Below, piece after piece: positions 1 to 49,420 of a stretch of DNA of 49,420 bases. Both the position numbers and the translations under genes were made by a program. Numbering within the stretch: the stretch's first letter is position 1; every line of letters starts with the position of its first letter. The notes under the pieces were generated by a model. That model saw nothing but the letters and a program-made list of their open reading frames with translations, searched no databases and had not been told where the DNA came from. Origin of the DNA: Candidatus Moraniibacteriota bacterium (lineage in GTDB: Bacteria > Patescibacteriota > Minisyncoccia > Moranbacterales > GCA-2747515); contig CP175956.1 of the NCBI GenBank assembly GCA_046116545.1, positions 1,236,912 to 1,286,331 of the forward strand. The letters are read 5' to 3'.

Positions 1-772
1 TTTTAACTTTTTCTAATTCATCCTTGGTTATTTTTAATTTTTTCAAAGTTTCATCACTCAATACTTCTTCATTAATTGCAATATCTTTTTCACGATTGAT
101 ATATATTACATCCTCTCCTGCTTCACAAATTGTCTGAAATTCATGTGAAAACTCTGTAAATGCTCCACCTGTTGCAAAAGTGACAAAAGTATCCTCTCCT
201 ACACCCAATCTATCAAAAACTCTATTATAAGCATCTATAGCTGCATTATAAAAAGCATCATGTTGTTTTTCATCAAGAGAAAAAGAATACATATCCTTCA
301 TCACAAATTCTCGTCCACGCATAATACCACTTTTTGCACGTAATTCATTTCTCAACTTTGTTTGAAATTGATACACATATACTGGTAAATCACGGAAGCT
401 TGCTATATGACTTTTCATCATGTCACCGATAGGTTCTTCATGTGACCATCCAAATCCAACCTCTGTGCCATTTTTTAATTCTGACTTAAACCATACATCA
501 ACTATTTCATCATCCCAACGATTTGTCTGTTGCCAAATTTCTTTATTTTGTAAACCACTCATAATAAGTTCACTTGCATCAAGTGAATTCATTTCTTCAC
601 GTACAATTTGCTTGATATTTTCTACAACACGCATACCTAGTGGTAATAGTGAATAAACTCCCGCCATCTCCTTATGTATAAACCCAGCACGGATTAAAAG
701 TTGAGCATTTTTACTCACTTCATCTTTTGGTGCAAATTTTTGTGTTTTTGTAAAAAGTTGTGATTGTTTCAT
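1..772 (-). CDS. proS: Prolyl-tRNA synthetase, N-terminal part (runs off window start)
   Basis: Manual translation from ATG at 772: MKQSQLFTKTQKFAPKDEVSKNAQLLIRAGFIHKEMAG...HEE...YQFQTKLRNELRAKSGIMRGREFVMKDMYSF (class II motif 2 of ProRS). Not in the ORF track because it has no stop inside the window. Confidence 0.95.
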   Translation of the reverse strand, partial: MKQSQLFTKTQKFAPKDEVSKNAQLLIRAGFIHKEMAGVYSLLPLGMRVVENIKQIVREEMNSLDASELIMSGLQNKEIWQQTNRWDDEIVDVWFKSELKNGTEVGFGWSHEEPIGDMMKSHIASFRDLPVYVYQFQTKLRNELRAKSGIMRGREFVMKDMYSFSLDEKQHDAFYNAAIDAYNRVFDRLGVGEDTFVTFATGGAFTEFSHEFQTICEAGEDVIYINREKDIAINEEVLSDETLKKLKITKDELEKVK

Positions 773-931
773 ATAGTTTAGTATATTAGTAATTAGTTAA
801 TTAGTCTTTTTCTGAAAAATATTAAAATACCCCACTGGGACTAAAATACCTATATATTTTTATCATATATTTCATAAACTGTGTCTAAATATATATTTAT
901 CATACTGTAAAAACGTTCTCCTGCCAATACT

Positions 932-961
932 TTTAGGTGTATCTTTTAAGATACACCTAAA
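932..961. repeat. Perfect inverted repeat, 14-bp arms (TTTAGGTGTATCTT-TT-AAGATACACCTAAA)
   Basis: Read directly; lies between the proS start and the + strand promoter at 969-998. Confidence 0.85.
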
Positions 962-968
962 TACGATT

Positions 969-998
969 TTGACTATTTTTTATCGTTTATGCTATGCT
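969..998 (+). promoter_or_regulatory. Sigma70-type promoter for the small-ORF cassette
   Basis: TTGACT (969-974), 18-nt spacer, extended TG, TATGCT (993-998). Confidence 0.55.
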
Positions 999-1141
999 TA
1001 TAATATTGTTGTTTTACAAATTCTCAATTGAGAATATTATATATAAGAAATTGTAACGATTGCATTTGCTCAAATCCGCTGTGGAACCGAGTATGAACCA
1101 TGCAATCAGGAAACCCGTAAACTCCAAATTATGGAGGATTT

Positions 1142-1219
1142 ATGAACAGGCTTCGAGAACCAACTGGTGAAGGACTTCGACCAGTAGGTGGTAACATCTT
1201 TGATCCCACGCGCCCATAA
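1142..1219 (+). CDS. Putative 25-aa peptide MNRLREPTGEGLRPVGGNIFDPTRP
   Basis: GGAGG at 1133-1137 just before the ATG; internal LR(E)PxG repeat; no recognised homology. Confidence 0.35.
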   Translation: MNRLREPTGEGLRPVGGNIFDPTRP

Positions 1220-1331
1220 TCCATCAAGCAGTGTTGGAATGGCGAATTGCGACGATTGCGAACCTGATGGCTCAGGCTTTGTTAACCCTGTTACCGCTAA
1301 CATCTAAAATGATGTGCTGTAAGGAAATAAA

Positions 1332-1355
1332 ATGCAAAGACGATTTATTCTTTGA
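1332..1355 (+). CDS. Minigene MQRRFIL*
   Basis: TAAGGA SD at 1320-1325; near-identical minigene at 1628-1648. Confidence 0.45.
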   Translation: MQRRFIL

Positions 1356-1409
1356 GGGAAATACTTTTGTGTTTAGAGTAAAGTGACTCACACTAGTTTA
1401 ATGCCCTCG
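1339..1409 (+). repeat. 71-nt element, copy 1 (minigene tail plus hairpin)
   Basis: Ungapped alignment to 1632-1702 with near-identical ends (GACGATTTATTCTTTrAGGGAAAT ... TTAATGCCCTCG) and compensatory changes in the middle. Confidence 0.8.
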
Positions 1410-1463
1410 ACATTAACTTTTTGTCCAAAATAAACTCAAAAAATATAAAGGAGAATATTGCTT

Positions 1464-1598
1464 ATGAATGTCATACGACCACCGACTAGTCTATTTTTTC
1501 ACAGCTATTCGGGTAACGACACACTTGCTGCTAATATCTCCGTAGCCGAAAACAATGCCCAGCGATCTTCCATGGAAAAGGGCCTCTTCAACCATTAA
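1464..1598 (+). CDS. Putative 44-aa peptide MNVIRPPTSLFFHSYSGNDTLAANISVAENNAQRSSMEKGLFNH
   Basis: AAGGAG at 1448-1453; lies between the two repeat elements; no recognised homology. Confidence 0.35.
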   Translation: MNVIRPPTSLFFHSYSGNDTLAANISVAENNAQRSSMEKGLFNH

Positions 1599-1627
1599 TC
1601 TCCGTTCTGACCAATTCTGAGGTAATT

Positions 1628-1648
1628 ATGCGACGATTTATTCTTTAA
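1628..1648 (+). CDS. Minigene MRRFIL*
   Basis: GAGGT SD at 1619-1623; ATG CGA CGA TTT ATT CTT TAA. Confidence 0.45.
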   Translation: MRRFIL

Positions 1649-1702
1649 GGGAAATGTTATTATGTCTATTGTGAAATGATTCATAGTGATTTAATGCCCT
1701 CG
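1632..1702 (+). repeat. 71-nt element, copy 2
   Basis: See 1339-1409. Confidence 0.8.
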
Positions 1703-1747
1703 CAAATAATTTCTTTTTGTAATTATTCTTAATACGTAAGGCAAATT

Positions 1748-1803
1748 GCCCCCAATATGTAACTTTTGTAATAAAAAGCATATTCGGGGGCTTTTTATTT
1801 TTT
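1748..1803 (+). terminator. Intrinsic terminator closing the small-ORF cassette
   Basis: GCCCCC-AATATG pairs with CATATT-C-GGGGGC, followed by a T tract. Confidence 0.7.
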
Positions 1804-1893
1804 ACACAACTTTTCAACTACTTATTAACTTTTTTTATATATACAAAAAAACTTTCAAATGCTATACTTAATTTACTTAAATTTATATATTTT

Positions 1894-1921
1894 GTAGAGA
1901 CGCGATTAATCGCGTCTCTAC
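1894..1921. repeat. Perfect 28-bp palindrome, GTAG-type REP-like element
   Basis: GTAGAGACGCGATT|AATCGCGTCTCTAC, 13 nt upstream of the dnaB ATG. GTAG-initiated palindromes are typical of RAYT-associated REPs. Confidence 0.7.
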
Positions 1922-1934
1922 TGTCAAAATTACT

Positions 1935-3299
1935 ATGTCTAATCAAAATACACAATTACGTACCCCACCAAATTCCATAGAAGCTGAGAAAACAGTGCTT
2001 GGAGCTCTTATGCTTGATAAAGAAGCTATTATCAAAGTTGCTGATATGATAAAAGTTGGTGATTTTTATAAAAATGCTCATAACATTATTTTTGAGGCGA
2101 TGTTATCTCTTTATGAAAAGAATGATCCTATTGATGTTCTCTCTATTTCAAATAGATTAGAAGAACAAAATAAAATAGATGAAATGGGTGGTGCAAGCTA
2201 TCTAGCAAATCTTGTAAGTGGTATAGCAAGTGCATCTAATATAACTTATTACGCAAAAATTATTCAAAAAAAAGCTGTCCTCAGAAGACTTATCTCTGCT
2301 GCAAGTGAAATAAATGAAATGGGATATAATGAAGCTGAAGACTTAGAAACTATTCTCGATAGTGCTGAACAAACTTTATTTGGCATTTCTCAAAAGTCAC
2401 TCAAACAAGAATTTACTCCAATCAAACAAATCCTTGGAGAAGCTTTTGACAGGTTGGATGATTTGCACAAAAACAAAGGGCAGATGCGTGGAGTGCCTAC
2501 AGGATTTCCTGATTTGGATGATTTACTTTCTGGATTTCAGAACTCAGACCTCATCATACTTGCTGCTCGTCCTTCTGTTGGTAAGACTTCCCTAGCGCTT
2601 GATATCGCCCGACAAGTTGGAACACAATCAAACATTCCTGTTGGTATCTTCTCTTTGGAGATGTCAGCGGACCAGTTAGTCGACCGTATGATTGCTGCTG
2701 AAGGCGATGTTGACTTATGGCGTCTACGAACAGGAAATTTAAAAGATTCTGATTTTACTCGCATAAATGAGACAATGGGAAAGCTTTCAGAAGCTCCTAT
2801 TTTCATAGATGATACTTCTAGTGCTAATATCATGGAAATGCGTACGATGGCACGTAGACTGCAAGCTGAACATGATTTAGGACTTATTATTATTGACTAC
2901 TTACAGCTTATGGAAGGTCGTAGCAATGAAAGTCGTGTACAAGAAATTTCAGAGATTTCTCGTGGACTTAAGATGCTAGCAAAAGAATTAAATATTCCCA
3001 TTCTAGCTCTCTCACAGCTTTCTCGTGCAGTTGAATCACGTCCAGATCAACGACCCAAGCTCTCAGACTTGAGAGAATCTGGTTCTATCGAGCAGGACGC
3101 TGACGTTGTAATGTTTATTTATCGTGAAGACCGCGTAAATCCTGATACAGAGCACAAAGGTGTAGCAGAAATAATAGTAGCAAAACATCGTAACGGACCG
3201 GTTGGCACAAAACAATTATACTTCCACGAACAAGCTGCATCATACAAAAACTTAGAGTCACATCACAATAAAAATGGCAACACTGTTAATGAAGAATAA
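1935..3299 (+). CDS. dnaB: Replicative DNA helicase
   Basis: PPNSIEAEKTVLG N-terminus; Walker A AARPSVGKT; IIIDYLQLM; SQLSRAVESRPDQRPKLSDLRESGSIEQDAD. Confidence 0.98.
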   Translation: MSNQNTQLRTPPNSIEAEKTVLGALMLDKEAIIKVADMIKVGDFYKNAHNIIFEAMLSLYEKNDPIDVLSISNRLEEQNKIDEMGGASYLANLVSGIASASNITYYAKIIQKKAVLRRLISAASEINEMGYNEAEDLETILDSAEQTLFGISQKSLKQEFTPIKQILGEAFDRLDDLHKNKGQMRGVPTGFPDLDDLLSGFQNSDLIILAARPSVGKTSLALDIARQVGTQSNIPVGIFSLEMSADQLVDRMIAAEGDVDLWRLRTGNLKDSDFTRINETMGKLSEAPIFIDDTSSANIMEMRTMARRLQAEHDLGLIIIDYLQLMEGRSNESRVQEISEISRGLKMLAKELNIPILALSQLSRAVESRPDQRPKLSDLRESGSIEQDADVVMFIYREDRVNPDTEHKGVAEIIVAKHRNGPVGTKQLYFHEQAASYKNLESHHNKNGNTVNEE

Positions 3300-3321
3300 T
3301 TTTATATAATTTAAATTTAAA

Positions 3322-3906
3322 ATGTATCCTGAATCATTTCAAAAATTAATAAATCAATTTAGCTCATTACCTGGAATAGGTCCAAAAATGGCTGAACGAC
3401 TTGTTTTGTCTCTATTTAAACAGGATACTGGAAAAATAACAGAATTTTCTGATGCCTTACTGAACTTACACAGTGTAAAACCTTGTAAGACATGTTTTAA
3501 CATCTCCCAAGATGATTTATGCACTATTTGCTCAAATACCTACCGTGACAAAAGCAAGTTATGTATAGTAGAAGAATCCTTAAATATATTACCACTTGAG
3601 CGTTCACAAGCATTTGACGGTATGTATCACGTCCTTGGAGGAACTATAAAAAAAAGAGGTGGTAATAAATTAACACTACCTGAATTAATAAATCGAGTAG
3701 AAACCGAAAACTTCACCGAAATCATAATAGCAACCAATTTCACAACTGAGGGTGACATGACTGCGATGCATATCAAACAAGAATTATCTTCCTATGATAT
3801 CCTTATATCACGACTTGTCAGAGGTCTTGCCACAGGCTCCGATATAGAGTATGCTGACGACATGACAATACGCAGTTCTATAACAAACAGAGGAAAGTTT
3901 TCTTAA
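3322..3906 (+). CDS. recR: Recombination mediator RecR
   Basis: HhH LPGIGPKMAERL; C4 zinc finger CKTC...CTIC; TOPRIM IIIATNFTTEGDMTA; RLVRGL. Confidence 0.95.
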   Translation: MYPESFQKLINQFSSLPGIGPKMAERLVLSLFKQDTGKITEFSDALLNLHSVKPCKTCFNISQDDLCTICSNTYRDKSKLCIVEESLNILPLERSQAFDGMYHVLGGTIKKRGGNKLTLPELINRVETENFTEIIIATNFTTEGDMTAMHIKQELSSYDILISRLVRGLATGSDIEYADDMTIRSSITNRGKFS

Positions 3907-3933
3907 ACTTAACAAAAACCAAGGAGCTAACAA

Positions 3934-4620
3934 ATGGAAGAAATTGAACAAAATTTCAATTGGATATTTCAAATCCAACCTGCAACAGAGTTGTTTCCAA
4001 TAGCGCTAACACGTTTTCATGACCTTAACCTAGTTTGGACGCCAACATCTGATGCTGCTATGCGTGTCATTTTATCTGGCATAAATGGTGCGCTTGCCTC
4101 AAGAAAAGAAAGTCTAAATTACTTAACTGCCATAGAAACCCTAATTCTCGAAGAAAGAGTTTCTATAAATGAACTTGTAATTATTGCAATGGACATGCAA
4201 CAAAGCACTTATTCTCAATTTGTGCTAAATGACCCTACTATGCCCTTTACAGAATTCCATTATAACCTCTTAAAAAAAGCTGAGTTATTTGTTAATGCAA
4301 CAGCAATAACAGATGTAGCATGTAATTTTAAATATTGGTATATCGCAACAGAAACTAGTAAAAATATCAATTCCCTATACAATACCGCTATCTTATTGAT
4401 TTTTTATGCCGCTAATGGTGGTACTACAGATAGAATAAGTATGCGAAATATCATTGTAAACCTTACACACAAAGGATTATTTTCCTCACATAAGGCAATG
4501 ATAATACTGGCACAAACAATCATGGAGAATCCATGCTTTATTATGCCCAGTGATGAAACATTTCCACCCTATTTAAATAGGCGTGAATTTGATTATCTTA
4601 GAGAAACAAATCCATTATAA
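3934..4620 (+). CDS. Hypothetical protein (228 aa)
   Basis: Long ORF with AAGGAG SD, followed by a terminator; no recognisable motif. Confidence 0.7.
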   Translation: MEEIEQNFNWIFQIQPATELFPIALTRFHDLNLVWTPTSDAAMRVILSGINGALASRKESLNYLTAIETLILEERVSINELVIIAMDMQQSTYSQFVLNDPTMPFTEFHYNLLKKAELFVNATAITDVACNFKYWYIATETSKNINSLYNTAILLIFYAANGGTTDRISMRNIIVNLTHKGLFSSHKAMIILAQTIMENPCFIMPSDETFPPYLNRREFDYLRETNPL

Positions 4621-4640
4621 AAATACCCTTGTCATAATAA

Positions 4641-4673
4641 AAAACCACGTAGATAATATTTCTACGTGGTTTT
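4641..4673. terminator. Bidirectional intrinsic terminator between convergent genes
   Basis: AAAACCACGTAGA-7 nt-TCTACGTGGTTTT. Confidence 0.8.
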
Positions 4674-4677
4674 AACT

Positions 4678-4986
4678 TTATCCAATTTTTGTCACCTCTA
4701 TTTCTGTATAAGCTTGTCTGTGACCATACTTTTTCTTATATCTTTTTTTTGCTTTATGCTTAATTCCCCAAATTTTAGCATGCCTGTCTTGAGCAAGAAT
4801 TATGCCCTCAACTTTAGCTTTTTCTACCAAAGGAGTTCCTACAGTAACTTTCTCATCATCACCAACAAACAAAACTTCTTCAAAAGTAATTTTATCTCCC
4901 TCTTTTCCATCAAGTTTTTCAACCTTTATTTTATCTCCCTCTTCAATTTTATACTGTTTTCCACCAGTTTTAACTATTGCAAGCAT
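4678..4986 (-). CDS. rplU: 50S ribosomal protein L21
   Basis: AIVKTGGKQYKIEEGD...GHRQAYTEIEV. Confidence 0.97.
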   Translation of the reverse strand: MLAIVKTGGKQYKIEEGDKIKVEKLDGKEGDKITFEEVLFVGDDEKVTVGTPLVEKAKVEGIILAQDRHAKIWGIKHKAKKRYKKKYGHRQAYTEIEVTKIG

Positions 4987-5082
4987 TTTTCTAAATTATT
5001 CTAAAAAATTAATATAAAATACACGTGATTATAAAATCACTAACATGCTTTAATATACTACACATGTAACTCTGTGTCAATA

Positions 5083-6243
5083 CTATTGACCACTTACTTC
5101 AGCTACTTCATTATTCAATTCCACTATAATCATATCACCAGCTCTAAGGACTTGTAATGTTATCATTTCATTCTTATATTTTCTCAATAATCGTGATAAA
5201 TTATTATTTTCATCAATAACTTCATTATTTACCATTACAATTATGTCCCCGCCCTTAATTCCGCTTTTTGCAGCTTCTGTATTTGCAAATGCACTTTGTT
5301 GTATATATGTTTGGGGATTAACAACTATCACACCACCTAATATGTCATGTTCGTTAGTATACACATCAATTTTTGTTATAATATCATAATCTATTCCAAG
5401 TGTTCTCTCAATTATTTCAGAATCTTCTTTTTGTTGGTTTATCAAGAATTCTTCATATGCACTATATAAATCTTTTGCTGCTATAGCATAAAATTCTTTT
5501 TGCTTACTTTCAATATTCTCTTTCATTGAAATAAGTCCAACTGCATTTCCCTGAAAATCAACTACTGGTGAACCAATACTTTGTTCCAATACATTTTGTG
5601 AAAAATCAATTTCTAGAACTCCCTGCAAAAAATCACTTTTAGGATTATTTATACTAAACGCATAATCACGCCCAAAGAATCCACCAAGTGCAAATTTGGA
5701 CTCATCAAACTGTGATCTAGCTATGGATATAAGTCTCTTCCCACTACGTGCATCATCAGAATTTGCAAAGGAAGTTGTAGACAAATCATGTGCATCTACT
5801 CTTAAAAATGCCAGATTTCTATAATTATCAAAATAAATATTCTTTACATCATGCACATCACCATTTGCCATTTTGACAAAAGTAAACATAGCTTCATCTT
5901 CAGCTACAATTGAAGCATCTGTAACAATTACTCCGTCACTACTCATTATCATTCCGTTACCTCTTATCACATCACCATTTTCAGTTATTGTTTCTACATA
6001 TACAACTGACCCTGCAGCTCTTGAAGCTATTACTGCAATTGACTCATTGTCTGCAATAATTACTTTTTCTGTAGTTTTAATAACTTTAATTCTATCATCT
6101 ATTGATTTTATAATTGGATTTTGAGACCAAACAGGATGATTTATTATTTTTGCAAAAATAATATAATCAACCAATAAACCTCCAAGTCCACCAATTACAA
6201 AAATTACTACTCCGATTCCAAAAATTTTGACCATTTTTTTCAT
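5083..6243 (-). CDS. HtrA/DegP-like trypsin-PDZ protein, catalytic His and Ser apparently lost
   Basis: N-terminal TM; GNGMIMSSDGVIVTDASI (vs TNxHV); QSIGSPVVDFQG (vs GNSGGP); C-terminal PDZ (AAKSGIKGGDII). Confidence 0.75.
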   Translation of the reverse strand: MKKMVKIFGIGVVIFVIGGLGGLLVDYIIFAKIINHPVWSQNPIIKSIDDRIKVIKTTEKVIIADNESIAVIASRAAGSVVYVETITENGDVIRGNGMIMSSDGVIVTDASIVAEDEAMFTFVKMANGDVHDVKNIYFDNYRNLAFLRVDAHDLSTTSFANSDDARSGKRLISIARSQFDESKFALGGFFGRDYAFSINNPKSDFLQGVLEIDFSQNVLEQSIGSPVVDFQGNAVGLISMKENIESKQKEFYAIAAKDLYSAYEEFLINQQKEDSEIIERTLGIDYDIITKIDVYTNEHDILGGVIVVNPQTYIQQSAFANTEAAKSGIKGGDIIVMVNNEVIDENNNLSRLLRKYKNEMITLQVLRAGDMIIVELNNEVAEVSGQ

Positions 6244-6256
6244 ATCTTAACTAAAT

Positions 6257-7006
6257 TTATCCTATTAATAACCATTGCGTTGTCAAAAGTACTGCAAATG
6301 TTAACGCCACACAATAAATAATTGTAATAATAATTCTCTTTTTTGACAATGTTTCCAAAAAGACCATCTGTACCAAATCCCACAATATATAATAAAACAT
6401 CAAACTAATCGATGCCATTGTAAGATAACCAAATGGCCAAAAATTTGCCATCCAAACTAACTGTATCATGGCAAATGCAATAATTATACTATACAACAAT
6501 ATTCTTCTAATGTCACTTGAATACGCTCTTAAAGACACAAACGTAATAAGTGCTACAAATAAAAAGTGTATACACATAAAAACTGATAAATGAATATCAA
6601 AATTTATATATGTACCATATACAACGGCATAGAAAAGAAACATTATTGATAGTAATGATGCTGAAAATAAACTTCTTGCTGTCATATCGAAGGAATTTTT
6701 ATTAATTCGTTTAATGCCAAGTAATGTCACATAAAATAATAGTGACACAAGCATCCCAAAAATTTGTTGCTCTTTTATATTATCAATAAAATATAATAAT
6801 CCAAATGATGCAATAACTAAACTGACTGGCAATACAGCAAATAACATTCTTTTGCCAACATTTAACCCTGCAAATATTGAAAATGCGATTGATGCAAATA
6901 CTATACCCAAAGATATTTTTTCATCTGACAACCAAAAATATATTGCGGTTTCAATTGCAATGAAAAAAATTAAACTATATATTAAACTCCTTAGATGTGC
7001 AATCAT
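6257..7006 (-). CDS. Multi-pass membrane protein (DUF5656-like)
   Basis: About 8 hydrophobic segments; FWPFGY...MFYY motif recalled from a CPR-common family. Confidence 0.6.
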   Translation of the reverse strand: MIAHLRSLIYSLIFFIAIETAIYFWLSDEKISLGIVFASIAFSIFAGLNVGKRMLFAVLPVSLVIASFGLLYFIDNIKEQQIFGMLVSLLFYVTLLGIKRINKNSFDMTARSLFSASLLSIMFLFYAVVYGTYINFDIHLSVFMCIHFLFVALITFVSLRAYSSDIRRILLYSIIIAFAMIQLVWMANFWPFGYLTMASISLMFYYILWDLVQMVFLETLSKKRIIITIIYCVALTFAVLLTTQWLLIG

Positions 7007-7011
7007 TTAGA

Positions 7012-9597
7012 TTATTCTACACTAATATTAATTTCATCATCCTTGCTATCAATATTTACACTATCACCTGACTTAATCTCACCATTTACTATTTTCATAG
7101 CCATTGGATCAAGTAGTTCTTTTTGCAAAACTCTTTTTAGTGGCCGTGCTCCATACAAAGGATCAAATCCGTTTTTTGCAAGTAATTCTTTTGCTTCCTT
7201 TGTAATATTAATAACAATTTTCTTATCCAATAATTTCTCTGAAACAATCCCTAACTGAATATCAACTATATACCCTATCATTTCTTGTGTCAACGGATGA
7301 AATACTATTATATCATCAATTCTATTCAAAAATTCTGGCTTAAATTTTCCTCGTAATTCCGCCATTACTTTACTTCTCATTTCATCAGCATTCCCATCTT
7401 TTGATTGCATATCATATATGATATCAGAGCCCACATTTGATGTCATGATAATAATCGCATTTTTGAAATTTACAGTCCTTCCTTTGCTATCAGTTAGCTG
7501 ACCGTCATCCAATATTTGTAAAAATATATTAAATACATCTGGATGAGCTTTTTCTATTTCATCAAACAATATAACACTATATGGTTTTCTACGAACAACC
7601 TCCGTTAGCTGCCCACCTTCATCATGTCCAATGTACCCTGGAGGAGAACCTATCAGTTTTGCTGTTGCATGCGACTCCATGTATTCACTCATATCAATCC
7701 TAACTAATGCACTATCGTCATCAAACATGAATTCTGTAAGAGCTTTTGCCAATTCAGTCTTACCTACACCTGTTGGACCCAAAAACATAAATGATGCTAT
7801 GGGCTTATTTTCATCTGATATCCCCGCACGCGCACGCCTAACAGCATTAGATACTGCGCTAATAGCTTCTTTTTGTCCTATCACCCTTTTAGCTAACTCA
7901 TCTTCCATCATTACCAATTTTTCCATCTCATTACTGAGCATTTTTGACACAGGAACACCTGTCCATCTAGATATTATTTTAGCAATGTCTTCCTCAGTAA
8001 CCTCTTCCTTCAACATACCATCATCTCCCTGCAAATCACTCAATTTCTTTTCATTTTTTATAATAAGTGCTTCTAATTCTGGAATTTTACCATATCTAAT
8101 CTCCGCAACTTTATCAAAATCACCATTTCTCTCTAAATTATCCGACTCAATGCGCAATTTATCAACATTCTCCTTTGAATCACGAATGGCCATTATAACA
8201 TCTTTTTCAGACTGCCACTGCATCATCAATCTTTTAGATTTCTCCTTCAACTCAGCAAGTTCTTTCTCCAAAGTTTTTATTTTTTCATCATCAATATCTT
8301 TTTCTAAAACTTTCTTTTCAACCTCCATTGTACGAATAGATCTTTCCAGCTGATCAATCTCTGCCGGCATTGAATCAATTTCCATCCTAAGCATAGACGC
8401 TGCTTCATCCATCAAATCCACGGCCTTATCTGGAAGAAATCTATCTGAAATATATCTACTAGATAACTCCACTGCTGCAATAATAGAATCATCCGTAATT
8501 ACAACACCATGATGTAATTCATACTTTTCTTTTATTCCACGCAATATAGCTATTGTATCTTCACGACTTGGCTCCTCAACCCTAATGGGCTGGAACCTTC
8601 TTTCTAATGCCGCATCTTTTTCTATATATTTTTGATATTCCTTTAATGTTGTTGCACCTATTGTCCGTATTTCACCTCTAGCTAATGCAGGCTTGAGCAT
8701 ATTTGACGCATCCATAGAACCTTCAGAACTTCCTGCGCCCACAAGCGTGTGTAATTCATCTATGAACAATATATATTTACCCTCTGACGCATCAAGCTCT
8801 TTCAATAGTGCTTTCAGTCGCTCCTCAAACTCCCCACGAAATTTTGCACCTGCCAACAATTGTCCGAGATCCAATGATAATATTTCTTTGTTCTTCAACA
8901 TTTCAGGAACATCTCCTACAACAATTCTCTGCGCAAGTCCCTCTACAACAGCTGTTTTACCAGTTCCCGGCTCTCCTAGTAATACTGGATTATTTTTTGT
9001 TCGTCTAGACAAAATTTGCATCATTCTCCTTATTTCTTCGTCCCTTCCTACTATAGGATCTATTTTGTCATTTTTTGCTTGCTGAGTTAAGTTAATTGTA
9101 AACTTTTCTATAGTTTGCATTGTGCCTTCTGGCTCCTGAGAATCTACATTCATACTACCTCTTACATCTACTAAATCTTTTTTAAAAGTATCATATGTAA
9201 CACCAAATTCATCAAATATCTTTATGATGTCATCATCCTTTTTCAAAAGTGCAAGTAATAGATGTTCTGTGGACACAAAACTATCTCCCATAGATTGCAT
9301 TTCTTTTTCAGCTTGCTCTAATACTTTTGATAATTCCTGTGAAATATACACTTGTGAGCTATCTGGATTAGCCACTTTTGTAGTTGTTTGTTTTATTTTT
9401 TCATCAATTACCCGAATGAGTTCTTCATTATTTACATCTTGTTTTTTCAATGCAATAGGAACAATAGAATCTTCTTGTGTCAGAAGAGCAAATACTAAAT
9501 GAATAGGCAGTACAAACTGTCCTTCGCCAGTAAGTATTTTCTGTTGTGCCTTTTGTAATGCCTCTTGTGATCGCGTAGTGAATTTATTTATATCCAT
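7012..9597 (-). CDS. clpB: Disaggregase ClpB
   Basis: Two AAA+ modules ([16 protein letters not shown]), KYRG-like [13 protein letters not shown], coiled-coil M domain, GARPLKR. Confidence 0.97.
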
Positions 9598-9609
9598 AAA
9601 AATATTATA

Positions 9610-10833
9610 TTATTTACTTAAAGAATATTTATCTTCCAATACCACAACAACATATTGTTCTTCTCCTCCATGCCATATTTTTAAATTTATCTCTTCTCCC
9701 ACGCTGTAACCTCTAATTATTTTACTTAATGAATTGTCTTTGGTTATTTTTTCTCCATTGACTTCTAATATGACATCATATTCAACTATCCCCGCCTTGT
9801 CTGCAGGTGAACCCGGCAACACAGCAAAATCTACAATATTTTGTCCTCGCACAATCAGTATCCCCTCATCATATGGAATATTTAACTCTTTTTTTATCTC
9901 TGGAGTCATAATGACATACCGAACACCTACAAATGGTTTTGAAATCCTACCATCATCTTTAACATCTTCAATTAATTTCATAACTTGATTTATTGGAATT
10001 GCAAAGCCTATATTCTCAGCACCTTGTGCAACAGCTGTATTTATTCCAATAACTTTTCCTTCTAAATCTAATAAAGGACCTCCTGAATTTCCAAAATTAA
10101 TTGCAGCATCAGTTTGAATTATGTTACTCAATGTTTCTACTTGACCATACATATTATTACCCGCAACAATATTTCTCTTTATGCCAGAAACTATTCCTCT
10201 GCTAACTGAATTAGAAAATTCTCCTAAAGAATTTCCTATTGCAATAACTGTTTGACCTATTTTTATTGAATCTGAATTACCTAAATCAGCTGCACTAAAA
10301 TTGTCTCCCTCTATTTGTAAAACTGCAAAATCCATTACATCATCTCTTGCTAATACACTTGCCAGATATTCTTTGCCATCTGATGTGATTACAGTATATT
10401 CTGCATTAGCATCGAGAACCACATGACGATTTGTCACTATCATTCCGTCATTCGAAACAAAAAAACCTGTTCCACCTCCAACTTTTTGTTTTTTGGTCTT
10501 CAACTCACTTTCTGGAACTCGTTGATTTGGAGTAAACAAGAAATTAAATGGAGAATTACTTGTTCCTTGATATTGAGGAACATTTTTTGTGGCTATAATA
10601 CTTACAACAGAAGGCATTGTGTCTTCAACAACTTTTACAATGGAATCATCCTGCAATTGAGTCACTTCCTTTATTATTGTCTGTGGAGCTGTTACAACTT
10701 TATTTAATTGTCGTGAATTCACATAGCTATACACAACAGCACTTCCTACAACACCTGCTAAAAATCCCACAACAGTCACTAAAATCAATGACATTACAGG
10801 TATTTCAATATTTTTAGCATCTTCTCGTATCAT
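9610..10833 (-). CDS. htrA: HtrA/DegP serine protease with PDZ domain
   Basis: Intact triad motifs TNRHVV, DFAV, QTDAAINFGNSGGPL; PDZ domain. Confidence 0.9.
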   Translation of the reverse strand: MIREDAKNIEIPVMSLILVTVVGFLAGVVGSAVVYSYVNSRQLNKVVTAPQTIIKEVTQLQDDSIVKVVEDTMPSVVSIIATKNVPQYQGTSNSPFNFLFTPNQRVPESELKTKKQKVGGGTGFFVSNDGMIVTNRHVVLDANAEYTVITSDGKEYLASVLARDDVMDFAVLQIEGDNFSAADLGNSDSIKIGQTVIAIGNSLGEFSNSVSRGIVSGIKRNIVAGNNMYGQVETLSNIIQTDAAINFGNSGGPLLDLEGKVIGINTAVAQGAENIGFAIPINQVMKLIEDVKDDGRISKPFVGVRYVIMTPEIKKELNIPYDEGILIVRGQNIVDFAVLPGSPADKAGIVEYDVILEVNGEKITKDNSLSKIIRGYSVGEEINLKIWHGGEEQYVVVVLEDKYSLSK

Positions 10834-10839
10834 GCTTGT

Positions 10840-11880
10840 TTATTTATTTTCTAAAAGTTCTTTTTTTACATCTTTAGCCTCCTCTATTTTTTCTTGTTCA
10901 AATTGAATCATGTCATCTCCAGCAAATATAATCATTGCTTTCTCAGAATTCCATGCATACCCTGGTATAAATATTTTAACGTCCATCATTGATATTTCAT
11001 CATTTAAATAATCGACAAACGTTTTCTTTTTTATAACTATTTGTGAAACATGTGCTATCTTTTTTCCATCTTCAGTTTCTGCCACTTCATTAACTTTGAC
11101 CAAATGCAATCCTAATGGTGTTTCTATGACATCGGTATAATCACCCTTATCCATAGTTAACACTTTTTTGCCTATCTTATCTTGTAGTAATCCATCTGTA
11201 AACCATCCCACAATACCGCCCTCTGACGCAGTTGCACCTTCTGAAAATTTCATAGCAACATCCGCAAAAATCCTACCATCATCTAGTTCTTTTTTTGCTT
11301 CTTGTATTTTCTCTCTCATATCATCTGTAACTATATTTTCTTTTTCAAATCTAGTGGTAACCTTTTCTCTTAACAACTGTCCAAATACTACTTTCTTTCC
11401 AAAATCATTCAGAGACCATCCATATAAATTATCTAATCGTTGTGCAACCACATCTTTCGTTCCCATATCAGACATAGGTCTTTCCATAGCAGCTATAACT
11501 GCTTCATCACTTATATTTATTTTCCATTCATCTGCCATGCGTTCAATTGCAATATCTTCTACTAATTTATTTATCATCTTTCTTTCTTGCAATTTCAACC
11601 TCTTTTTTCCATCTTCAGTATCAAAATCAATTCTTATGCCAAATTGTGAAAAATCTTGATTCTCATAAAATCTCTTTATCGATGCTGTATTCTCATCCAA
11701 CTCAGAAATAGTAATCCAATCACCCTCAACAATAATAGCTGGTAGATTTAATGATTTACGAACTGAAGTTATAGCAGGTGATTCGATGCGAAATACATAC
11801 GTAAAAACCAACATACTCATAAAACTAACTACAATTACGGCAACAGCAATTATTGAAATCTTTTTTATATTTTTTTTCAT
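10840..11880 (-). CDS. PrsA/SurA-like PpiC-type peptidyl-prolyl isomerase
   Basis: N-terminal TM, SurA-N-like helical region, FADVAMKFSEGATASEGGIVGW...VIETPLGLHLVKV. Confidence 0.85.
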   Translation of the reverse strand: MKKNIKKISIIAVAVIVVSFMSMLVFTYVFRIESPAITSVRKSLNLPAIIVEGDWITISELDENTASIKRFYENQDFSQFGIRIDFDTEDGKKRLKLQERKMINKLVEDIAIERMADEWKINISDEAVIAAMERPMSDMGTKDVVAQRLDNLYGWSLNDFGKKVVFGQLLREKVTTRFEKENIVTDDMREKIQEAKKELDDGRIFADVAMKFSEGATASEGGIVGWFTDGLLQDKIGKKVLTMDKGDYTDVIETPLGLHLVKVNEVAETEDGKKIAHVSQIVIKKKTFVDYLNDEISMMDVKIFIPGYAWNSEKAMIIFAGDDMIQFEQEKIEEAKDVKKELLENK

Positions 11881-11897
11881 TTTTATATTTTAATTAA

Positions 11898-12275
11898 TTA
11901 AAAAAAATGTTGCAACCAAATACTATAATGTTCCTCTATTTTTTCTTCCGTATTTAGCTCATCATCACCTTCATTATTTATAATTTCATTCTTTGCTCTA
12001 CGAACTACAACAACATGTTCTCCTTGTTTTTTATAATTTAATTTTTTTGCTTCTTTTTCATATGAATGTTCTGATTTTAAATAGGCAATCTTATCTTGCA
12101 ATTTAGTATTTTCATGCTCATACTTCTTTTTTTCTTCCTGTAAGGAGATTATCTCATTTTGAATTACATTAGCTCTTTTCTTATTATTCACTATCAAAAC
12201 AAAAGTTCCTACAATTACAGAAACTCCTACAATTAACAAAATTACAGTTACAGCTGTACGAAAATTATCACTCAT
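11898..12275 (-). CDS. Septum formation initiator (FtsL/DivIC-like)
   Basis: Start reassigned to MSDNF at 12275; TM, coiled coil, then EKEAKKLNYKKQGEHVVVV. Confidence 0.65.
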   Translation of the reverse strand: MSDNFRTAVTVILLIVGVSVIVGTFVLIVNNKKRANVIQNEIISLQEEKKKYEHENTKLQDKIAYLKSEHSYEKEAKKLNYKKQGEHVVVVRRAKNEIINNEGDDELNTEEKIEEHYSIWLQHFF

Positions 12276-12285
12276 AAAGCATTCT

Positions 12286-12399
12286 TTACACGATTGATAG
12301 TAGTGGCAATAATAAAAATCCCAACATTGCAAAAATCATAACAACTGCAAAAATTATTCCTCCCACTTTCATTATTTTTTTCTTCTTTATAGCTTTCAT
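12286..12399 (-). CDS. 37-aa single-TM microprotein (Prli42/DUF4044-like)
   Basis: Manual translation MKAIKKKKIMKVGGIIFAVVMIFAMLGFLLLPLLSIV*; fills the gap ahead of the FtsL-like gene; below the ORF-track length cutoff. Confidence 0.6.
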   Translation of the reverse strand: MKAIKKKKIMKVGGIIFAVVMIFAMLGFLLLPLLSIV

Positions 12400-12440
12400 A
12401 ATATTTATTATACCAAAAAATTTATTTACTCACAAATTTA

Positions 12441-13481
12441 TTACTCTTTGCGAAATTGTACTATTCTTTCTATTAACATCCTCGTTTCATCAATTCCGAT
12501 ACAAGCATCAGTAATCGATAATCCACCCAGATCCATATTAGTTTTATTCCTCACTTCTTGATTCCCATTTTTTACAAAACTCTCAATCAAAAATCCTTTT
12601 ACAACATTTTTTATTTTAGCATTTTTTTCACAAGATTTCAAAACATTCATTACTGCTTTAGACTGTCTGGTATAATCTTTTTCATTATTTACCTTTGTAT
12701 TGTCGTGACTAGTATCAACTATTATTGATGGATTCTCTATACCATCTTGTTCATACATTTCTACCACATATTTCAAATGCTTCATGGAATAATTAGAACC
12801 ATCCATACCTCCACGCAAAACTAAATGTGCATACTCATTCCCATTACTTATTATCTGCTTGTCTCTACGTACATACACATGTCCATGTTGTGCTGATAAA
12901 ACACCATTAACACCTATTCTTAAATCTCCTGACGTTGGATTTTTGATTCCTGCCGCAAATGGCATACCCGAAGCAAAAGCTCTATGTTCTTGATCCTCAC
13001 TACTCCTAGCCCCTATTGCTGCCCAAGACAACATATCTGAACGATATTTAAATAAATTTGTAAATAAAATCTCATCGGCAATGGGTAATCCCAACTCAAT
13101 GATTTCTTTCATCATTTTTCTTACATATATAGTCCCTGCATTTATACTTGGAGGCTCAAACGGATCTGGTTGTAATGCAACACCTGCCCAGCCTACTGTA
13201 GTGCGTGGCTTCTGAGTATACACTCGCATAATTATTTTTACATCATTCTTGTATAACTTTGCCAATTCTGCCAACTGTTCTGCATAAACACGAACAGCCT
13301 CACTAGGCCAAGCACTACATGGACCAACAATAACAAGCAATCTGTCATCTTCACCACTAATAATGTTTTTTACTTCTTTTCTATCTTGAATAACACGTCT
13401 TTTCAGGGAAATATCTAAAGACACCTTTTTTCTAGCATCTTCTACACCCATCAGCTTTTTTGTCTTAATGCCATTTGCCAT
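12441..13481 (-). CDS. DAHP synthase, class I-alpha (AroF/G/H type)
   Basis: IVGPCS, KPRTTVGW, AIGARS, HLVLRGG, VDTSH, IES, SITDAC. Confidence 0.9.
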   Translation of the reverse strand: MANGIKTKKLMGVEDARKKVSLDISLKRRVIQDRKEVKNIISGEDDRLLVIVGPCSAWPSEAVRVYAEQLAELAKLYKNDVKIIMRVYTQKPRTTVGWAGVALQPDPFEPPSINAGTIYVRKMMKEIIELGLPIADEILFTNLFKYRSDMLSWAAIGARSSEDQEHRAFASGMPFAAGIKNPTSGDLRIGVNGVLSAQHGHVYVRRDKQIISNGNEYAHLVLRGGMDGSNYSMKHLKYVVEMYEQDGIENPSIIVDTSHDNTKVNNEKDYTRQSKAVMNVLKSCEKNAKIKNVVKGFLIESFVKNGNQEVRNKTNMDLGGLSITDACIGIDETRMLIERIVQFRKE

Positions 13482-13522
13482 ATTTTATAAATCTTATATT
13501 TATACATTAAGCATAAATTAAA

Positions 13523-13547
13523 AAACAGCTCTTGTATAGAGCTGTTT
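13523..13547. terminator. Intrinsic terminator downstream of the RDD gene
   Basis: AAACAGCTCT-5 nt-AGAGCTGTTT with an A tract on the left. Confidence 0.7.
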
Positions 13548-13605
13548 CAATGATTCTTATACAACAATTATAGAACTGATCAAAAAGAACTTTCTTATAT
13601 TAATC

Positions 13606-14190
13606 TTATTGTTTTTTATATATTACAACAGTTTTTGCCACCATGTCATGCAAGCCTTGCTTATTTTCTTTAAATGCAACAACTAAATATAATATTGTTA
13701 AAAATGTAGCAGTTAATCTACTTATTGTCTCTCGAATTAATATTGAATTTAATTCTGCTTTTCCCAAAGAATTTATACTACACACTTTTATACCAACTGC
13801 CATTTTGCCCAATGTAGCCTGATACTGATTTGTCATGGCAATATAATATGTCAAGACAAGTAAAAAAGATATTATTTGTAAAAATATATTACTCCCATTA
13901 TTTGATAATAAAGATATAGCTATTATATTTACTAATCCTACAACAGCGCCCACAATTATTGAATCTATAAAGAATGCCAAAAACCTAATCCAAAAGCCAG
14001 CATATTTAATATTATTTCCATTTATCTTTCCGCTATCTGGCAAAGGTATTTCAGTTACTTTATATACTTCATTTATTGATTCCATTATCTCCGCTTCGTC
14101 ATGTCCTGAATTACGCAATTGTGTTATTAATGATTCCTTTGTATATCCACCTTTATTTTCCTTTAAATAATCTACGATTTGTTGATTCAT
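13606..14190 (-). CDS. RDD family membrane protein
   Basis: YAGFWIRFLAFFID...QATLGKMAVGIKV...KQGLHDMVAKTVV. Confidence 0.92.
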   Translation of the reverse strand: MNQQIVDYLKENKGGYTKESLITQLRNSGHDEAEIMESINEVYKVTEIPLPDSGKINGNNIKYAGFWIRFLAFFIDSIIVGAVVGLVNIIAISLLSNNGSNIFLQIISFLLVLTYYIAMTNQYQATLGKMAVGIKVCSINSLGKAELNSILIRETISRLTATFLTILYLVVAFKENKQGLHDMVAKTVVIYKKQ

Positions 14191-14236
14191 ATTTTTATTT
14201 TATTATTATAGTCATTATTATAACACTTTTCTTCTA

Positions 14237-14265
14237 TTGACAAAACATTTTTTGCATGCTACCAT
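14237..14265 (+). promoter_or_regulatory. Sigma70 promoter of the cold-shock gene, with a ~95-nt leader
   Basis: TTGACA, 17-nt spacer with extended TG, TACCAT. Confidence 0.7.
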
Positions 14266-14367
14266 AGGAACTAATCAAATCAGAACTGTAAGAAGAGCAT
14301 AGTCGAGTTTCATCGAACAGACCAACTGTATTTGAAGAAGATGTAACAAATATAAACTACAAATTAG

Positions 14368-14568
14368 ATGAACACAGGAAAAATAGCTCGTCTTACAGAT
14401 CGTGGTTTTGGATTCATTTCTCAAGAAGGTGAAGAGAAAGACTTGTTCTTTCATGCAACTGAATTGCAGGATGTTGAATTCAACGATCTACAAGAAGGTG
14501 ACGATGTGACATTTGAACTTGCTGACGGTCCTAAAGGACAAAACGCAGTTAATGTTGCTCGTGCATAA
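14368..14568 (+). CDS. Cold-shock protein (CspA family)
   Basis: RNP1 RGFGFI, RNP2 DLFFH, GPKGQNAVNV. Confidence 0.95.
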   Translation: MNTGKIARLTDRGFGFISQEGEEKDLFFHATELQDVEFNDLQEGDDVTFELADGPKGQNAVNVARA

Positions 14569-14592
14569 TCAAACTACGTTTGATTCAAATAG

Positions 14593-14621
14593 AAACAGCG
14601 GTATTTATACCGCTGTTTTTT
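14593..14621 (+). terminator. Intrinsic terminator of the cold-shock gene
   Basis: AAACAGCGGTAT/ATACCGCTGTTT plus T tract. Confidence 0.8.
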
Positions 14622-14994
14622 TATTTATAAATAATACTTTACACACCCTTTTCATTATCATGAACTTTTAATATCAAAAAAGACTCTCACTAATGCAAAA
14701 GTCTTTTGAAAGTTTATTATTCAATTTTATCTACTGCCAAAACCCACTAGCATCAGAAGTAGCAGTATAAGTTACAGACCCTGTATAAACTCCTGAAGGT
14801 TGTGATGGTGATACATCTACTTTGTAACATACATCAGTTGTTGATGAAGTTGAATTATATGCTGTGTATGCTGCTATTGCTTGAGCTGTTTGTGGTACAC
14901 CTGCATATTCTGCATCATCATTTGTTGTTCCTTCTTCACACAGATCTCCTGAGGTTGTCCATATGTTATTGAAGGTGTTATGAGTTGTATCATT

Positions 14995-15759
14995 TTGTGG
15001 AAATTGTATTACTGAGAAACCTAAACCTTTTGTTGTTGGAGCGTTCCAAGATTCTGTTACTTTTGTTGTTTGATCAAATTGTGTTAGGTCTGGTATTTCA
15101 TCTGTATTATTTGAATGTACTAGGGTTGTATTTGAAGCTCCATTATCATTTATCATTGATAGGTAGTAACCTTGGGTATCATTTGTTGTTACTATACAAG
15201 TTGATTGTCCTACTGCTGGAGTTCCTGCTATTACTATTCCTGGGTTTGCTACTGTTCCTAGTATTACATCATAATCTCCTGTTGATCCATCTTTATCATA
15301 ACAATCCATTGATAGGGTTGCATTTACTTCTACATTTAGGTTTAGGTCATCTATTCCTGATATTGTTCCATCTCCGTTTACAATATAAGTTGTTGCATGG
15401 TTTGTTGTGAATGTACATATTCCGTTTGTTACTGTACATGTTGTATGGGTATTCCATGTTACTTCTCCTTCTAGTTGTGAAAGGACTTCTAGTTCCATAT
15501 CATTGTAAGCTTCGCTTACAGTTATTTCCATTGTTATATCATTTGAGAAGGTTAGGTTTTCATTTGGTATACCTAATCTTACTGCTCCTACTGCATTTGG
15601 ATGATCTCCTCTTTCTTCATTTAATGTATTTTGGGTTATGAAGTTTTCAAAGTTGAAGTTTCCATTTAATGCTTCTGTTATCACTGTATTATTTGGGAAT
15701 ATTGCATTTGTTGTATTTGATTGGAAGGTTACTTGTACTTGGGTTGTTGTTTGGGTTGT
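14995..15759. repeat. 765-bp exact direct repeat of 46999-47763 (offset 32004)
   Basis: Compared line by line with no mismatch seen; flanks diverge. Confidence 0.92.
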
Positions 15760-16380
15760 GTTATCTATTGTTCCGTTGTCTACTGTTATGTAGCCTTCGT
15801 TTACTACATCACTCATTTCTGCGTTGTCTGGGTTTTGTATTGTTATATCTGAAACAGGCTCACTATATGGTGCTATTGGAGGTGTAAAATTACTTGTCCA
15901 TCTTGCTATTCCTTTTGAAATACGAAATTCATCCATATGACCATCAAAAGGCCTTAATGTTGAAGAAAAATATGTACCCATATACAATGGATGAACTTCT
16001 GTTGAAAAATCACCTATTACAGTTGAATATCCTGTTAACAACTGACCATCTAAAAATAAATGTAAAGTATTTCCACTACGCACAACCGCAATATGATGCC
16101 AAGTATCTAATGTTAATGCTTCTGATTCACCAAGGTGTGCTGTAGTCCAAGCCCAACCTCCAGTACCTTTATTAAAATAAAATTTATTACTTGCATCAAC
16201 ACCTAACAGCCAAATAGCACTATCATTGTATGTTCCATTATTCACAAGATGTTGTATTTTACTAGAATTTAATTTAACCCAAGTATCTATAGTAAAATCA
16301 CTATTACCAATAGCCCAATCTGTCGAACTTGGTAACTGAAGCCTGTCTGCACTTCCATCAAAAATAGCGCTCCCTGTGCC

Positions 16381-16500
16381 AAATTTCTTCTACATGCAGA
16401 TGGTTTGTATATCTCCTTGTGCATTAACAGTATGTGCAGATAAAGAATCGTCAACAAAACTTGTTGATCCATCAACACCATCTGCATGTAGAAGAAATTT
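16381..16500. repeat. 24-bp perfect inverted repeat inside a CDS (16381-16404 and 16477-16500)
   Basis: AAATTTCTTCTACATGCAGATGGT versus ACCATCTGCATGTAGAAGAAATTT, 72-nt spacer. Confidence 0.95.
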
Positions 16501-16673
16501 TGTAAACTCATCAACGCCTACAGCAATCACTGACTGTGTGAAAAAAAGTGTAACAATGAATACTACTGCGAATATACTTATATTATTTTTCATTTTTATA
16601 TTTTAGCTTTTTATTTTATAGCTTTTATTATATCACAACTTGTTTATTTGTGAAAAAATATTTTCACAACAAT

Positions 16674-16704
16674 AAAAAGCCTCTACAAATTGTAGAGGCT
16701 TTTT
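16674..16704 (-). terminator. Intrinsic terminator after fusA
   Basis: AAAAAGCCTCTACA-AAT-TGTAGAGGCTTTTT. Confidence 0.85.
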
Positions 16705-16727
16705 ATAATTTTTTGGATCAATACGAT

Positions 16728-18821
16728 CTATTCATCTTCTCCACCACCAATAATTTCTTGTGCTACATTATTTGGAACTTCAGCATAATGACTGAATTCC
16801 ATTGAATAGTTTGCTCGTCCTTGTGACATTGAGCGAAGTTGTGTTGCATAACCAAACATAGAAGCTAATGGAATTTCAGAATCAATTTCTTTCAATATTG
16901 CCATTCCCTCTCCACGATCTCGCATCTCCTTGATGATTCCACGTTTTGAGTTAACATCTCCTACTACATCACCCATAGACTCTTCTGGTGTTGTGATTTG
17001 TACAGCCATAATAGGCTCTAGTAATACTGGCTTTGCTTTCTTTACAGCAGCTTTGAAAGCCATTGAACCGGCAACTTTAAATGCAGATTCAGATGAATCA
17101 ACATCATGGTAACTACCATCATAGAGTACAACTCCAACATCTACCATAGGATATCCAGCTATTACACCATTATTCAAAGCCTCTTCGATACCTTGTCTAG
17201 TTGGCTTTATGTATTCTTGAGGTATTGCTCCACCCTTGATTTCATCTTCGAATTCAAATCCTTCTCCCTTATCTCGAGGTGCAATTCTTACCCATGCGTG
17301 ACCATATTGTCCACGACCACCTGATTGCTTTACAAATTTTCCTTCACCTTCAGCTTCCTGAGTAATTGTTTCACGATAAGATACTTGTGGCTGACCAACA
17401 TTTGCCTCAACACCAAATTCTCTTTTCATACGATCAACAATAATATCTAGATGTAATTCACCCATACCAGAAATGATAGTTTGTCCAACCTCTTCATCAG
17501 TCTTAACCTTAAATGAAGGATCTTCTTGTGCAAGCTTTCCGAGTGCCATTCCCATCTTCTCTTGATCTGCTTTTGTCTTTGGCTCTACAGCAATAGAAAT
17601 AACTGGATCTGGAAATTCAATTGACTCTAATATAACTAAATTATCTGGATCACACAAAGTATCACCAGTATTTGTATTTTTCATACCAACCAATGCTCCA
17701 ATTTCTCCAGCATTCAACTCTTCAACTTCTTCTCTATCATTTGCATGCATTCTCAAGATTCGTCCTACACGCTCTTTTTTTCCACTAGCAGTATTATAAA
17801 TATAAGAACCTGCTTGAAGTGAACCCGAATAAATACGAAAGAAAACCAATTGACCAACAAATGGATCAGTTGCAACCTTAAATGCAAGTGCTGCAAATGG
17901 TTCATCATCTGAAGCTCCTCGAGTAATCTCTTTTTCAGCATCTTTAGGATCTGTTCCTATAATAGCTGGGATTTCATTCGGTGCTGGCAAATAATCAATA
18001 ACAGCATCCAAAACTGGTTGAACACCTTTATTTTGAAGTGCAGTTCCTACAAATACTGGAATCATTGTGTTTGCAATAACGCCCTTTCGTATTGCAGCTT
18101 TTAATTCTTCATTTGTAAATTCTTCTCCGCCTAAATATTTTTCCATGAAATCATCATCTTGCTCTGCAGCTTTTTCTACCAATTTTTCTCGCCATTCTTC
18201 CGCTTGAGCTTTCAAATCTTCTGGACAATCACTTACAATAACTTTTTCCCCCATGTCTCCCTCAAAAGTAAATCGCTTCATTGTTACCAAATCAATCATT
18301 CCTTCAAAATCACCTCTCTCACCAATTGGCAATTGAGCTGCAATTGCATGAGGAGTTAATCTTTTATGAATTGAATCAAGTGCACGCTCGAAATCAGCAC
18401 CATCTTTATCTATTTTATTTATGAAACAAATACGAGGAACTTTATATTTATCAGCTTGACGCCATACAGTCTCTGACTGTGGCTCAACACCCTCTTTTCC
18501 ATCAAAAACAACAACACCACCATCTAAAACACGCATTGAACGTTCAACCTCAACTGTAAAGTCAACGTGACCTGGTGTATCAATAATATTTATTTGATAA
18601 TCCTTCCAAAAAGTTGTTGTAGCAGCAGATGTAATAGTAATACCACGCTCTTGCTCTTGCTCCATCCAGTCCATAGTAGCATCACCATCATGTACCTCAC
18701 CTATTTTATGAGACATTCCAGTGTAATACAAAACTCTTTCTGTTGTAGTAGTTTTACCCGCATCAATATGCGCAATAATACCTATATTTCTCAATTGCTC
18801 AATTGGGGTTTTCCTCGCCAT
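16728..18821 (-). CDS. fusA: Elongation factor G
   Basis: [41 protein letters not shown]. Confidence 0.99.
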
Positions 18822-18892
18822 ATATTTATTATAAATTAATTTAAATACTTTAAAATGTTATATAAATGTATCACATTTCAATTTCAATGTCA

Positions 18893-19789
18893 CTATTTCT
18901 TTTTTGACTGTTTAACTATTTTCACTTTCTTAATTTCAGGAATTGTTTTCAAAACATTTTCAGTTTCTTCTACCTGTGGATGTTTTTTGATCCAAAGTAA
19001 ATTTGCTATGAAAATTGCTATGAAAATAATAGTTGTCATGAGTGGAATATTCAATCCCAAAAACCCAACCATGAACACCACTACCGTCGGAATAAAATAC
19101 AAATTAATAACCGCTTTGTATGCAGTCATATACTTACATTCAATATCAAATATTTTCGTAAGTACAAATAGCATAAGTGCCCACCAAAACGCACTAACCA
19201 GTCTAAATACAGAAAACCAAAAAAACATAAATACTCCAAGCAAGATTGTCAGAATAATTGAAAATGGGAAGATGAAATATTTGCTTACAAATTCTAATAT
19301 ATCATCCTTTGAAACAGTAAAATTTGGAATTTCTGAAAATACTATTTGATCAAATTCTGTACCATCCTTAAAATAAGCTCTATCCCCCAGAACAATGATT
19401 CCACCATTATATTCATCTAATGATGTTAAATCATATGCATCTGAACGTGTATCAATAATAATAACAAAACTTCCATCATAACTATTATCATCACTATGAG
19501 CATTTATCTCACGGAAGAATGGCTCATCTATGTTCTGGGTTGTTAACTGTCCATCTGTTATGGTTATTTGTGCAGATTCTGGAATATCACGCTCAAGCAA
19601 AGCCACTGTATCATCATATGAATCACACAAAAACACACAAAAACCTACAGCCACCATTAAAGACAATGCTAAACTAGACAATATCCAGAATGAAATTGTT
19701 GTTTTATTGTTCTTGCATTCTCCAGCAAAAAATTTTGCCAAAAAATCAAGCTTCCAAATATCAACAAATCGCTTTAATGCTTTTTTCAT
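18893..19789 (-). CDS. Membrane protein (DUF1189-like) inside the str operon
   Basis: One N-terminal TM, an extracytoplasmic domain, then about 4 C-terminal TMs. Confidence 0.6.
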   Translation of the reverse strand: MKKALKRFVDIWKLDFLAKFFAGECKNNKTTISFWILSSLALSLMVAVGFCVFLCDSYDDTVALLERDIPESAQITITDGQLTTQNIDEPFFREINAHSDDNSYDGSFVIIIDTRSDAYDLTSLDEYNGGIIVLGDRAYFKDGTEFDQIVFSEIPNFTVSKDDILEFVSKYFIFPFSIILTILLGVFMFFWFSVFRLVSAFWWALMLFVLTKIFDIECKYMTAYKAVINLYFIPTVVVFMVGFLGLNIPLMTTIIFIAIFIANLLWIKKHPQVEETENVLKTIPEIKKVKIVKQSKKK

Positions 19790-19819
19790 AATATTGTATT
19801 TTTGTTTTATAAAAGTGAA

Positions 19820-20287
19820 CTATGCAAAATGTGCAAATGCTTTATTTGCCTCTGCCATTCTGTGAGTTTCTTCTCGCTTTTTCATTGCTAATCCTTCTTT
19901 TTCTGCTCCTGCAATAAGTTCATCAGCTAATTTTTCTGCAAAGCTTTTCCCTTTTCCTTTTCTTACAGATTCTCGTATCCAACGCATTGCAAGAGTTTGT
20001 CTTTTTTCTCCAACAACTGGTACTGGAACTTGATAATTAGCACCACCTACACGACGAGATTTCAATGCTACAAGTGGAGAAACATTTTTGATAGCTTGTT
20101 CAAAAACATTTAAACCACCCTTTTTAGTTCTCTCTTGAATAATATCAAAAGAATCATAAACTAAACGTTCAGCTATTGAACGCTTTCCATGTAAAGTAAT
20201 TTGTCCTATGAAACGACCTACCAACATATTGTTGAATTGTGGATCTGGTCGCCATGACTTTTTAAAGGTCCTCTTTCGTCTTGGCAT
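19820..20287 (-). CDS. rpsG: 30S ribosomal protein S7
   Basis: SRRVGGANYQVP...HRMAEANKAFAHF. Confidence 0.98.
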   Translation of the reverse strand: MPRRKRTFKKSWRPDPQFNNMLVGRFIGQITLHGKRSIAERLVYDSFDIIQERTKKGGLNVFEQAIKNVSPLVALKSRRVGGANYQVPVPVVGEKRQTLAMRWIRESVRKGKGKSFAEKLADELIAGAEKEGLAMKKREETHRMAEANKAFAHFA

Positions 20288-20372
20288 AAAAGTAAAAATT
20301 TAAATTTAAAATATAGTTTGAAATTTTGTATATAATTTTGACGTTAAAACGTACTAAAAGTATATATCAAAA

Positions 20373-20786
20373 TTATGCTGTTGGACGTTTTGCTCCATAC
20401 TTAGAACGACCTTGTTTACGGTCTTCAACACCAGCACAGTCCAAAACACCACGTACAACGTGATAACGTACACCTGGCAAATCTTTCACACGACCACCAC
20501 GGATCATTACGATTGAATGCTCTTGTAAGTTATGTCCTTCACCACCAATATAAGCAGTTACCTCCATTCCGTTTGTTAACTTAACACGAGCAATCTTACG
20601 AAGTGCTGAGTTAGGCTTTTTTGGTGTTGTTGTAGAAACCTTCAAACATACTCCACGCTTAAAAGGTCCTTGTGATTTAATAGGTTTATTTTTCAATGTA
20701 TTAAACACTGTTGTCATTGCCGGTGATTTAGTCTTTTTGACTTTACTCTTACGAGCCCGACGCTTCAATTGATTAATTGTAGGCAC
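20373..20786 (-). CDS. rpsL: 30S ribosomal protein S12 (GTG start)
   Basis: [27 protein letters not shown]. Confidence 0.99.
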
Positions 20787-20909
20787 AATAATAACTGTTA
20801 ATTTTAATTAAAACTTGTTTTGAGGCTACATACACCTCTAAAGCAACTCTTTTGCTTACACCCCATTACAAATATAAGCAAAAAACACTATCCGCAGATA
20901 GTTCCCATA

Positions 20910-20938
20910 TATTACACATAAAATAACAAAATGTCAAA
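20910..20938 (-). promoter_or_regulatory. Sigma70 promoter of rpsL
   Basis: Minus strand TTGACA, 17-nt spacer with extended TG, TAATAT; starts right after the upstream terminator. Confidence 0.65.
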
Positions 20939-20940
20939 CA

Positions 20941-20970
20941 AAAAAAGGAGGTCTGTATTAGCACCTCCTT
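20941..20970 (-). terminator. Intrinsic terminator of the L1-stalk RNA
   Basis: AAGGAGGU-10 nt-ACCUCCUU followed by a U tract. Confidence 0.8.
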
Positions 20971-21220
20971 CATAAATTGAGTCCTGAAACTCTTTGAAAT
21001 AAATCCATTATTAAAATCTGACTTCACTTTTCAATATGAAAGGTTGCTATTTCAAGAACGGCTCCACAATTACTAGCGTAACAGCTTCAAAGCCTCACAA
21101 CTATCCTACACATCCATATCTATCAAATTGTTAAATGCCAACAGGGATCAAACCCATTGATTACAAAATAGCCTGTTTTTCTAGACAAATTTTGCCCATG
21201 CATCTCAGAAAACTCAATTT
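20941..21220 (-). ncRNA. Candidate standalone ncRNA containing a 23S rRNA L1-stalk (H76-H78) domain
   Basis: 21120-21033 reads GAUAUGGAUGUGUAGGAUAGUUGUGAGGCUUUGAAGCUGUUACGCUAGUAAUUGUGGAGCCGUUCUUGAAAUAGCAACCUUUCAUAUU, matching 23S ~2103-2190 with compensatory changes. The 5' AAAUUGAGU pairs with 3' ACUCAAUUU. Own promoter and terminator; no flanking rRNA sequence. Confidence 0.8.
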
Positions 21221-21226
21221 AAAATT

Positions 21227-21255
21227 ATTTTATACCAAAAAATACTTTTTGTCTA
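21227..21255 (-). promoter_or_regulatory. Sigma70 promoter of the L1-stalk RNA
   Basis: TAGACA (21255-21250), 17-nt spacer, TAAAAT (21232-21227); predicted start near 21220 coincides with the 5' arm of the closing stem. Confidence 0.7.
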
Positions 21256-21282
21256 CTAAATTGCAACTGATTTTCTTTTATT

Positions 21283-22230
21283 CTACTTTTTCAAATATTC
21301 TTTTAAAGCTTCGCTATAGTGTCTTAGTCTTTCTATTTTTGTCACCTTTAGCACTGATGAACTTGGACGCTCGGCTGGACGTGAAAATGTTTCTGGTGGC
21401 ACTGGTTCTATTTTTGTATCCAATTCTGCTATTTTATAAAGTTCTTTCACTCCATCATACCAAGTGACGTCACCCTCATTTGCAACATGATAAATACCAT
21501 TTTCCGAATTACTTTCTACAATTTCTTTGCTTTTTTTTGCCAAATCTGGTGCATATGTAAATTTACTTGTCTCACTATCTACCGCCTTTACTTCATCATT
21601 ATTTTTACCAAGCTCTAACATTACATCAAAAAAACTCTTTTTCCCTGCAGCACTACTAGCTGGCTTACCAAATAACTTTGAAAGTCTAATTATATAATAA
21701 TCACCACCAATACTTTCCACATTTTCCTCACCCTTAAGCTTACTGCGACCATATTTAGAAACTGGATGACATTCATCATTTTCATGATAAGCAAAATATC
21801 CAAGTTTCTCTTCTGGTCCCATATACATACAATCTTCACATCCCTGACCACAACAACTAGGATTTCTCTTACTTCCCTTATACCTAGGACGTTTACCATC
21901 AAATACATAATCTGTTGAATAATGCACGAGTGTAATTCCAACATTTTTACAAATAACCACAAGATTCTTTGGAAGTTCTGCATTTAAGACTTTTGCCTTT
22001 TGATATTCATCTTCACTCTCTTCACATGCGTCCACTGCATTATAAGCAACAGCATTAAAAACCACATCAGGCATTTCATTTACAATAGCATTTTCCAATA
22101 ACCCTCTCTCACGTACATCAACATCATCTCTATCCCACGCAACAACCGCATAATCATCATCTTCATTAAATATTCGGACCAACTCCTGCCCAAGCATTCC
22201 TTTTGAACCTAAAATTATAACTTTTTTCAT
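21283..22230 (-). CDS. rfbD: dTDP-4-dehydrorhamnose reductase with a Cys-rich insertion
   Basis: GSKGMLG, NAVAYNAVDACE, HYSTDYVFDG, YGRSK, IIRLS, RPAERPSSSVL. Start moved to MKKVII at 22230. Confidence 0.92.
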   Translation of the reverse strand: MKKVIILGSKGMLGQELVRIFNEDDDYAVVAWDRDDVDVRERGLLENAIVNEMPDVVFNAVAYNAVDACEESEDEYQKAKVLNAELPKNLVVICKNVGITLVHYSTDYVFDGKRPRYKGSKRNPSCCGQGCEDCMYMGPEEKLGYFAYHENDECHPVSKYGRSKLKGEENVESIGGDYYIIRLSKLFGKPASSAAGKKSFFDVMLELGKNNDEVKAVDSETSKFTYAPDLAKKSKEIVESNSENGIYHVANEGDVTWYDGVKELYKIAELDTKIEPVPPETFSRPAERPSSSVLKVTKIERLRHYSEALKEYLKK

Positions 22231-22234
22231 AAAT

Positions 22235-22912
22235 CTATTTTTTACCATTTATTTCATCCCAAAATCTTTCAAAAAAATCCACCATAAAATCATGTCTTTC
22301 CTGTGCAAACTTTTTTCCAGTTTTTGTTTGCATTCTATCTTTTATATATTTTAACTTTTTATGATATTCAAGTACTGCGGTGTCTTCTTTTGTGAAATCA
22401 TAATTTTTACCACTTTTAATTTGTTCTTTTTCATTTCCAGTGTACATCAATGTCCCAAAGTGTCCTACGAATACAAAATCTCTTGCAATACCAACAGCTC
22501 CAATACTATCTAATTTATCTGCATCAAAAAGAACCTTTGCCTCCAAAGTTTCTGGCGCTTCTTCATTTCTAAATCGATGTGATGATATACAATGCACAAT
22601 ATTATTGATGCTTTTTTCATCAATATCAAAATCACTTAATAATTTTCCTGCTTCTTTTGCACCTTCTATAGCATGACAGAATTTAATACCATTTTCTTTT
22701 TTGCCTTTACATGCAAATTCTTCCTTGCGTCCAATATCATGCAATAGTGCTGCAATTTCTATAATTTGCAAATCAGCATCTTCTTCCTCACCTATAGATA
22801 TTGCTAACTTTTTCACTCTCTCTACATGCGTCCAATCATGACATACACTTACATCTTCAAAATATTTCTCTGCCTCCTGCTCTATCTCCTCAATCTGATT
22901 TTTACTAATCAT
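22235..22912 (-). CDS. HD-domain phosphohydrolase
   Basis: HDWTHVERV, ALLHDIG, HCISSHRF, LFDADKLDSIGAVGIAR. Confidence 0.9.
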   Translation of the reverse strand: MISKNQIEEIEQEAEKYFEDVSVCHDWTHVERVKKLAISIGEEEDADLQIIEIAALLHDIGRKEEFACKGKKENGIKFCHAIEGAKEAGKLLSDFDIDEKSINNIVHCISSHRFRNEEAPETLEAKVLFDADKLDSIGAVGIARDFVFVGHFGTLMYTGNEKEQIKSGKNYDFTKEDTAVLEYHKKLKYIKDRMQTKTGKKFAQERHDFMVDFFERFWDEINGKK

Positions 22913-22917
22913 TTAGT

Positions 22918-23451
22918 TTATTTAATTTCAATTGTACACATACCGTTACTACAAACTGGTTGACCTCCTCCACAGTCCAATACAGTTTCACATGACATTG
23001 TACACATCATACCCTCACAATTTGGTGCAAATTCTTTATTTATAACATCTGTTGCATGACAACACTGAGCAGGTACACAATCACTATCTACTTCACATAT
23101 TTTTTCATCTTCAGAAATAGCATTTGTGTCCTCCTCTTTTTGTGGAATACACCAACTATATGCACCTGGACATTCTGGTGTATTTATTTCTGCTCCATCA
23201 CACATAGCACTAGTTGATAAAAATCCACCAAGTTGTTGCATATCATATACAGAACCAATACAACATGTTTGCATTGCAGCGTCTTCATAGTTACAATCTT
23301 CTGCCAAGCCTATATATGGAATGCCATTAATTTTTTGATGTATTTCCTGAATGTCTTGTTGATCCTGTTTCAAGCTCATGTAATAAAAAATACTTATACC
23401 TGCTATTATTGGTAATCCAATTACTACTATGATTAATACTGCCTTATTCAT
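22918..23451 (-). CDS. Membrane-anchored Cys-rich protein (paralog of 23468-23803 plus a second Cys-rich domain)
   Basis: Start moved to MNKAV; N-terminal TM; 6-Cys module; then CEVDSDCVPAQCCH...CSNGMC. Confidence 0.7.
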   Translation of the reverse strand: MNKAVLIIVVIGLPIIAGISIFYYMSLKQDQQDIQEIHQKINGIPYIGLAEDCNYEDAAMQTCCIGSVYDMQQLGGFLSTSAMCDGAEINTPECPGAYSWCIPQKEEDTNAISEDEKICEVDSDCVPAQCCHATDVINKEFAPNCEGMMCTMSCETVLDCGGGQPVCSNGMCTIEIK

Positions 23452-23467
23452 ATATTTACTTTTATTA

Positions 23468-23803
23468 TTATTTAACTTCCTTGACATTTGCCATTGGAAC
23501 ACACCAACTGTATGAACCTGGACATCTTAATTGATCTATTGCCATGTCTTTACACACATTATCACTTGATAACTTAGCTTGCAAATCGCTCATATCATAA
23601 ACAGAAGCCAGGCAACACCTATATTCGGATTTGTCTTTATTTGAACATCCTCTAGCTAGTTCTTGATAATATACATCTTCAACACTATCAATTGCTTCTT
23701 GTACATAATTTTGTTTTTTCATTGTTCCAAAAAAATATAACCCACCAATAATTGTAATTAGAGGGATTGTTGTAACTGCTATGATTATTACTATTTTTTG
23801 CAT
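23468..23803 (-). CDS. Membrane-anchored 6-Cys protein
   Basis: N-terminal TM; C..CC..SVYDM..C..CPGSYSWC, shared with the neighbouring gene. Confidence 0.7.
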   Translation of the reverse strand: MQKIVIIIAVTTIPLITIIGGLYFFGTMKKQNYVQEAIDSVEDVYYQELARGCSNKDKSEYRCCLASVYDMSDLQAKLSSDNVCKDMAIDQLRCPGSYSWCVPMANVKEVK

Positions 23804-23810
23804 ATCTTTC

Positions 23811-24197
23811 TTATTTATTAAAACTACATTTCTTCACTACATAATCATCCTGCACTGGTTTGCCAAACATGTCCATTGAATACTCACAAGAATATGAAGG
23901 AATTGCTGTTCGTGTCTTTACTAACACATCCCATCTGTCAGGATATTCCGTCACATATATCATCATATTACTATTGACTTCTCCTTCAACATCCTCCAAC
24001 TCATTAATATTTATTTTATTTTCATTTTTTAATACTTCCATAACAGCTCTAGGAGTATCTATCATACCCTTAACATCATAAGAAGCTTTTATATCACTAA
24101 ACTCAAGAGTTGTCATTTCACCACTATCACCACATCCATACAACATTATACTGCTACAAATCAGAATACTCACACTAATTATTTTATATTTTTTCAT
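23811..24197 (-). CDS. Putative lipoprotein
   Basis: Signal peptide with a lipobox-like MLYG-C. Confidence 0.6.
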   Translation of the reverse strand: MKKYKIISVSILICSSIMLYGCGDSGEMTTLEFSDIKASYDVKGMIDTPRAVMEVLKNENKININELEDVEGEVNSNMMIYVTEYPDRWDVLVKTRTAIPSYSCEYSMDMFGKPVQDDYVVKKCSFNK

Positions 24198-24198
24198 A

Positions 24199-25506
24199 TT
24201 ATTTAATTTTTAATGTTTTAATAATAAGTCCGGCAACAATCACAAATACAATAGCCAATGTCACATATGGGATCCAAGGATATTTCTCCATGAAACGACT
24301 TTCTTTTCCATCACATTTATCACCTATTCCATCCACGTCTTCATCTCTTTGTAACTTATTTGCCACAGTTGGACAATTATCTTTGTTATTTATAATTCCA
24401 TCATGATCAAAATCCTCACAAGCATCACCTTTACCATTATTATCTTTATCAATTTGATCCACGTTTGCAACACCTACACAATTATCTACACCATCAACTA
24501 TACCATCTTTATCTGTATCAGCCTTTTTGTACAACGGATTAGTATCTATTAATTCTGCGCTCACAATATTAGTGTTTTCATTAGTACTGAAGTCTGGAGA
24601 CTCTATAGGATTTGTTTTTACATAATTATCAGAATTATAATAAATATCATATGACATCTTTGGCTGTGCTATAAATCTCACAAAATTTTCAGTTGTCTTG
24701 GGAGTTCCTTTTTCATGGAATATAATTTCATTGATTCGAAGTGGCTTTATATACTGCAGTGTTATACGATAGTGATCTGTATTTGCCTCTGGAAAGTTTA
24801 CATTATCACTACCAAAAAACTTCTCTGGTAATAATATTTGTTCACTACCATCTTTTTTTACAGATACAATTCTAATTCTTGTAGGACGTTCAATGTTTTT
24901 ATCAAAATTAAATCGCAATGAATCCGCGTTAAATATTCTATCTGACATAATATCTATGACAACTTCATTTTGACCAATATCCCCATCAGACTTTTCACCA
25001 CCTTCATATCGCTCCTCTGAATACATAATCTCATTTCCACCATCTACTGAACTACGAGTTACTATATCCGTATCAATAACTTTATATTCACCTCTATTTT
25101 CAACAAAAGGAAATTCAGTAAAGCTATCATTCTTTCCATCTATCATATTATTTGCATCAAAACTTCCAAATGAATCACTTGCTCTAAAATTAATATCGAC
25201 TTGTTTAGTTTTGTTTATAATGGTGGAAGGAAGTATAACGCCCATAGAATCTGTAACAATCACATAATTTCGAGAACCTTCATCAAAAGTCAGGGGAACG
25301 TCTATCATAGTTGGTACCGCAAAATTATTTTTTTCAATTTTAGCAATTGACTTAAATTCTCCTTTTTGATCCAAAGAGATTTTTTCCATTAACAGTCTCT
25401 CTGCAGATACTAAACCTGGAAAAATAATTATTATACTCAAAATGAATATTATTACTTTTTTCACTTTGTTCACCATAACCTTATTGGAATAAAGTTCTTT
25501 TGTCAT
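24199..25506 (-). CDS. Surface protein with thrombospondin type 3 repeats and a C-terminal TM anchor
   Basis: [52 protein letters not shown]. Confidence 0.85.
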
Positions 25507-25520
25507 ATTAATAGTTTTAT

Positions 25521-27440
25521 TTATTTTTTAGCTTTTTTTATAAACGCTGTTGATATTAATAATGTTCCCAATACAAATGATGTAATTATCCTCATTATTA
25601 TATCCATATCCCAAAATTCTATAAATAAAACTCTAGCAACAACTATTCCAAATAATATTCCTCCAACAATCCTATATGGTTTATATTCTTCTTTTATACC
25701 CATCACATAAAACCCAACCCCCACAACTGTATATGTTACAAGTGCTGTAAATGTTGCGATATCATCATTCCCCATAAACAAGTGTGTCACAAACCAAATC
25801 AACATAAGTCCAAAGGCTCCACCCGTATATGCAAATATACGGAAAAATATCATATTTTCTTTATTGCTTATGTCCGTAACTCTAAGTATTGCTACAGCGA
25901 CTGAAAACATTGTGATACATACCATAAATACAGTAAACAATTCTGGCATATAATTCAACACACTATTTTTATCCGGATAATCCAAATAACTAAATATCTC
26001 AGCAACTGCCACTAACGACATAATTACAGGGACAGCACATACTATAGTCAATAATGAACGCATTGTTGAATTAACACCTTTCCTTGCAAAGTATAATGTA
26101 ATTATTGCAATAGCACTTGATTCTACTAAATAAGCTGTTATAAGTACTGGTCCATCAAATTGCAATGCAGTTGCTACTGCAAAAAGCGTAGCTGTAACTC
26201 CTCCATAAATTGCAGTTGGTGCTTTGCGTCCAGTTTTTACAAATATAACATATGAAGCTCCCGCAAAAAATAATATGGCAATAAGTAATAAGATAACCTC
26301 AAATTCTGCGCTTGCAAACGATAATATCCAAATAAGCATAAGAGTTCCTATGCCAAGTGCAGTCATAATATCAAAATGATTTGTTTTTTCTGACTTAATA
26401 ATAGAAGAAATATTTGCCCCATAAAAAATTCCAGCAAAAATGAAAGCTAAAATAATATTACTCATACTTTCAGCATTCCCAAACTCAGTAGCTATGTATG
26501 TAATTGAATAAAAACCAACAATAGCTAACATCATGGTTGTCAAACCTCTCCATGAAGTAAATGCTACAACCCACAAAGTTCCTAGAGTCAATATAAACAA
26601 ATATACAAAAATTGTATTAGTTGTAACTCCAAGTGCAAAAAATAACGGTATTATAGCTCCAAAAAATATCATAGAAGCTGTAAGTGATATACTTTTTTGT
26701 TTCAAAGATACAAGTGTTACAAAACCAACTGAAATAAGCATCACAAACATTCCAACTACGGGAATCATTATTTCATAATATATACCTGCGAGAGAAGAAA
26801 TAAGCATTGCTGCAATTCCTATAATCAAAAATAAATTTCCTTGCGTTCTTTCTTTTTCTGCTCTCATGGACCCAAACGCAATTGCACAAATAGCTGCACA
26901 ATACCCCAAAACAACTCTAGCAACCTCTGATAACCAACCAACAGAAGCTGCATAAGTCACAAACCATCCTATAGCAGCAATAACAAAAAAGCCACCTACT
27001 TTCATAGGCCAATCTTTTGCCAACCAAGAAAAAAATCTTTCGATAACTGATTTTTTATGCACTTTTGTAAATTGTGTATTTTGAGTTTGAAATTGAGTAG
27101 CTTTTGGTGCAATCGGAGCAGTTTCTGATAAATTTTCATTTACCATTTTTCCTTGTATATTCACGCCTGCATTTTTATTAGTATCTTCAGAATGTAATTT
27201 ATTTATATACAACTGTTCTGCATCTGATAAATCTCTTCCATAATTTGAATTTTTTTTAATATTCTCTTTAGTGCTCTGAACGACATTCTTCTGTATGACA
27301 TTATCTTGTGACTTATGAGACAAATGATCTACCTTGTTAGATAACTCATATACATCTGTTCGCAATTCCCCCACATCTTCTTTAAGTCCTTGTAATAATT
27401 CTACAATTTTATCTACCATATTTGTGTTTGTGCCTACCAT
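25521..27440 (-). CDS. DUF2339-like multi-pass membrane protein
   Basis: N-terminal coiled coil; WPMKVGG..GWFV..RVVLG; many TMs; [14 protein letters not shown]-terminus. Confidence 0.8.
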
Positions 27441-27590
27441 GACTTATGTAAAGTAATGACAGTTTTTTACAAATTATATTTTTATTTTTGTAATTATATA
27501 ATACCATATTATTCATGTTTCTAAAAATTAAAAGACATCTTGAAATGTAATTTAAAAGATGTCTCTCCAAAAATTTAGTACTTGGCAATG

Positions 27591-28052
27591 TTATTTTGAA
27601 CCTATTACATCAAAATTATTTTTTTTCCATTCTACTATACCCTCATCCAAATCATACACCTCTGGAAATCCTAATGTTCGCATTCTTTGTAATCCCATCT
27701 TTGTACGATTACCATGTTCACAATAAATTAAATACTTTTTCTCTTTATCAAGATACTCTAACCGCTCATCAAAATCATCTTCATAAATATCAATATTTGG
27801 CACATCTGCAATTCGTTCATTCATGTATTCATCACGTGTCCGTATATCTATCAAATCATATTCTCCACTATCTAATTTTTCTTTAAATTCACTAGCACTC
27901 AATGAATCAGAAATTAATTGTTCACAACTCTCAGCTTGACATTCCTCAATCATATTCATTTCTACCAATTTTGATTCTTCATCATCTTTACTACTGCATC
28001 CAGTCAATAAGACTACGCAAAATATACTCACTATAATTATTTGTTTACTCAT
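27591..28052 (-). CDS. Rhodanese-domain lipoprotein
   Basis: Lipobox LLTGC; LIDIRT..EY; active-site loop YCEHGNRT. Confidence 0.88.
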   Translation of the reverse strand: MSKQIIIVSIFCVVLLTGCSSKDDEESKLVEMNMIEECQAESCEQLISDSLSASEFKEKLDSGEYDLIDIRTRDEYMNERIADVPNIDIYEDDFDERLEYLDKEKKYLIYCEHGNRTKMGLQRMRTLGFPEVYDLDEGIVEWKKNNFDVIGSK

Positions 28053-28069
28053 ATTTCTTTACCAATTAA

Positions 28070-29071
28070 TTATTTTTCAAACATTGACTGTTGTTTTTGA
28101 TATTCTCCGCTATGAATATTTCTCCACCATTGTTCATTGTTCTTATACCATTCAATTGTTTCAGCAACACCATCCTCAAAGGTAACGCTTGGCTCCCAAC
28201 CAAGTTCTTTATTTATTTTTTCGAAATTTATCGCATACCTTTTATCATGTCCCTTCCTATCTTCTACATAATCTATCATATCAACTCCACTACCCATAGA
28301 ATCAAGTATTAAATTTGTGATTTCCAAATTAGTTTTTTCTGCATTTCCACCCACACAATATGTCTCACCCATTTTGCCATTACGTACAATTTTATCAATA
28401 GCAACACAATGATCATTCACGTGCAGCCAATCACGAATATTTTCACCAGTACCATAAACTGGTATTTTTTTATCATCCATCAAATTCGTTACAAAAAGTG
28501 GAATTAACTTCTCTGGAAATTGATACGGACCATAATTATTGGAACAGTTTGAAATTGTAATAGGAAGTCCATGTGTGTGAAAATAACTTCTCACCAAGTG
28601 ATCAGAAGAGGCCTTAGACGCACTATAAGGACTACGAGGATCATAATTTGTGTTTTCATTGAATGGCTCATCATCTTTACTGAGTGAGCCATACACTTCA
28701 TCAGTTGAGACATGATGAAATCGTACATTACCATTATTTTTTGCAGCCTCAAGTAAAATCAAAGTCCCATTAATATTTGTACGTACAAAAGCAGCGCTAT
28801 CCAATATAGACCTATCTACATGACTCTCAGCAGCAAAATGTACAATAACATCAATATCTTTCACAAGCTCATTAACTAAAACTCCATCCATGATATCACC
28901 ATGCACAAATTTATAATTTTCATTATCTTCAACATCTTTCAAATTTTCCAAATTTCCTGCATACGTAAGCGCATCTAAATTTACAATTTTATCATTGGGA
29001 TAATTCTCCAAAATATAATGAATATAATTTGCCCCTATAAATCCCGCTCCACCTGTAACTAATATTTTCAT
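28070..29071 (-). CDS. rfbB: dTDP-glucose 4,6-dehydratase
   Basis: GGAGFIG, HFAAESHVDRS, STDEVYG, YSASK, NNYGPYQFPEKLIP. Confidence 0.97.
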   Translation of the reverse strand: MKILVTGGAGFIGANYIHYILENYPNDKIVNLDALTYAGNLENLKDVEDNENYKFVHGDIMDGVLVNELVKDIDVIVHFAAESHVDRSILDSAAFVRTNINGTLILLEAAKNNGNVRFHHVSTDEVYGSLSKDDEPFNENTNYDPRSPYSASKASSDHLVRSYFHTHGLPITISNCSNNYGPYQFPEKLIPLFVTNLMDDKKIPVYGTGENIRDWLHVNDHCVAIDKIVRNGKMGETYCVGGNAEKTNLEITNLILDSMGSGVDMIDYVEDRKGHDKRYAINFEKINKELGWEPSVTFEDGVAETIEWYKNNEQWWRNIHSGEYQKQQSMFEK

Positions 29072-29198
29072 TCGTCTAAAACATTAATAAATTAATAATT
29101 TTGATATTGTTATTATTTTACTATAAGTTCATTTTTTTGTCATACTAATAAAAAGAGTCTCATTATTATAATGAAACTCTTTAACTAATTCAGTTTAC

Positions 29199-29645
29199 TT
29201 AATCTCTGCGTCTAAGAACAATATCTTTTTTACCTACAGCAACATTGAAATGTTGAATTATATTTTTCACATCATCGCTGTTGTCAACTATAGTCCATAC
29301 TGGATCCAGCCACATTAGATCTGTCACCAAAACTTCAGAATCAATAGGGAGTAAATGATAATTATCGAGATTAAATTTTAAAATTTCCGAGTTTTTTATC
29401 ACTTCTACAAAAAAATTTTTACCCCACCGATCACGACATCCAACCATCAATATGTAAAATAATTCTCTTATACACTTATGGTGTACTGATAGAGAAATGT
29501 TCCATTCAAATTCTTCCACGTCATAGTCTGACAGAGTAATCTTCAAATCACCTTCAGAACTTATTTTTAGACTACTCATCGCATCTATAAAAGATCCAAC
29601 TGCACTTGTTGATAGCTTACCTGTTAAAACTTTCCGTCTATTCAT
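29199..29645 (-). CDS. Hypothetical protein, paralog of 29907-30374
   Basis: GAGGAG SD; N-terminal half aligns with the 29907-30374 product. Confidence 0.65.
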   Translation of the reverse strand: MNRRKVLTGKLSTSAVGSFIDAMSSLKISSEGDLKITLSDYDVEEFEWNISLSVHHKCIRELFYILMVGCRDRWGKNFFVEVIKNSEILKFNLDNYHLLPIDSEVLVTDLMWLDPVWTIVDNSDDVKNIIQHFNVAVGKKDIVLRRRD

Positions 29646-29658
29646 TGAATTTTCTCCT

Positions 29659-29910
29659 CTAAAAATATTGTGGACAATAATACTTTGATACTCCTAAAGC
29701 TATAACAAGCACGATTGCGATAATGCTAATCTTTGCTTTCATCAAACTTTGTTTTTTTCTCAATTCTACAAATTCTGTAATATTTTTTCGTTCAAACAAG
29801 TTTTTGTATGTATTATTATTTTTATAAAAATAATAATCATAGAACTCCAAAACACAAACCCCAACTGATGCAAGAAATATTGCAAATAACCATACATTTA
29901 ACATACTCAA
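29659..29910 (-). CDS. Small 2-TM hypothetical protein
   Basis: Two hydrophobic segments; overlaps the upstream gene's stop. Confidence 0.55.
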   Translation of the reverse strand: MSMLNVWLFAIFLASVGVCVLEFYDYYFYKNNNTYKNLFERKNITEFVELRKKQSLMKAKISIIAIVLVIALGVSKYYCPQYF

Positions 29911-30374
29911 ATCTCCTCATCTGCTTTCTTTCGAATAACCGGCAGATTGCCATGATATATTGATATTCCCGTCATGATGGCCTTGATTTCAAAGATGGGC
30001 GATGTTGCCGGTAACCATTTCCCTTCATGTAAAAACATATCAGTCCCTTCAAGATGTTCATATGATTTAATTAACTCATAACCATCTGGAATTGGTGGGA
30101 GATTATTTTCATCGTAATGCATTTTAATTCCAAACTTATCTATCCACCTTGTCAAATGTCCTGTTAATAATGCTTTAATTACAACTTCTCTGTGACATTT
30201 TTTTGTAAAAAGTGAAACAGACCAAGTATTATTAGGCACCTTGTGATCAAATATTTTTACAGATAGTTTGTTATCCTTACTAATCTTTAACATACTGATA
30301 GTATTGATAAAACGCATCAATTCATCCGTTGACAAAACGCCTGATGCAACTTGTCTTTTTCTATCTCTCATCAT
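29907..30374 (-). CDS. Hypothetical protein, paralog of 29199-29645
   Basis: GGAGG SD before ATG 30374; LSTxxxxxFIxxxSxLKIS motif shared. Confidence 0.65.
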   Translation of the reverse strand: MMRDRKRQVASGVLSTDELMRFINTISMLKISKDNKLSVKIFDHKVPNNTWSVSLFTKKCHREVVIKALLTGHLTRWIDKFGIKMHYDENNLPPIPDGYELIKSYEHLEGTDMFLHEGKWLPATSPIFEIKAIMTGISIYHGNLPVIRKKADEEI

Positions 30375-30438
30375 TTTTCCTCCCAAATTTTATAAGAACT
30401 AATTCTTTTATAAACACATGACACAACATAGTCATTTT

Positions 30439-31491
30439 TTACATCTTTGGCATCTCCTTAATATACAAATCTTGTTTTGCATATGGAATTTCTATTCCTT
30501 CTTTGGAAAATGTTTTATAAATAGCTCTATTGAGCTCATGTGTTGTTATTCCCTTTTTTGCAGATGATTTCACTCTTACCAAAAGTTCATAATCAAGACT
30601 TGAAGCACCAAACATTCTAAATCTTACTCGTGGAGCAGGTTCTTGTAAAGCATTTTCATTTTTATCTGCGATATCAAGCACAAGCTTTTCAACTTCATCA
30701 ATATCACTTCCATAAGCAACTCCAAAAGGAATTTTGACACGATATTCTTTACCTGTATCTCCACCTGATTCATTTGTAAGTGTTGCATTTCCTATTACAG
30801 CGTTTGGCACAGTTACTTCCATATCATCCGTATTCTTCATTCTAGTTGTCCTTATTCCTATATCAGTAACCTTTCCCCGCTCACCACTATCAAGTACTAT
30901 CCAATCGCCTATTTTGTACGGCGCATCAGTAAGTATGAAAACTCCAGAAATCAAATTTGCCAAAGTGTCCTTAGCTGCAAAACCAATAGCAATACCAGCA
31001 ACTCCCGCACTAGCAAGCCACGCTGTCATATTTATCCCCCAAACATTGAACATAAAATAAACAGACATTGCCCAAACAATAACAAAAGATGTATTTAAAA
31101 ATAATGGCAATGTTTGAATTGTTACAAACTTAACTTTATTAACTTGTGAAAAGTAATCAAAAAGAACTTTTATAAATCGCACTAAAAATACACTCCATAT
31201 TATTATGAGTATAGTCTGAAAAATAGGTAACGTAACATTTTTTATGATATCCCCAAAAAATAAAATTCGCAGAGACATATAAACACCGCTTAAAGTAATA
31301 GTGTAAAATACTGGACCTTTCAATAAGTCAATCACCTTATCATCAAAGTCAGTTTCCGTCTTATGTACAAATCGCTTCCCGATAAATGCAATCAAAAAAG
31401 TAACTACCTGGGCAATGACTATAGTCCCTAGCACAATAATTACCAGTTGCAAAAAAGTATCATAATTAAAATCAACAATAAAATCTCTCAT
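30439..31491 (-). CDS. mscS: Small-conductance mechanosensitive channel
   Basis: AGVAGIAIGFAAKDTLANLISG, PYKIGDWI, GKVTDIGIRTT, FGASSLDYEL. Confidence 0.92.
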   Translation of the reverse strand: MRDFIVDFNYDTFLQLVIIVLGTIVIAQVVTFLIAFIGKRFVHKTETDFDDKVIDLLKGPVFYTITLSGVYMSLRILFFGDIIKNVTLPIFQTILIIIWSVFLVRFIKVLFDYFSQVNKVKFVTIQTLPLFLNTSFVIVWAMSVYFMFNVWGINMTAWLASAGVAGIAIGFAAKDTLANLISGVFILTDAPYKIGDWIVLDSGERGKVTDIGIRTTRMKNTDDMEVTVPNAVIGNATLTNESGGDTGKEYRVKIPFGVAYGSDIDEVEKLVLDIADKNENALQEPAPRVRFRMFGASSLDYELLVRVKSSAKKGITTHELNRAIYKTFSKEGIEIPYAKQDLYIKEMPKM

Positions 31492-31564
31492 AAATATAAC
31501 AAAATTAATAATACATATATTGATGTACTACTATTACATGAATTATTGTGCTTGTCCAGATGAG

Positions 31565-32128
31565 TTACATTGTAAAGTCTTTATCAATATTGCAAAATGC
31601 AAAACTGTCTTTGTCTTTATCTGAAATTATTGGCTCCATGATTCCATACTGACCTAATTGCCAATCAATCCCCAGATGTGCATCATCCCATTTTATTGCA
31701 CCTTCTGATTCTTTATTATATAAATTTGTACATTTATAACTAAAAATTGTATCATCTTCCAATGCTACAAATCCATGTGCAAATCCCTGTGGTATCCAAA
31801 ACTGTTTTTTATTATCACCTGTCAACTTAATACTTTCCCATTTACCAAATGTCTCTGAACCATGTCTAATGTCTACTGCAACATCCAGCACGCTTCCACT
31901 AACAACCTGCACAAGCTTTCCTTGCGCATACGGTTCTTTTTGGAAATGCAACCCTCTTAAAACACCTTTTACAGATTTTGATAAATTATCTTGCACAAAA
32001 TCAACATCAATGCCATTTTCTATATATCTTTCTTTATTATAAGTCTCCACAAAAAATCCTCTATCATCTCCAAAAATATCTGGTTCAATAATCAAAAGTC
32101 CCTCAATTTTAGTTTTTGTTATTTTCAT
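31565..32128 (-). CDS. rfbC: dTDP-4-dehydrorhamnose 3,5-epimerase
   Basis: DDRGFF, QDNLSKSVKGVLRGLHFQ, GFAHGF, YKC. Confidence 0.97.
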   Translation of the reverse strand: MKITKTKIEGLLIIEPDIFGDDRGFFVETYNKERYIENGIDVDFVQDNLSKSVKGVLRGLHFQKEPYAQGKLVQVVSGSVLDVAVDIRHGSETFGKWESIKLTGDNKKQFWIPQGFAHGFVALEDDTIFSYKCTNLYNKESEGAIKWDDAHLGIDWQLGQYGIMEPIISDKDKDSFAFCNIDKDFTM

Positions 32129-32221
32129 CGCAATACAGTTAATAATTTATCTTATTTGAATTATACCATATCAAAAAAGCAGGTTCCGATTTCAAACTTA
32201 TCACTACAAAATTTCAATCAA

Positions 32222-32250
32222 CAAAAAGGACGCCCACAAGGGGCGTCCCT
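32222..32250 (-). terminator. Intrinsic terminator after the DUF4012 gene
   Basis: GGACGCCC-ACAAG-GGGCGTCC with an A tract on the left. Confidence 0.7.
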
Positions 32251-32271
32251 ACATTTTATATTTTTTTGCTT

Positions 32272-33648
32272 TTATTTGAGTTCTGACAATGTAATGTCTG
32301 TATCCATGTAGAAACTATAATCCTCTGTTGATTCCATTCCTGGATTTTTTACATGCACTTGAACTGGCACATCGTGTACGCCAGATTGTTTTTGAATTTT
32401 TAGATCATAAGGATATTTATTTTTCATATCAATTGGAAGATTGTATCTAACTGTTACATCTTTTTGACCTCCAAGTGGCACATGAACTAAACATCCTACA
32501 TATTTTTTGGCAAATTTATCTCCATATTTTGGTTCCAAAACACAACCTTCGATACCTGTGAACCACGTATCAGCAGGCGTATAGATTCTTACATATGTTT
32601 GATAATCACTTGTTTTCCAATCCTTCTGGGTTGCTGTATTTTCATAATGTACTGTTACAACAGCTTGTGGAATTGTTCCTGATAAATCTATATCATAATC
32701 AATGCTACGATTCATCACATGATCAGTTTTATAAGATGCTAGATTTGCATCTACTATCATTAAATAATCTTTATTCCATTCTGTATCTACTTTACCACTC
32801 CATTCAACCGCATCAATAAGTTTGTTCATTTTTTCATCATCAAAATAAAGTTGAATATCTTTATTTTTAAATGAATCTAAAAAGTTATTAACTAATGATA
32901 TTTTTTCCTTTATTGACATTTTCTTGACTCTACGTATCATCTCCTTTGACAAATCATCCATTACAACTTTTCTATCACCTATCTCTATATTTTGATCTTT
33001 ATATCCTTGTTCAACTTGATATTCAAGAGTCATAATAGCATCACCACTTTTATATGTATCTGGATAGTTATCAAGCTTAATTGGACCGGTAGCATCAAGC
33101 ATCACATCTAATAATGACGCATTTACAGCTATCACACCATCAAAATCATCTCCACCTTTTCCAAGTTTATAAAATTTTTCTGCAATACGAGCATTTGTAG
33201 GAAAATCTGGCATCCAATTACTATCACGAAACTTCCATGATGGTATACCCATAGTTGATTCCATTGGAAATGGAGGCTTGATTGTATCTGGGATACGTCC
33301 ATCAAAGTTTGCTGTATCATGCACACCACTTTCCAGTACCTCTCCATTCTTCACCTTTACAGTTGCAAATGAACCTATATACCCGCCACCTGGACGAAGT
33401 TCCATATTATTTTGCAAAAGTATCATGAAATTCCTTTCAGCATCGTCTTTTTGAAGTACATAATGCGCAATTTCTAATGCTGTTTCATACTTGTCTCCCA
33501 AAGGTAGTATTCTTGATGTATTGTATGCAACATCCACCATTTTTAAAGGATCATTTTTCCATTGCAAAAATACATACCATCCAGCCAAAAGAGGTATTGC
33601 TATTACCCAAAATATAATCAAAGTCTTTGTAGTAATTTTTTTAGACAT
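32272..33648 (-). CDS. DUF4012-like protein
   Basis: LLQNNMELRPGGGYIGS, RDSNWMPDFP, FDGVIA, N-terminal TM. Confidence 0.85.
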   Translation of the reverse strand: MSKKITTKTLIIFWVIAIPLLAGWYVFLQWKNDPLKMVDVAYNTSRILPLGDKYETALEIAHYVLQKDDAERNFMILLQNNMELRPGGGYIGSFATVKVKNGEVLESGVHDTANFDGRIPDTIKPPFPMESTMGIPSWKFRDSNWMPDFPTNARIAEKFYKLGKGGDDFDGVIAVNASLLDVMLDATGPIKLDNYPDTYKSGDAIMTLEYQVEQGYKDQNIEIGDRKVVMDDLSKEMIRRVKKMSIKEKISLVNNFLDSFKNKDIQLYFDDEKMNKLIDAVEWSGKVDTEWNKDYLMIVDANLASYKTDHVMNRSIDYDIDLSGTIPQAVVTVHYENTATQKDWKTSDYQTYVRIYTPADTWFTGIEGCVLEPKYGDKFAKKYVGCLVHVPLGGQKDVTVRYNLPIDMKNKYPYDLKIQKQSGVHDVPVQVHVKNPGMESTEDYSFYMDTDITLSELK

Positions 33649-33652
33649 AAAT

Positions 33653-34618
33653 TTATAGTTTACCATTTAAAAGCTCGTTCAATCTTGCCTTTAACTCCTC
33701 CTCTGTTGGTTCAGTCTTTCCTGCCTCAATATCTTCCTGAGGAATTTGATTATCATTTTTATTATTTTTTTCAGACTCAGTATTACCACCAAAATCACTA
33801 ATATCCACCACTGGCAAATTACCCGGCGTAGTAGGCAATCCTTCTGGCACTGAAACATCTTCAAATGATTTAAAATTATCAGCCTTTTGTTTTAAATTCT
33901 TTTTTTCCTCATCAATTGCATCAATAACTTCATTTTCATCCAAAATATCATCTACTACTGCCTCTTTCAAATCAGCGTCATCTTCTTGAATTTCTATTTC
34001 AGCGTCAACTAAGGCTAGTATATCTTTATCTGAAAAATCATTCTCTTTTTTGTTATTATATTTTTTAAATATTTTTTCACCGTCTATTTTTTCATCCTTT
34101 TCTTTTGTTTCATTTATAGATCCAAAGATCAATATTGCTCCCGACATTAACCCCGTAGCAACTATCCCAAACAGAACATACATAATCCATGCTGAAATAT
34201 TTGTTTCATTTACACTTTGTATTCCAATAATCTTGATTGAAAAATCTGTACCAATATTATAATATTTTTCTATTGCGATTAAAGAACTCTTAAGTGCACT
34301 TTTTTCAACAAAAATAACATCCGACTCTGAATTAGCAAATGTTTTAAACTCAATGATATCAGTTCCTTTTAATCGATCTATTTTCACATCAGCATTATAA
34401 TTTTCAGTAACTGCATTTAAACTTATAGCATCTTGAGATATTGCGACTATATTATTAACTGTATTATCTGCATTTTCTGCTATAATTGTACTTTCTGGAA
34501 TTATTAATAATTCTGTATTTCCCACAAAACTAGATTTTTGCATAACAAAAGCTATGTACAAAATCATTGTACTGATTGCAACAAAAACTAAAAATGTATA
34601 TAATCGTATCATATTCAT
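33653..34618 (-). CDS. 2-TM protein with acidic tail (Wzz/chain-length-determinant-like topology)
   Basis: TM, extracytoplasmic loop, TM, long acidic tail; next to polysaccharide genes. Confidence 0.5.
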   Translation of the reverse strand: MNMIRLYTFLVFVAISTMILYIAFVMQKSSFVGNTELLIIPESTIIAENADNTVNNIVAISQDAISLNAVTENYNADVKIDRLKGTDIIEFKTFANSESDVIFVEKSALKSSLIAIEKYYNIGTDFSIKIIGIQSVNETNISAWIMYVLFGIVATGLMSGAILIFGSINETKEKDEKIDGEKIFKKYNNKKENDFSDKDILALVDAEIEIQEDDADLKEAVVDDILDENEVIDAIDEEKKNLKQKADNFKSFEDVSVPEGLPTTPGNLPVVDISDFGGNTESEKNNKNDNQIPQEDIEAGKTEPTEEELKARLNELLNGKL

Positions 34619-34737
34619 ATCTCTACTATATCTATTAAAAAATCTTGAAAATACCTTAAATATGGCATTTCAAACTTAACAAACTATTGTACCAAAATTT
34701 ACATATTTTGTCAATAGTCCCCTATTTTACAAAAATT

Positions 34738-35628
34738 ATGCAAAAAATAACTATACAATCAATAATCTCCTCAAATATTGCTATTTGCGATCAATTTGAT
34801 ATTGAGCTGATAATAGCTCATGTGCTCAACAAAGATCGTATTTTCACAATAACTCATAATACTCAAATACTTACAAAAAAGCAAGTAGATGAGATTACTG
34901 AGTTATGCAAGAATCGAGCCGCTGGATATCCCCTTGCCTATATACTGGGTGAAAAAGAATTTTTTGGACGTAGCTTCAAAGTGACCGAAGATACATTAAT
35001 ACCAAGACCTGAAACAGAAATTCTAATTGATGCTGTTTTGTCATTTTTATTAAAGGATAACTTATCTAATATATTAATCATTGATATTGGTACTGGTAGT
35101 GGAATTATACCTATCACGCTAAATAAAGAAATTTCAACAAACATAATTAAAAATATATTAGCAACAGATATCTCAGACAAGGCCTTAAATATAGCATCCT
35201 ACAATATAGCAAGCCATAACTCCTCCAATATTATGCTATACCATTCAGACTTACTTTCTAATACAGATTTACTCGATGCAATTCATTCAACAAAATTTGA
35301 ACATCTAATAATTACGGCAAATCTCCCGTATGTTAATGACTCTATAAAAACAGAATTAGTACAAAAAAAAGAATCCAAATCATTAAAATATGAACCACAA
35401 ATTGCACTATGGTCAGAAGATGCTGGACTATCTCATTACAAGCAACTCATCACGCAAACACTCAACTTAAATATAGATGTAAAAATCACATCATTTTATG
35501 AAATAAGCCCCGAACAATACCCCTTACTTAAATCATATCTAAAACAGCATATTAAAAATCCAAAAATAAAATTGGCAAAAGACTTGGCAAATAAAGAAAG
35601 AATTGTGACTTTTTCTATCAACGCATAA
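34738..35628 (+). CDS. prmC: Release factor glutamine methyltransferase
   Basis: GYPLAYILGEKEFFG, TLIPRPETE, DIGTGSG, ANLPYV, KDLANKER. Start moved to ATG 34738. Confidence 0.93.
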   Translation: MQKITIQSIISSNIAICDQFDIELIIAHVLNKDRIFTITHNTQILTKKQVDEITELCKNRAAGYPLAYILGEKEFFGRSFKVTEDTLIPRPETEILIDAVLSFLLKDNLSNILIIDIGTGSGIIPITLNKEISTNIIKNILATDISDKALNIASYNIASHNSSNIMLYHSDLLSNTDLLDAIHSTKFEHLIITANLPYVNDSIKTELVQKKESKSLKYEPQIALWSEDAGLSHYKQLITQTLNLNIDVKITSFYEISPEQYPLLKSYLKQHIKNPKIKLAKDLANKERIVTFSINA

Positions 35629-35681
35629 AGCCACAGTCATTGCCGCGGCCTTATGCTTTAATTTAAAATTTTGTCAAAACG

Positions 35682-35942
35682 CTATCTTTTTCGCTTCGTT
35701 GTTTTACGTTTTGCTGTTTTTTTCTTTGCAGTTTTACGAGTTACCTTCTTCTTTGCAACTTTTTTCTTTGCAGTTTTACGAGTTGCTTTTTTCTTAGTTA
35801 CTTTCTTCTTTGCAACTTTTCTTTTTGCAGTTTTGCGAGTTGCTTTTTTCTTAGTTACTTTCTTCTTTGCAACTTTTCTTTTTGCAGTTTTGCGAGTTGC
35901 TTTCTTTTTTGTTGTTTTCTTCTTAGGTTTGCATCTTCCCAT
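35682..35942 (-). CDS. Histone H1-like (Hc2/HctB-type) Lys/Arg-rich protein
   Basis: 86 aa, mostly K/R/A/T/V; three 19-aa repeats KKKATRKTAK(R/K)KVAKKKVT; strong SD. Confidence 0.8.
   Translation of the reverse strand: MGRCKPKKKTTKKKATRKTAKRKVAKKKVTKKKATRKTAKRKVAKKKVTKKKATRKTAKKKVAKKKVTRKTAKKKTAKRKTTKRKR
35739..35909 (-). repeat. 3 x 57-nt coding tandem repeat
   Basis: Underlies the 19-aa repeat of the H1-like protein. Confidence 0.85.
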
Positions 35943-36054
35943 GAAATTTCACCTTCCTTTCTATTTTTATTTCTTACTTACAAAATTTTTTTTATTTAAA
36001 AAATAATTTTGTTTTATATATTCATTATAAAACATTTTTACATAAAATCAATAT

Positions 36055-36546
36055 CTAAAAAAGTGCAAAAATAAAGATTCCTATTATTAAAAATGATATG
36101 AAAATCTTGCTAACTATTCCAAATAAAAATCCTAAAATCGTTCCAAATCCTGCTTTCATTGCTGGATGAGCTTTTTTGTATTTTATAAATTCGCCAATAA
36201 ATGCTCCCGCAAAAGACCCTATTAGCATGCCAATAATATTAAATACTATAAGACCTAGCATACTACCAATAAACGCACCTAGAACACCTACCCAACTAGC
36301 TCCATACACCTTTGCACCAAATGTGGTAGCGATAAAGTCTAAAAGAGTTCCAAATAGAGTTAAAATTCCAGTTATTATCACTACTGTCATTGTTACCTCA
36401 ACAAAATCTGTAAATATTGCATATATCAAGACACCTGCCCATATTACAGGCAAGCTAGGTATCACAGGTAATACTATTCCAGCAAGTCCCACTACAAAAA
36501 GTACTACAATCGTAATTATTAATAAAATTTCCATCATATAACTCAA
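36055..36546 (-). CDS. DUF456 (YqgC-like) membrane protein
   Basis: GIVLPVIPSLP, GAKVYGAS..GVLGA..G...GAFIGE. Confidence 0.85.
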   Translation of the reverse strand: MSYMMEILLIITIVVLFVVGLAGIVLPVIPSLPVIWAGVLIYAIFTDFVEVTMTVVIITGILTLFGTLLDFIATTFGAKVYGASWVGVLGAFIGSMLGLIVFNIIGMLIGSFAGAFIGEFIKYKKAHPAMKAGFGTILGFLFGIVSKIFISFLIIGIFIFALF

Positions 36547-36709
36547 TTATTCAAACTACTCTTCATTACACCAAAAAAATACATCTTTGTCTATATTGAC
36601 TAGCTTTTTAATGACTGTACAATTAGAAAGTAATTTCGTTGTCTGCTTCATTGCAGACGGCTTCAACGTAAGCTTTTAACAATTTAAAACTAGAAAGGAA
36701 GGTGAAAAT

Positions 36710-37552
36710 ATGACTGAAGAAAATAGTATGTCAAACTGGTTTCAAGACAATCTACGCATCATTATTAGCGTTGGTATCGTAATTTTACTTGTTTTTGCTA
36801 TTTACTCTTACTCAAAGCGTAATTCTAACACTGATGTTATCATTGATGACTCTCAAATAGAAGAAATTGCTATGACAGCTGGTGACAGCAATAGTGATGA
36901 AATCAATGAAATAATCGATGAAATAAAAGATGAAGAGAATACTAAAGAAGTAACTGTAACAATAGAAAAAGAAGTGCCTACTGATAACAACGATGAAGCT
37001 GCAAAAAAGGCCGAGGCTAAAATTGCTCTAGAAAAAAAGATAGCAGAGGAAGCTCAGGCAGTTGCTGCTGCAAAAAAGGCTGAACAAGAAGCTGCTCAAG
37101 AACAACAAAGGAAAGAGCAGGCTGAACAAGAGGCTAAAATTGCTATAGAGAAGAAGCTGCAAGAAGAAGCTGTAAAGAAAGAATCTGAAAAGCAAGCAAA
37201 TGATAATAAAACAGCTAAGGATGTTGTGAAAGAAGTCATTGAATCACGTTCCAGACAGAAAGAAGGCGTTATTGTTGTAGTTGCTGTCTCTGGAGACTCT
37301 CAGACTACACTTGCTCGTAAAGCAGCTGCTGAATATATTTCAAAAAATAATGTAAGCGGACTTACTCCAGCTCACAAAATTTATATTGAAGATTATGTTC
37401 GAAAAGCTACTCGATCTAACGGTATTCACACTGGAACAGAAATGGACTTTTCTAATGACTTGATTTCTCAAGCTATAGAAAAATCACGAACACTTTCAAG
37501 TGCTCAATTAAGCAATCTTGATAAATATGCTGCAAATGTTTCATCATTTTAA
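36710..37552 (+). CDS. Membrane-anchored protein with A/K/E-rich coiled coil and a conserved-looking C-terminal domain
   Basis: N-terminal TM; TTGACT/TACAAT promoter at 36596-36623; extended SD; terminator at ~37601-37630. Confidence 0.75.
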   Translation: MTEENSMSNWFQDNLRIIISVGIVILLVFAIYSYSKRNSNTDVIIDDSQIEEIAMTAGDSNSDEINEIIDEIKDEENTKEVTVTIEKEVPTDNNDEAAKKAEAKIALEKKIAEEAQAVAAAKKAEQEAAQEQQRKEQAEQEAKIAIEKKLQEEAVKKESEKQANDNKTAKDVVKEVIESRSRQKEGVIVVVAVSGDSQTTLARKAAAEYISKNNVSGLTPAHKIYIEDYVRKATRSNGIHTGTEMDFSNDLISQAIEKSRTLSSAQLSNLDKYAANVSSF

Positions 37553-37600
37553 TGATATTTATTTAAATTACCTTAATTAGTATTCGTTCTTTATAAACAT

Positions 37601-37630
37601 AAAACCCTCGGGCAGCGCCTCGAGGGTTTT
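37601..37630. terminator. Bidirectional intrinsic terminator
   Basis: AAAACCCTCG...CGAGGGTTTT between convergent genes. Confidence 0.75.
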
Positions 37631-37654
37631 GTGTTTTCTACGGTGTCTATAGAT

Positions 37655-39397
37655 TTATTTTGTAGATTCTAAATATACTTTAGGATCACACTCACTAGCA
37701 TCAATATATTTATCAAATGCTAATTTAATTGCGTCTTCAGTATTATCTACAATATTTTCTATTCCAATTTTTTCTGATATTCCAGAACGAACTAAGACTT
37801 CTTTAACTTCATGATTTACACCAGATAAAATAATTTTTCCACTCATTTCTTCACGCTCTCTAAGTAAAGTTTCGAAAGCATGGATTCCAGTCGCATCTAT
37901 TAAATTAACTTGTTTCATTCGAATAATAATAACTTCCTTTTCAAAGTGTTTGTATTCTTGAAGCTTTTCTTCTAACTTTTCAACAGCACCAAAAAATAGT
38001 GATCCTTCAATTTGAAATATTGCTAATTTTTCACAAGCACACTCACCAATCTTAATAGTAGCTAATTTTCCTCCAGGACTACTTGGCTGTACCATCTTAA
38101 CTTCTGGCATTGCAACTTTTCTTATAAATAAAATTAGAGATAATACAACACCCACATAAATTGCCATTTCCAAATGCAAAATAAGCGTAGAAGCTATTGT
38201 AGCTACTAATACAATTCTATCTGCACTAGTTGATTTAAATGCCAATGCAACTGCTTTTTTATCAATCATTGAATAAGCAATGACCATCAAAATTCCTGCT
38301 AAAGATGGAATTGGTATGTATCTTGTAAGTGGCGCAGCAACTAACACTACAACTATAATAATGATAGCTGAAAATACACCTGAAAATCTAGTTAATGCAC
38401 CTGACTTAAAGTTTACAGCACTACGTGTAAATGACCCGCTTCCAGGTATTGATGAGAAAAATGATGCGGATATATTAGATAATCCCTGTCCTATTAACTC
38501 TTGATTTCCATCAATTTTTTCTCCACTAGTGCTAGCTATTGATTTTGCTATAGCCAAAGCTTCTACTATACCAAGTATTGCTATTGCTATTGCTGGTGAG
38601 ATCATCGCACTCACACTAACCCAATCTAATGAGAAAGATGATAATGGTGGAAGTGTTTGTGGAATTTCAGCTACTAATTCAACCCCATAATCTCCAAGAC
38701 TAAATATTGCTACAAACATCGCAGACAATACCATTGCTAATAAAGCGCCTGGTAATTTTGGAGCAAACTTTTTTGCTAAAAGTATAAAACTAACAGTAAA
38801 AATCCCAAGTGCTGTCGAATACCAATTCAAGTGTCCAAATTCCAATCCTGTATGATACATCTTTTCATAAAAATGCGAATGTGTACCAATATCAACCCCA
38901 ATAAAGTTTTTTATTTGATTGAAAGCAATTAAAATTCCGGCACCTGCTGTGAATCCTACGATTACTGAGTGAGAAACAAAATTAATAAGAGAGCCCATTT
39001 TCAGAAGACCCATTAGAAGTTGTATAAATCCCACCAAAAAAGCTAAAAGAAATACCAATGCTATTGCTTGTTCCTCAGGAAGATCTCTAGCTATTGTTCC
39101 TGCTATGACTACTGTCCCCATAGTTGATGCAACAACCATTGAGATTGCATTTGTTGGACCTGCTATTAAAAATTTGGAACTTCCAAATAGTGCAGCTATC
39201 GCCGTTGGTATCATCGCTGCATAAAGACCATATTGCGCTGGCACGCCTGCAATAAATGCATATGCCATTGACTGTGGTAATGCCACAATTGCAACAGTCA
39301 TTGCTGACAGTATATCTAACTTAAACTTTTTTCCACTATACTCTTTTGCAGATTTTATAAATGGGAAAAACTGCATGATTCCGTTTGATGTTTTCAT
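37655..39397 (-). CDS. SulP/SLC26 anion permease with STAS domain
   Basis: ALPQSMAYA..G+YAA..GSS...GPT, GSGSFTRSAVN, STAS GSLFFG..IDATG. Confidence 0.93.
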   Translation of the reverse strand: MKTSNGIMQFFPFIKSAKEYSGKKFKLDILSAMTVAIVALPQSMAYAFIAGVPAQYGLYAAMIPTAIAALFGSSKFLIAGPTNAISMVVASTMGTVVIAGTIARDLPEEQAIALVFLLAFLVGFIQLLMGLLKMGSLINFVSHSVIVGFTAGAGILIAFNQIKNFIGVDIGTHSHFYEKMYHTGLEFGHLNWYSTALGIFTVSFILLAKKFAPKLPGALLAMVLSAMFVAIFSLGDYGVELVAEIPQTLPPLSSFSLDWVSVSAMISPAIAIAILGIVEALAIAKSIASTSGEKIDGNQELIGQGLSNISASFFSSIPGSGSFTRSAVNFKSGALTRFSGVFSAIIIIVVVLVAAPLTRYIPIPSLAGILMVIAYSMIDKKAVALAFKSTSADRIVLVATIASTLILHLEMAIYVGVVLSLILFIRKVAMPEVKMVQPSSPGGKLATIKIGECACEKLAIFQIEGSLFFGAVEKLEEKLQEYKHFEKEVIIIRMKQVNLIDATGIHAFETLLREREEMSGKIILSGVNHEVKEVLVRSGISEKIGIENIVDNTEDAIKLAFDKYIDASECDPKVYLESTK

Positions 39398-39540
39398 ATT
39401 TACACCTTACTTATTATTTAATTAGTCAATACTTGTAAATTACTTATAAGCATTAGATTAATAAACAAAATAAAACCAAGCGCCGCAAAGACGCTAGGTA
39501 TATCAATGAGTTTGATGTGACCATCAAACAAATTGTTAAT

Positions 39541-40956
39541 CTATTCTTTTTTCATCTTCTTTCTAATAAAGGCAGGGATATCAAAATCTTCTTCAAGATT
39601 CTCATTTTGTTGTGAGTTATTTGATATTCTTCCCATTGACCTTACTGGAGAAATTATCGGCTCTTCTATTATCATCTTTGATTTCATTACATTTGACTCC
39701 TGTCTATCTCCACCACCAATATTAATACTTCTTGATTTTACATCCATTCCAGTCACACTGATATCACTATTCACGACATTAGCTTGCATACTATCATTGT
39801 CATCATTAATAACTTTTCTATCAAAATTAACAGGCTGCTCTTCTGGCATAATTGTCGATTGTATTTCCTTATTTTTTTCAATATTATTATCTACATCCTT
39901 TGATTTATAAGTAGTTGCAGAGCTATTTACTGTTGTTATAAAGCCAGTATCAGTTGTGGCATTCTCTTCAATGAAAATTTCATCATTTTCATCTTCATCA
40001 TCAAATCCAGTAGCAATAACTGTAATTTGCATTTCTCCTTTATTTGCATTTTCATCTATAACTGTACCAAAAATAATTCTAGCATCCGGATCAACTGATT
40101 CTGTAATGACTCCAGAAGCTTCTTCTACTTCAAACATGGTAATGTCATTATTTCCTGTAATATTAAATAACACCCTTTTTGCACCATCAATTGTAAGATC
40201 CAACAATGGACTATTAACTGCAGCTTTGGCTGCTTCAGCAGCACGATTTTCTCCTGATGCAATTCCAATTCCCATAAGGGCATCTCCACTATTCATCATT
40301 GTTGTTTCAACATCCTTAAAATCAACATTAACGCTTTCAGAACTACTATTACAAATAATATCAGATATTCCCTGAACTCCCTGCCTCAGTACATCATCTA
40401 CAATTTTAAATGAATCCACAAGACTCGCTTTTTTATCGATAATTGCAAGTATTTTATCATTTTGTATAGAAATAATTGTATCTACTCTTTTTTTCAATGC
40501 AGCTAATCCCTCTTCAGCAATAGCTCTTCTCCTAGCGCCTTCAAAAGAAAAAGGTAGGGTTACAACAGCAACTGTTAAAATGCCAAGTTCTTTTGCTGTT
40601 TCAGCAACTACTGGAGCAGCTCCAGTACCTGTTCCACCACCAAGACCGCACGTCACAAAAACCATATCAGCGCCCTTCAGTGCGTTTTGAACTTCTTCAC
40701 GACTTTCCTCTGCAGCTTGACGTCCCACTTCAGGGTTCATTCCAGCACCAAGTCCTTTTGTCAAACTTTTTCCAATATGAACTTTTTCTTCTGCCTTTGA
40801 ATGATGTAATGCTTGAGTATCAGTATTAATCGCAACAAACTCAACGCCTTTTAAATTTGCATCAATCATTCTAGAAATTGCATTTCCTCCACCTCCTCCA
40901 ACTCCGATTACTTTGATTCGTGAGAATGTCTCAATATCAGTTTTTACCTCTGCCAT
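39541..40956 (-). CDS. ftsZ: Cell division protein FtsZ with a long C-terminal linker
   Basis: GGGTGTG signature, NVDFKD T7 loop, C-terminal DIPAFIRKK. Confidence 0.98.
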
Positions 40957-41067
40957 ATCTTTAATATAGTAAATAAATAATACTTCATCATTAATACTGT
41001 CTTACAGTTTATTACTGTAACATGCACACAAGATTGCTGTCAATTTTTTTAATAGAGCTTCAATAGC

Positions 41068-42318
41068 TTACGGCAAAAAACGACCAAATATATCTTTTAT
41101 TTTATCCGTCATTTCTCCTGCTCCAGACCCAATGCCTGCAAATGAACTACCGCCAAAACCATTCTGTGCTTGATTACTCTGTAACTCCCAAAGTATAAGT
41201 CCTATTATAGTTGCATATGAAGAATCATCTACATGATCTACTACTCCTAATAAATTATTAGGTTGTCCTATTGTTACAGGCAATCTCAATCTTTCTTTTG
41301 CAAACTCTACTACATGTGGCATATGTGCACCACCGCCCGTCAATACCGCTCCAGCTGGCAATAATTGATCCTTTCCAATTGACTCCAATTCCTTTACAAC
41401 TAGTTCAAATATTTCTTCTAATCTAGCTTGAATAATTTCTAAAATATGATAATGATATACTGGTTCAACTTCATTTTCGTCTATGTGACTCAAATCTATC
41501 AAATCTTTTTTGTCCACACCTTGCATGTTTGCGCTTCCATATTCAAATTTAATCTTTTCTGCTATTTCAATATCAGTCCTAAGTCCAATTGCTATATCAT
41601 TAGTTATAAAATCTGAACCAACAGGTAGAACTGCTGTATGAAACAACTCACCCTCTTCATACACCGCAATTGATGTTGTACTAGCACCCATATTTACCAA
41701 CACAACGCCTAGCTCCTTTTGTTTTTTTGTTAACGTTGATTCTGCTGCAGCCAATGGTTCAATAATAGAATCAATAATCGCAACATCAGCTCTTTCCATT
41801 GCTTCTGTTAAGTTTTTAACATGATTGCTAGGAGCTTCTACTATGACTGTATCAACCTCAAGTCTAATGCCCTGTAAACCCACAGGCTCTTTTATATCTC
41901 TTTGATCATCTACACTAAAAGATCGTGGAATAATATGAATGATTTCATTATTTGCTGGTATAGAAACTGCTTGAGCAGCTTCTATAACTCTAATTACATC
42001 ATCATCGTTTACTGTTCCATCAGCTCTACCAATAGCTATAACACCCTGTGTATCCTTTACAGTTATTCCTGCACCACCAATACTTACAATTGCATCTCTT
42101 ATTTTTTCTCCACTCATCTGTTCTGCCTTTTCCACTGCTTCAGAAATCGAATCCGCTGCATCATCTATATCAATTACAGCTCCTCGCCTCATACCTCGAG
42201 ACTCAGCTATGCCAACACCCATAATTCTTATCTGTTCACTTTCTTGACTAATGTCAGCAATCACACACCTAGTAACTGAAGAGCCAAGATCTATACTTGT
42301 AATAATATTTGATTTCAT
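41068..42318 (-). CDS. ftsA: Cell division protein FtsA
   Basis: SIDLGSS, EPLAAA, VNMGASTT, VLTGGGA. Confidence 0.95.
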   Translation of the reverse strand: MKSNIITSIDLGSSVTRCVIADISQESEQIRIMGVGIAESRGMRRGAVIDIDDAADSISEAVEKAEQMSGEKIRDAIVSIGGAGITVKDTQGVIAIGRADGTVNDDDVIRVIEAAQAVSIPANNEIIHIIPRSFSVDDQRDIKEPVGLQGIRLEVDTVIVEAPSNHVKNLTEAMERADVAIIDSIIEPLAAAESTLTKKQKELGVVLVNMGASTTSIAVYEEGELFHTAVLPVGSDFITNDIAIGLRTDIEIAEKIKFEYGSANMQGVDKKDLIDLSHIDENEVEPVYHYHILEIIQARLEEIFELVVKELESIGKDQLLPAGAVLTGGGAHMPHVVEFAKERLRLPVTIGQPNNLLGVVDHVDDSSYATIIGLILWELQSNQAQNGFGGSSFAGIGSGAGEMTDKIKDIFGRFLP

Positions 42319-42328
42319 AACTATATCT

Positions 42329-42694
42329 TTATTTTACTATTTCTAGAATAAGTGGTGTAAATATTATAACACCAACAATGCTTGCTCCTACACTCAATAC
42401 TAACACAGTAGCTGCTGAGACATCTTTTATAACTTTTGCATAAGGATGTTTACGTGGTTTTAATATATCTACAACTCTTTCAATTGCCGTATTCATTAAT
42501 TCTATCATAAAAACAAGAAAAATCATTGTAATTACAATAGCTGTCTGAGTCAAATTTGCCTTTAAAATTATTAGAGCTGATATCACAAAAACTGCAATAT
42601 AAATCTCTATCCGAAAATTTCTTTCATTTTTAAATGCAAATTGTATTCCCCTTAAAGCAGCTTTAACACTGCAACCAATAGAACAATTTTTCAT
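42329..42694 (-). CDS. dgkA: Diacylglycerol/undecaprenol kinase
   Basis: ERNFR, ELMNTAIERVVD, AKVIKDVSAATV. Confidence 0.88.
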   Translation of the reverse strand: MKNCSIGCSVKAALRGIQFAFKNERNFRIEIYIAVFVISALIILKANLTQTAIVITMIFLVFMIELMNTAIERVVDILKPRKHPYAKVIKDVSAATVLVLSVGASIVGVIIFTPLILEIVK

Positions 42695-42697
42695 ATG

Positions 42698-43153
42698 TTA
42701 TTTTGCTAAATTACAAAATTCTTCAGCCACTTTTTTTTGTAACTGAAACATCTCATCGCCATGTTCAAATCCCAAAAGATGTAATATCCCATGAGAATAA
42801 ACTGTAAAAAATTCTTCATCTACACTAACACTATTTTCTTGTGCAGATTCCTTAATATAATTATAACACAAAACTACCTCACCAAGGAAGACTTCACTAA
42901 TTTCCACTTCTGAAATATCATTATCATCACTATAATCCCCTATAGATATAACATCTGTAATTTCCTCTTTATTACGTAATTCTTTATTTATTTTTTTCAT
43001 TTCTTCACCTTCAACAATAGCTACACTGATGCTTAAATCAATTTCACCCTCAACAACGCCTGCAGATTCGATAGTCTCTTTGGCGATTGATGTAAGAATA
43101 TCTAAATTGTACTTATCAAATCCAAAAGAATTTAACTCTACAATAACTTCCAT
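42698..43153 (-). CDS. ybeY: rRNA maturation endoribonuclease YbeY
   Basis: TDVIS, LGEVVL, HGILHLLGFEH. Confidence 0.92.
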   Translation of the reverse strand: MEVIVELNSFGFDKYNLDILTSIAKETIESAGVVEGEIDLSISVAIVEGEEMKKINKELRNKEEITDVISIGDYSDDNDISEVEISEVFLGEVVLCYNYIKESAQENSVSVDEEFFTVYSHGILHLLGFEHGDEMFQLQKKVAEEFCNLAK

Positions 43154-43164
43154 AAAATTTAATA

Positions 43165-43617
43165 TTATGACAATGCATTTTCTACAGCACTTCTAACTAT
43201 TGCACCATCAGCATTATCACCAACTGCTTTCATTGCTATGCCCATAACTTTACCCATATCAGCTTTTGATGTTGCTCCAGCATCTTCTACTACTTTTTTC
43301 ACAATCTTTTCAATATCTTCTTTACTCATTTGTTCAGGTAAATATTTTTCAATAAATGAAATTTCTAGCTCTTCTTTTTCAGCTAATTCCTCTCGTTCGC
43401 CCTTTTTAAATTGATCTGCGCTATCTTTTCTTTGCTTTATAGCTCTTTTCACTAAAACAATAACTGAATTATCATCAAGTCCATCTTCTCTTTTGCCTTG
43501 CTCTATCTCCTCATTTTTTATCATGCTGTCTAATGCTCGCAAAGTATCTCGTTTTTCCACCTCTCTTGCTTTCATGGCACTTTTTAAATCTTCTGTTATT
43601 TGTTGTTTTAATGTCAT
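43165..43617 (-). CDS. yqeY: GatB/YqeY domain protein
   Basis: MTLKQQITEDLKSAMKA, YLPEQMS, DMGKVMG. Start moved to 43617. Confidence 0.92.
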   Translation of the reverse strand: MTLKQQITEDLKSAMKAREVEKRDTLRALDSMIKNEEIEQGKREDGLDDNSVIVLVKRAIKQRKDSADQFKKGEREELAEKEELEISFIEKYLPEQMSKEDIEKIVKKVVEDAGATSKADMGKVMGIAMKAVGDNADGAIVRSAVENALS

Positions 43618-43701
43618 ACATTTGTTTTTAAAAATATAATCTATACTCACGCACAAATATAAAAATTGCATTTGTGCGTGTAATAAATCACATAAAAGAT
43701 A

Positions 43702-43962
43702 TTAGCTTTTTTTGATTTTTTTCTTCAACTCTTTAAATGCATCATCATCAAATCGTCCAAGTTTTTTCAACTTATCAACTTCTTTTCGCATTTTGTTCTT
43801 ATAAAGAGCTTCTTGTCTACGAGCAGTTTTACTTTTTTCTCCGTTATCAAAACGGTTTCTTCGAACATGCATCAAAACACCGCTTTGTTGCATGCGGCGC
43901 GTAAAACGCTTTATCATGTTTTCAGTTGTCTCTCGATCGTCTTTTTTATATACGTAAACCAT
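43702..43962 (-). CDS. rpsU: 30S ribosomal protein S21 (long form, 86 aa)
   Basis: ETTENMIKRFTRRMQQSGVL; conserved position between hinT and yqeY; strong SD before ATG 43962. Confidence 0.85.
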   Translation of the reverse strand: MVYVYKKDDRETTENMIKRFTRRMQQSGVLMHVRRNRFDNGEKSKTARRQEALYKNKMRKEVDKLKKLGRFDDDAFKELKKKIKKS

Positions 43963-44061
43963 TAGTTCACACTCCTTTCTAAATTTAGCCACTAAATGTG
44001 GACATTTGAATAAATGTTGCATTAGAACGCTTACTCTATATCCATATTTAGATATTATTAA

Positions 44062-44421
44062 TTATTTTACTACAACAGGACTAATGTCCTCTTGCAGTTT
44101 TGCTCCACCTATTAAATGTAAATGTATATGCGGAACTTCTTGACCACCATGTTCACCTGTTCTTATAAGTAACTTATAACCACCCTCAGATATTCCTTTT
44201 TGTTTGGCAATACTAACTGCTACCTCAAACATTTCAGATATTATAGAACTATTATTTTCATCTATATCATTCATAGATTCTATGTGTCTTGTTGGAATAA
44301 TTAGAATATGAACTGGAGCAATAGGATTCACATCTGCGAATGCTATTACATTATTAGATTCATATTCTAATTTTGCTGGGATTTCTTTATCTTTAATTTT
44401 ACAAAAAATACAGTTATTCAT
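44062..44421 (-). CDS. hinT: HIT family nucleotide-binding protein
   Basis: CIFCKI, AFADVNPIAPVHILIIP, HIHLHLIGG. Confidence 0.93.
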   Translation of the reverse strand: MNNCIFCKIKDKEIPAKLEYESNNVIAFADVNPIAPVHILIIPTRHIESMNDIDENNSSIISEMFEVAVSIAKQKGISEGGYKLLIRTGEHGGQEVPHIHLHLIGGAKLQEDISPVVVK

Positions 44422-44431
44422 ATTACCATGA

Positions 44432-45832
44432 TTACTTTGTCTTTACAAGTTTTACTGTTTGCTTTAAGCCTTTTTTCACAAATGTAATTGCCTTATCTCT
44501 AGCAACTGTTTCTTGAGTTCCTGTTACCATATTTTTTACAATAACTGTTTCATCAAGAGCTTCTTGCTGTCCTATTATCAAAGTCAACTCAACTCCCAAC
44601 TTATTTGCATGACGTAATTGTTTTTGCAAAGAACCTCTACCAAAACTTTCTGCCACCAAAATTCCTGCTTGTTCAATATCTGCAAAAAGCTGTAAACTCT
44701 TTTTCTTTCCTAAATCACCAAGCTGTGCCAAAAACACTCTTGGCTGTTGCTCCTTAAATTTCTTTGCCTTAACTCTCTTCATTTCCATTATAAGCCTATC
44801 AACTCCAAAAGCAAATCCAATTGCTGGAGTAGGCTCTCCGCCAAACATTTCAATTAGACCATCAAATCTACCACCACCACCTAATGCATGTTTTTTACCA
44901 TTCTCATCATTTGAAGAAATTTCAAATACTGTACGAGTATAATAATCAAGACCTCTTACTAACTGAGGATCAATTGTATACGGTAAATTCAACTCATCTA
45001 AATATTCTAACAAGTTTTTAAAATGATCCCTTGAATCCTTATCCAAATGATCAATTGATTGTGGTGCTCCAGCACAAACCTGAATACATTTATCATCTTT
45101 TGCATCAAAAATTCTAAGTGGATTTGTGTCAATCATATCTCTGTACCTTGATGGAAGCTTGTTTTTCTTTGATCGGAAATAAGTTTTTAATAACTTCAAA
45201 TAATCTTTACGAGATTCTGTTGTCCCAATTGAGTTTACACTAAATTGAATATTTTTAATTCCAAGACTAGTTAGAACTCTATAAGCAATTTGCATAACCT
45301 GTGCATCTAGAATTGGGTCCTCTTCACCAAAAATATCAAATTCTGCTTGATGAAATTCCCTATATCTTCCCTCTTGAGGTCTGTCATACCTATATGCTGG
45401 CCCTATAGAAAATAACTTGACAGGTTTTGGCAAAATCATCATTCCATGTTGTATATATGCCCTTGCAATGGAAGCTGTCATCTCTGGTCGAAGTGCTACT
45501 TTGTCACCACCTTTTGTACGAAATGAATACATTTCATTATCTACAATATCTGTACCTATTCCAATAGGTCGAGTAAATATATTTTCAAATTCTATGATTG
45601 GTGTATCTATTCTAGAAAATCCATATTCAGTTGCTCTCTTTTCAAATACTTTACGAATTTGTTGCCAATAAGCTTGATCTCCTGGTAAAATATCACGCAT
45701 TCCACGAACTGTTTGCAATACCAACTGTTCTTCAGATTTAACTCTTTTTGTGGCTCTTTTTTTAGCATTTACTGCATTCTTCGTAGTGCTTTTTTTTGTA
45801 GCACTTTTCTTAGTTGCTTTCTTTTTTGCCAT
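44432..45832 (-). CDS. hisS: Histidyl-tRNA synthetase with a basic N-terminal extension
   Basis: RGMRD, LRPEMTAS, YRYDRPQEGRYREFHQ, RGLDYYT, GGGGRFDGL. Confidence 0.97.
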   Translation of the reverse strand: MAKKKATKKSATKKSTTKNAVNAKKRATKRVKSEEQLVLQTVRGMRDILPGDQAYWQQIRKVFEKRATEYGFSRIDTPIIEFENIFTRPIGIGTDIVDNEMYSFRTKGGDKVALRPEMTASIARAYIQHGMMILPKPVKLFSIGPAYRYDRPQEGRYREFHQAEFDIFGEEDPILDAQVMQIAYRVLTSLGIKNIQFSVNSIGTTESRKDYLKLLKTYFRSKKNKLPSRYRDMIDTNPLRIFDAKDDKCIQVCAGAPQSIDHLDKDSRDHFKNLLEYLDELNLPYTIDPQLVRGLDYYTRTVFEISSNDENGKKHALGGGGRFDGLIEMFGGEPTPAIGFAFGVDRLIMEMKRVKAKKFKEQQPRVFLAQLGDLGKKKSLQLFADIEQAGILVAESFGRGSLQKQLRHANKLGVELTLIIGQQEALDETVIVKNMVTGTQETVARDKAITFVKKGLKQTVKLVKTK

Positions 45833-45883
45833 AATATGAAATCTTTACCAAATTAACTTATTAACAACTCTAGGCTTCAATCC

Positions 45884-46486
45884 TTAATTAAAAATTGTTA
45901 CATCATTCAACGGCCAAGCTCTCAATAGAACTTTTCCAATTACATCGTTCTTGGACAACGGTCCAAATGACCGAGAGTCACTACTTGCTGGACGATTATC
46001 CCCAAGCACATAGTATTCATCATCTGCAATAATTACTTTTCTACTTCCATTTGTTTTCCTTCCTTCTGGAAGATACTCTTGTTCTAATATTTTTCCATTT
46101 GGATTCTCATCATTATAAATTGTAACCTCTCCACTCTCTACTTCAATAGTTTCTCCAGGCAATCCAACAACACGCTTGATATAATATTGCTTATCATTAT
46201 TTGGAGCCCTAAATACCACAATATCATTTCTTTCGAGTGTTTTACGAGGAGTAACTGTAATAATATCTTTTCCAAAAATATTTACTGGAGTATTCTTGTA
46301 ACCAAATTCATTTATTATTAAATATTGCTTTTCGCTGAAATTTGGCTCCATGCTTGCACCTCTTACAATAAAAGGTTGAAACAAAAACATTCTTACAGGC
46401 ACAATAATTATAAGTGCCAAAAAAAACATCTTTACTACCTCTATTATGAAATCTTTCATACTTTCTTGTTCTTGCTCTTCTATCAT
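45884..46486 (-). CDS. lepB: Signal peptidase I
   Basis: GASMEP, YIKRVVGLPGE, GDNRPASSDSR. Start moved to MIEEQ. Confidence 0.95.
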   Translation of the reverse strand: MIEEQEQESMKDFIIEVVKMFFLALIIIVPVRMFLFQPFIVRGASMEPNFSEKQYLIINEFGYKNTPVNIFGKDIITVTPRKTLERNDIVVFRAPNNDKQYYIKRVVGLPGETIEVESGEVTIYNDENPNGKILEQEYLPEGRKTNGSRKVIIADDEYYVLGDNRPASSDSRSFGPLSKNDVIGKVLLRAWPLNDVTIFN

Positions 46487-46734
46487 ATTTTTACTTGTCT
46501 CACCCCAACTCACTAGGAGCAATGATGGATTTATTTTTATATCAATAAATGTAGTTATTTACTGCATTTTCAGAAGTATTAAAACCACAAACTTGCTCTA
46601 TTGTAACATAAATTTACACTCTTCGCAACCTCAATCACCATGTCATAAATATTATTGCAATTCTAAAAAATAATCACTCCTCTAAAAGTAAATTCAAAGG
46701 AGTAATCAATTTAATATTGTTTTAAGTTTTTTAT

Positions 46735-49263
46735 CTACTGATAAAACCCACTAGCATCCGAAGTAGCAGTATAAGTTACAGACCCTGTATAAACTCCTGA
46801 AGGTTGTGATGGTGATACATCTACTTTGTAACACACATCAGTTGTTGTTGAAGTTGAATGATATGCTGTATGAGCTGCTATTGCTTGATCTGTTTGTGGT
46901 ACACCTGCGTAGTCAGCGTCATCTGATGTTATTCCTTCTTCGCAAAGGTTTCCTGAGATTGTCCATATTCCATCAAACGTATTATTTGTTGTATCTGCTT
47001 GTGGAAATTGTATTACTGAGAAACCTAAACCTTTTGTTGTTGGAGCGTTCCAAGATTCTGTTACTTTTGTTGTTTGATCAAATTGTGTTAGGTCTGGTAT
47101 TTCATCTGTATTATTTGAATGTACTAGGGTTGTATTTGAAGCTCCATTATCATTTATCATTGATAGGTAGTAACCTTGGGTATCATTTGTTGTTACTATA
47201 CAAGTTGATTGTCCTACTGCTGGAGTTCCTGCTATTACTATTCCTGGGTTTGCTACTGTTCCTAGTATTACATCATAATCTCCTGTTGATCCATCTTTAT
47301 CATAACAATCCATTGATAGGGTTGCATTTACTTCTACATTTAGGTTTAGGTCATCTATTCCTGATATTGTTCCATCTCCGTTTACAATATAAGTTGTTGC
47401 ATGGTTTGTTGTGAATGTACATATTCCGTTTGTTACTGTACATGTTGTATGGGTATTCCATGTTACTTCTCCTTCTAGTTGTGAAAGGACTTCTAGTTCC
47501 ATATCATTGTAAGCTTCGCTTACAGTTATTTCCATTGTTATATCATTTGAGAAGGTTAGGTTTTCATTTGGTATACCTAATCTTACTGCTCCTACTGCAT
47601 TTGGATGATCTCCTCTTTCTTCATTTAATGTATTTTGGGTTATGAAGTTTTCAAAGTTGAAGTTTCCATTTAATGCTTCTGTTATCACTGTATTATTTGG
47701 GAATATTGCATTTGTTGTATTTGATTGGAAGGTTACTTGTACTTGGGTTGTTGTTTGGGTTGTATTATCTATTGTTCCGTTGTCTACTGAGATGTAGTTA
47801 TTTGTTACCACATCTTGTATGTTAGCATTGTCTGGATCTTCTATTGTTATTTGAGTTACTGCTGTTGTTGTGAAGTTTGTTTCACTTCCATACGATGTTC
47901 CTTCTGAGTTTGTTGCTTTTGATCTTACATAGTATGTTGTGTTTCCTGTTAATCCTGTTATATCACAAGAGTAAATACCTGTTCCTCCTGTGCCTGCTGT
48001 ACACTCATTTGTATAAGTTCCACTTATTGTTCCCCATTCTATGAATCTTTCTGGATCTTCTCCTCCTGTGTTTGTTATGTTTCCATTACCCGTTGCTATT
48101 GTTTCTGTTATGTCTATTGTTGAGTTTGTTGTTGTGGTTGGGGTTGATATTGATGATACATAGTCTGCTATATCTATTATTAACATGTTATCTGAATCAT
48201 AACCAACAGCGTATGCATAATTTCCAACAACAATAATTTGTCTTGTATCATTTATTATATTAGTATCATTTGGATCCCAATTAGCTGCTAGTGTTGGATT
48301 TGCTGGATTGGAAATATCTACTATTACCATATTATCTGAAACTCTCCCAGCAATATATGCATAATCCCCAGCTACGGTAACAGACCAAGTTTCCTCTAGA
48401 ATATTAAGGTCATTTGGAATAAAATTTCCTGTTATTGTTGGGTTTGATGGATTGGAGACATCTATTATTGCCATATTATCTGAATATCTTCCCACAACAT
48501 ATGCATAATCTCCAAGCACCTTTACATCCCATGGACAATCCATAACATTAGTATTATTTGGAGCCCAATTAGCGGTTAGCGTTGGATTTGATGGATTGGA
48601 AATATCTAATACTACCATATTATCTGAGTCCCAACCTACAGCATATGCATAATTTCCAATTACATTTACTGACACTGATCCATTCATAATATTAAGATCA
48701 TTTGGATCCCAATTAGCTGCTAGTGTTGGATTTGCTGGATTGGAAATATCTACTATTACTATATTGTTAGAATACCTTCCTGCAATATATGCATAATTTC
48801 CTACAACATCTATATCCCATCCACCATTCATAATATTAAGATCATTTGGATCCCAATTAGCTGCTAGTGTTGGATTTGATGGATTGGAAATATCTACTAT
48901 TGCCATATTATTAGAATACCATCCCACAATATATGCATAATTTCCATTAATTGCTACAGATGCTGATCCATTCATAATATTAGTATCATTTGGATCCCAA
49001 TTAGCTGTTAGCGTTGGATTTGCTGGATTGGAAATATTTACTATTGCCATATTATTAGATATTCTTCCCGTAACATACGCATAATTTCCATCAACTGTCA
49101 CAGAAGAAGCTGCATTCATTGTATTAGCATCATTTGGATCCCAATTAGCTGCTAGTGTAGGGGCAGCAAATACTGACTGTGTCATTACAAAAAAAACAAA
49201 AAATCCAGATATCATAAAAATACCCAAACTTAGCTTCTCTTGTACGAGAAAATTCTTTATCAT
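46735..49263 (-). CDS. Secreted modular surface protein: signal peptide, 7 LVIVD repeats, FN3-like domain, shared C-terminal module
   Basis: Seven ~48-aa repeats (PTLAANWDPND...GNYAY....NM.IVDISNP); YYVRSKATN FN3-like motif; C-terminal ~370 aa shared with 14731-16593. Confidence 0.9.
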   Translation of the reverse strand: MIKNFLVQEKLSLGIFMISGFFVFFVMTQSVFAAPTLAANWDPNDANTMNAASSVTVDGNYAYVTGRISNNMAIVNISNPANPTLTANWDPNDTNIMNGSASVAINGNYAYIVGWYSNNMAIVDISNPSNPTLAANWDPNDLNIMNGGWDIDVVGNYAYIAGRYSNNIVIVDISNPANPTLAANWDPNDLNIMNGSVSVNVIGNYAYAVGWDSDNMVVLDISNPSNPTLTANWAPNNTNVMDCPWDVKVLGDYAYVVGRYSDNMAIIDVSNPSNPTITGNFIPNDLNILEETWSVTVAGDYAYIAGRVSDNMVIVDISNPANPTLAANWDPNDTNIINDTRQIIVVGNYAYAVGYDSDNMLIIDIADYVSSISTPTTTTNSTIDITETIATGNGNITNTGGEDPERFIEWGTISGTYTNECTAGTGGTGIYSCDITGLTGNTTYYVRSKATNSEGTSYGSETNFTTTAVTQITIEDPDNANIQDVVTNNYISVDNGTIDNTTQTTTQVQVTFQSNTTNAIFPNNTVITEALNGNFNFENFITQNTLNEERGDHPNAVGAVRLGIPNENLTFSNDITMEITVSEAYNDMELEVLSQLEGEVTWNTHTTCTVTNGICTFTTNHATTYIVNGDGTISGIDDLNLNVEVNATLSMDCYDKDGSTGDYDVILGTVANPGIVIAGTPAVGQSTCIVTTNDTQGYYLSMINDNGASNTTLVHSNNTDEIPDLTQFDQTTKVTESWNAPTTKGLGFSVIQFPQADTTNNTFDGIWTISGNLCEEGITSDDADYAGVPQTDQAIAAHTAYHSTSTTTDVCYKVDVSPSQPSGVYTGSVTYTATSDASGFYQ
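46999..47763. repeat. 765-bp exact direct repeat of 14995-15759
   Basis: Line-by-line comparison. Confidence 0.92.
48166..49161 (-). repeat. 7 x ~144-nt coding repeats (LVIVD, probable beta-propeller)
   Basis: Visible at both DNA and protein level. Confidence 0.85.
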
Positions 49264-49420
49264 ATTTTTATTTTAACTTTTTATTTTATGACTTTTATTA
49301 TATCACATGTAATCACATTTACAAAAAATAGCATTCTGTCAATCGGTTCAAATATCGCAAGATTTCCGGTTCAGGGTAATAGAAAAAAATACCCATTTAA
49401 AGAAATTTTTTAAGCTGCTC

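Follow-up and report, generated by a model that had tools for sequence, protein, structure and literature searches.

What could be the role of a short element that occurs twice in a single intergenic gap, each time made of a minute ORF and of a hairpin into which this ORF runs? The question is raised by the genome of a Candidatus Moraniibacteriota bacterium (hereafter G000), a single contig of 1.29 Mb, from which we analysed a window of 49,420 nucleotides (G000:C1:1236912-1286331). All coordinates given below for G000 are positions in this window. A first-pass annotation of the window had described the element as a duplicated mini-gene with its stop codon at the base of a stem, and had proposed that it is either a translation-coupled RNA switch or the source of a hexapeptide effector. 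We assessed these proposals by analysing the sequence of the repeat, its distribution among genomes, its predicted structure, and the genes that surround it.

A duplicated module between proS and dnaB

The repeat lies in the gap of 1,160 nt that separates proS (minus strand, start at 772) from dnaB (plus strand, start at 1935). The annotation had reported two ungapped elements of 71 nt, placed 293 nt apart in unrelated surroundings, and this description holds: positions 1339-1409 and 1632-1702 are identical at 56 of 71 sites without a gap, and the flanks of the two copies show 23-27% identity at the same offset. When the intergenic gap was shuffled (n=100), the best 71-nt self-match reached 42/71, against 56/71 in the real sequence. 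These are the only two copies in the genome, and both are within one transcription unit.

Read base by base, each copy has its own SD and ATG, as the annotation had claimed. In copy 1, the SD TAAGGA (1320-1325, plus strand) stands 6 nt ahead of the start of a mini-ORF (1332-1355, plus strand; ATG CAA AGA CGA TTT ATT CTT, encoding MQRRFIL, with the stop TGA at 1353-1355), which begins 24 nt past the stop of the preceding frame (1305-1307) and has one extra in-frame codon (CAA) relative to the other copies. In copy 2, the SD GAGGT (1619-1623, plus strand), identical in the related genome G005, precedes a mini-ORF (1628-1648, plus strand; ATG CGA CGA TTT ATT CTT, encoding MRRFIL, with the stop TAA at 1646-1648) that begins 29 nt past the stop of a small gene, ORF-B. 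The Arg codons are AGA-CGA and CGA-CGA, respectively, and in both copies the stop codon leads directly into a hairpin stem, (G)AGGG/CCCU(C), again in agreement with the annotation. The hairpin of copy 1 (1354-1408, plus strand; 103.7 bits with the covariance model R1 described below) is made of an outer helix P1 (GAGGG/CCCUC), the internal loops AAAU and UUUAAUG, an inner helix P2 (ACU..UGUG/CACA..AGU) and the apical sequence GUAAAGUG. The hairpin of copy 2 (1648-1700, plus strand; 100.7 bits) has the P1 AGGG/CCCU, the same two loops and a P2 of 9 bp. Both have the support of covariation, and that of copy 1 also of folding.

A related pattern was observed at 1248-1276, where TGCGACGATT, a 10-mer that also opens mini-ORF 2, precedes TTG CGA CGA TTG CGA ACC TGA, which leads into the mini-hairpin CCTGATGGCTCAGG. 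The latter (CCUGA-UGGC-UCAGG, 1263-1276, plus strand) is within a block of 16 nt that is identical in G005. The stretch may be a third, degenerate, mini-ORF with its hairpin.

Distribution of the module

Few genomes carry the module. BLAST over 60 relatives retrieved only G005, a genome of the same genus, with the match in the syntenic proS-dnaB gap. The annotation had suggested building a covariance model and searching for it more widely; our model (R1), made from three copies, was applied to each of the 319 genomes of the order and retrieved G281, which belongs to a different family of this order (42 bits). The rebuilt model (R2) added two copies: one at an allelic locus of G281 (C117, 67 bits) and a weak one (25 bits) in G002, a genome of the same genus as G000, again in the syntenic proS-dnaB gap. 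The order-wide search of 319 genomes thus gave six copies in total, spread over four species that represent two independent lineages, i.e., two families of one order.

Other searches returned little else. There was no Rfam 15 family at the gathering threshold in the whole window, in line with the statement of the annotation that the motif was not recognised, and relaxing the E-value up to 10 gave only noise between 780 and 1940 (miRNA models, and ROSE_2 with 14 bits against a threshold of 65). No tRNA or tmRNA was found. Strict pattern scans matched only the source organism itself among 241 M metagenome records, and only G005 and G281, besides chance matches, among all GTDB species genomes. 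A looser pattern scan of genome contigs gave about 119 chance matches, and G005 alone survived filtering with the covariance model. Class-level samples (2 x 400 genomes) searched with the model produced false positives only, and searches in phages and plasmids gave no match. We rejected a match lying inside an ORF of 158 aa (L183), another overlapping the end of a gene on the opposite strand (G118), and a partial one inside a GIY-YIG gene (L003).

The sequences also document the loss of the whole unit that carries the module. Three genomes of the same genus (G010, G001 and G003) have short gaps from which it is deleted, and in two of them (G001 and G003, loci L151 and L152, respectively) a scar of this deletion can be seen at about 1300-1345 of these loci, where only the 3' half of the terminator of the unit is left between proS and dnaB. 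On the basis of these comparisons, the unit is ancestral to part of the genus and accessory, and it is dispensable since these three genomes have deleted it.

In G281, two versions of the locus can be compared. This bin (8% contamination) contains the allelic versions C9, with a single ORF of 44 aa without Cys, and C117, with three peptide ORFs (37 aa, 9 aa with the sequence MKARSPPWK, and 40 aa) and CxC motifs. A block of 150 nt including the end of the ORF, the spacer, the mini-ORF and the hairpin is 95% identical between the two alleles, against 89-94% for the flanking genes, and there is no homology between their peptide cores or between their terminator regions. The module is therefore the best conserved part of the locus.

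A covarying hairpin on the plus strand

All six copies can form a hairpin of about 53 nt, in which P1 pairs (A/G)GGG with CCC(U/C). The internal loops are asymmetric: the 5' loop, AAAU, is invariant in the six copies, and the 3' loop reads U(U/C)UAA(U/G/C)G. There is a resemblance to the UAA/GAN-type internal-loop motif (GAA opposite UAA). P2 has 7-11 bp across copies, with sequences that are unrelated between them, and is capped by an apical loop with an AAAGUG-like motif.

Covariation was assessed on the four best copies (both of those in G000, G005 and G281-C9), aligned with the model. In this four-copy alignment, 94% of the cells are paired, 7 of the 13 pairs have changes on both sides, and the covariation score was reached in none of 500 shuffles; sliding the pairing partners by 1-3 columns left only 38-56% of the cells paired. 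The first-pass annotation had pointed out compensatory differences between the copies of G000 (UGUG/CACA versus UAUG/CAUA, and ACU/AGU versus GUU/GAU). These are indeed present, and they were recovered by RNAalifold in a MAFFT alignment built independently of the model, which gave the same helices and compensatory changes in 7 of 12 pairs. In thermodynamic terms the hairpin is unremarkable (z about -1.1), and its support thus comes from covariation, not from stability. G-U pairs occur at several positions, and folding of the minus strand is poor; these observations, together with the promoter-like site and the terminator of the unit described below, lead us to assign the structure to the plus-strand RNA. 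We regard this structured RNA element as very probably real.

The hairpin has no U-tract. RNAalifold and a duplex search found no conserved alternative pairing partner for it, and a search for long-range duplexes with the freed 3' arm revealed only trivial CCC/GGG pairing with the terminator. A coding repeat was rejected, as none of the other frames through the hairpin is free of stops in all copies.

The covariation also bears on the possibility that the module acts as DNA, being a recombination anchor, an attC-like site, or the remnant of a MITE that swaps peptide cassettes. Such an element would fit the conserved island between non-homologous segments in the alleles of G281, the tandem duplication with different peptide genes in G000, and the mosaic ORFs of G000 and G005. 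Yet, several of the pairs are G-U wobbles, which would turn into mismatches in DNA and on the opposite strand. The copy number per genome is only two, there are no matches in phages or plasmids, and we found no integrase or transposase nearby, nor terminal repeats, target duplications, or R''/R' (GTTRRRY) boxes. This makes a DNA-level role hard to credit. Among its specific forms, an integron attC site was rejected given that the RYYYAAC...GTTRRRY boxes are absent, that there is no integrase in the neighbourhood and that the G-U pairs favour RNA, and a dispersed repeat of the MITE or REP type was rejected given that there are two copies in one unit and six in 319 genomes.

The accessory unit and its peptide genes

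The module is part of an accessory unit of about 0.4-0.8 kb that has its own promoter-like site, leader, and terminator. In G000, the promoter-like site (TTTACA-16-TATTAT, 1013-1040, plus strand) was identified by a consensus scan with 10/12 matches, and its equivalent in G002 is TTGTCA-17-TATAAT. The leader contains a hairpin (1058-1107, plus strand) that is supported by folding and by pairing kept with changed bases in G005 (GAUUGCAU/AUGCAAUC versus GUUACAU/AUGUAAC), and that could be regulatory. The first SD of the unit, GGAGG (1133-1137), can pair with CUCCA (1122-1126). The unit ends with a strong intrinsic terminator predicted by folding (GCCCCCAAUAUG...CAUAUUCGGGGGC followed by a U-run, 1748-1803, plus strand), which has orthologs in G005 and G002. 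The G+C content of the unit is about 45-50%, versus about 30% in the surrounding region of the genome, i.e., it is richer by 15-20 points. Two other sequences stand out in the gap. The AT-rich stretch between proS and the promoter of the unit contains a perfect inverted repeat of 14+14 nt (TTTAGGTGTATCTT / AAGATACACCTAAA, 932-961), and a perfect palindrome of 28 nt (GTAGAGACGCGATTAATCGCGTCTCTAC, 1894-1921), lies 13 nt ahead of the start of dnaB. G005 keeps this palindrome, and G001 and G003 have it with an insert. It resembles an operator or some other site regulating dnaB, which also has its own promoter-like site.

The peptide genes of the unit evolve fast. ORF-A (MNRLREPTGEGLRPVGGNIFDPTRP and stop; SD GGAGG; 1142-1219, plus strand) is a paralogue of the other peptide genes starting with xRxP(P). 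This ORF (MNRLREPT...TRP, end at 1219) and the one ending with CDDCEPDGSGFVNPVTANI and a stop (end at 1307, with the PDGSG block) are in different frames. G005 unites the N-terminal motif and PDGSG, the latter at the end of the ORF, in a single ORF of 41 aa, which is why the region 1142-1307 of G000 looks frameshifted relative to G005; two other public assemblies show no difference from this sequence. ORF-B (44 aa, MNVIRPPTSLFFHSY...MEKGLFNH, 1464-1598, plus strand) is an orphan that is annotated as a gene in public assemblies, where it is 100% identical and hence uninformative. Its N-terminus matches the second ORF of G005 and its C-terminus the third, so that the peptide ORFs are mosaic between these genomes. 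The peptides upstream of the module share only an N-terminal motif, x-R-x-P-P or GKAPPGK, and their N-termini carry strong polyproline motifs (IRPP, IRPPP, KAPPGK, RSPPW; APPG and PPW in G281). Two word-index searches, a profile search of 1.84 billion proteins, Pfam and NCBIfam returned no homologs of the peptides besides the loci themselves. Similarly, the GKAPPGK motif was found across the order only at the G281 loci, and small ORFs with an RxPP start were found in the G000 genome only in this unit.

The position of the module relative to these genes is constant. It is found from -1 to 30 nt past the stop of a small ORF in every copy, and in five of the six it is followed by 25-150 nt of non-conserved sequence and then by the terminator. 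Only copy 1 of G000 has another small ORF, ORF-B, downstream. This arrangement is difficult to reconcile with a leader-peptide attenuator or a switch sensing a drug or Arg-tRNA, in which a stalled ribosome would control ORF-B (copy 1) or dnaB (copy 2); the attenuator and the Arg-tRNA sensor had been proposed in the annotation. It is true that the SD, the short ORF and the stop at the base of a hairpin reproduce the anatomy of trpL, ermCL and msrDL, that ORF-B follows copy 1, and that CGA makes up 7 of the 10 Arg codons in the ORFs of the unit (1142-1648), versus about 13% for long ORFs across the window. However, a hairpin devoid of U-tract, followed in 5/6 copies only by a spacer and a separate canonical terminator, and devoid of conserved antiterminator pairing, lends no support to an attenuator of a downstream gene. 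A sensor based on CGA is not supported either, given the conservation of one Arg only, encoded by CGT in G281 and by CGC in G002. Finally, the unit of G281 does not adjoin dnaB, and in G000 this gene has a promoter-like site and a palindrome of its own. We thus find this family of explanations quite improbable.

Conservation of the mini-ORF

Is the mini-ORF translated? In G005 it starts with ATG GGA CGA TTT ATC ACC CAA and extends over 13 codons (MGRFITQGKCHYL, starting with MGRFIT), with the stop within the apical loop. In G281-C9 it reads ATG TGG CGT ATC AGT ATT and TAG (MWRISI), and in G281-C117 it differs only by the last codon, ACT, before the same stop (MWRIST). In G002 it reads ATG CGC TAT TTA AGG GAA ATA TTT (MRYLREIF), with the stop TGA in the 5' arm of P2. 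The ATG is kept in the six copies, 10-21 nt ahead of the hairpin, and the SD in five of them; in the sixth (G002), the start is fused instead to the stop of the preceding gene (TAATG), the spacer has 8 nt less, and the mini-ORF is in a different frame. An Arg is found within codons 2-4 in all copies, with the synonymous codons CGA, CGT and CGC, another synonymous difference opposes ATT to ATC, and the sole indel has 3 nt and preserves the frame. The stop is exactly at the base of P1 in four of the six copies (TGA, TAA, TAG and TAG). In G005, it is replaced at this place by CAA and the ORF enters the loop. The 15 nt between the ATG and P1 have diverged, with 9/15 positions identical between lineages.

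Translation is favoured by these observations: an ATG in 6/6 copies, an SD in 5/6 and coupling in the other, synonymous changes in the Arg and ATT/ATC codons, an indel of 3 nt, and stops at the base of P1. They suggest that the start of the mini-ORF is probably used, with the proviso that conservation concerns six copies from two independent lineages, and hence few events. Beyond Met-(x)-Arg and hydrophobic residues, neither the length nor the frame nor the sequence of the mini-peptide is conserved. What the six copies share is a predicted termination at the hairpin or within its 5' half. In G002, where only 12 nt separate P1 from the stop of the peptide gene upstream, the ribosome of that gene would also end at the hairpin. 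The sequestration of the SD by the ends of the upstream ORFs is predicted for some copies, but it is inconsistent among them and was rejected. The translation-coupled RNA of the first-pass annotation is thus upheld in one part, since the coupling to a mini-ORF is predicted to be kept across two families with three different stop codons, and not in another, since the frame or the stop is lost in G002 and G005. The same applies to the loss of ATG, SD or frame among homologs, which the annotation had expected to speak against its reading: the ATG is never lost, whereas G002 and G005 lose the SD, the frame or the stop.

Could the peptide itself be the product of interest? Macrolide-resistance pentapeptides are cis-acting peptides of the ribosome tunnel, and the fMet-x-Arg-hydrophobic hexapeptide might similarly act in the tunnel in cis, or as a signal, with the hairpin merely boosting its reiterative synthesis. 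Reiterative translation occurs with ORFs of 2-8 codons (PMC6495379), a range that includes the 6-7 codons of four of the six copies; the SD is strong, and the pattern of Met-(x)-Arg with hydrophobic residues recurs (MRRFIL, MGRFIT, MWRISI, MRYL). The drift of the mini-ORF goes in the opposite direction, with 13 codons in G005, 8 codons in another frame in G002, and a change of the last residue from I to T between the alleles of G281. Furthermore, there are no modifying or export genes nearby and no ThiF/MccB homolog in the genome. The defined hexapeptide effector put forward in the annotation is therefore very unlikely, as its length, frame and sequence are not kept among the six copies. A bolder variant would be a peptide system of CPR bacteria, in which a ribosome parked by the hairpin makes such hexapeptides reiteratively. 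The hexapeptides might, for instance, bind the tunnel in cis, or the parked ribosome might itself sense how many ribosomes are available; either would act on translation together with the hypervariable polyproline peptides. The mini-gene would then be among the smallest conserved genes known, but we see this variant as a long shot. We also rejected a bypass of the T4 gene 60 type: there is a CUU landing codon after copies 1 and 2, there is no matching AUU or ACU near the hairpins of G281, and the stop is absent in G005.

A proposed ribosome-gated hairpin at the 3' end of peptide genes

We tentatively propose, with a probability of roughly 40%, that the module is a translation-gated 3' element that would couple the fate of the peptide mRNA to ribosome traffic. 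The module would have two parts on the plus strand, a ribosome entry point (SD or TAATG, with the ATG) and, 10-21 nt downstream, the hairpin. A ribosome fresh from the peptide gene, or bound at the SD of the module, would translate 6-13 codons and terminate at the foot of the hairpin or inside its 5' arm. By standard footprint geometry, a ribosome at termination protects about 12-15 nt beyond the A site, and an initiating one reaches about +15. Because of this footprint, the ribosome at the stop would have to melt P1, the AAAU loop, and most of the 5' arm of P2. Initiation would be compatible with the folded hairpin, given that P1 begins at +21, except in G002, where the ATG is 12 nt from P1 and initiation would therefore need the hairpin to be opened beforehand by the upstream ribosome. 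In untranslated RNA the hairpin would fold, and its conserved loops, likely the binding or cleavage site of a putative factor, would be presented only when ribosomes are absent. The stability, the 3' processing or the partner binding of the peptide mRNA would in this way be tied to its translation.

Several observations count against gating, namely the lack of a stop at the base of P1 in G005, the shifted frame in G002, and the ordinary stability of the hairpin. In addition, no regulated output, alternative pairing partner or binding factor was identified at the loci examined. The main alternative is that the hairpin is bound or processed by a factor acting in trans (a protein, an RNase or an RNA), and that it might stabilise the 3' end of the peptide mRNAs or direct their intercistronic processing. 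The mini-ORF would then be incidental, or would only keep the spacer translated, with no gating role. The unpaired AAAU, UYUAANG and apical AAAGUG-like loop are the most conserved parts of a hairpin whose stem varies freely, the frame, length and peptide of the mini-ORF are not kept in G002 and G005, and the module precedes the terminator as would an element of the 3' UTR. Nevertheless, an incidental mini-ORF would hardly retain the ATG, and either the SD or the coupling, in all six copies in spite of the divergence of the sequence between the ATG and P1, nor would it be expected to show three stop codons at one position and an indel that preserves the frame. No candidate binding partner was identified for this alternative either, and we think it unlikely, although deserving of more attention than those discussed above.

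If ribosome gating is confirmed, it would provide a compact and experimentally tractable RNA structure that ribosomes control where genes end, and not in their 5' leaders. To our knowledge, almost nothing is known on post-transcriptional control or on small peptides in CPR/Patescibacteria. The module also marks a small hypervariable locus of orphan peptides, with conserved ends and swapped cores, that could serve signalling, toxin or interaction functions in these episymbionts. The scope of these results is that of a dispensable unit present in only four species.

Comparison with known systems

The attenuator leaders trpL and hisL have a short ORF that ends at the foot of the first hairpin, and the folding of their RNA depends on the position of the ribosome. 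The module differs from them by having one Arg instead of a run of regulatory codons, and by lacking the alternative 2:3 and 3:4 hairpins and a downstream biosynthetic operon. The stabiliser hairpins of the REP type, or those of the puf and pap operons, are placed past a short gene and ahead of the next gene or of a terminator. The module resembles them in that its hairpin is duplicated behind successive cistrons, but we know of no such hairpin with a dedicated SD-ATG mini-ORF or with conserved asymmetric internal loops.

The stalling leaders are close in anatomy. In msrDL (MYLIFM), a ribosome held at the stop of an ORF of 6 codons blocks the formation of a hairpin (bioRxiv 10.1101/2021.11.29.470318). 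As in msrDL and ermCL, the module has a hexapeptide ORF with its stop just ahead of a hairpin, whose folding would be prevented by a ribosome at the stop. The combination of an SD and a short ORF abutting a hairpin, typical of these leaders, is predicted in most copies (ATG in 6/6, SD in 5/6, stop at the base of P1 in 4/6). Their regulated downstream gene and alternative hairpins are missing, since 5/6 copies are followed by a spacer and a terminator, and the module also lacks a resistance or other gene after it, a U-tract terminator, and a conserved arrest motif of the +x+ or IFVI type.

In mccA, the gene of the microcin C precursor, ribosome binding to an ORF of 7 codons controls the adjacent hairpin and stabilises the RNA (PMC4231749). 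Like mccA, the module combines a strong SD with an ORF of about 7 codons and, immediately past the stop, a hairpin. Unlike in mccA, this hairpin is not an intrinsic terminator, and the module is placed 3' of other peptide genes instead of heading a biosynthetic operon. The peptides differ too, as those of the module have no strictly kept length and no C-terminal Asn (they end with L, L, L, I, T and F). The genomic context is also distinct: the gene neighbours are proS and dnaB, and a search for the ThiF-like adenylyltransferase MccB gave no PF00899 match in the 1.29-Mb genome (controls matched in 12 of 14 genomes). Overall, the module is rare and previously undescribed. Its presumed principle, a short translated ORF abutting a hairpin, is known, and what sets it apart is its placement at the 3' ends of genes, not in a 5' leader.

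Follow-up and report, generated by a model that had tools for sequence, protein, structure and literature searches.

Polymerisation by donor-strand exchange has been established by cryo-EM for two pilus systems, the Pam pili (PMC13278184) and the WxL/Elr pili (10.64898/2026.10.17.759780). Here we describe genes I and J, found in a 49,420-nt window (the whole stretch of DNA that was analysed) and belonging to a family of ten genes (labelled A-J) in the 1.29-Mb genome of a very small, uncultured Candidatus Moraniibacteriota (CPR) bacterium, the products of which share a C-terminal module ending in a predicted pilin-like domain.

The ten-gene family and its two members in the window

The sharing of sequence between genes I and J (Table 1) described in the initial annotation is real and was understated: a genome-wide search for the shared module returned ten genes rather than two, with at least seven types of N-terminal head. 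These are LVIVD and LamG (one gene each), FG-GAP and EPTP (two each), Fib_succ_major (FISUMP; one), Gly-rich (two, paralog D and the broken paralog B) and one unknown. Eight of the ten copies, which are scattered along the chromosome, are intact, the exceptions being gene I, with an in-frame TAG, and paralog B, with two frameshifts. As read from the sequences, the protein plan would comprise a signal peptide, a variable and putatively ligand-binding head, in some members a spacer resembling FN3, and a C-module of ~372 aa that is conserved, at 80–96% identity, among the ten paralogs.

Gene I had been taken for an open frame, which is not the case, as codon 68 is TAG; the adjoining EF-G gene terminates with TAG, which shows that this codon is a stop in this genome. 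The codon lies in a five-residue patch, TICM* in the present assembly, for which allele P0002 of another assembly, intact and 620 aa long, has INTAE. The LamG assignment (Pfam Laminin_G_3, E 8e-15) and the similar signal-peptide ends of genes I and J (TQSVIA and TQSVFA, read from the translations) hold. For gene J, described as seven LVIVD repeats plus FN3, the seven repeats are legible directly, with Pfam matching six stretches (E 4.6e-59), but for the FN3-like spacer both the fn3 and the Pur_ac_phosph_N matches are below the Pfam threshold. Residues 390–842 of gene J match paralogs F, G and A at 81–85%.

Likeness in the 47 nt upstream was also recovered, at 40/47 positions before the ATG (gap-free) rather than the 42/47 first given, and 49/56 positions are identical between 16582-16637 and 49252-49307. 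Both genes have the extended -10 TGaTATAAT, and in the promoter and terminator-like hairpin scans, which covered these two genes of the window, the TG-extended site ranks first among the promoter-like sites of the coding strand of each. In the 1.29 Mb the 47-mer occurs only four times at ≤11 mismatches, each time preceding a family member, and a TGnTATAAT/TATACT-type site of its own precedes each of the eight copies whose upstream region can be aligned.

Table 1. Features of genes I and J and of the DNA that they share
Feature	Position	Strand	Basis or remark
Gene I: signal peptide, LamG head, shared C-module	14731..16593	-	Translation; Laminin_G_3 E 8.4e-15; TAG-interrupted as assembled
In-frame TAG, codon 68, inside LamG head of gene I	16390..16392	-	Translation
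Signal peptide, gene I, MKNNISIFAVVFIVTLFFTQSVIA	16522..16593	-	Type also in paralogs F, G, H
LamG (concanavalin-like lectin) head, gene I	15880..16521	-	Pfam PF13385, PF02210
Domain 1, gene I; candidate self-cleavage triplet H-A-T at 15391-15399	15361..15858	-	AlphaFold2 model of J copy; motif invariance
Linker DDLNLNVEV, gene I, candidate donor strand	15325..15351	-	Monomer model; alignment to small CPR pilin-like proteins
Domain 2, gene I, C-terminal, Ig-like, pilin-like, ends GSVTYTATSDASGFWQ	14734..15324	-	Model, fold match, alignments
Terminator-like hairpin 3' of gene I	14678..14707	-	Hairpin scan; common to paralog E
Promoter-like site, gene I: -35 TTCACA, TG-extended -10 TATAAT, AT-rich leader	16582..16654	-	11/12 matches, TG present
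765-bp identical block	14995..15759	-	= 46999-47763; most also identical in paralog D (D-I, D-J runs)
Diverged patch, 32 differences I vs J	14830..14994 (J: 46834-46998)	-	Alignment
Gene J: signal peptide, seven LVIVD repeats, FN3-like domain, shared C-module	46735..49263	-	Intact, 842 aa
LVIVD beta-propeller head, gene J: seven 48-residue repeats, 144-nt period	48135..49164	-	PF08309 E 4.6e-59
FN3-like spacer, gene J	47860..48096	-	Also in paralogs A, F, G
Domain 1, gene J; H-A-T at 47395-47403	47365..47862	-	Structure model, motif
Linker DDLNLNVEV, gene J, candidate donor strand	47329..47355	-	Model, alignment
Domain 2, gene J, pilin-like Ig domain, ends GSVTYTATSDASGFYQ	46738..47328	-	Model, fold match, alignments
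Terminator-like hairpin 3' of gene J	46671..46708	-	Hairpin scan
Promoter-like site and leader, gene J: -35 TTGTAA, TG-extended -10 TATAAT	49252..49324	-	Promoter scan

The two domains of the C-module

The ~370-aa module had been described as a single beta-sandwich, whereas the whole-module model (pLDDT 89.7) shows two domains, the first with a motif of self-cleavage type, joined by a flexible linker (residues 170–177, pLDDT <50). Modelled alone with AlphaFold2, domain 1 of the J copy is a beta-sandwich of 13 strands with two helices (pLDDT 95.5, pTM 0.89), which carries at its last beta-turn a near-invariant W..C..C.F.T.H-A-(T/S) motif, the H-A-T forming the turn that joins the last two strands. 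The 41 family members compared all have C141, C148, F150, T152, H154, A155, T156 and Y158, and among 124 representatives at ≤50% identity, F150 is present in 124, W135 in 123 and H in 119, with T (112) or S (12) at the nucleophile position, in agreement with the HX(S/T) rule of GAIN/MAIN. Domain 1, present in 681 representative clusters, is located between heads and varied C-terminal ends, which may be PG_binding_1, pilin-like, or a transmembrane segment followed by a basic tail. We infer from the motif that it may be a cis-autoproteolytic joint of the GAIN/MAIN/ZU5 type; the fold match is unconfirmed. Foldseek against the PDB returned nothing at E≤0.001, its 50 top-ranking matches include no GAIN structure, and over the full length the closest is a ZU5 domain (TM 0.32–0.34). 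The candidate cut, in the turn preceding the last strand, would separate the Ala of H-A-T from the Thr, and a head cleaved in this way would be held non-covalently only and could be shed under force.

The sequence of domain 2 has no match in Pfam, NCBIfam or the PDB, and the whole module gives weak fold matches to chaperone-usher pilins, namely CfaB (probability 0.99, TM 0.51), Csu and the PapG pilin domain. Domain 2 is also found as stand-alone secreted proteins of 205–231 aa in Moraniibacteriota, Berkelbacteria and Saccharibacteria, which in related CPR genomes adjoin membrane-anchored chaperone-like proteins of the DUF916/PamC type: in 31 related genomes ~22 of the 27 PF06030 matches (10 of which exceed the Pfam cut-off) are at most ~1 kb from a domain-2 gene. 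The second chaperone domain, PF11797, gave no match in Pfam scans of the CPR chaperone-like proteins. The genome studied here has a single chaperone-like gene, located ~120 bp downstream of paralog G, the product of which scores 18.6–21.7 bits against PF06030, under the cut-off of 27.3. The linker DDLNLNVEV, disordered in the monomer model, is a candidate donor strand and can be aligned to the N-terminal strands that small CPR pilin-like proteins have in their mature form; this genome contains no small stand-alone pilin gene, so that a conventional fibre built on a major subunit could not be made. Of the earlier designation "WxL/pilin-like", the second half can be kept, on the basis of the chaperone-adjoining domain 2 proteins and the weak fold matches, and the first half was rejected, since PF13731 gave no match and profile-profile comparison with ElrD-type WxL pilins a probability of 0.3%.

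We consider it unlikely that the module is a passive wall anchor, with monomeric domain 2 binding peptidoglycan or an envelope polymer as in the classical WxL model, and domain 1 a spacer with non-catalytic His and Thr. PG_binding_1, a true wall-binding domain, succeeds domain 1 in other CPR proteins, which therefore puts domain 2 in the wall-anchor position, and the lack of both a GAIN fold match and a small pilin also fits such an anchor. A simple binder, however, needs none of the membrane-anchored chaperone-like genes that nearly always adjoin domain-2 genes in relatives; furthermore, the monomer model leaves the conserved strand ahead of domain 2 without structure, the related Pam and Elr systems were seen by cryo-EM to polymerise, and a nucleophile position that alternates between T and S, with H retained in 96% of representatives, is typical of a catalytic site.

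Heads, module and gene conversion

The proposal of interchangeable binding domains on a common scaffold is valid at the evolutionary level, at least seven types of head being combined with one module, but nothing points to programmed cassette switching. That silent or alternative cassettes are moved into an expression site, with heads or module patches switched within physiological times as in antigenic or phase variation proper, appears improbable, even though both gene ends are common (promoter, leader and signal peptide on one side, the 3' module on the other), the two broken copies are possible donors, and alleles from different assemblies differ by patches copied from other paralogs. Eight genes are complete, the eight copies that can be aligned upstream each have their own site, the scattered copies form no archive beside one expression site, and the heads are old lineages with orthologues elsewhere, identical in the alleles compared. 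No promoterless archive of silent cassettes was seen, and beside the two genes of the window neither a recombinase gene nor a site specific for recombination was noticed.

Between genes I and J, 14725-15846 and 46729-47850 are 95.1% identical across 1,123 columns. The reported succession of a mismatch-free block, a diverged patch and a near-identical end was reproduced by alignment, the longest identical run being exactly 765 bp, and the last ~100 bp having only three differences; the module's 5' edge accounts for a further 20. The diverged patch, which falls in a domain 2 stretch without predicted strands (residues 286–316 of the module model), has two groups of haplotypes, one carried by D, E, F, G and I, the other, in variant forms, by A, B, C, H and J.

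Recent gene conversion had been deduced from this mosaic, and the extended comparison strongly supports repeated, patchy conversion that homogenises the module DNA and, in part, the promoter, leader and signal-peptide DNA. Polymorphic sites in the ten modules form mosaic haplotype blocks with sharp borders, common to defined subsets of copies; PHI is 0.357 versus 0.494 ± 0.007 in permutations (p<0.001), identical tracts exceed permuted lengths in 27 of 45 copy pairs (p<0.002), and 48% of the informative site pairs cannot be fitted to one tree. For the same gene pairs dS is 0.17–0.27 in the module versus 0.78–0.83 in the heads, i.e., 3–4.5 times lower, and this reduction extends along the entire module, beyond the identical block. 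The modules group by genome, in clades with 100% support, and in three independent complete genomes they are uniform inside each genome versus 51–61% identical between genomes; heads are orthologous across genomes (51–66% identical) and represent old, separately evolving lineages. Alleles found in other assemblies do not differ in their heads (0/197 and 0/530 differences), but their modules have 10–16 differences, of which 10/10, 15/16 and 6/11 equal other paralogs of this genome.

An assembly artefact, whereby collapsed or chimeric repeats or multi-mapping polishing reads produced the 765-bp identity and the mosaic, is very improbable. The module is a 10-copy repeat within which related short-read MAGs break, many loci starting or ending there, the odd five-codon patch with TAG in gene I resembles a local consensus problem, and the alleles of other assemblies might themselves be chimeric; against this, head and flanks are distinct for every copy in a single closed contig of 1.29 Mb, the sharp-edged blocks in defined copy subsets are not random identity, the contrast between uniformity within and divergence between genomes recurs in the three independent genomes, and dS is lowered along the full module. 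Purifying selection alone, keeping modules alike without DNA exchange, would account for the many invariant residues but is refuted by the 3–4.5-fold lower synonymous divergence, by 765 bp identical even at synonymous sites, by the incompatible site pairs and significant PHI, and by genome-wise clustering of modules and not of heads.

Proposed function and comparison with donor-strand pili

As a whole, the reading that we favour, and regard as moderately probable, is that of Sec-secreted modular surface adhesins with a conversion-homogenised module, a self-cleaving joint and a chaperone-handled pilin-like domain. Genes I and J would be two of ten individually transcribed paralogs for such adhesins, in which domain 2 and the preceding strand LNLNVEV may constitute a donor-strand type pilin module of a CPR family, handled by membrane-anchored chaperones with two Ig domains (DUF916/WxLIP-like, PamC/D-like). 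The chaperone-like protein encoded downstream of paralog G would hold or polymerise all ten at the cell surface, and the proposed selective reason for the uniformity of the module is that every copy must fit this same partner, possibly other copies too. If so, the varied heads would represent a repertoire of attachment specificities, and attachment to a host cell, as suggested in the initial annotation, is plausible. The occurrence of domain 2 as stand-alone proteins beside DUF916/PamC-type chaperones suggests, by analogy, that the family works in the manner of the Pam and WxL donor-strand pili.

The family of surface adhesins and its members in the window

The window represents the last 49 kb of a single contig of 1,286,331 bp (33% G+C), and a genome-wide tblastn search with the shared C-terminal module revealed ten copies of this module, all located on the minus strand and sharing 80-96% amino-acid identity. 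The two paralogs described in the initial annotation are therefore members of a larger family, designated here A to J, of which I and J lie in the window (see the table below). In all ten paralogs, as in more than 50 homologues, a variable N-terminal payload is followed by a pilin-type domain in the last position. The common orientation of the copies was considered as a potentially meaningful feature and rejected: as 74% of the long ORFs of the genome are found on the minus strand, it is unremarkable (p ~0.05). The plus strand dominates only in a block at approximately 500-700 kb of the genome, and the cumulative GC skew declines monotonically from one end of the 1.29-Mb contig to the other, without forming a V.

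Adhesin paralogs and further features; positions are those of the window unless marked otherwise
Feature	Position	Strand	Description
A		minus	Fib_succ_major lectin-like domain and FN3-like domain
B	genome 36599-39577	minus	Signal peptide, Gly-rich head; ~990 aa; two frameshifts, broken
C, H		minus	Cadherin-like domain and seven EPTP repeats
D		minus	Gly-rich head
E		minus	Head of unknown type
F, G		minus	FG-GAP propeller and FN3-like domain
I	14731-16593	minus	LamG head; frame interrupted by in-frame TAG at codon 68 (16390-16392); ORF list holds a 504-aa remnant only
J	46735-49263	minus	LVIVD propeller and FN3-like domain; open frame, 842 aa
Run of 765 identical bases, I and J	14995-15759 (I); 46999-47763 (J)		Within the shared 3' region
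Diverged patch, I and J	14830-14994 (I); 46834-46998 (J)		Within the shared 3' region
Direct-repeat array	35688-35926		15/27/42-nt repeats
Copy resembling the array	45777-45828		52 nt
Repeated element	49366-49420; genome ~1194-1250		5' of J; ~100 nt downstream of A
Chaperone-like gene	genome 1076882-1077928		343 aa; 18.6-21.7 bits with PF06030, below the cut-off of 27.3
Membrane protein gene, related genome G018	L045:1748-2587		279 aa, between two chaperone-like genes

The heads proposed for the two window genes were recovered by Pfam (LVIVD in J and Laminin_G_3 in I), the seven LVIVD repeats of J being directly readable. Gene I, initially described as a whole gene, proved on translation to be closed by an in-frame TAG, and this codon is a normal stop in the genome, since the EF-G gene located directly upstream terminates with GGEDE-TAG. 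Comparison with P0002, an intact 620-aa allele from another assembly, places the TAG inside a patch of five codons, reading TICM followed by the stop in place of INTAE. An exact-pattern scan of metagenome contigs for the DNA of P0002 returned nothing, and no DNA-level orthologue of the LamG head was found in any of the relatives examined. The second broken copy is paralog B, in which one of the frameshifts is a 2-bp loss inside GTAGACAACGGAACAATAGAT and the module is still 96% identical to that of J.

The two window genes possess independent promoter-like and terminator-like sites: in both, the best promoter-like site is a TG-extended TATAAT, and a terminator-like hairpin is found downstream of each. 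Their upstream regions share 56 nt at 87.5% identity, which agrees with the similarity previously reported for the 47 nt before the ATG, the ungapped count being 40/47 rather than 42/47. When up to 11 mismatches are allowed, the 47-nt promoter/leader of gene I occurs in the genome only before I, J, G and A, with weaker matches preceding F, E and B. No RNA families were found in the window with Rfam.

Other repeated sequences were also observed in the window. The probable product of a dense array of direct repeats (TTCTTCTTTGCAACTTTT...), read on the minus strand, is a low-complexity segment rich in Lys and Ala, and a shorter copy located elsewhere in the window resembles the array. The segment 5' of gene J (gagcagcttaaaaaatttctttaaatgggtattttttt...) resembles another one downstream of paralog A, and the two have the appearance of a repeated element of terminator type; should the contig be circular, paralog A would be the neighbour of J across the contig ends. 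In related short-read MAGs (L012, L019, L021, L023, L024, L026-L032) many contigs begin or end within the C-terminal module, which is multi-copy and assembly-breaking in those MAGs, and the family sizes obtained from them are therefore underestimated. Several family members typical of Moraniibacteriota (L006, L009, L015, L016 and L023) are present in a MAG deposited as 'Micavibrio sp.' (DYDB01), and it looks as if either the organism has been mislabelled or sequences of several organisms have been binned together.

Concerted evolution of the module

The 3' regions of I and J are 95.1% identical over 1,123 aligned columns and, as had been claimed, include a zero-mismatch block of exactly 765 bp and a diverged patch, the differences outside the block comprising 20 at the 5' edge, 32 in the patch and 3 in the last ~100 bp. 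When the 534 variable columns of all ten 3' regions are displayed as a mosaic, haplotype blocks are found to be common to changing subsets of copies, D, I and J being identical in the centre, and a further block being common to A and H and in part also to E. The diverged patch separates the copies into two haplotype groups, one haplotype being present in D, E, F, G and I and variants of the second in A, B, C, H and J. In domain 2, this patch corresponds to a segment for which no strands are predicted, and it might mark two compatibility or antigenic types.

The pairwise homoplasy index was 0.357, as compared with 0.494 +/- 0.007 in 1,000 permutations, 48% of informative site pairs were incompatible, and identical tracts were longer than permuted ones in 27 of the 45 pairs (p<0.002). 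For F/G and C/H, the two pairs with alignable heads to which the comparison was limited, dS reached 0.78 and 0.83 in the heads and only 0.17 and 0.27 in the modules, respectively; as it is far lower in the modules, their uniformity exists at the DNA level and is not only selective. An assembly artefact is unlikely and could at most account for how long the identical block is; the pattern as a whole lies beyond the reach of this explanation.

Among 5.8 billion proteins searched, numerous proteins carrying the module belong to two further complete genomes of 1.18 and 1.55 Mb, where its identity is no higher than 51-61%. Maximum-likelihood analysis groups the modules by genome, with support of 100/100 for the genome studied here and 100/99 for the second genome. 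For the heads, by contrast, evident counterparts exist across genomes (FG-GAP at 55-61%, EPTP at 65-66%, LVIVD at 51% and FISUMP at 53%). Judged by these sequence comparisons, the lineages of the heads are old, whereas homogenisation has acted on the modules inside each genome.

Among the alleles present in other assemblies, that of E has none of 197 head positions changed and 10 module differences, all of which equal paralog J, and that of G has no differences in 530 head positions and 11 in the module. In the allele of I, head differences are confined to the TAG patch, and 15 of its 16 module differences are found in other paralogs. As short-read chimerism may affect these alleles, they are regarded as supporting and not as decisive. 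A programmed switching system is not supported.

The signal peptides belong to two types which are independent of the head type, those of C and H differing although the heads of these two are orthologous; because the type of signal peptide is unlinked to that of the head, the 5' end has been exchanged among copies as well. The gene conversion initially proposed is thus borne out by the mosaics, the homoplasy index, dS, the genome-wise clades of modules and the alleles. The mosaic structure of the tracts, the lowered dS and the grouping of paralogs by genome mark concerted evolution of the module, which in part extends to the 5' end. This is a clean case, in which divergent old heads are kept separate and the module is homogenised per genome, which makes the family well suited to work on the role of partner compatibility in the shaping of multigene families.

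The two domains of the module and their candidate partners

The AlphaFold2 model of the module, built from an alignment of 43 sequences, is a confident one (pLDDT 89.7) and comprises domain 1 (residues 1-161), a linker (residues 170-177 of which are below pLDDT 50) and domain 2 (182-375). The beta-sandwich scaffold initially envisaged is resolved into two domains connected by a linker. Modelled alone, domain 1 has 13 strands and 2 short helices (pLDDT 95.5, pTM 0.89). Residues C141, C148, F150, T152, H154, A155, T156 and Y158 are shared without exception by 41 homologues, and in the model H154-A155-T156 forms the turn between the last two strands (147-154 and 157-161). A profile search of 1.84 billion representative proteins located domain 1 in 681 clusters, 124 of which cover the motif: the His is kept in 119 and the following Ala in 121, the third position is Thr in 112 and Ser in 12, W135 is retained in 123 and F150 in all 124. 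The motif is thus near-invariant, with H-A-(T/S) in 116 and H-x-(T/S) in 119 of the 124 representatives. Beyond domain 1, the C-terminal ends in relatives are PG_binding_1, a membrane helix with a basic tail or other pilin-like ends; in the family described here domain 1 is followed by domain 2, with the signal peptide and heads preceding domain 1. Odd tails were observed in some of the domain-1 proteins of other metagenomes (P0120, P0121, P0123, P0134, P0151, P0156 and P0168 among them), reading ...KK(C)FLWWC(W/F/Y) or, in others, ...WWNP(A/F)TWF, and such tails might represent signals for sorting or anchoring at the C-terminus that have yet to be described.

The sequence of domain 1 matched nothing in Pfam, NCBIfam or PDB, and a Foldseek search of its model against PDB gave no hits at E<=0.001 and no GAIN entry among the best 50, the best domain-wide match being the ZU5 structure 3f59_C with a TM score of 0.32-0.34. 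Some ZU5-like domains are able to cleave themselves at an HFS-type site, as in autoproteolysis of the ZU5/FIIND type. Domain 1 was also considered as a MAIN domain, one of the microbial GAIN-like autoproteolytic domains (Brogan & Rudner, 10.64898/2026.05.12.724683), and this assignment was rejected because Foldseek failed to recover the GAIN fold, so that it is classed only as MAIN-like in action. From the model and the conserved motif, domain 1 appears rather more likely to work like a GAIN/MAIN/ZU5 joint, and to cleave itself, than to lack this activity.

Domain 2 likewise has no sequence match in Pfam, NCBIfam or PDB. The suggestion that it is a WxL domain fails in all of the sequence tests applied: PF13731 has no match at E<=10 genome-wide or in domain 2 itself, hhalign of domain 2 against 17 ElrD-type WxL proteins yields a probability of 0.3%, and hmmsearch against ElrD gives 0.4 bits. 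The positions of the WxL motifs read Y-Y-L (Y-x-L) and T-Y-T, not W-x-L. A resemblance of xTxNDxxGYxLS to ITDNRGTLEGWTLS, and of YTGSVTYTAT to YKTTITWTLA, was discarded as evidence because neither Pfam nor hhalign supported it. The better Foldseek matches of the two-domain model included CfaB (probability 0.99, TM 0.51), Csu, the PapG pilin domain, CfaE-chaperone and the TasA fibre, with TM scores that are low overall.

The stretch preceding domain 2, DDLNLNVEV-NATLSMDC, can be aligned with the mature N-termini of small proteins (QVNLQVTV, DVNLEVEV and TVNLNVQV) and is unstructured in the monomer model, as would be expected for a candidate donor strand with no groove available in cis. A GAIN/MAIN-type self-cleavage motif located directly before a candidate donor strand would constitute a new pairing, none having been described in the literature compared.

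In other genomes, domain 2 is encountered in the form of secreted proteins of 186-231 aa: in a Moraniibacteriota MAG (L011), in Berkelbacteria (L025), in Saccharibacteria (L034) and in related genomes (L045 and L046). These small proteins alternate with larger ones of ~300-335 aa that combine a signal peptide and Ig-like domains with a C-terminal membrane helix and basic tail. The larger proteins match Pfam WxLIP_PGBD (DUF916), the highest score being 41.6 bits (cut-off, 27.3). Small pilin-like proteins from chaperone-pilin loci of Saccharibacteria match the domain-2 profile at 38-39 bits. Across 31 related genomes, domain 2 was found in 16 and a chaperone-like protein in 13, and approximately 22 of 27 chaperone-like matches lie within ~1 kb of a domain-2 gene, as read by eye from the coordinates. 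PF06030 exceeded its cut-off in ten matches from 9 of the 31 genomes, as well as in one Berkelbacteria locus; most of these proteins are encoded less than 1 kb from domain-2 genes and all have the C-terminal membrane helix. PF11797, the second chaperone domain, had no match in Pfam scans of the CPR chaperone-like proteins at E up to 1 or 10.

In the genome studied here the chaperone-like gene is present in a single copy, ~120 bp downstream of paralog G. The genome contains no head-less small pilin; no LPxTG base subunit is found near the loci, the one sortase gene is distant, and a crude scan produced no convincing LPxTG substrates. As read from gene neighbourhoods in the relatives, the context of domain 2 is that of a putative chaperone-pilin system. 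The pilin-like character initially suggested is thus retained through this context and pilin fold matches of low TM, whereas homology to WxL sequences is not. Overall, the original observation was confirmed and extended to ten copies, and its interpretation stands in part. In the membrane protein encoded between two chaperone-like genes of the L045 pilin locus, an acidic segment accompanies a CarboxypepD_reg-like domain; this protein may also take part in assembly or anchoring.

Proposed mechanism and comparison with known systems

We infer a mechanism in which the adhesins would be exported by Sec, domain 1 would cleave itself at H-A|T, and docking or polymerisation would proceed by donor-strand complementation involving the single chaperone-like membrane protein. 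Compatibility with this partner would be the reason for homogenisation of the module, and the heads would serve as host- or surface-binding units. A bolder version, in which the ten adhesins are themselves subunits of a mixed poly-adhesive fibre with no major pilin, seems unlikely to us. Here, cleavage at H-A|T would free an N-terminus only 16 residues before LNLNVEV, and the strand of the head-bearing subunit would then enter domain 2 of the next one, with the single DUF916/PamC-type chaperone priming the subunits and anchoring the chain. Attachment of the heads would depend only on non-covalent contacts of the last strand of domain 1, so that they could be shed under load, and gene conversion would keep the ten donor strands and ten acceptor grooves compatible. 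If true, this arrangement would join MAIN joints, the Pam pili of CPR and the WxL pili of Bacillota in one ancient display machinery independent of an outer membrane.

By the prevailing view, attachment to host cells is the way of life of CPR bacteria, and to our knowledge the mechanism of this attachment is largely unknown. The ten heads, including lectin-like, several beta-propeller and glycine-rich ones, displayed on one module, constitute a candidate attachment repertoire, and ten adhesins are a large investment for a 1.29-Mb genome.

The principle of donor-strand pilins with membrane chaperones was published in 2026 for the Pam pili of Saccharibacteria (PMC13278184) and for the WxL/Elr pili of Bacillota, a survey of the Elr system having reported it from this phylum only (10.64898/2026.10.17.759780). 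The loci described here suggest that the principle may also operate in Moraniibacteriota and Berkelbacteria. In the solved structure of the Pam pili of a Saccharibacterium, pilins consist of a beta-sandwich, a linker donor strand and a truncated Ig-like domain; the system includes the pilins PamA/PamB, the membrane-anchored chaperones PamC/PamD and the tip PamT, has no usher, and was reported for the most part from Saccharimonadia and Microgenomatia (Troman et al., bioRxiv 2026, PMC13278184). Compared by description only, the C-terminal module has the same order of beta-sandwich, linker strand and Ig-like C-terminal domain, and both systems occur in CPR bacteria, use Sec signal peptides and have neither an usher nor an outer membrane. 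Putative chaperones of the Pam-like design, with two Ig-like domains and a C-terminal helix in the membrane, are encoded beside pilin-like proteins in L011, L025, L034, L045 and L046, and beside G in the genome studied here. In contrast with Pam, the present module carries large and varied N-terminal heads, its domain 1 has 13 strands instead of 9 and bears the H-A-T self-cleavage-type motif, the genome has no head-less major pilin, and the chaperone-like proteins of the lineage match Pfam DUF916/WxLIP_PGBD.

The WxL (Elr) pili combine WxL pilins, the DUF916/DUF3324 membrane chaperone ElrE and modular tip adhesins (Sleutel et al., 10.64898/2026.10.17.759780; Hassan et al. 2023, PMC10599100). 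The loci resemble them in comprising small secreted single-domain subunits together with large proteins that carry a varied payload and end with the same C-terminal domain, and in having a partner with two Ig domains, a C-terminal membrane helix and a PF06030 match. They differ in that domain 2 lies outside Pfam WxL, PF11797 matches and a nearby LPxTG base subunit are absent, and the adhesin genes are dispersed and located outside an operon.

With regard to MAIN proteins and to the GAIN/GPS region of adhesion GPCRs, autoproteolysis follows an HX(S/T) rule with Ser and Thr interchangeable, and typical MAIN proteins, defined operationally by iterated sequence search with the MAIN domain of B. 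subtilis YfkN, average 158 kDa and come from named phyla that do not include CPR (10.64898/2026.05.12.724683). The likeness lies in the order of signal peptide, adhesion heads, beta-sandwich and surface anchor, in the predicted fold of 13 strands and 2 short helices, and in the HX(S/T) motif placed in the turn before the last strand, with Trp and two Cys just upstream as in the GPS motif. Unlike in those proteins, X is Ala and not a large hydrophobic residue, the anchors are CPR-specific, and no sequence or Foldseek link to GAIN structures was detected; at 570-900 aa, the present proteins are also smaller than those with MAIN domains.

Concerted evolution of adhesin genes with shared 5' and 3' ends and a divergent ligand-binding middle is known from babA/babB/babC and sabA/sabB of Helicobacter pylori, where, as here, patchy conversion between dispersed copies leads to mosaics and strain differences. 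The present family differs in having ten copies and structurally unrelated heads, in that the homogenised part is a two-domain C-terminal module and not an outer-membrane barrel, and in that, in the alleles seen, conversion alters the shared module and not the binding head. With a domain outside Pfam WxL, a domain 1 unlike the N-terminal domain of Pam and bearing a cleavage-type motif, dispersed and homogenised genes and no head-less pilin, it differs from all three of the Pam, WxL/Elr and MAIN systems, the designs of which it would, by analogy, combine.
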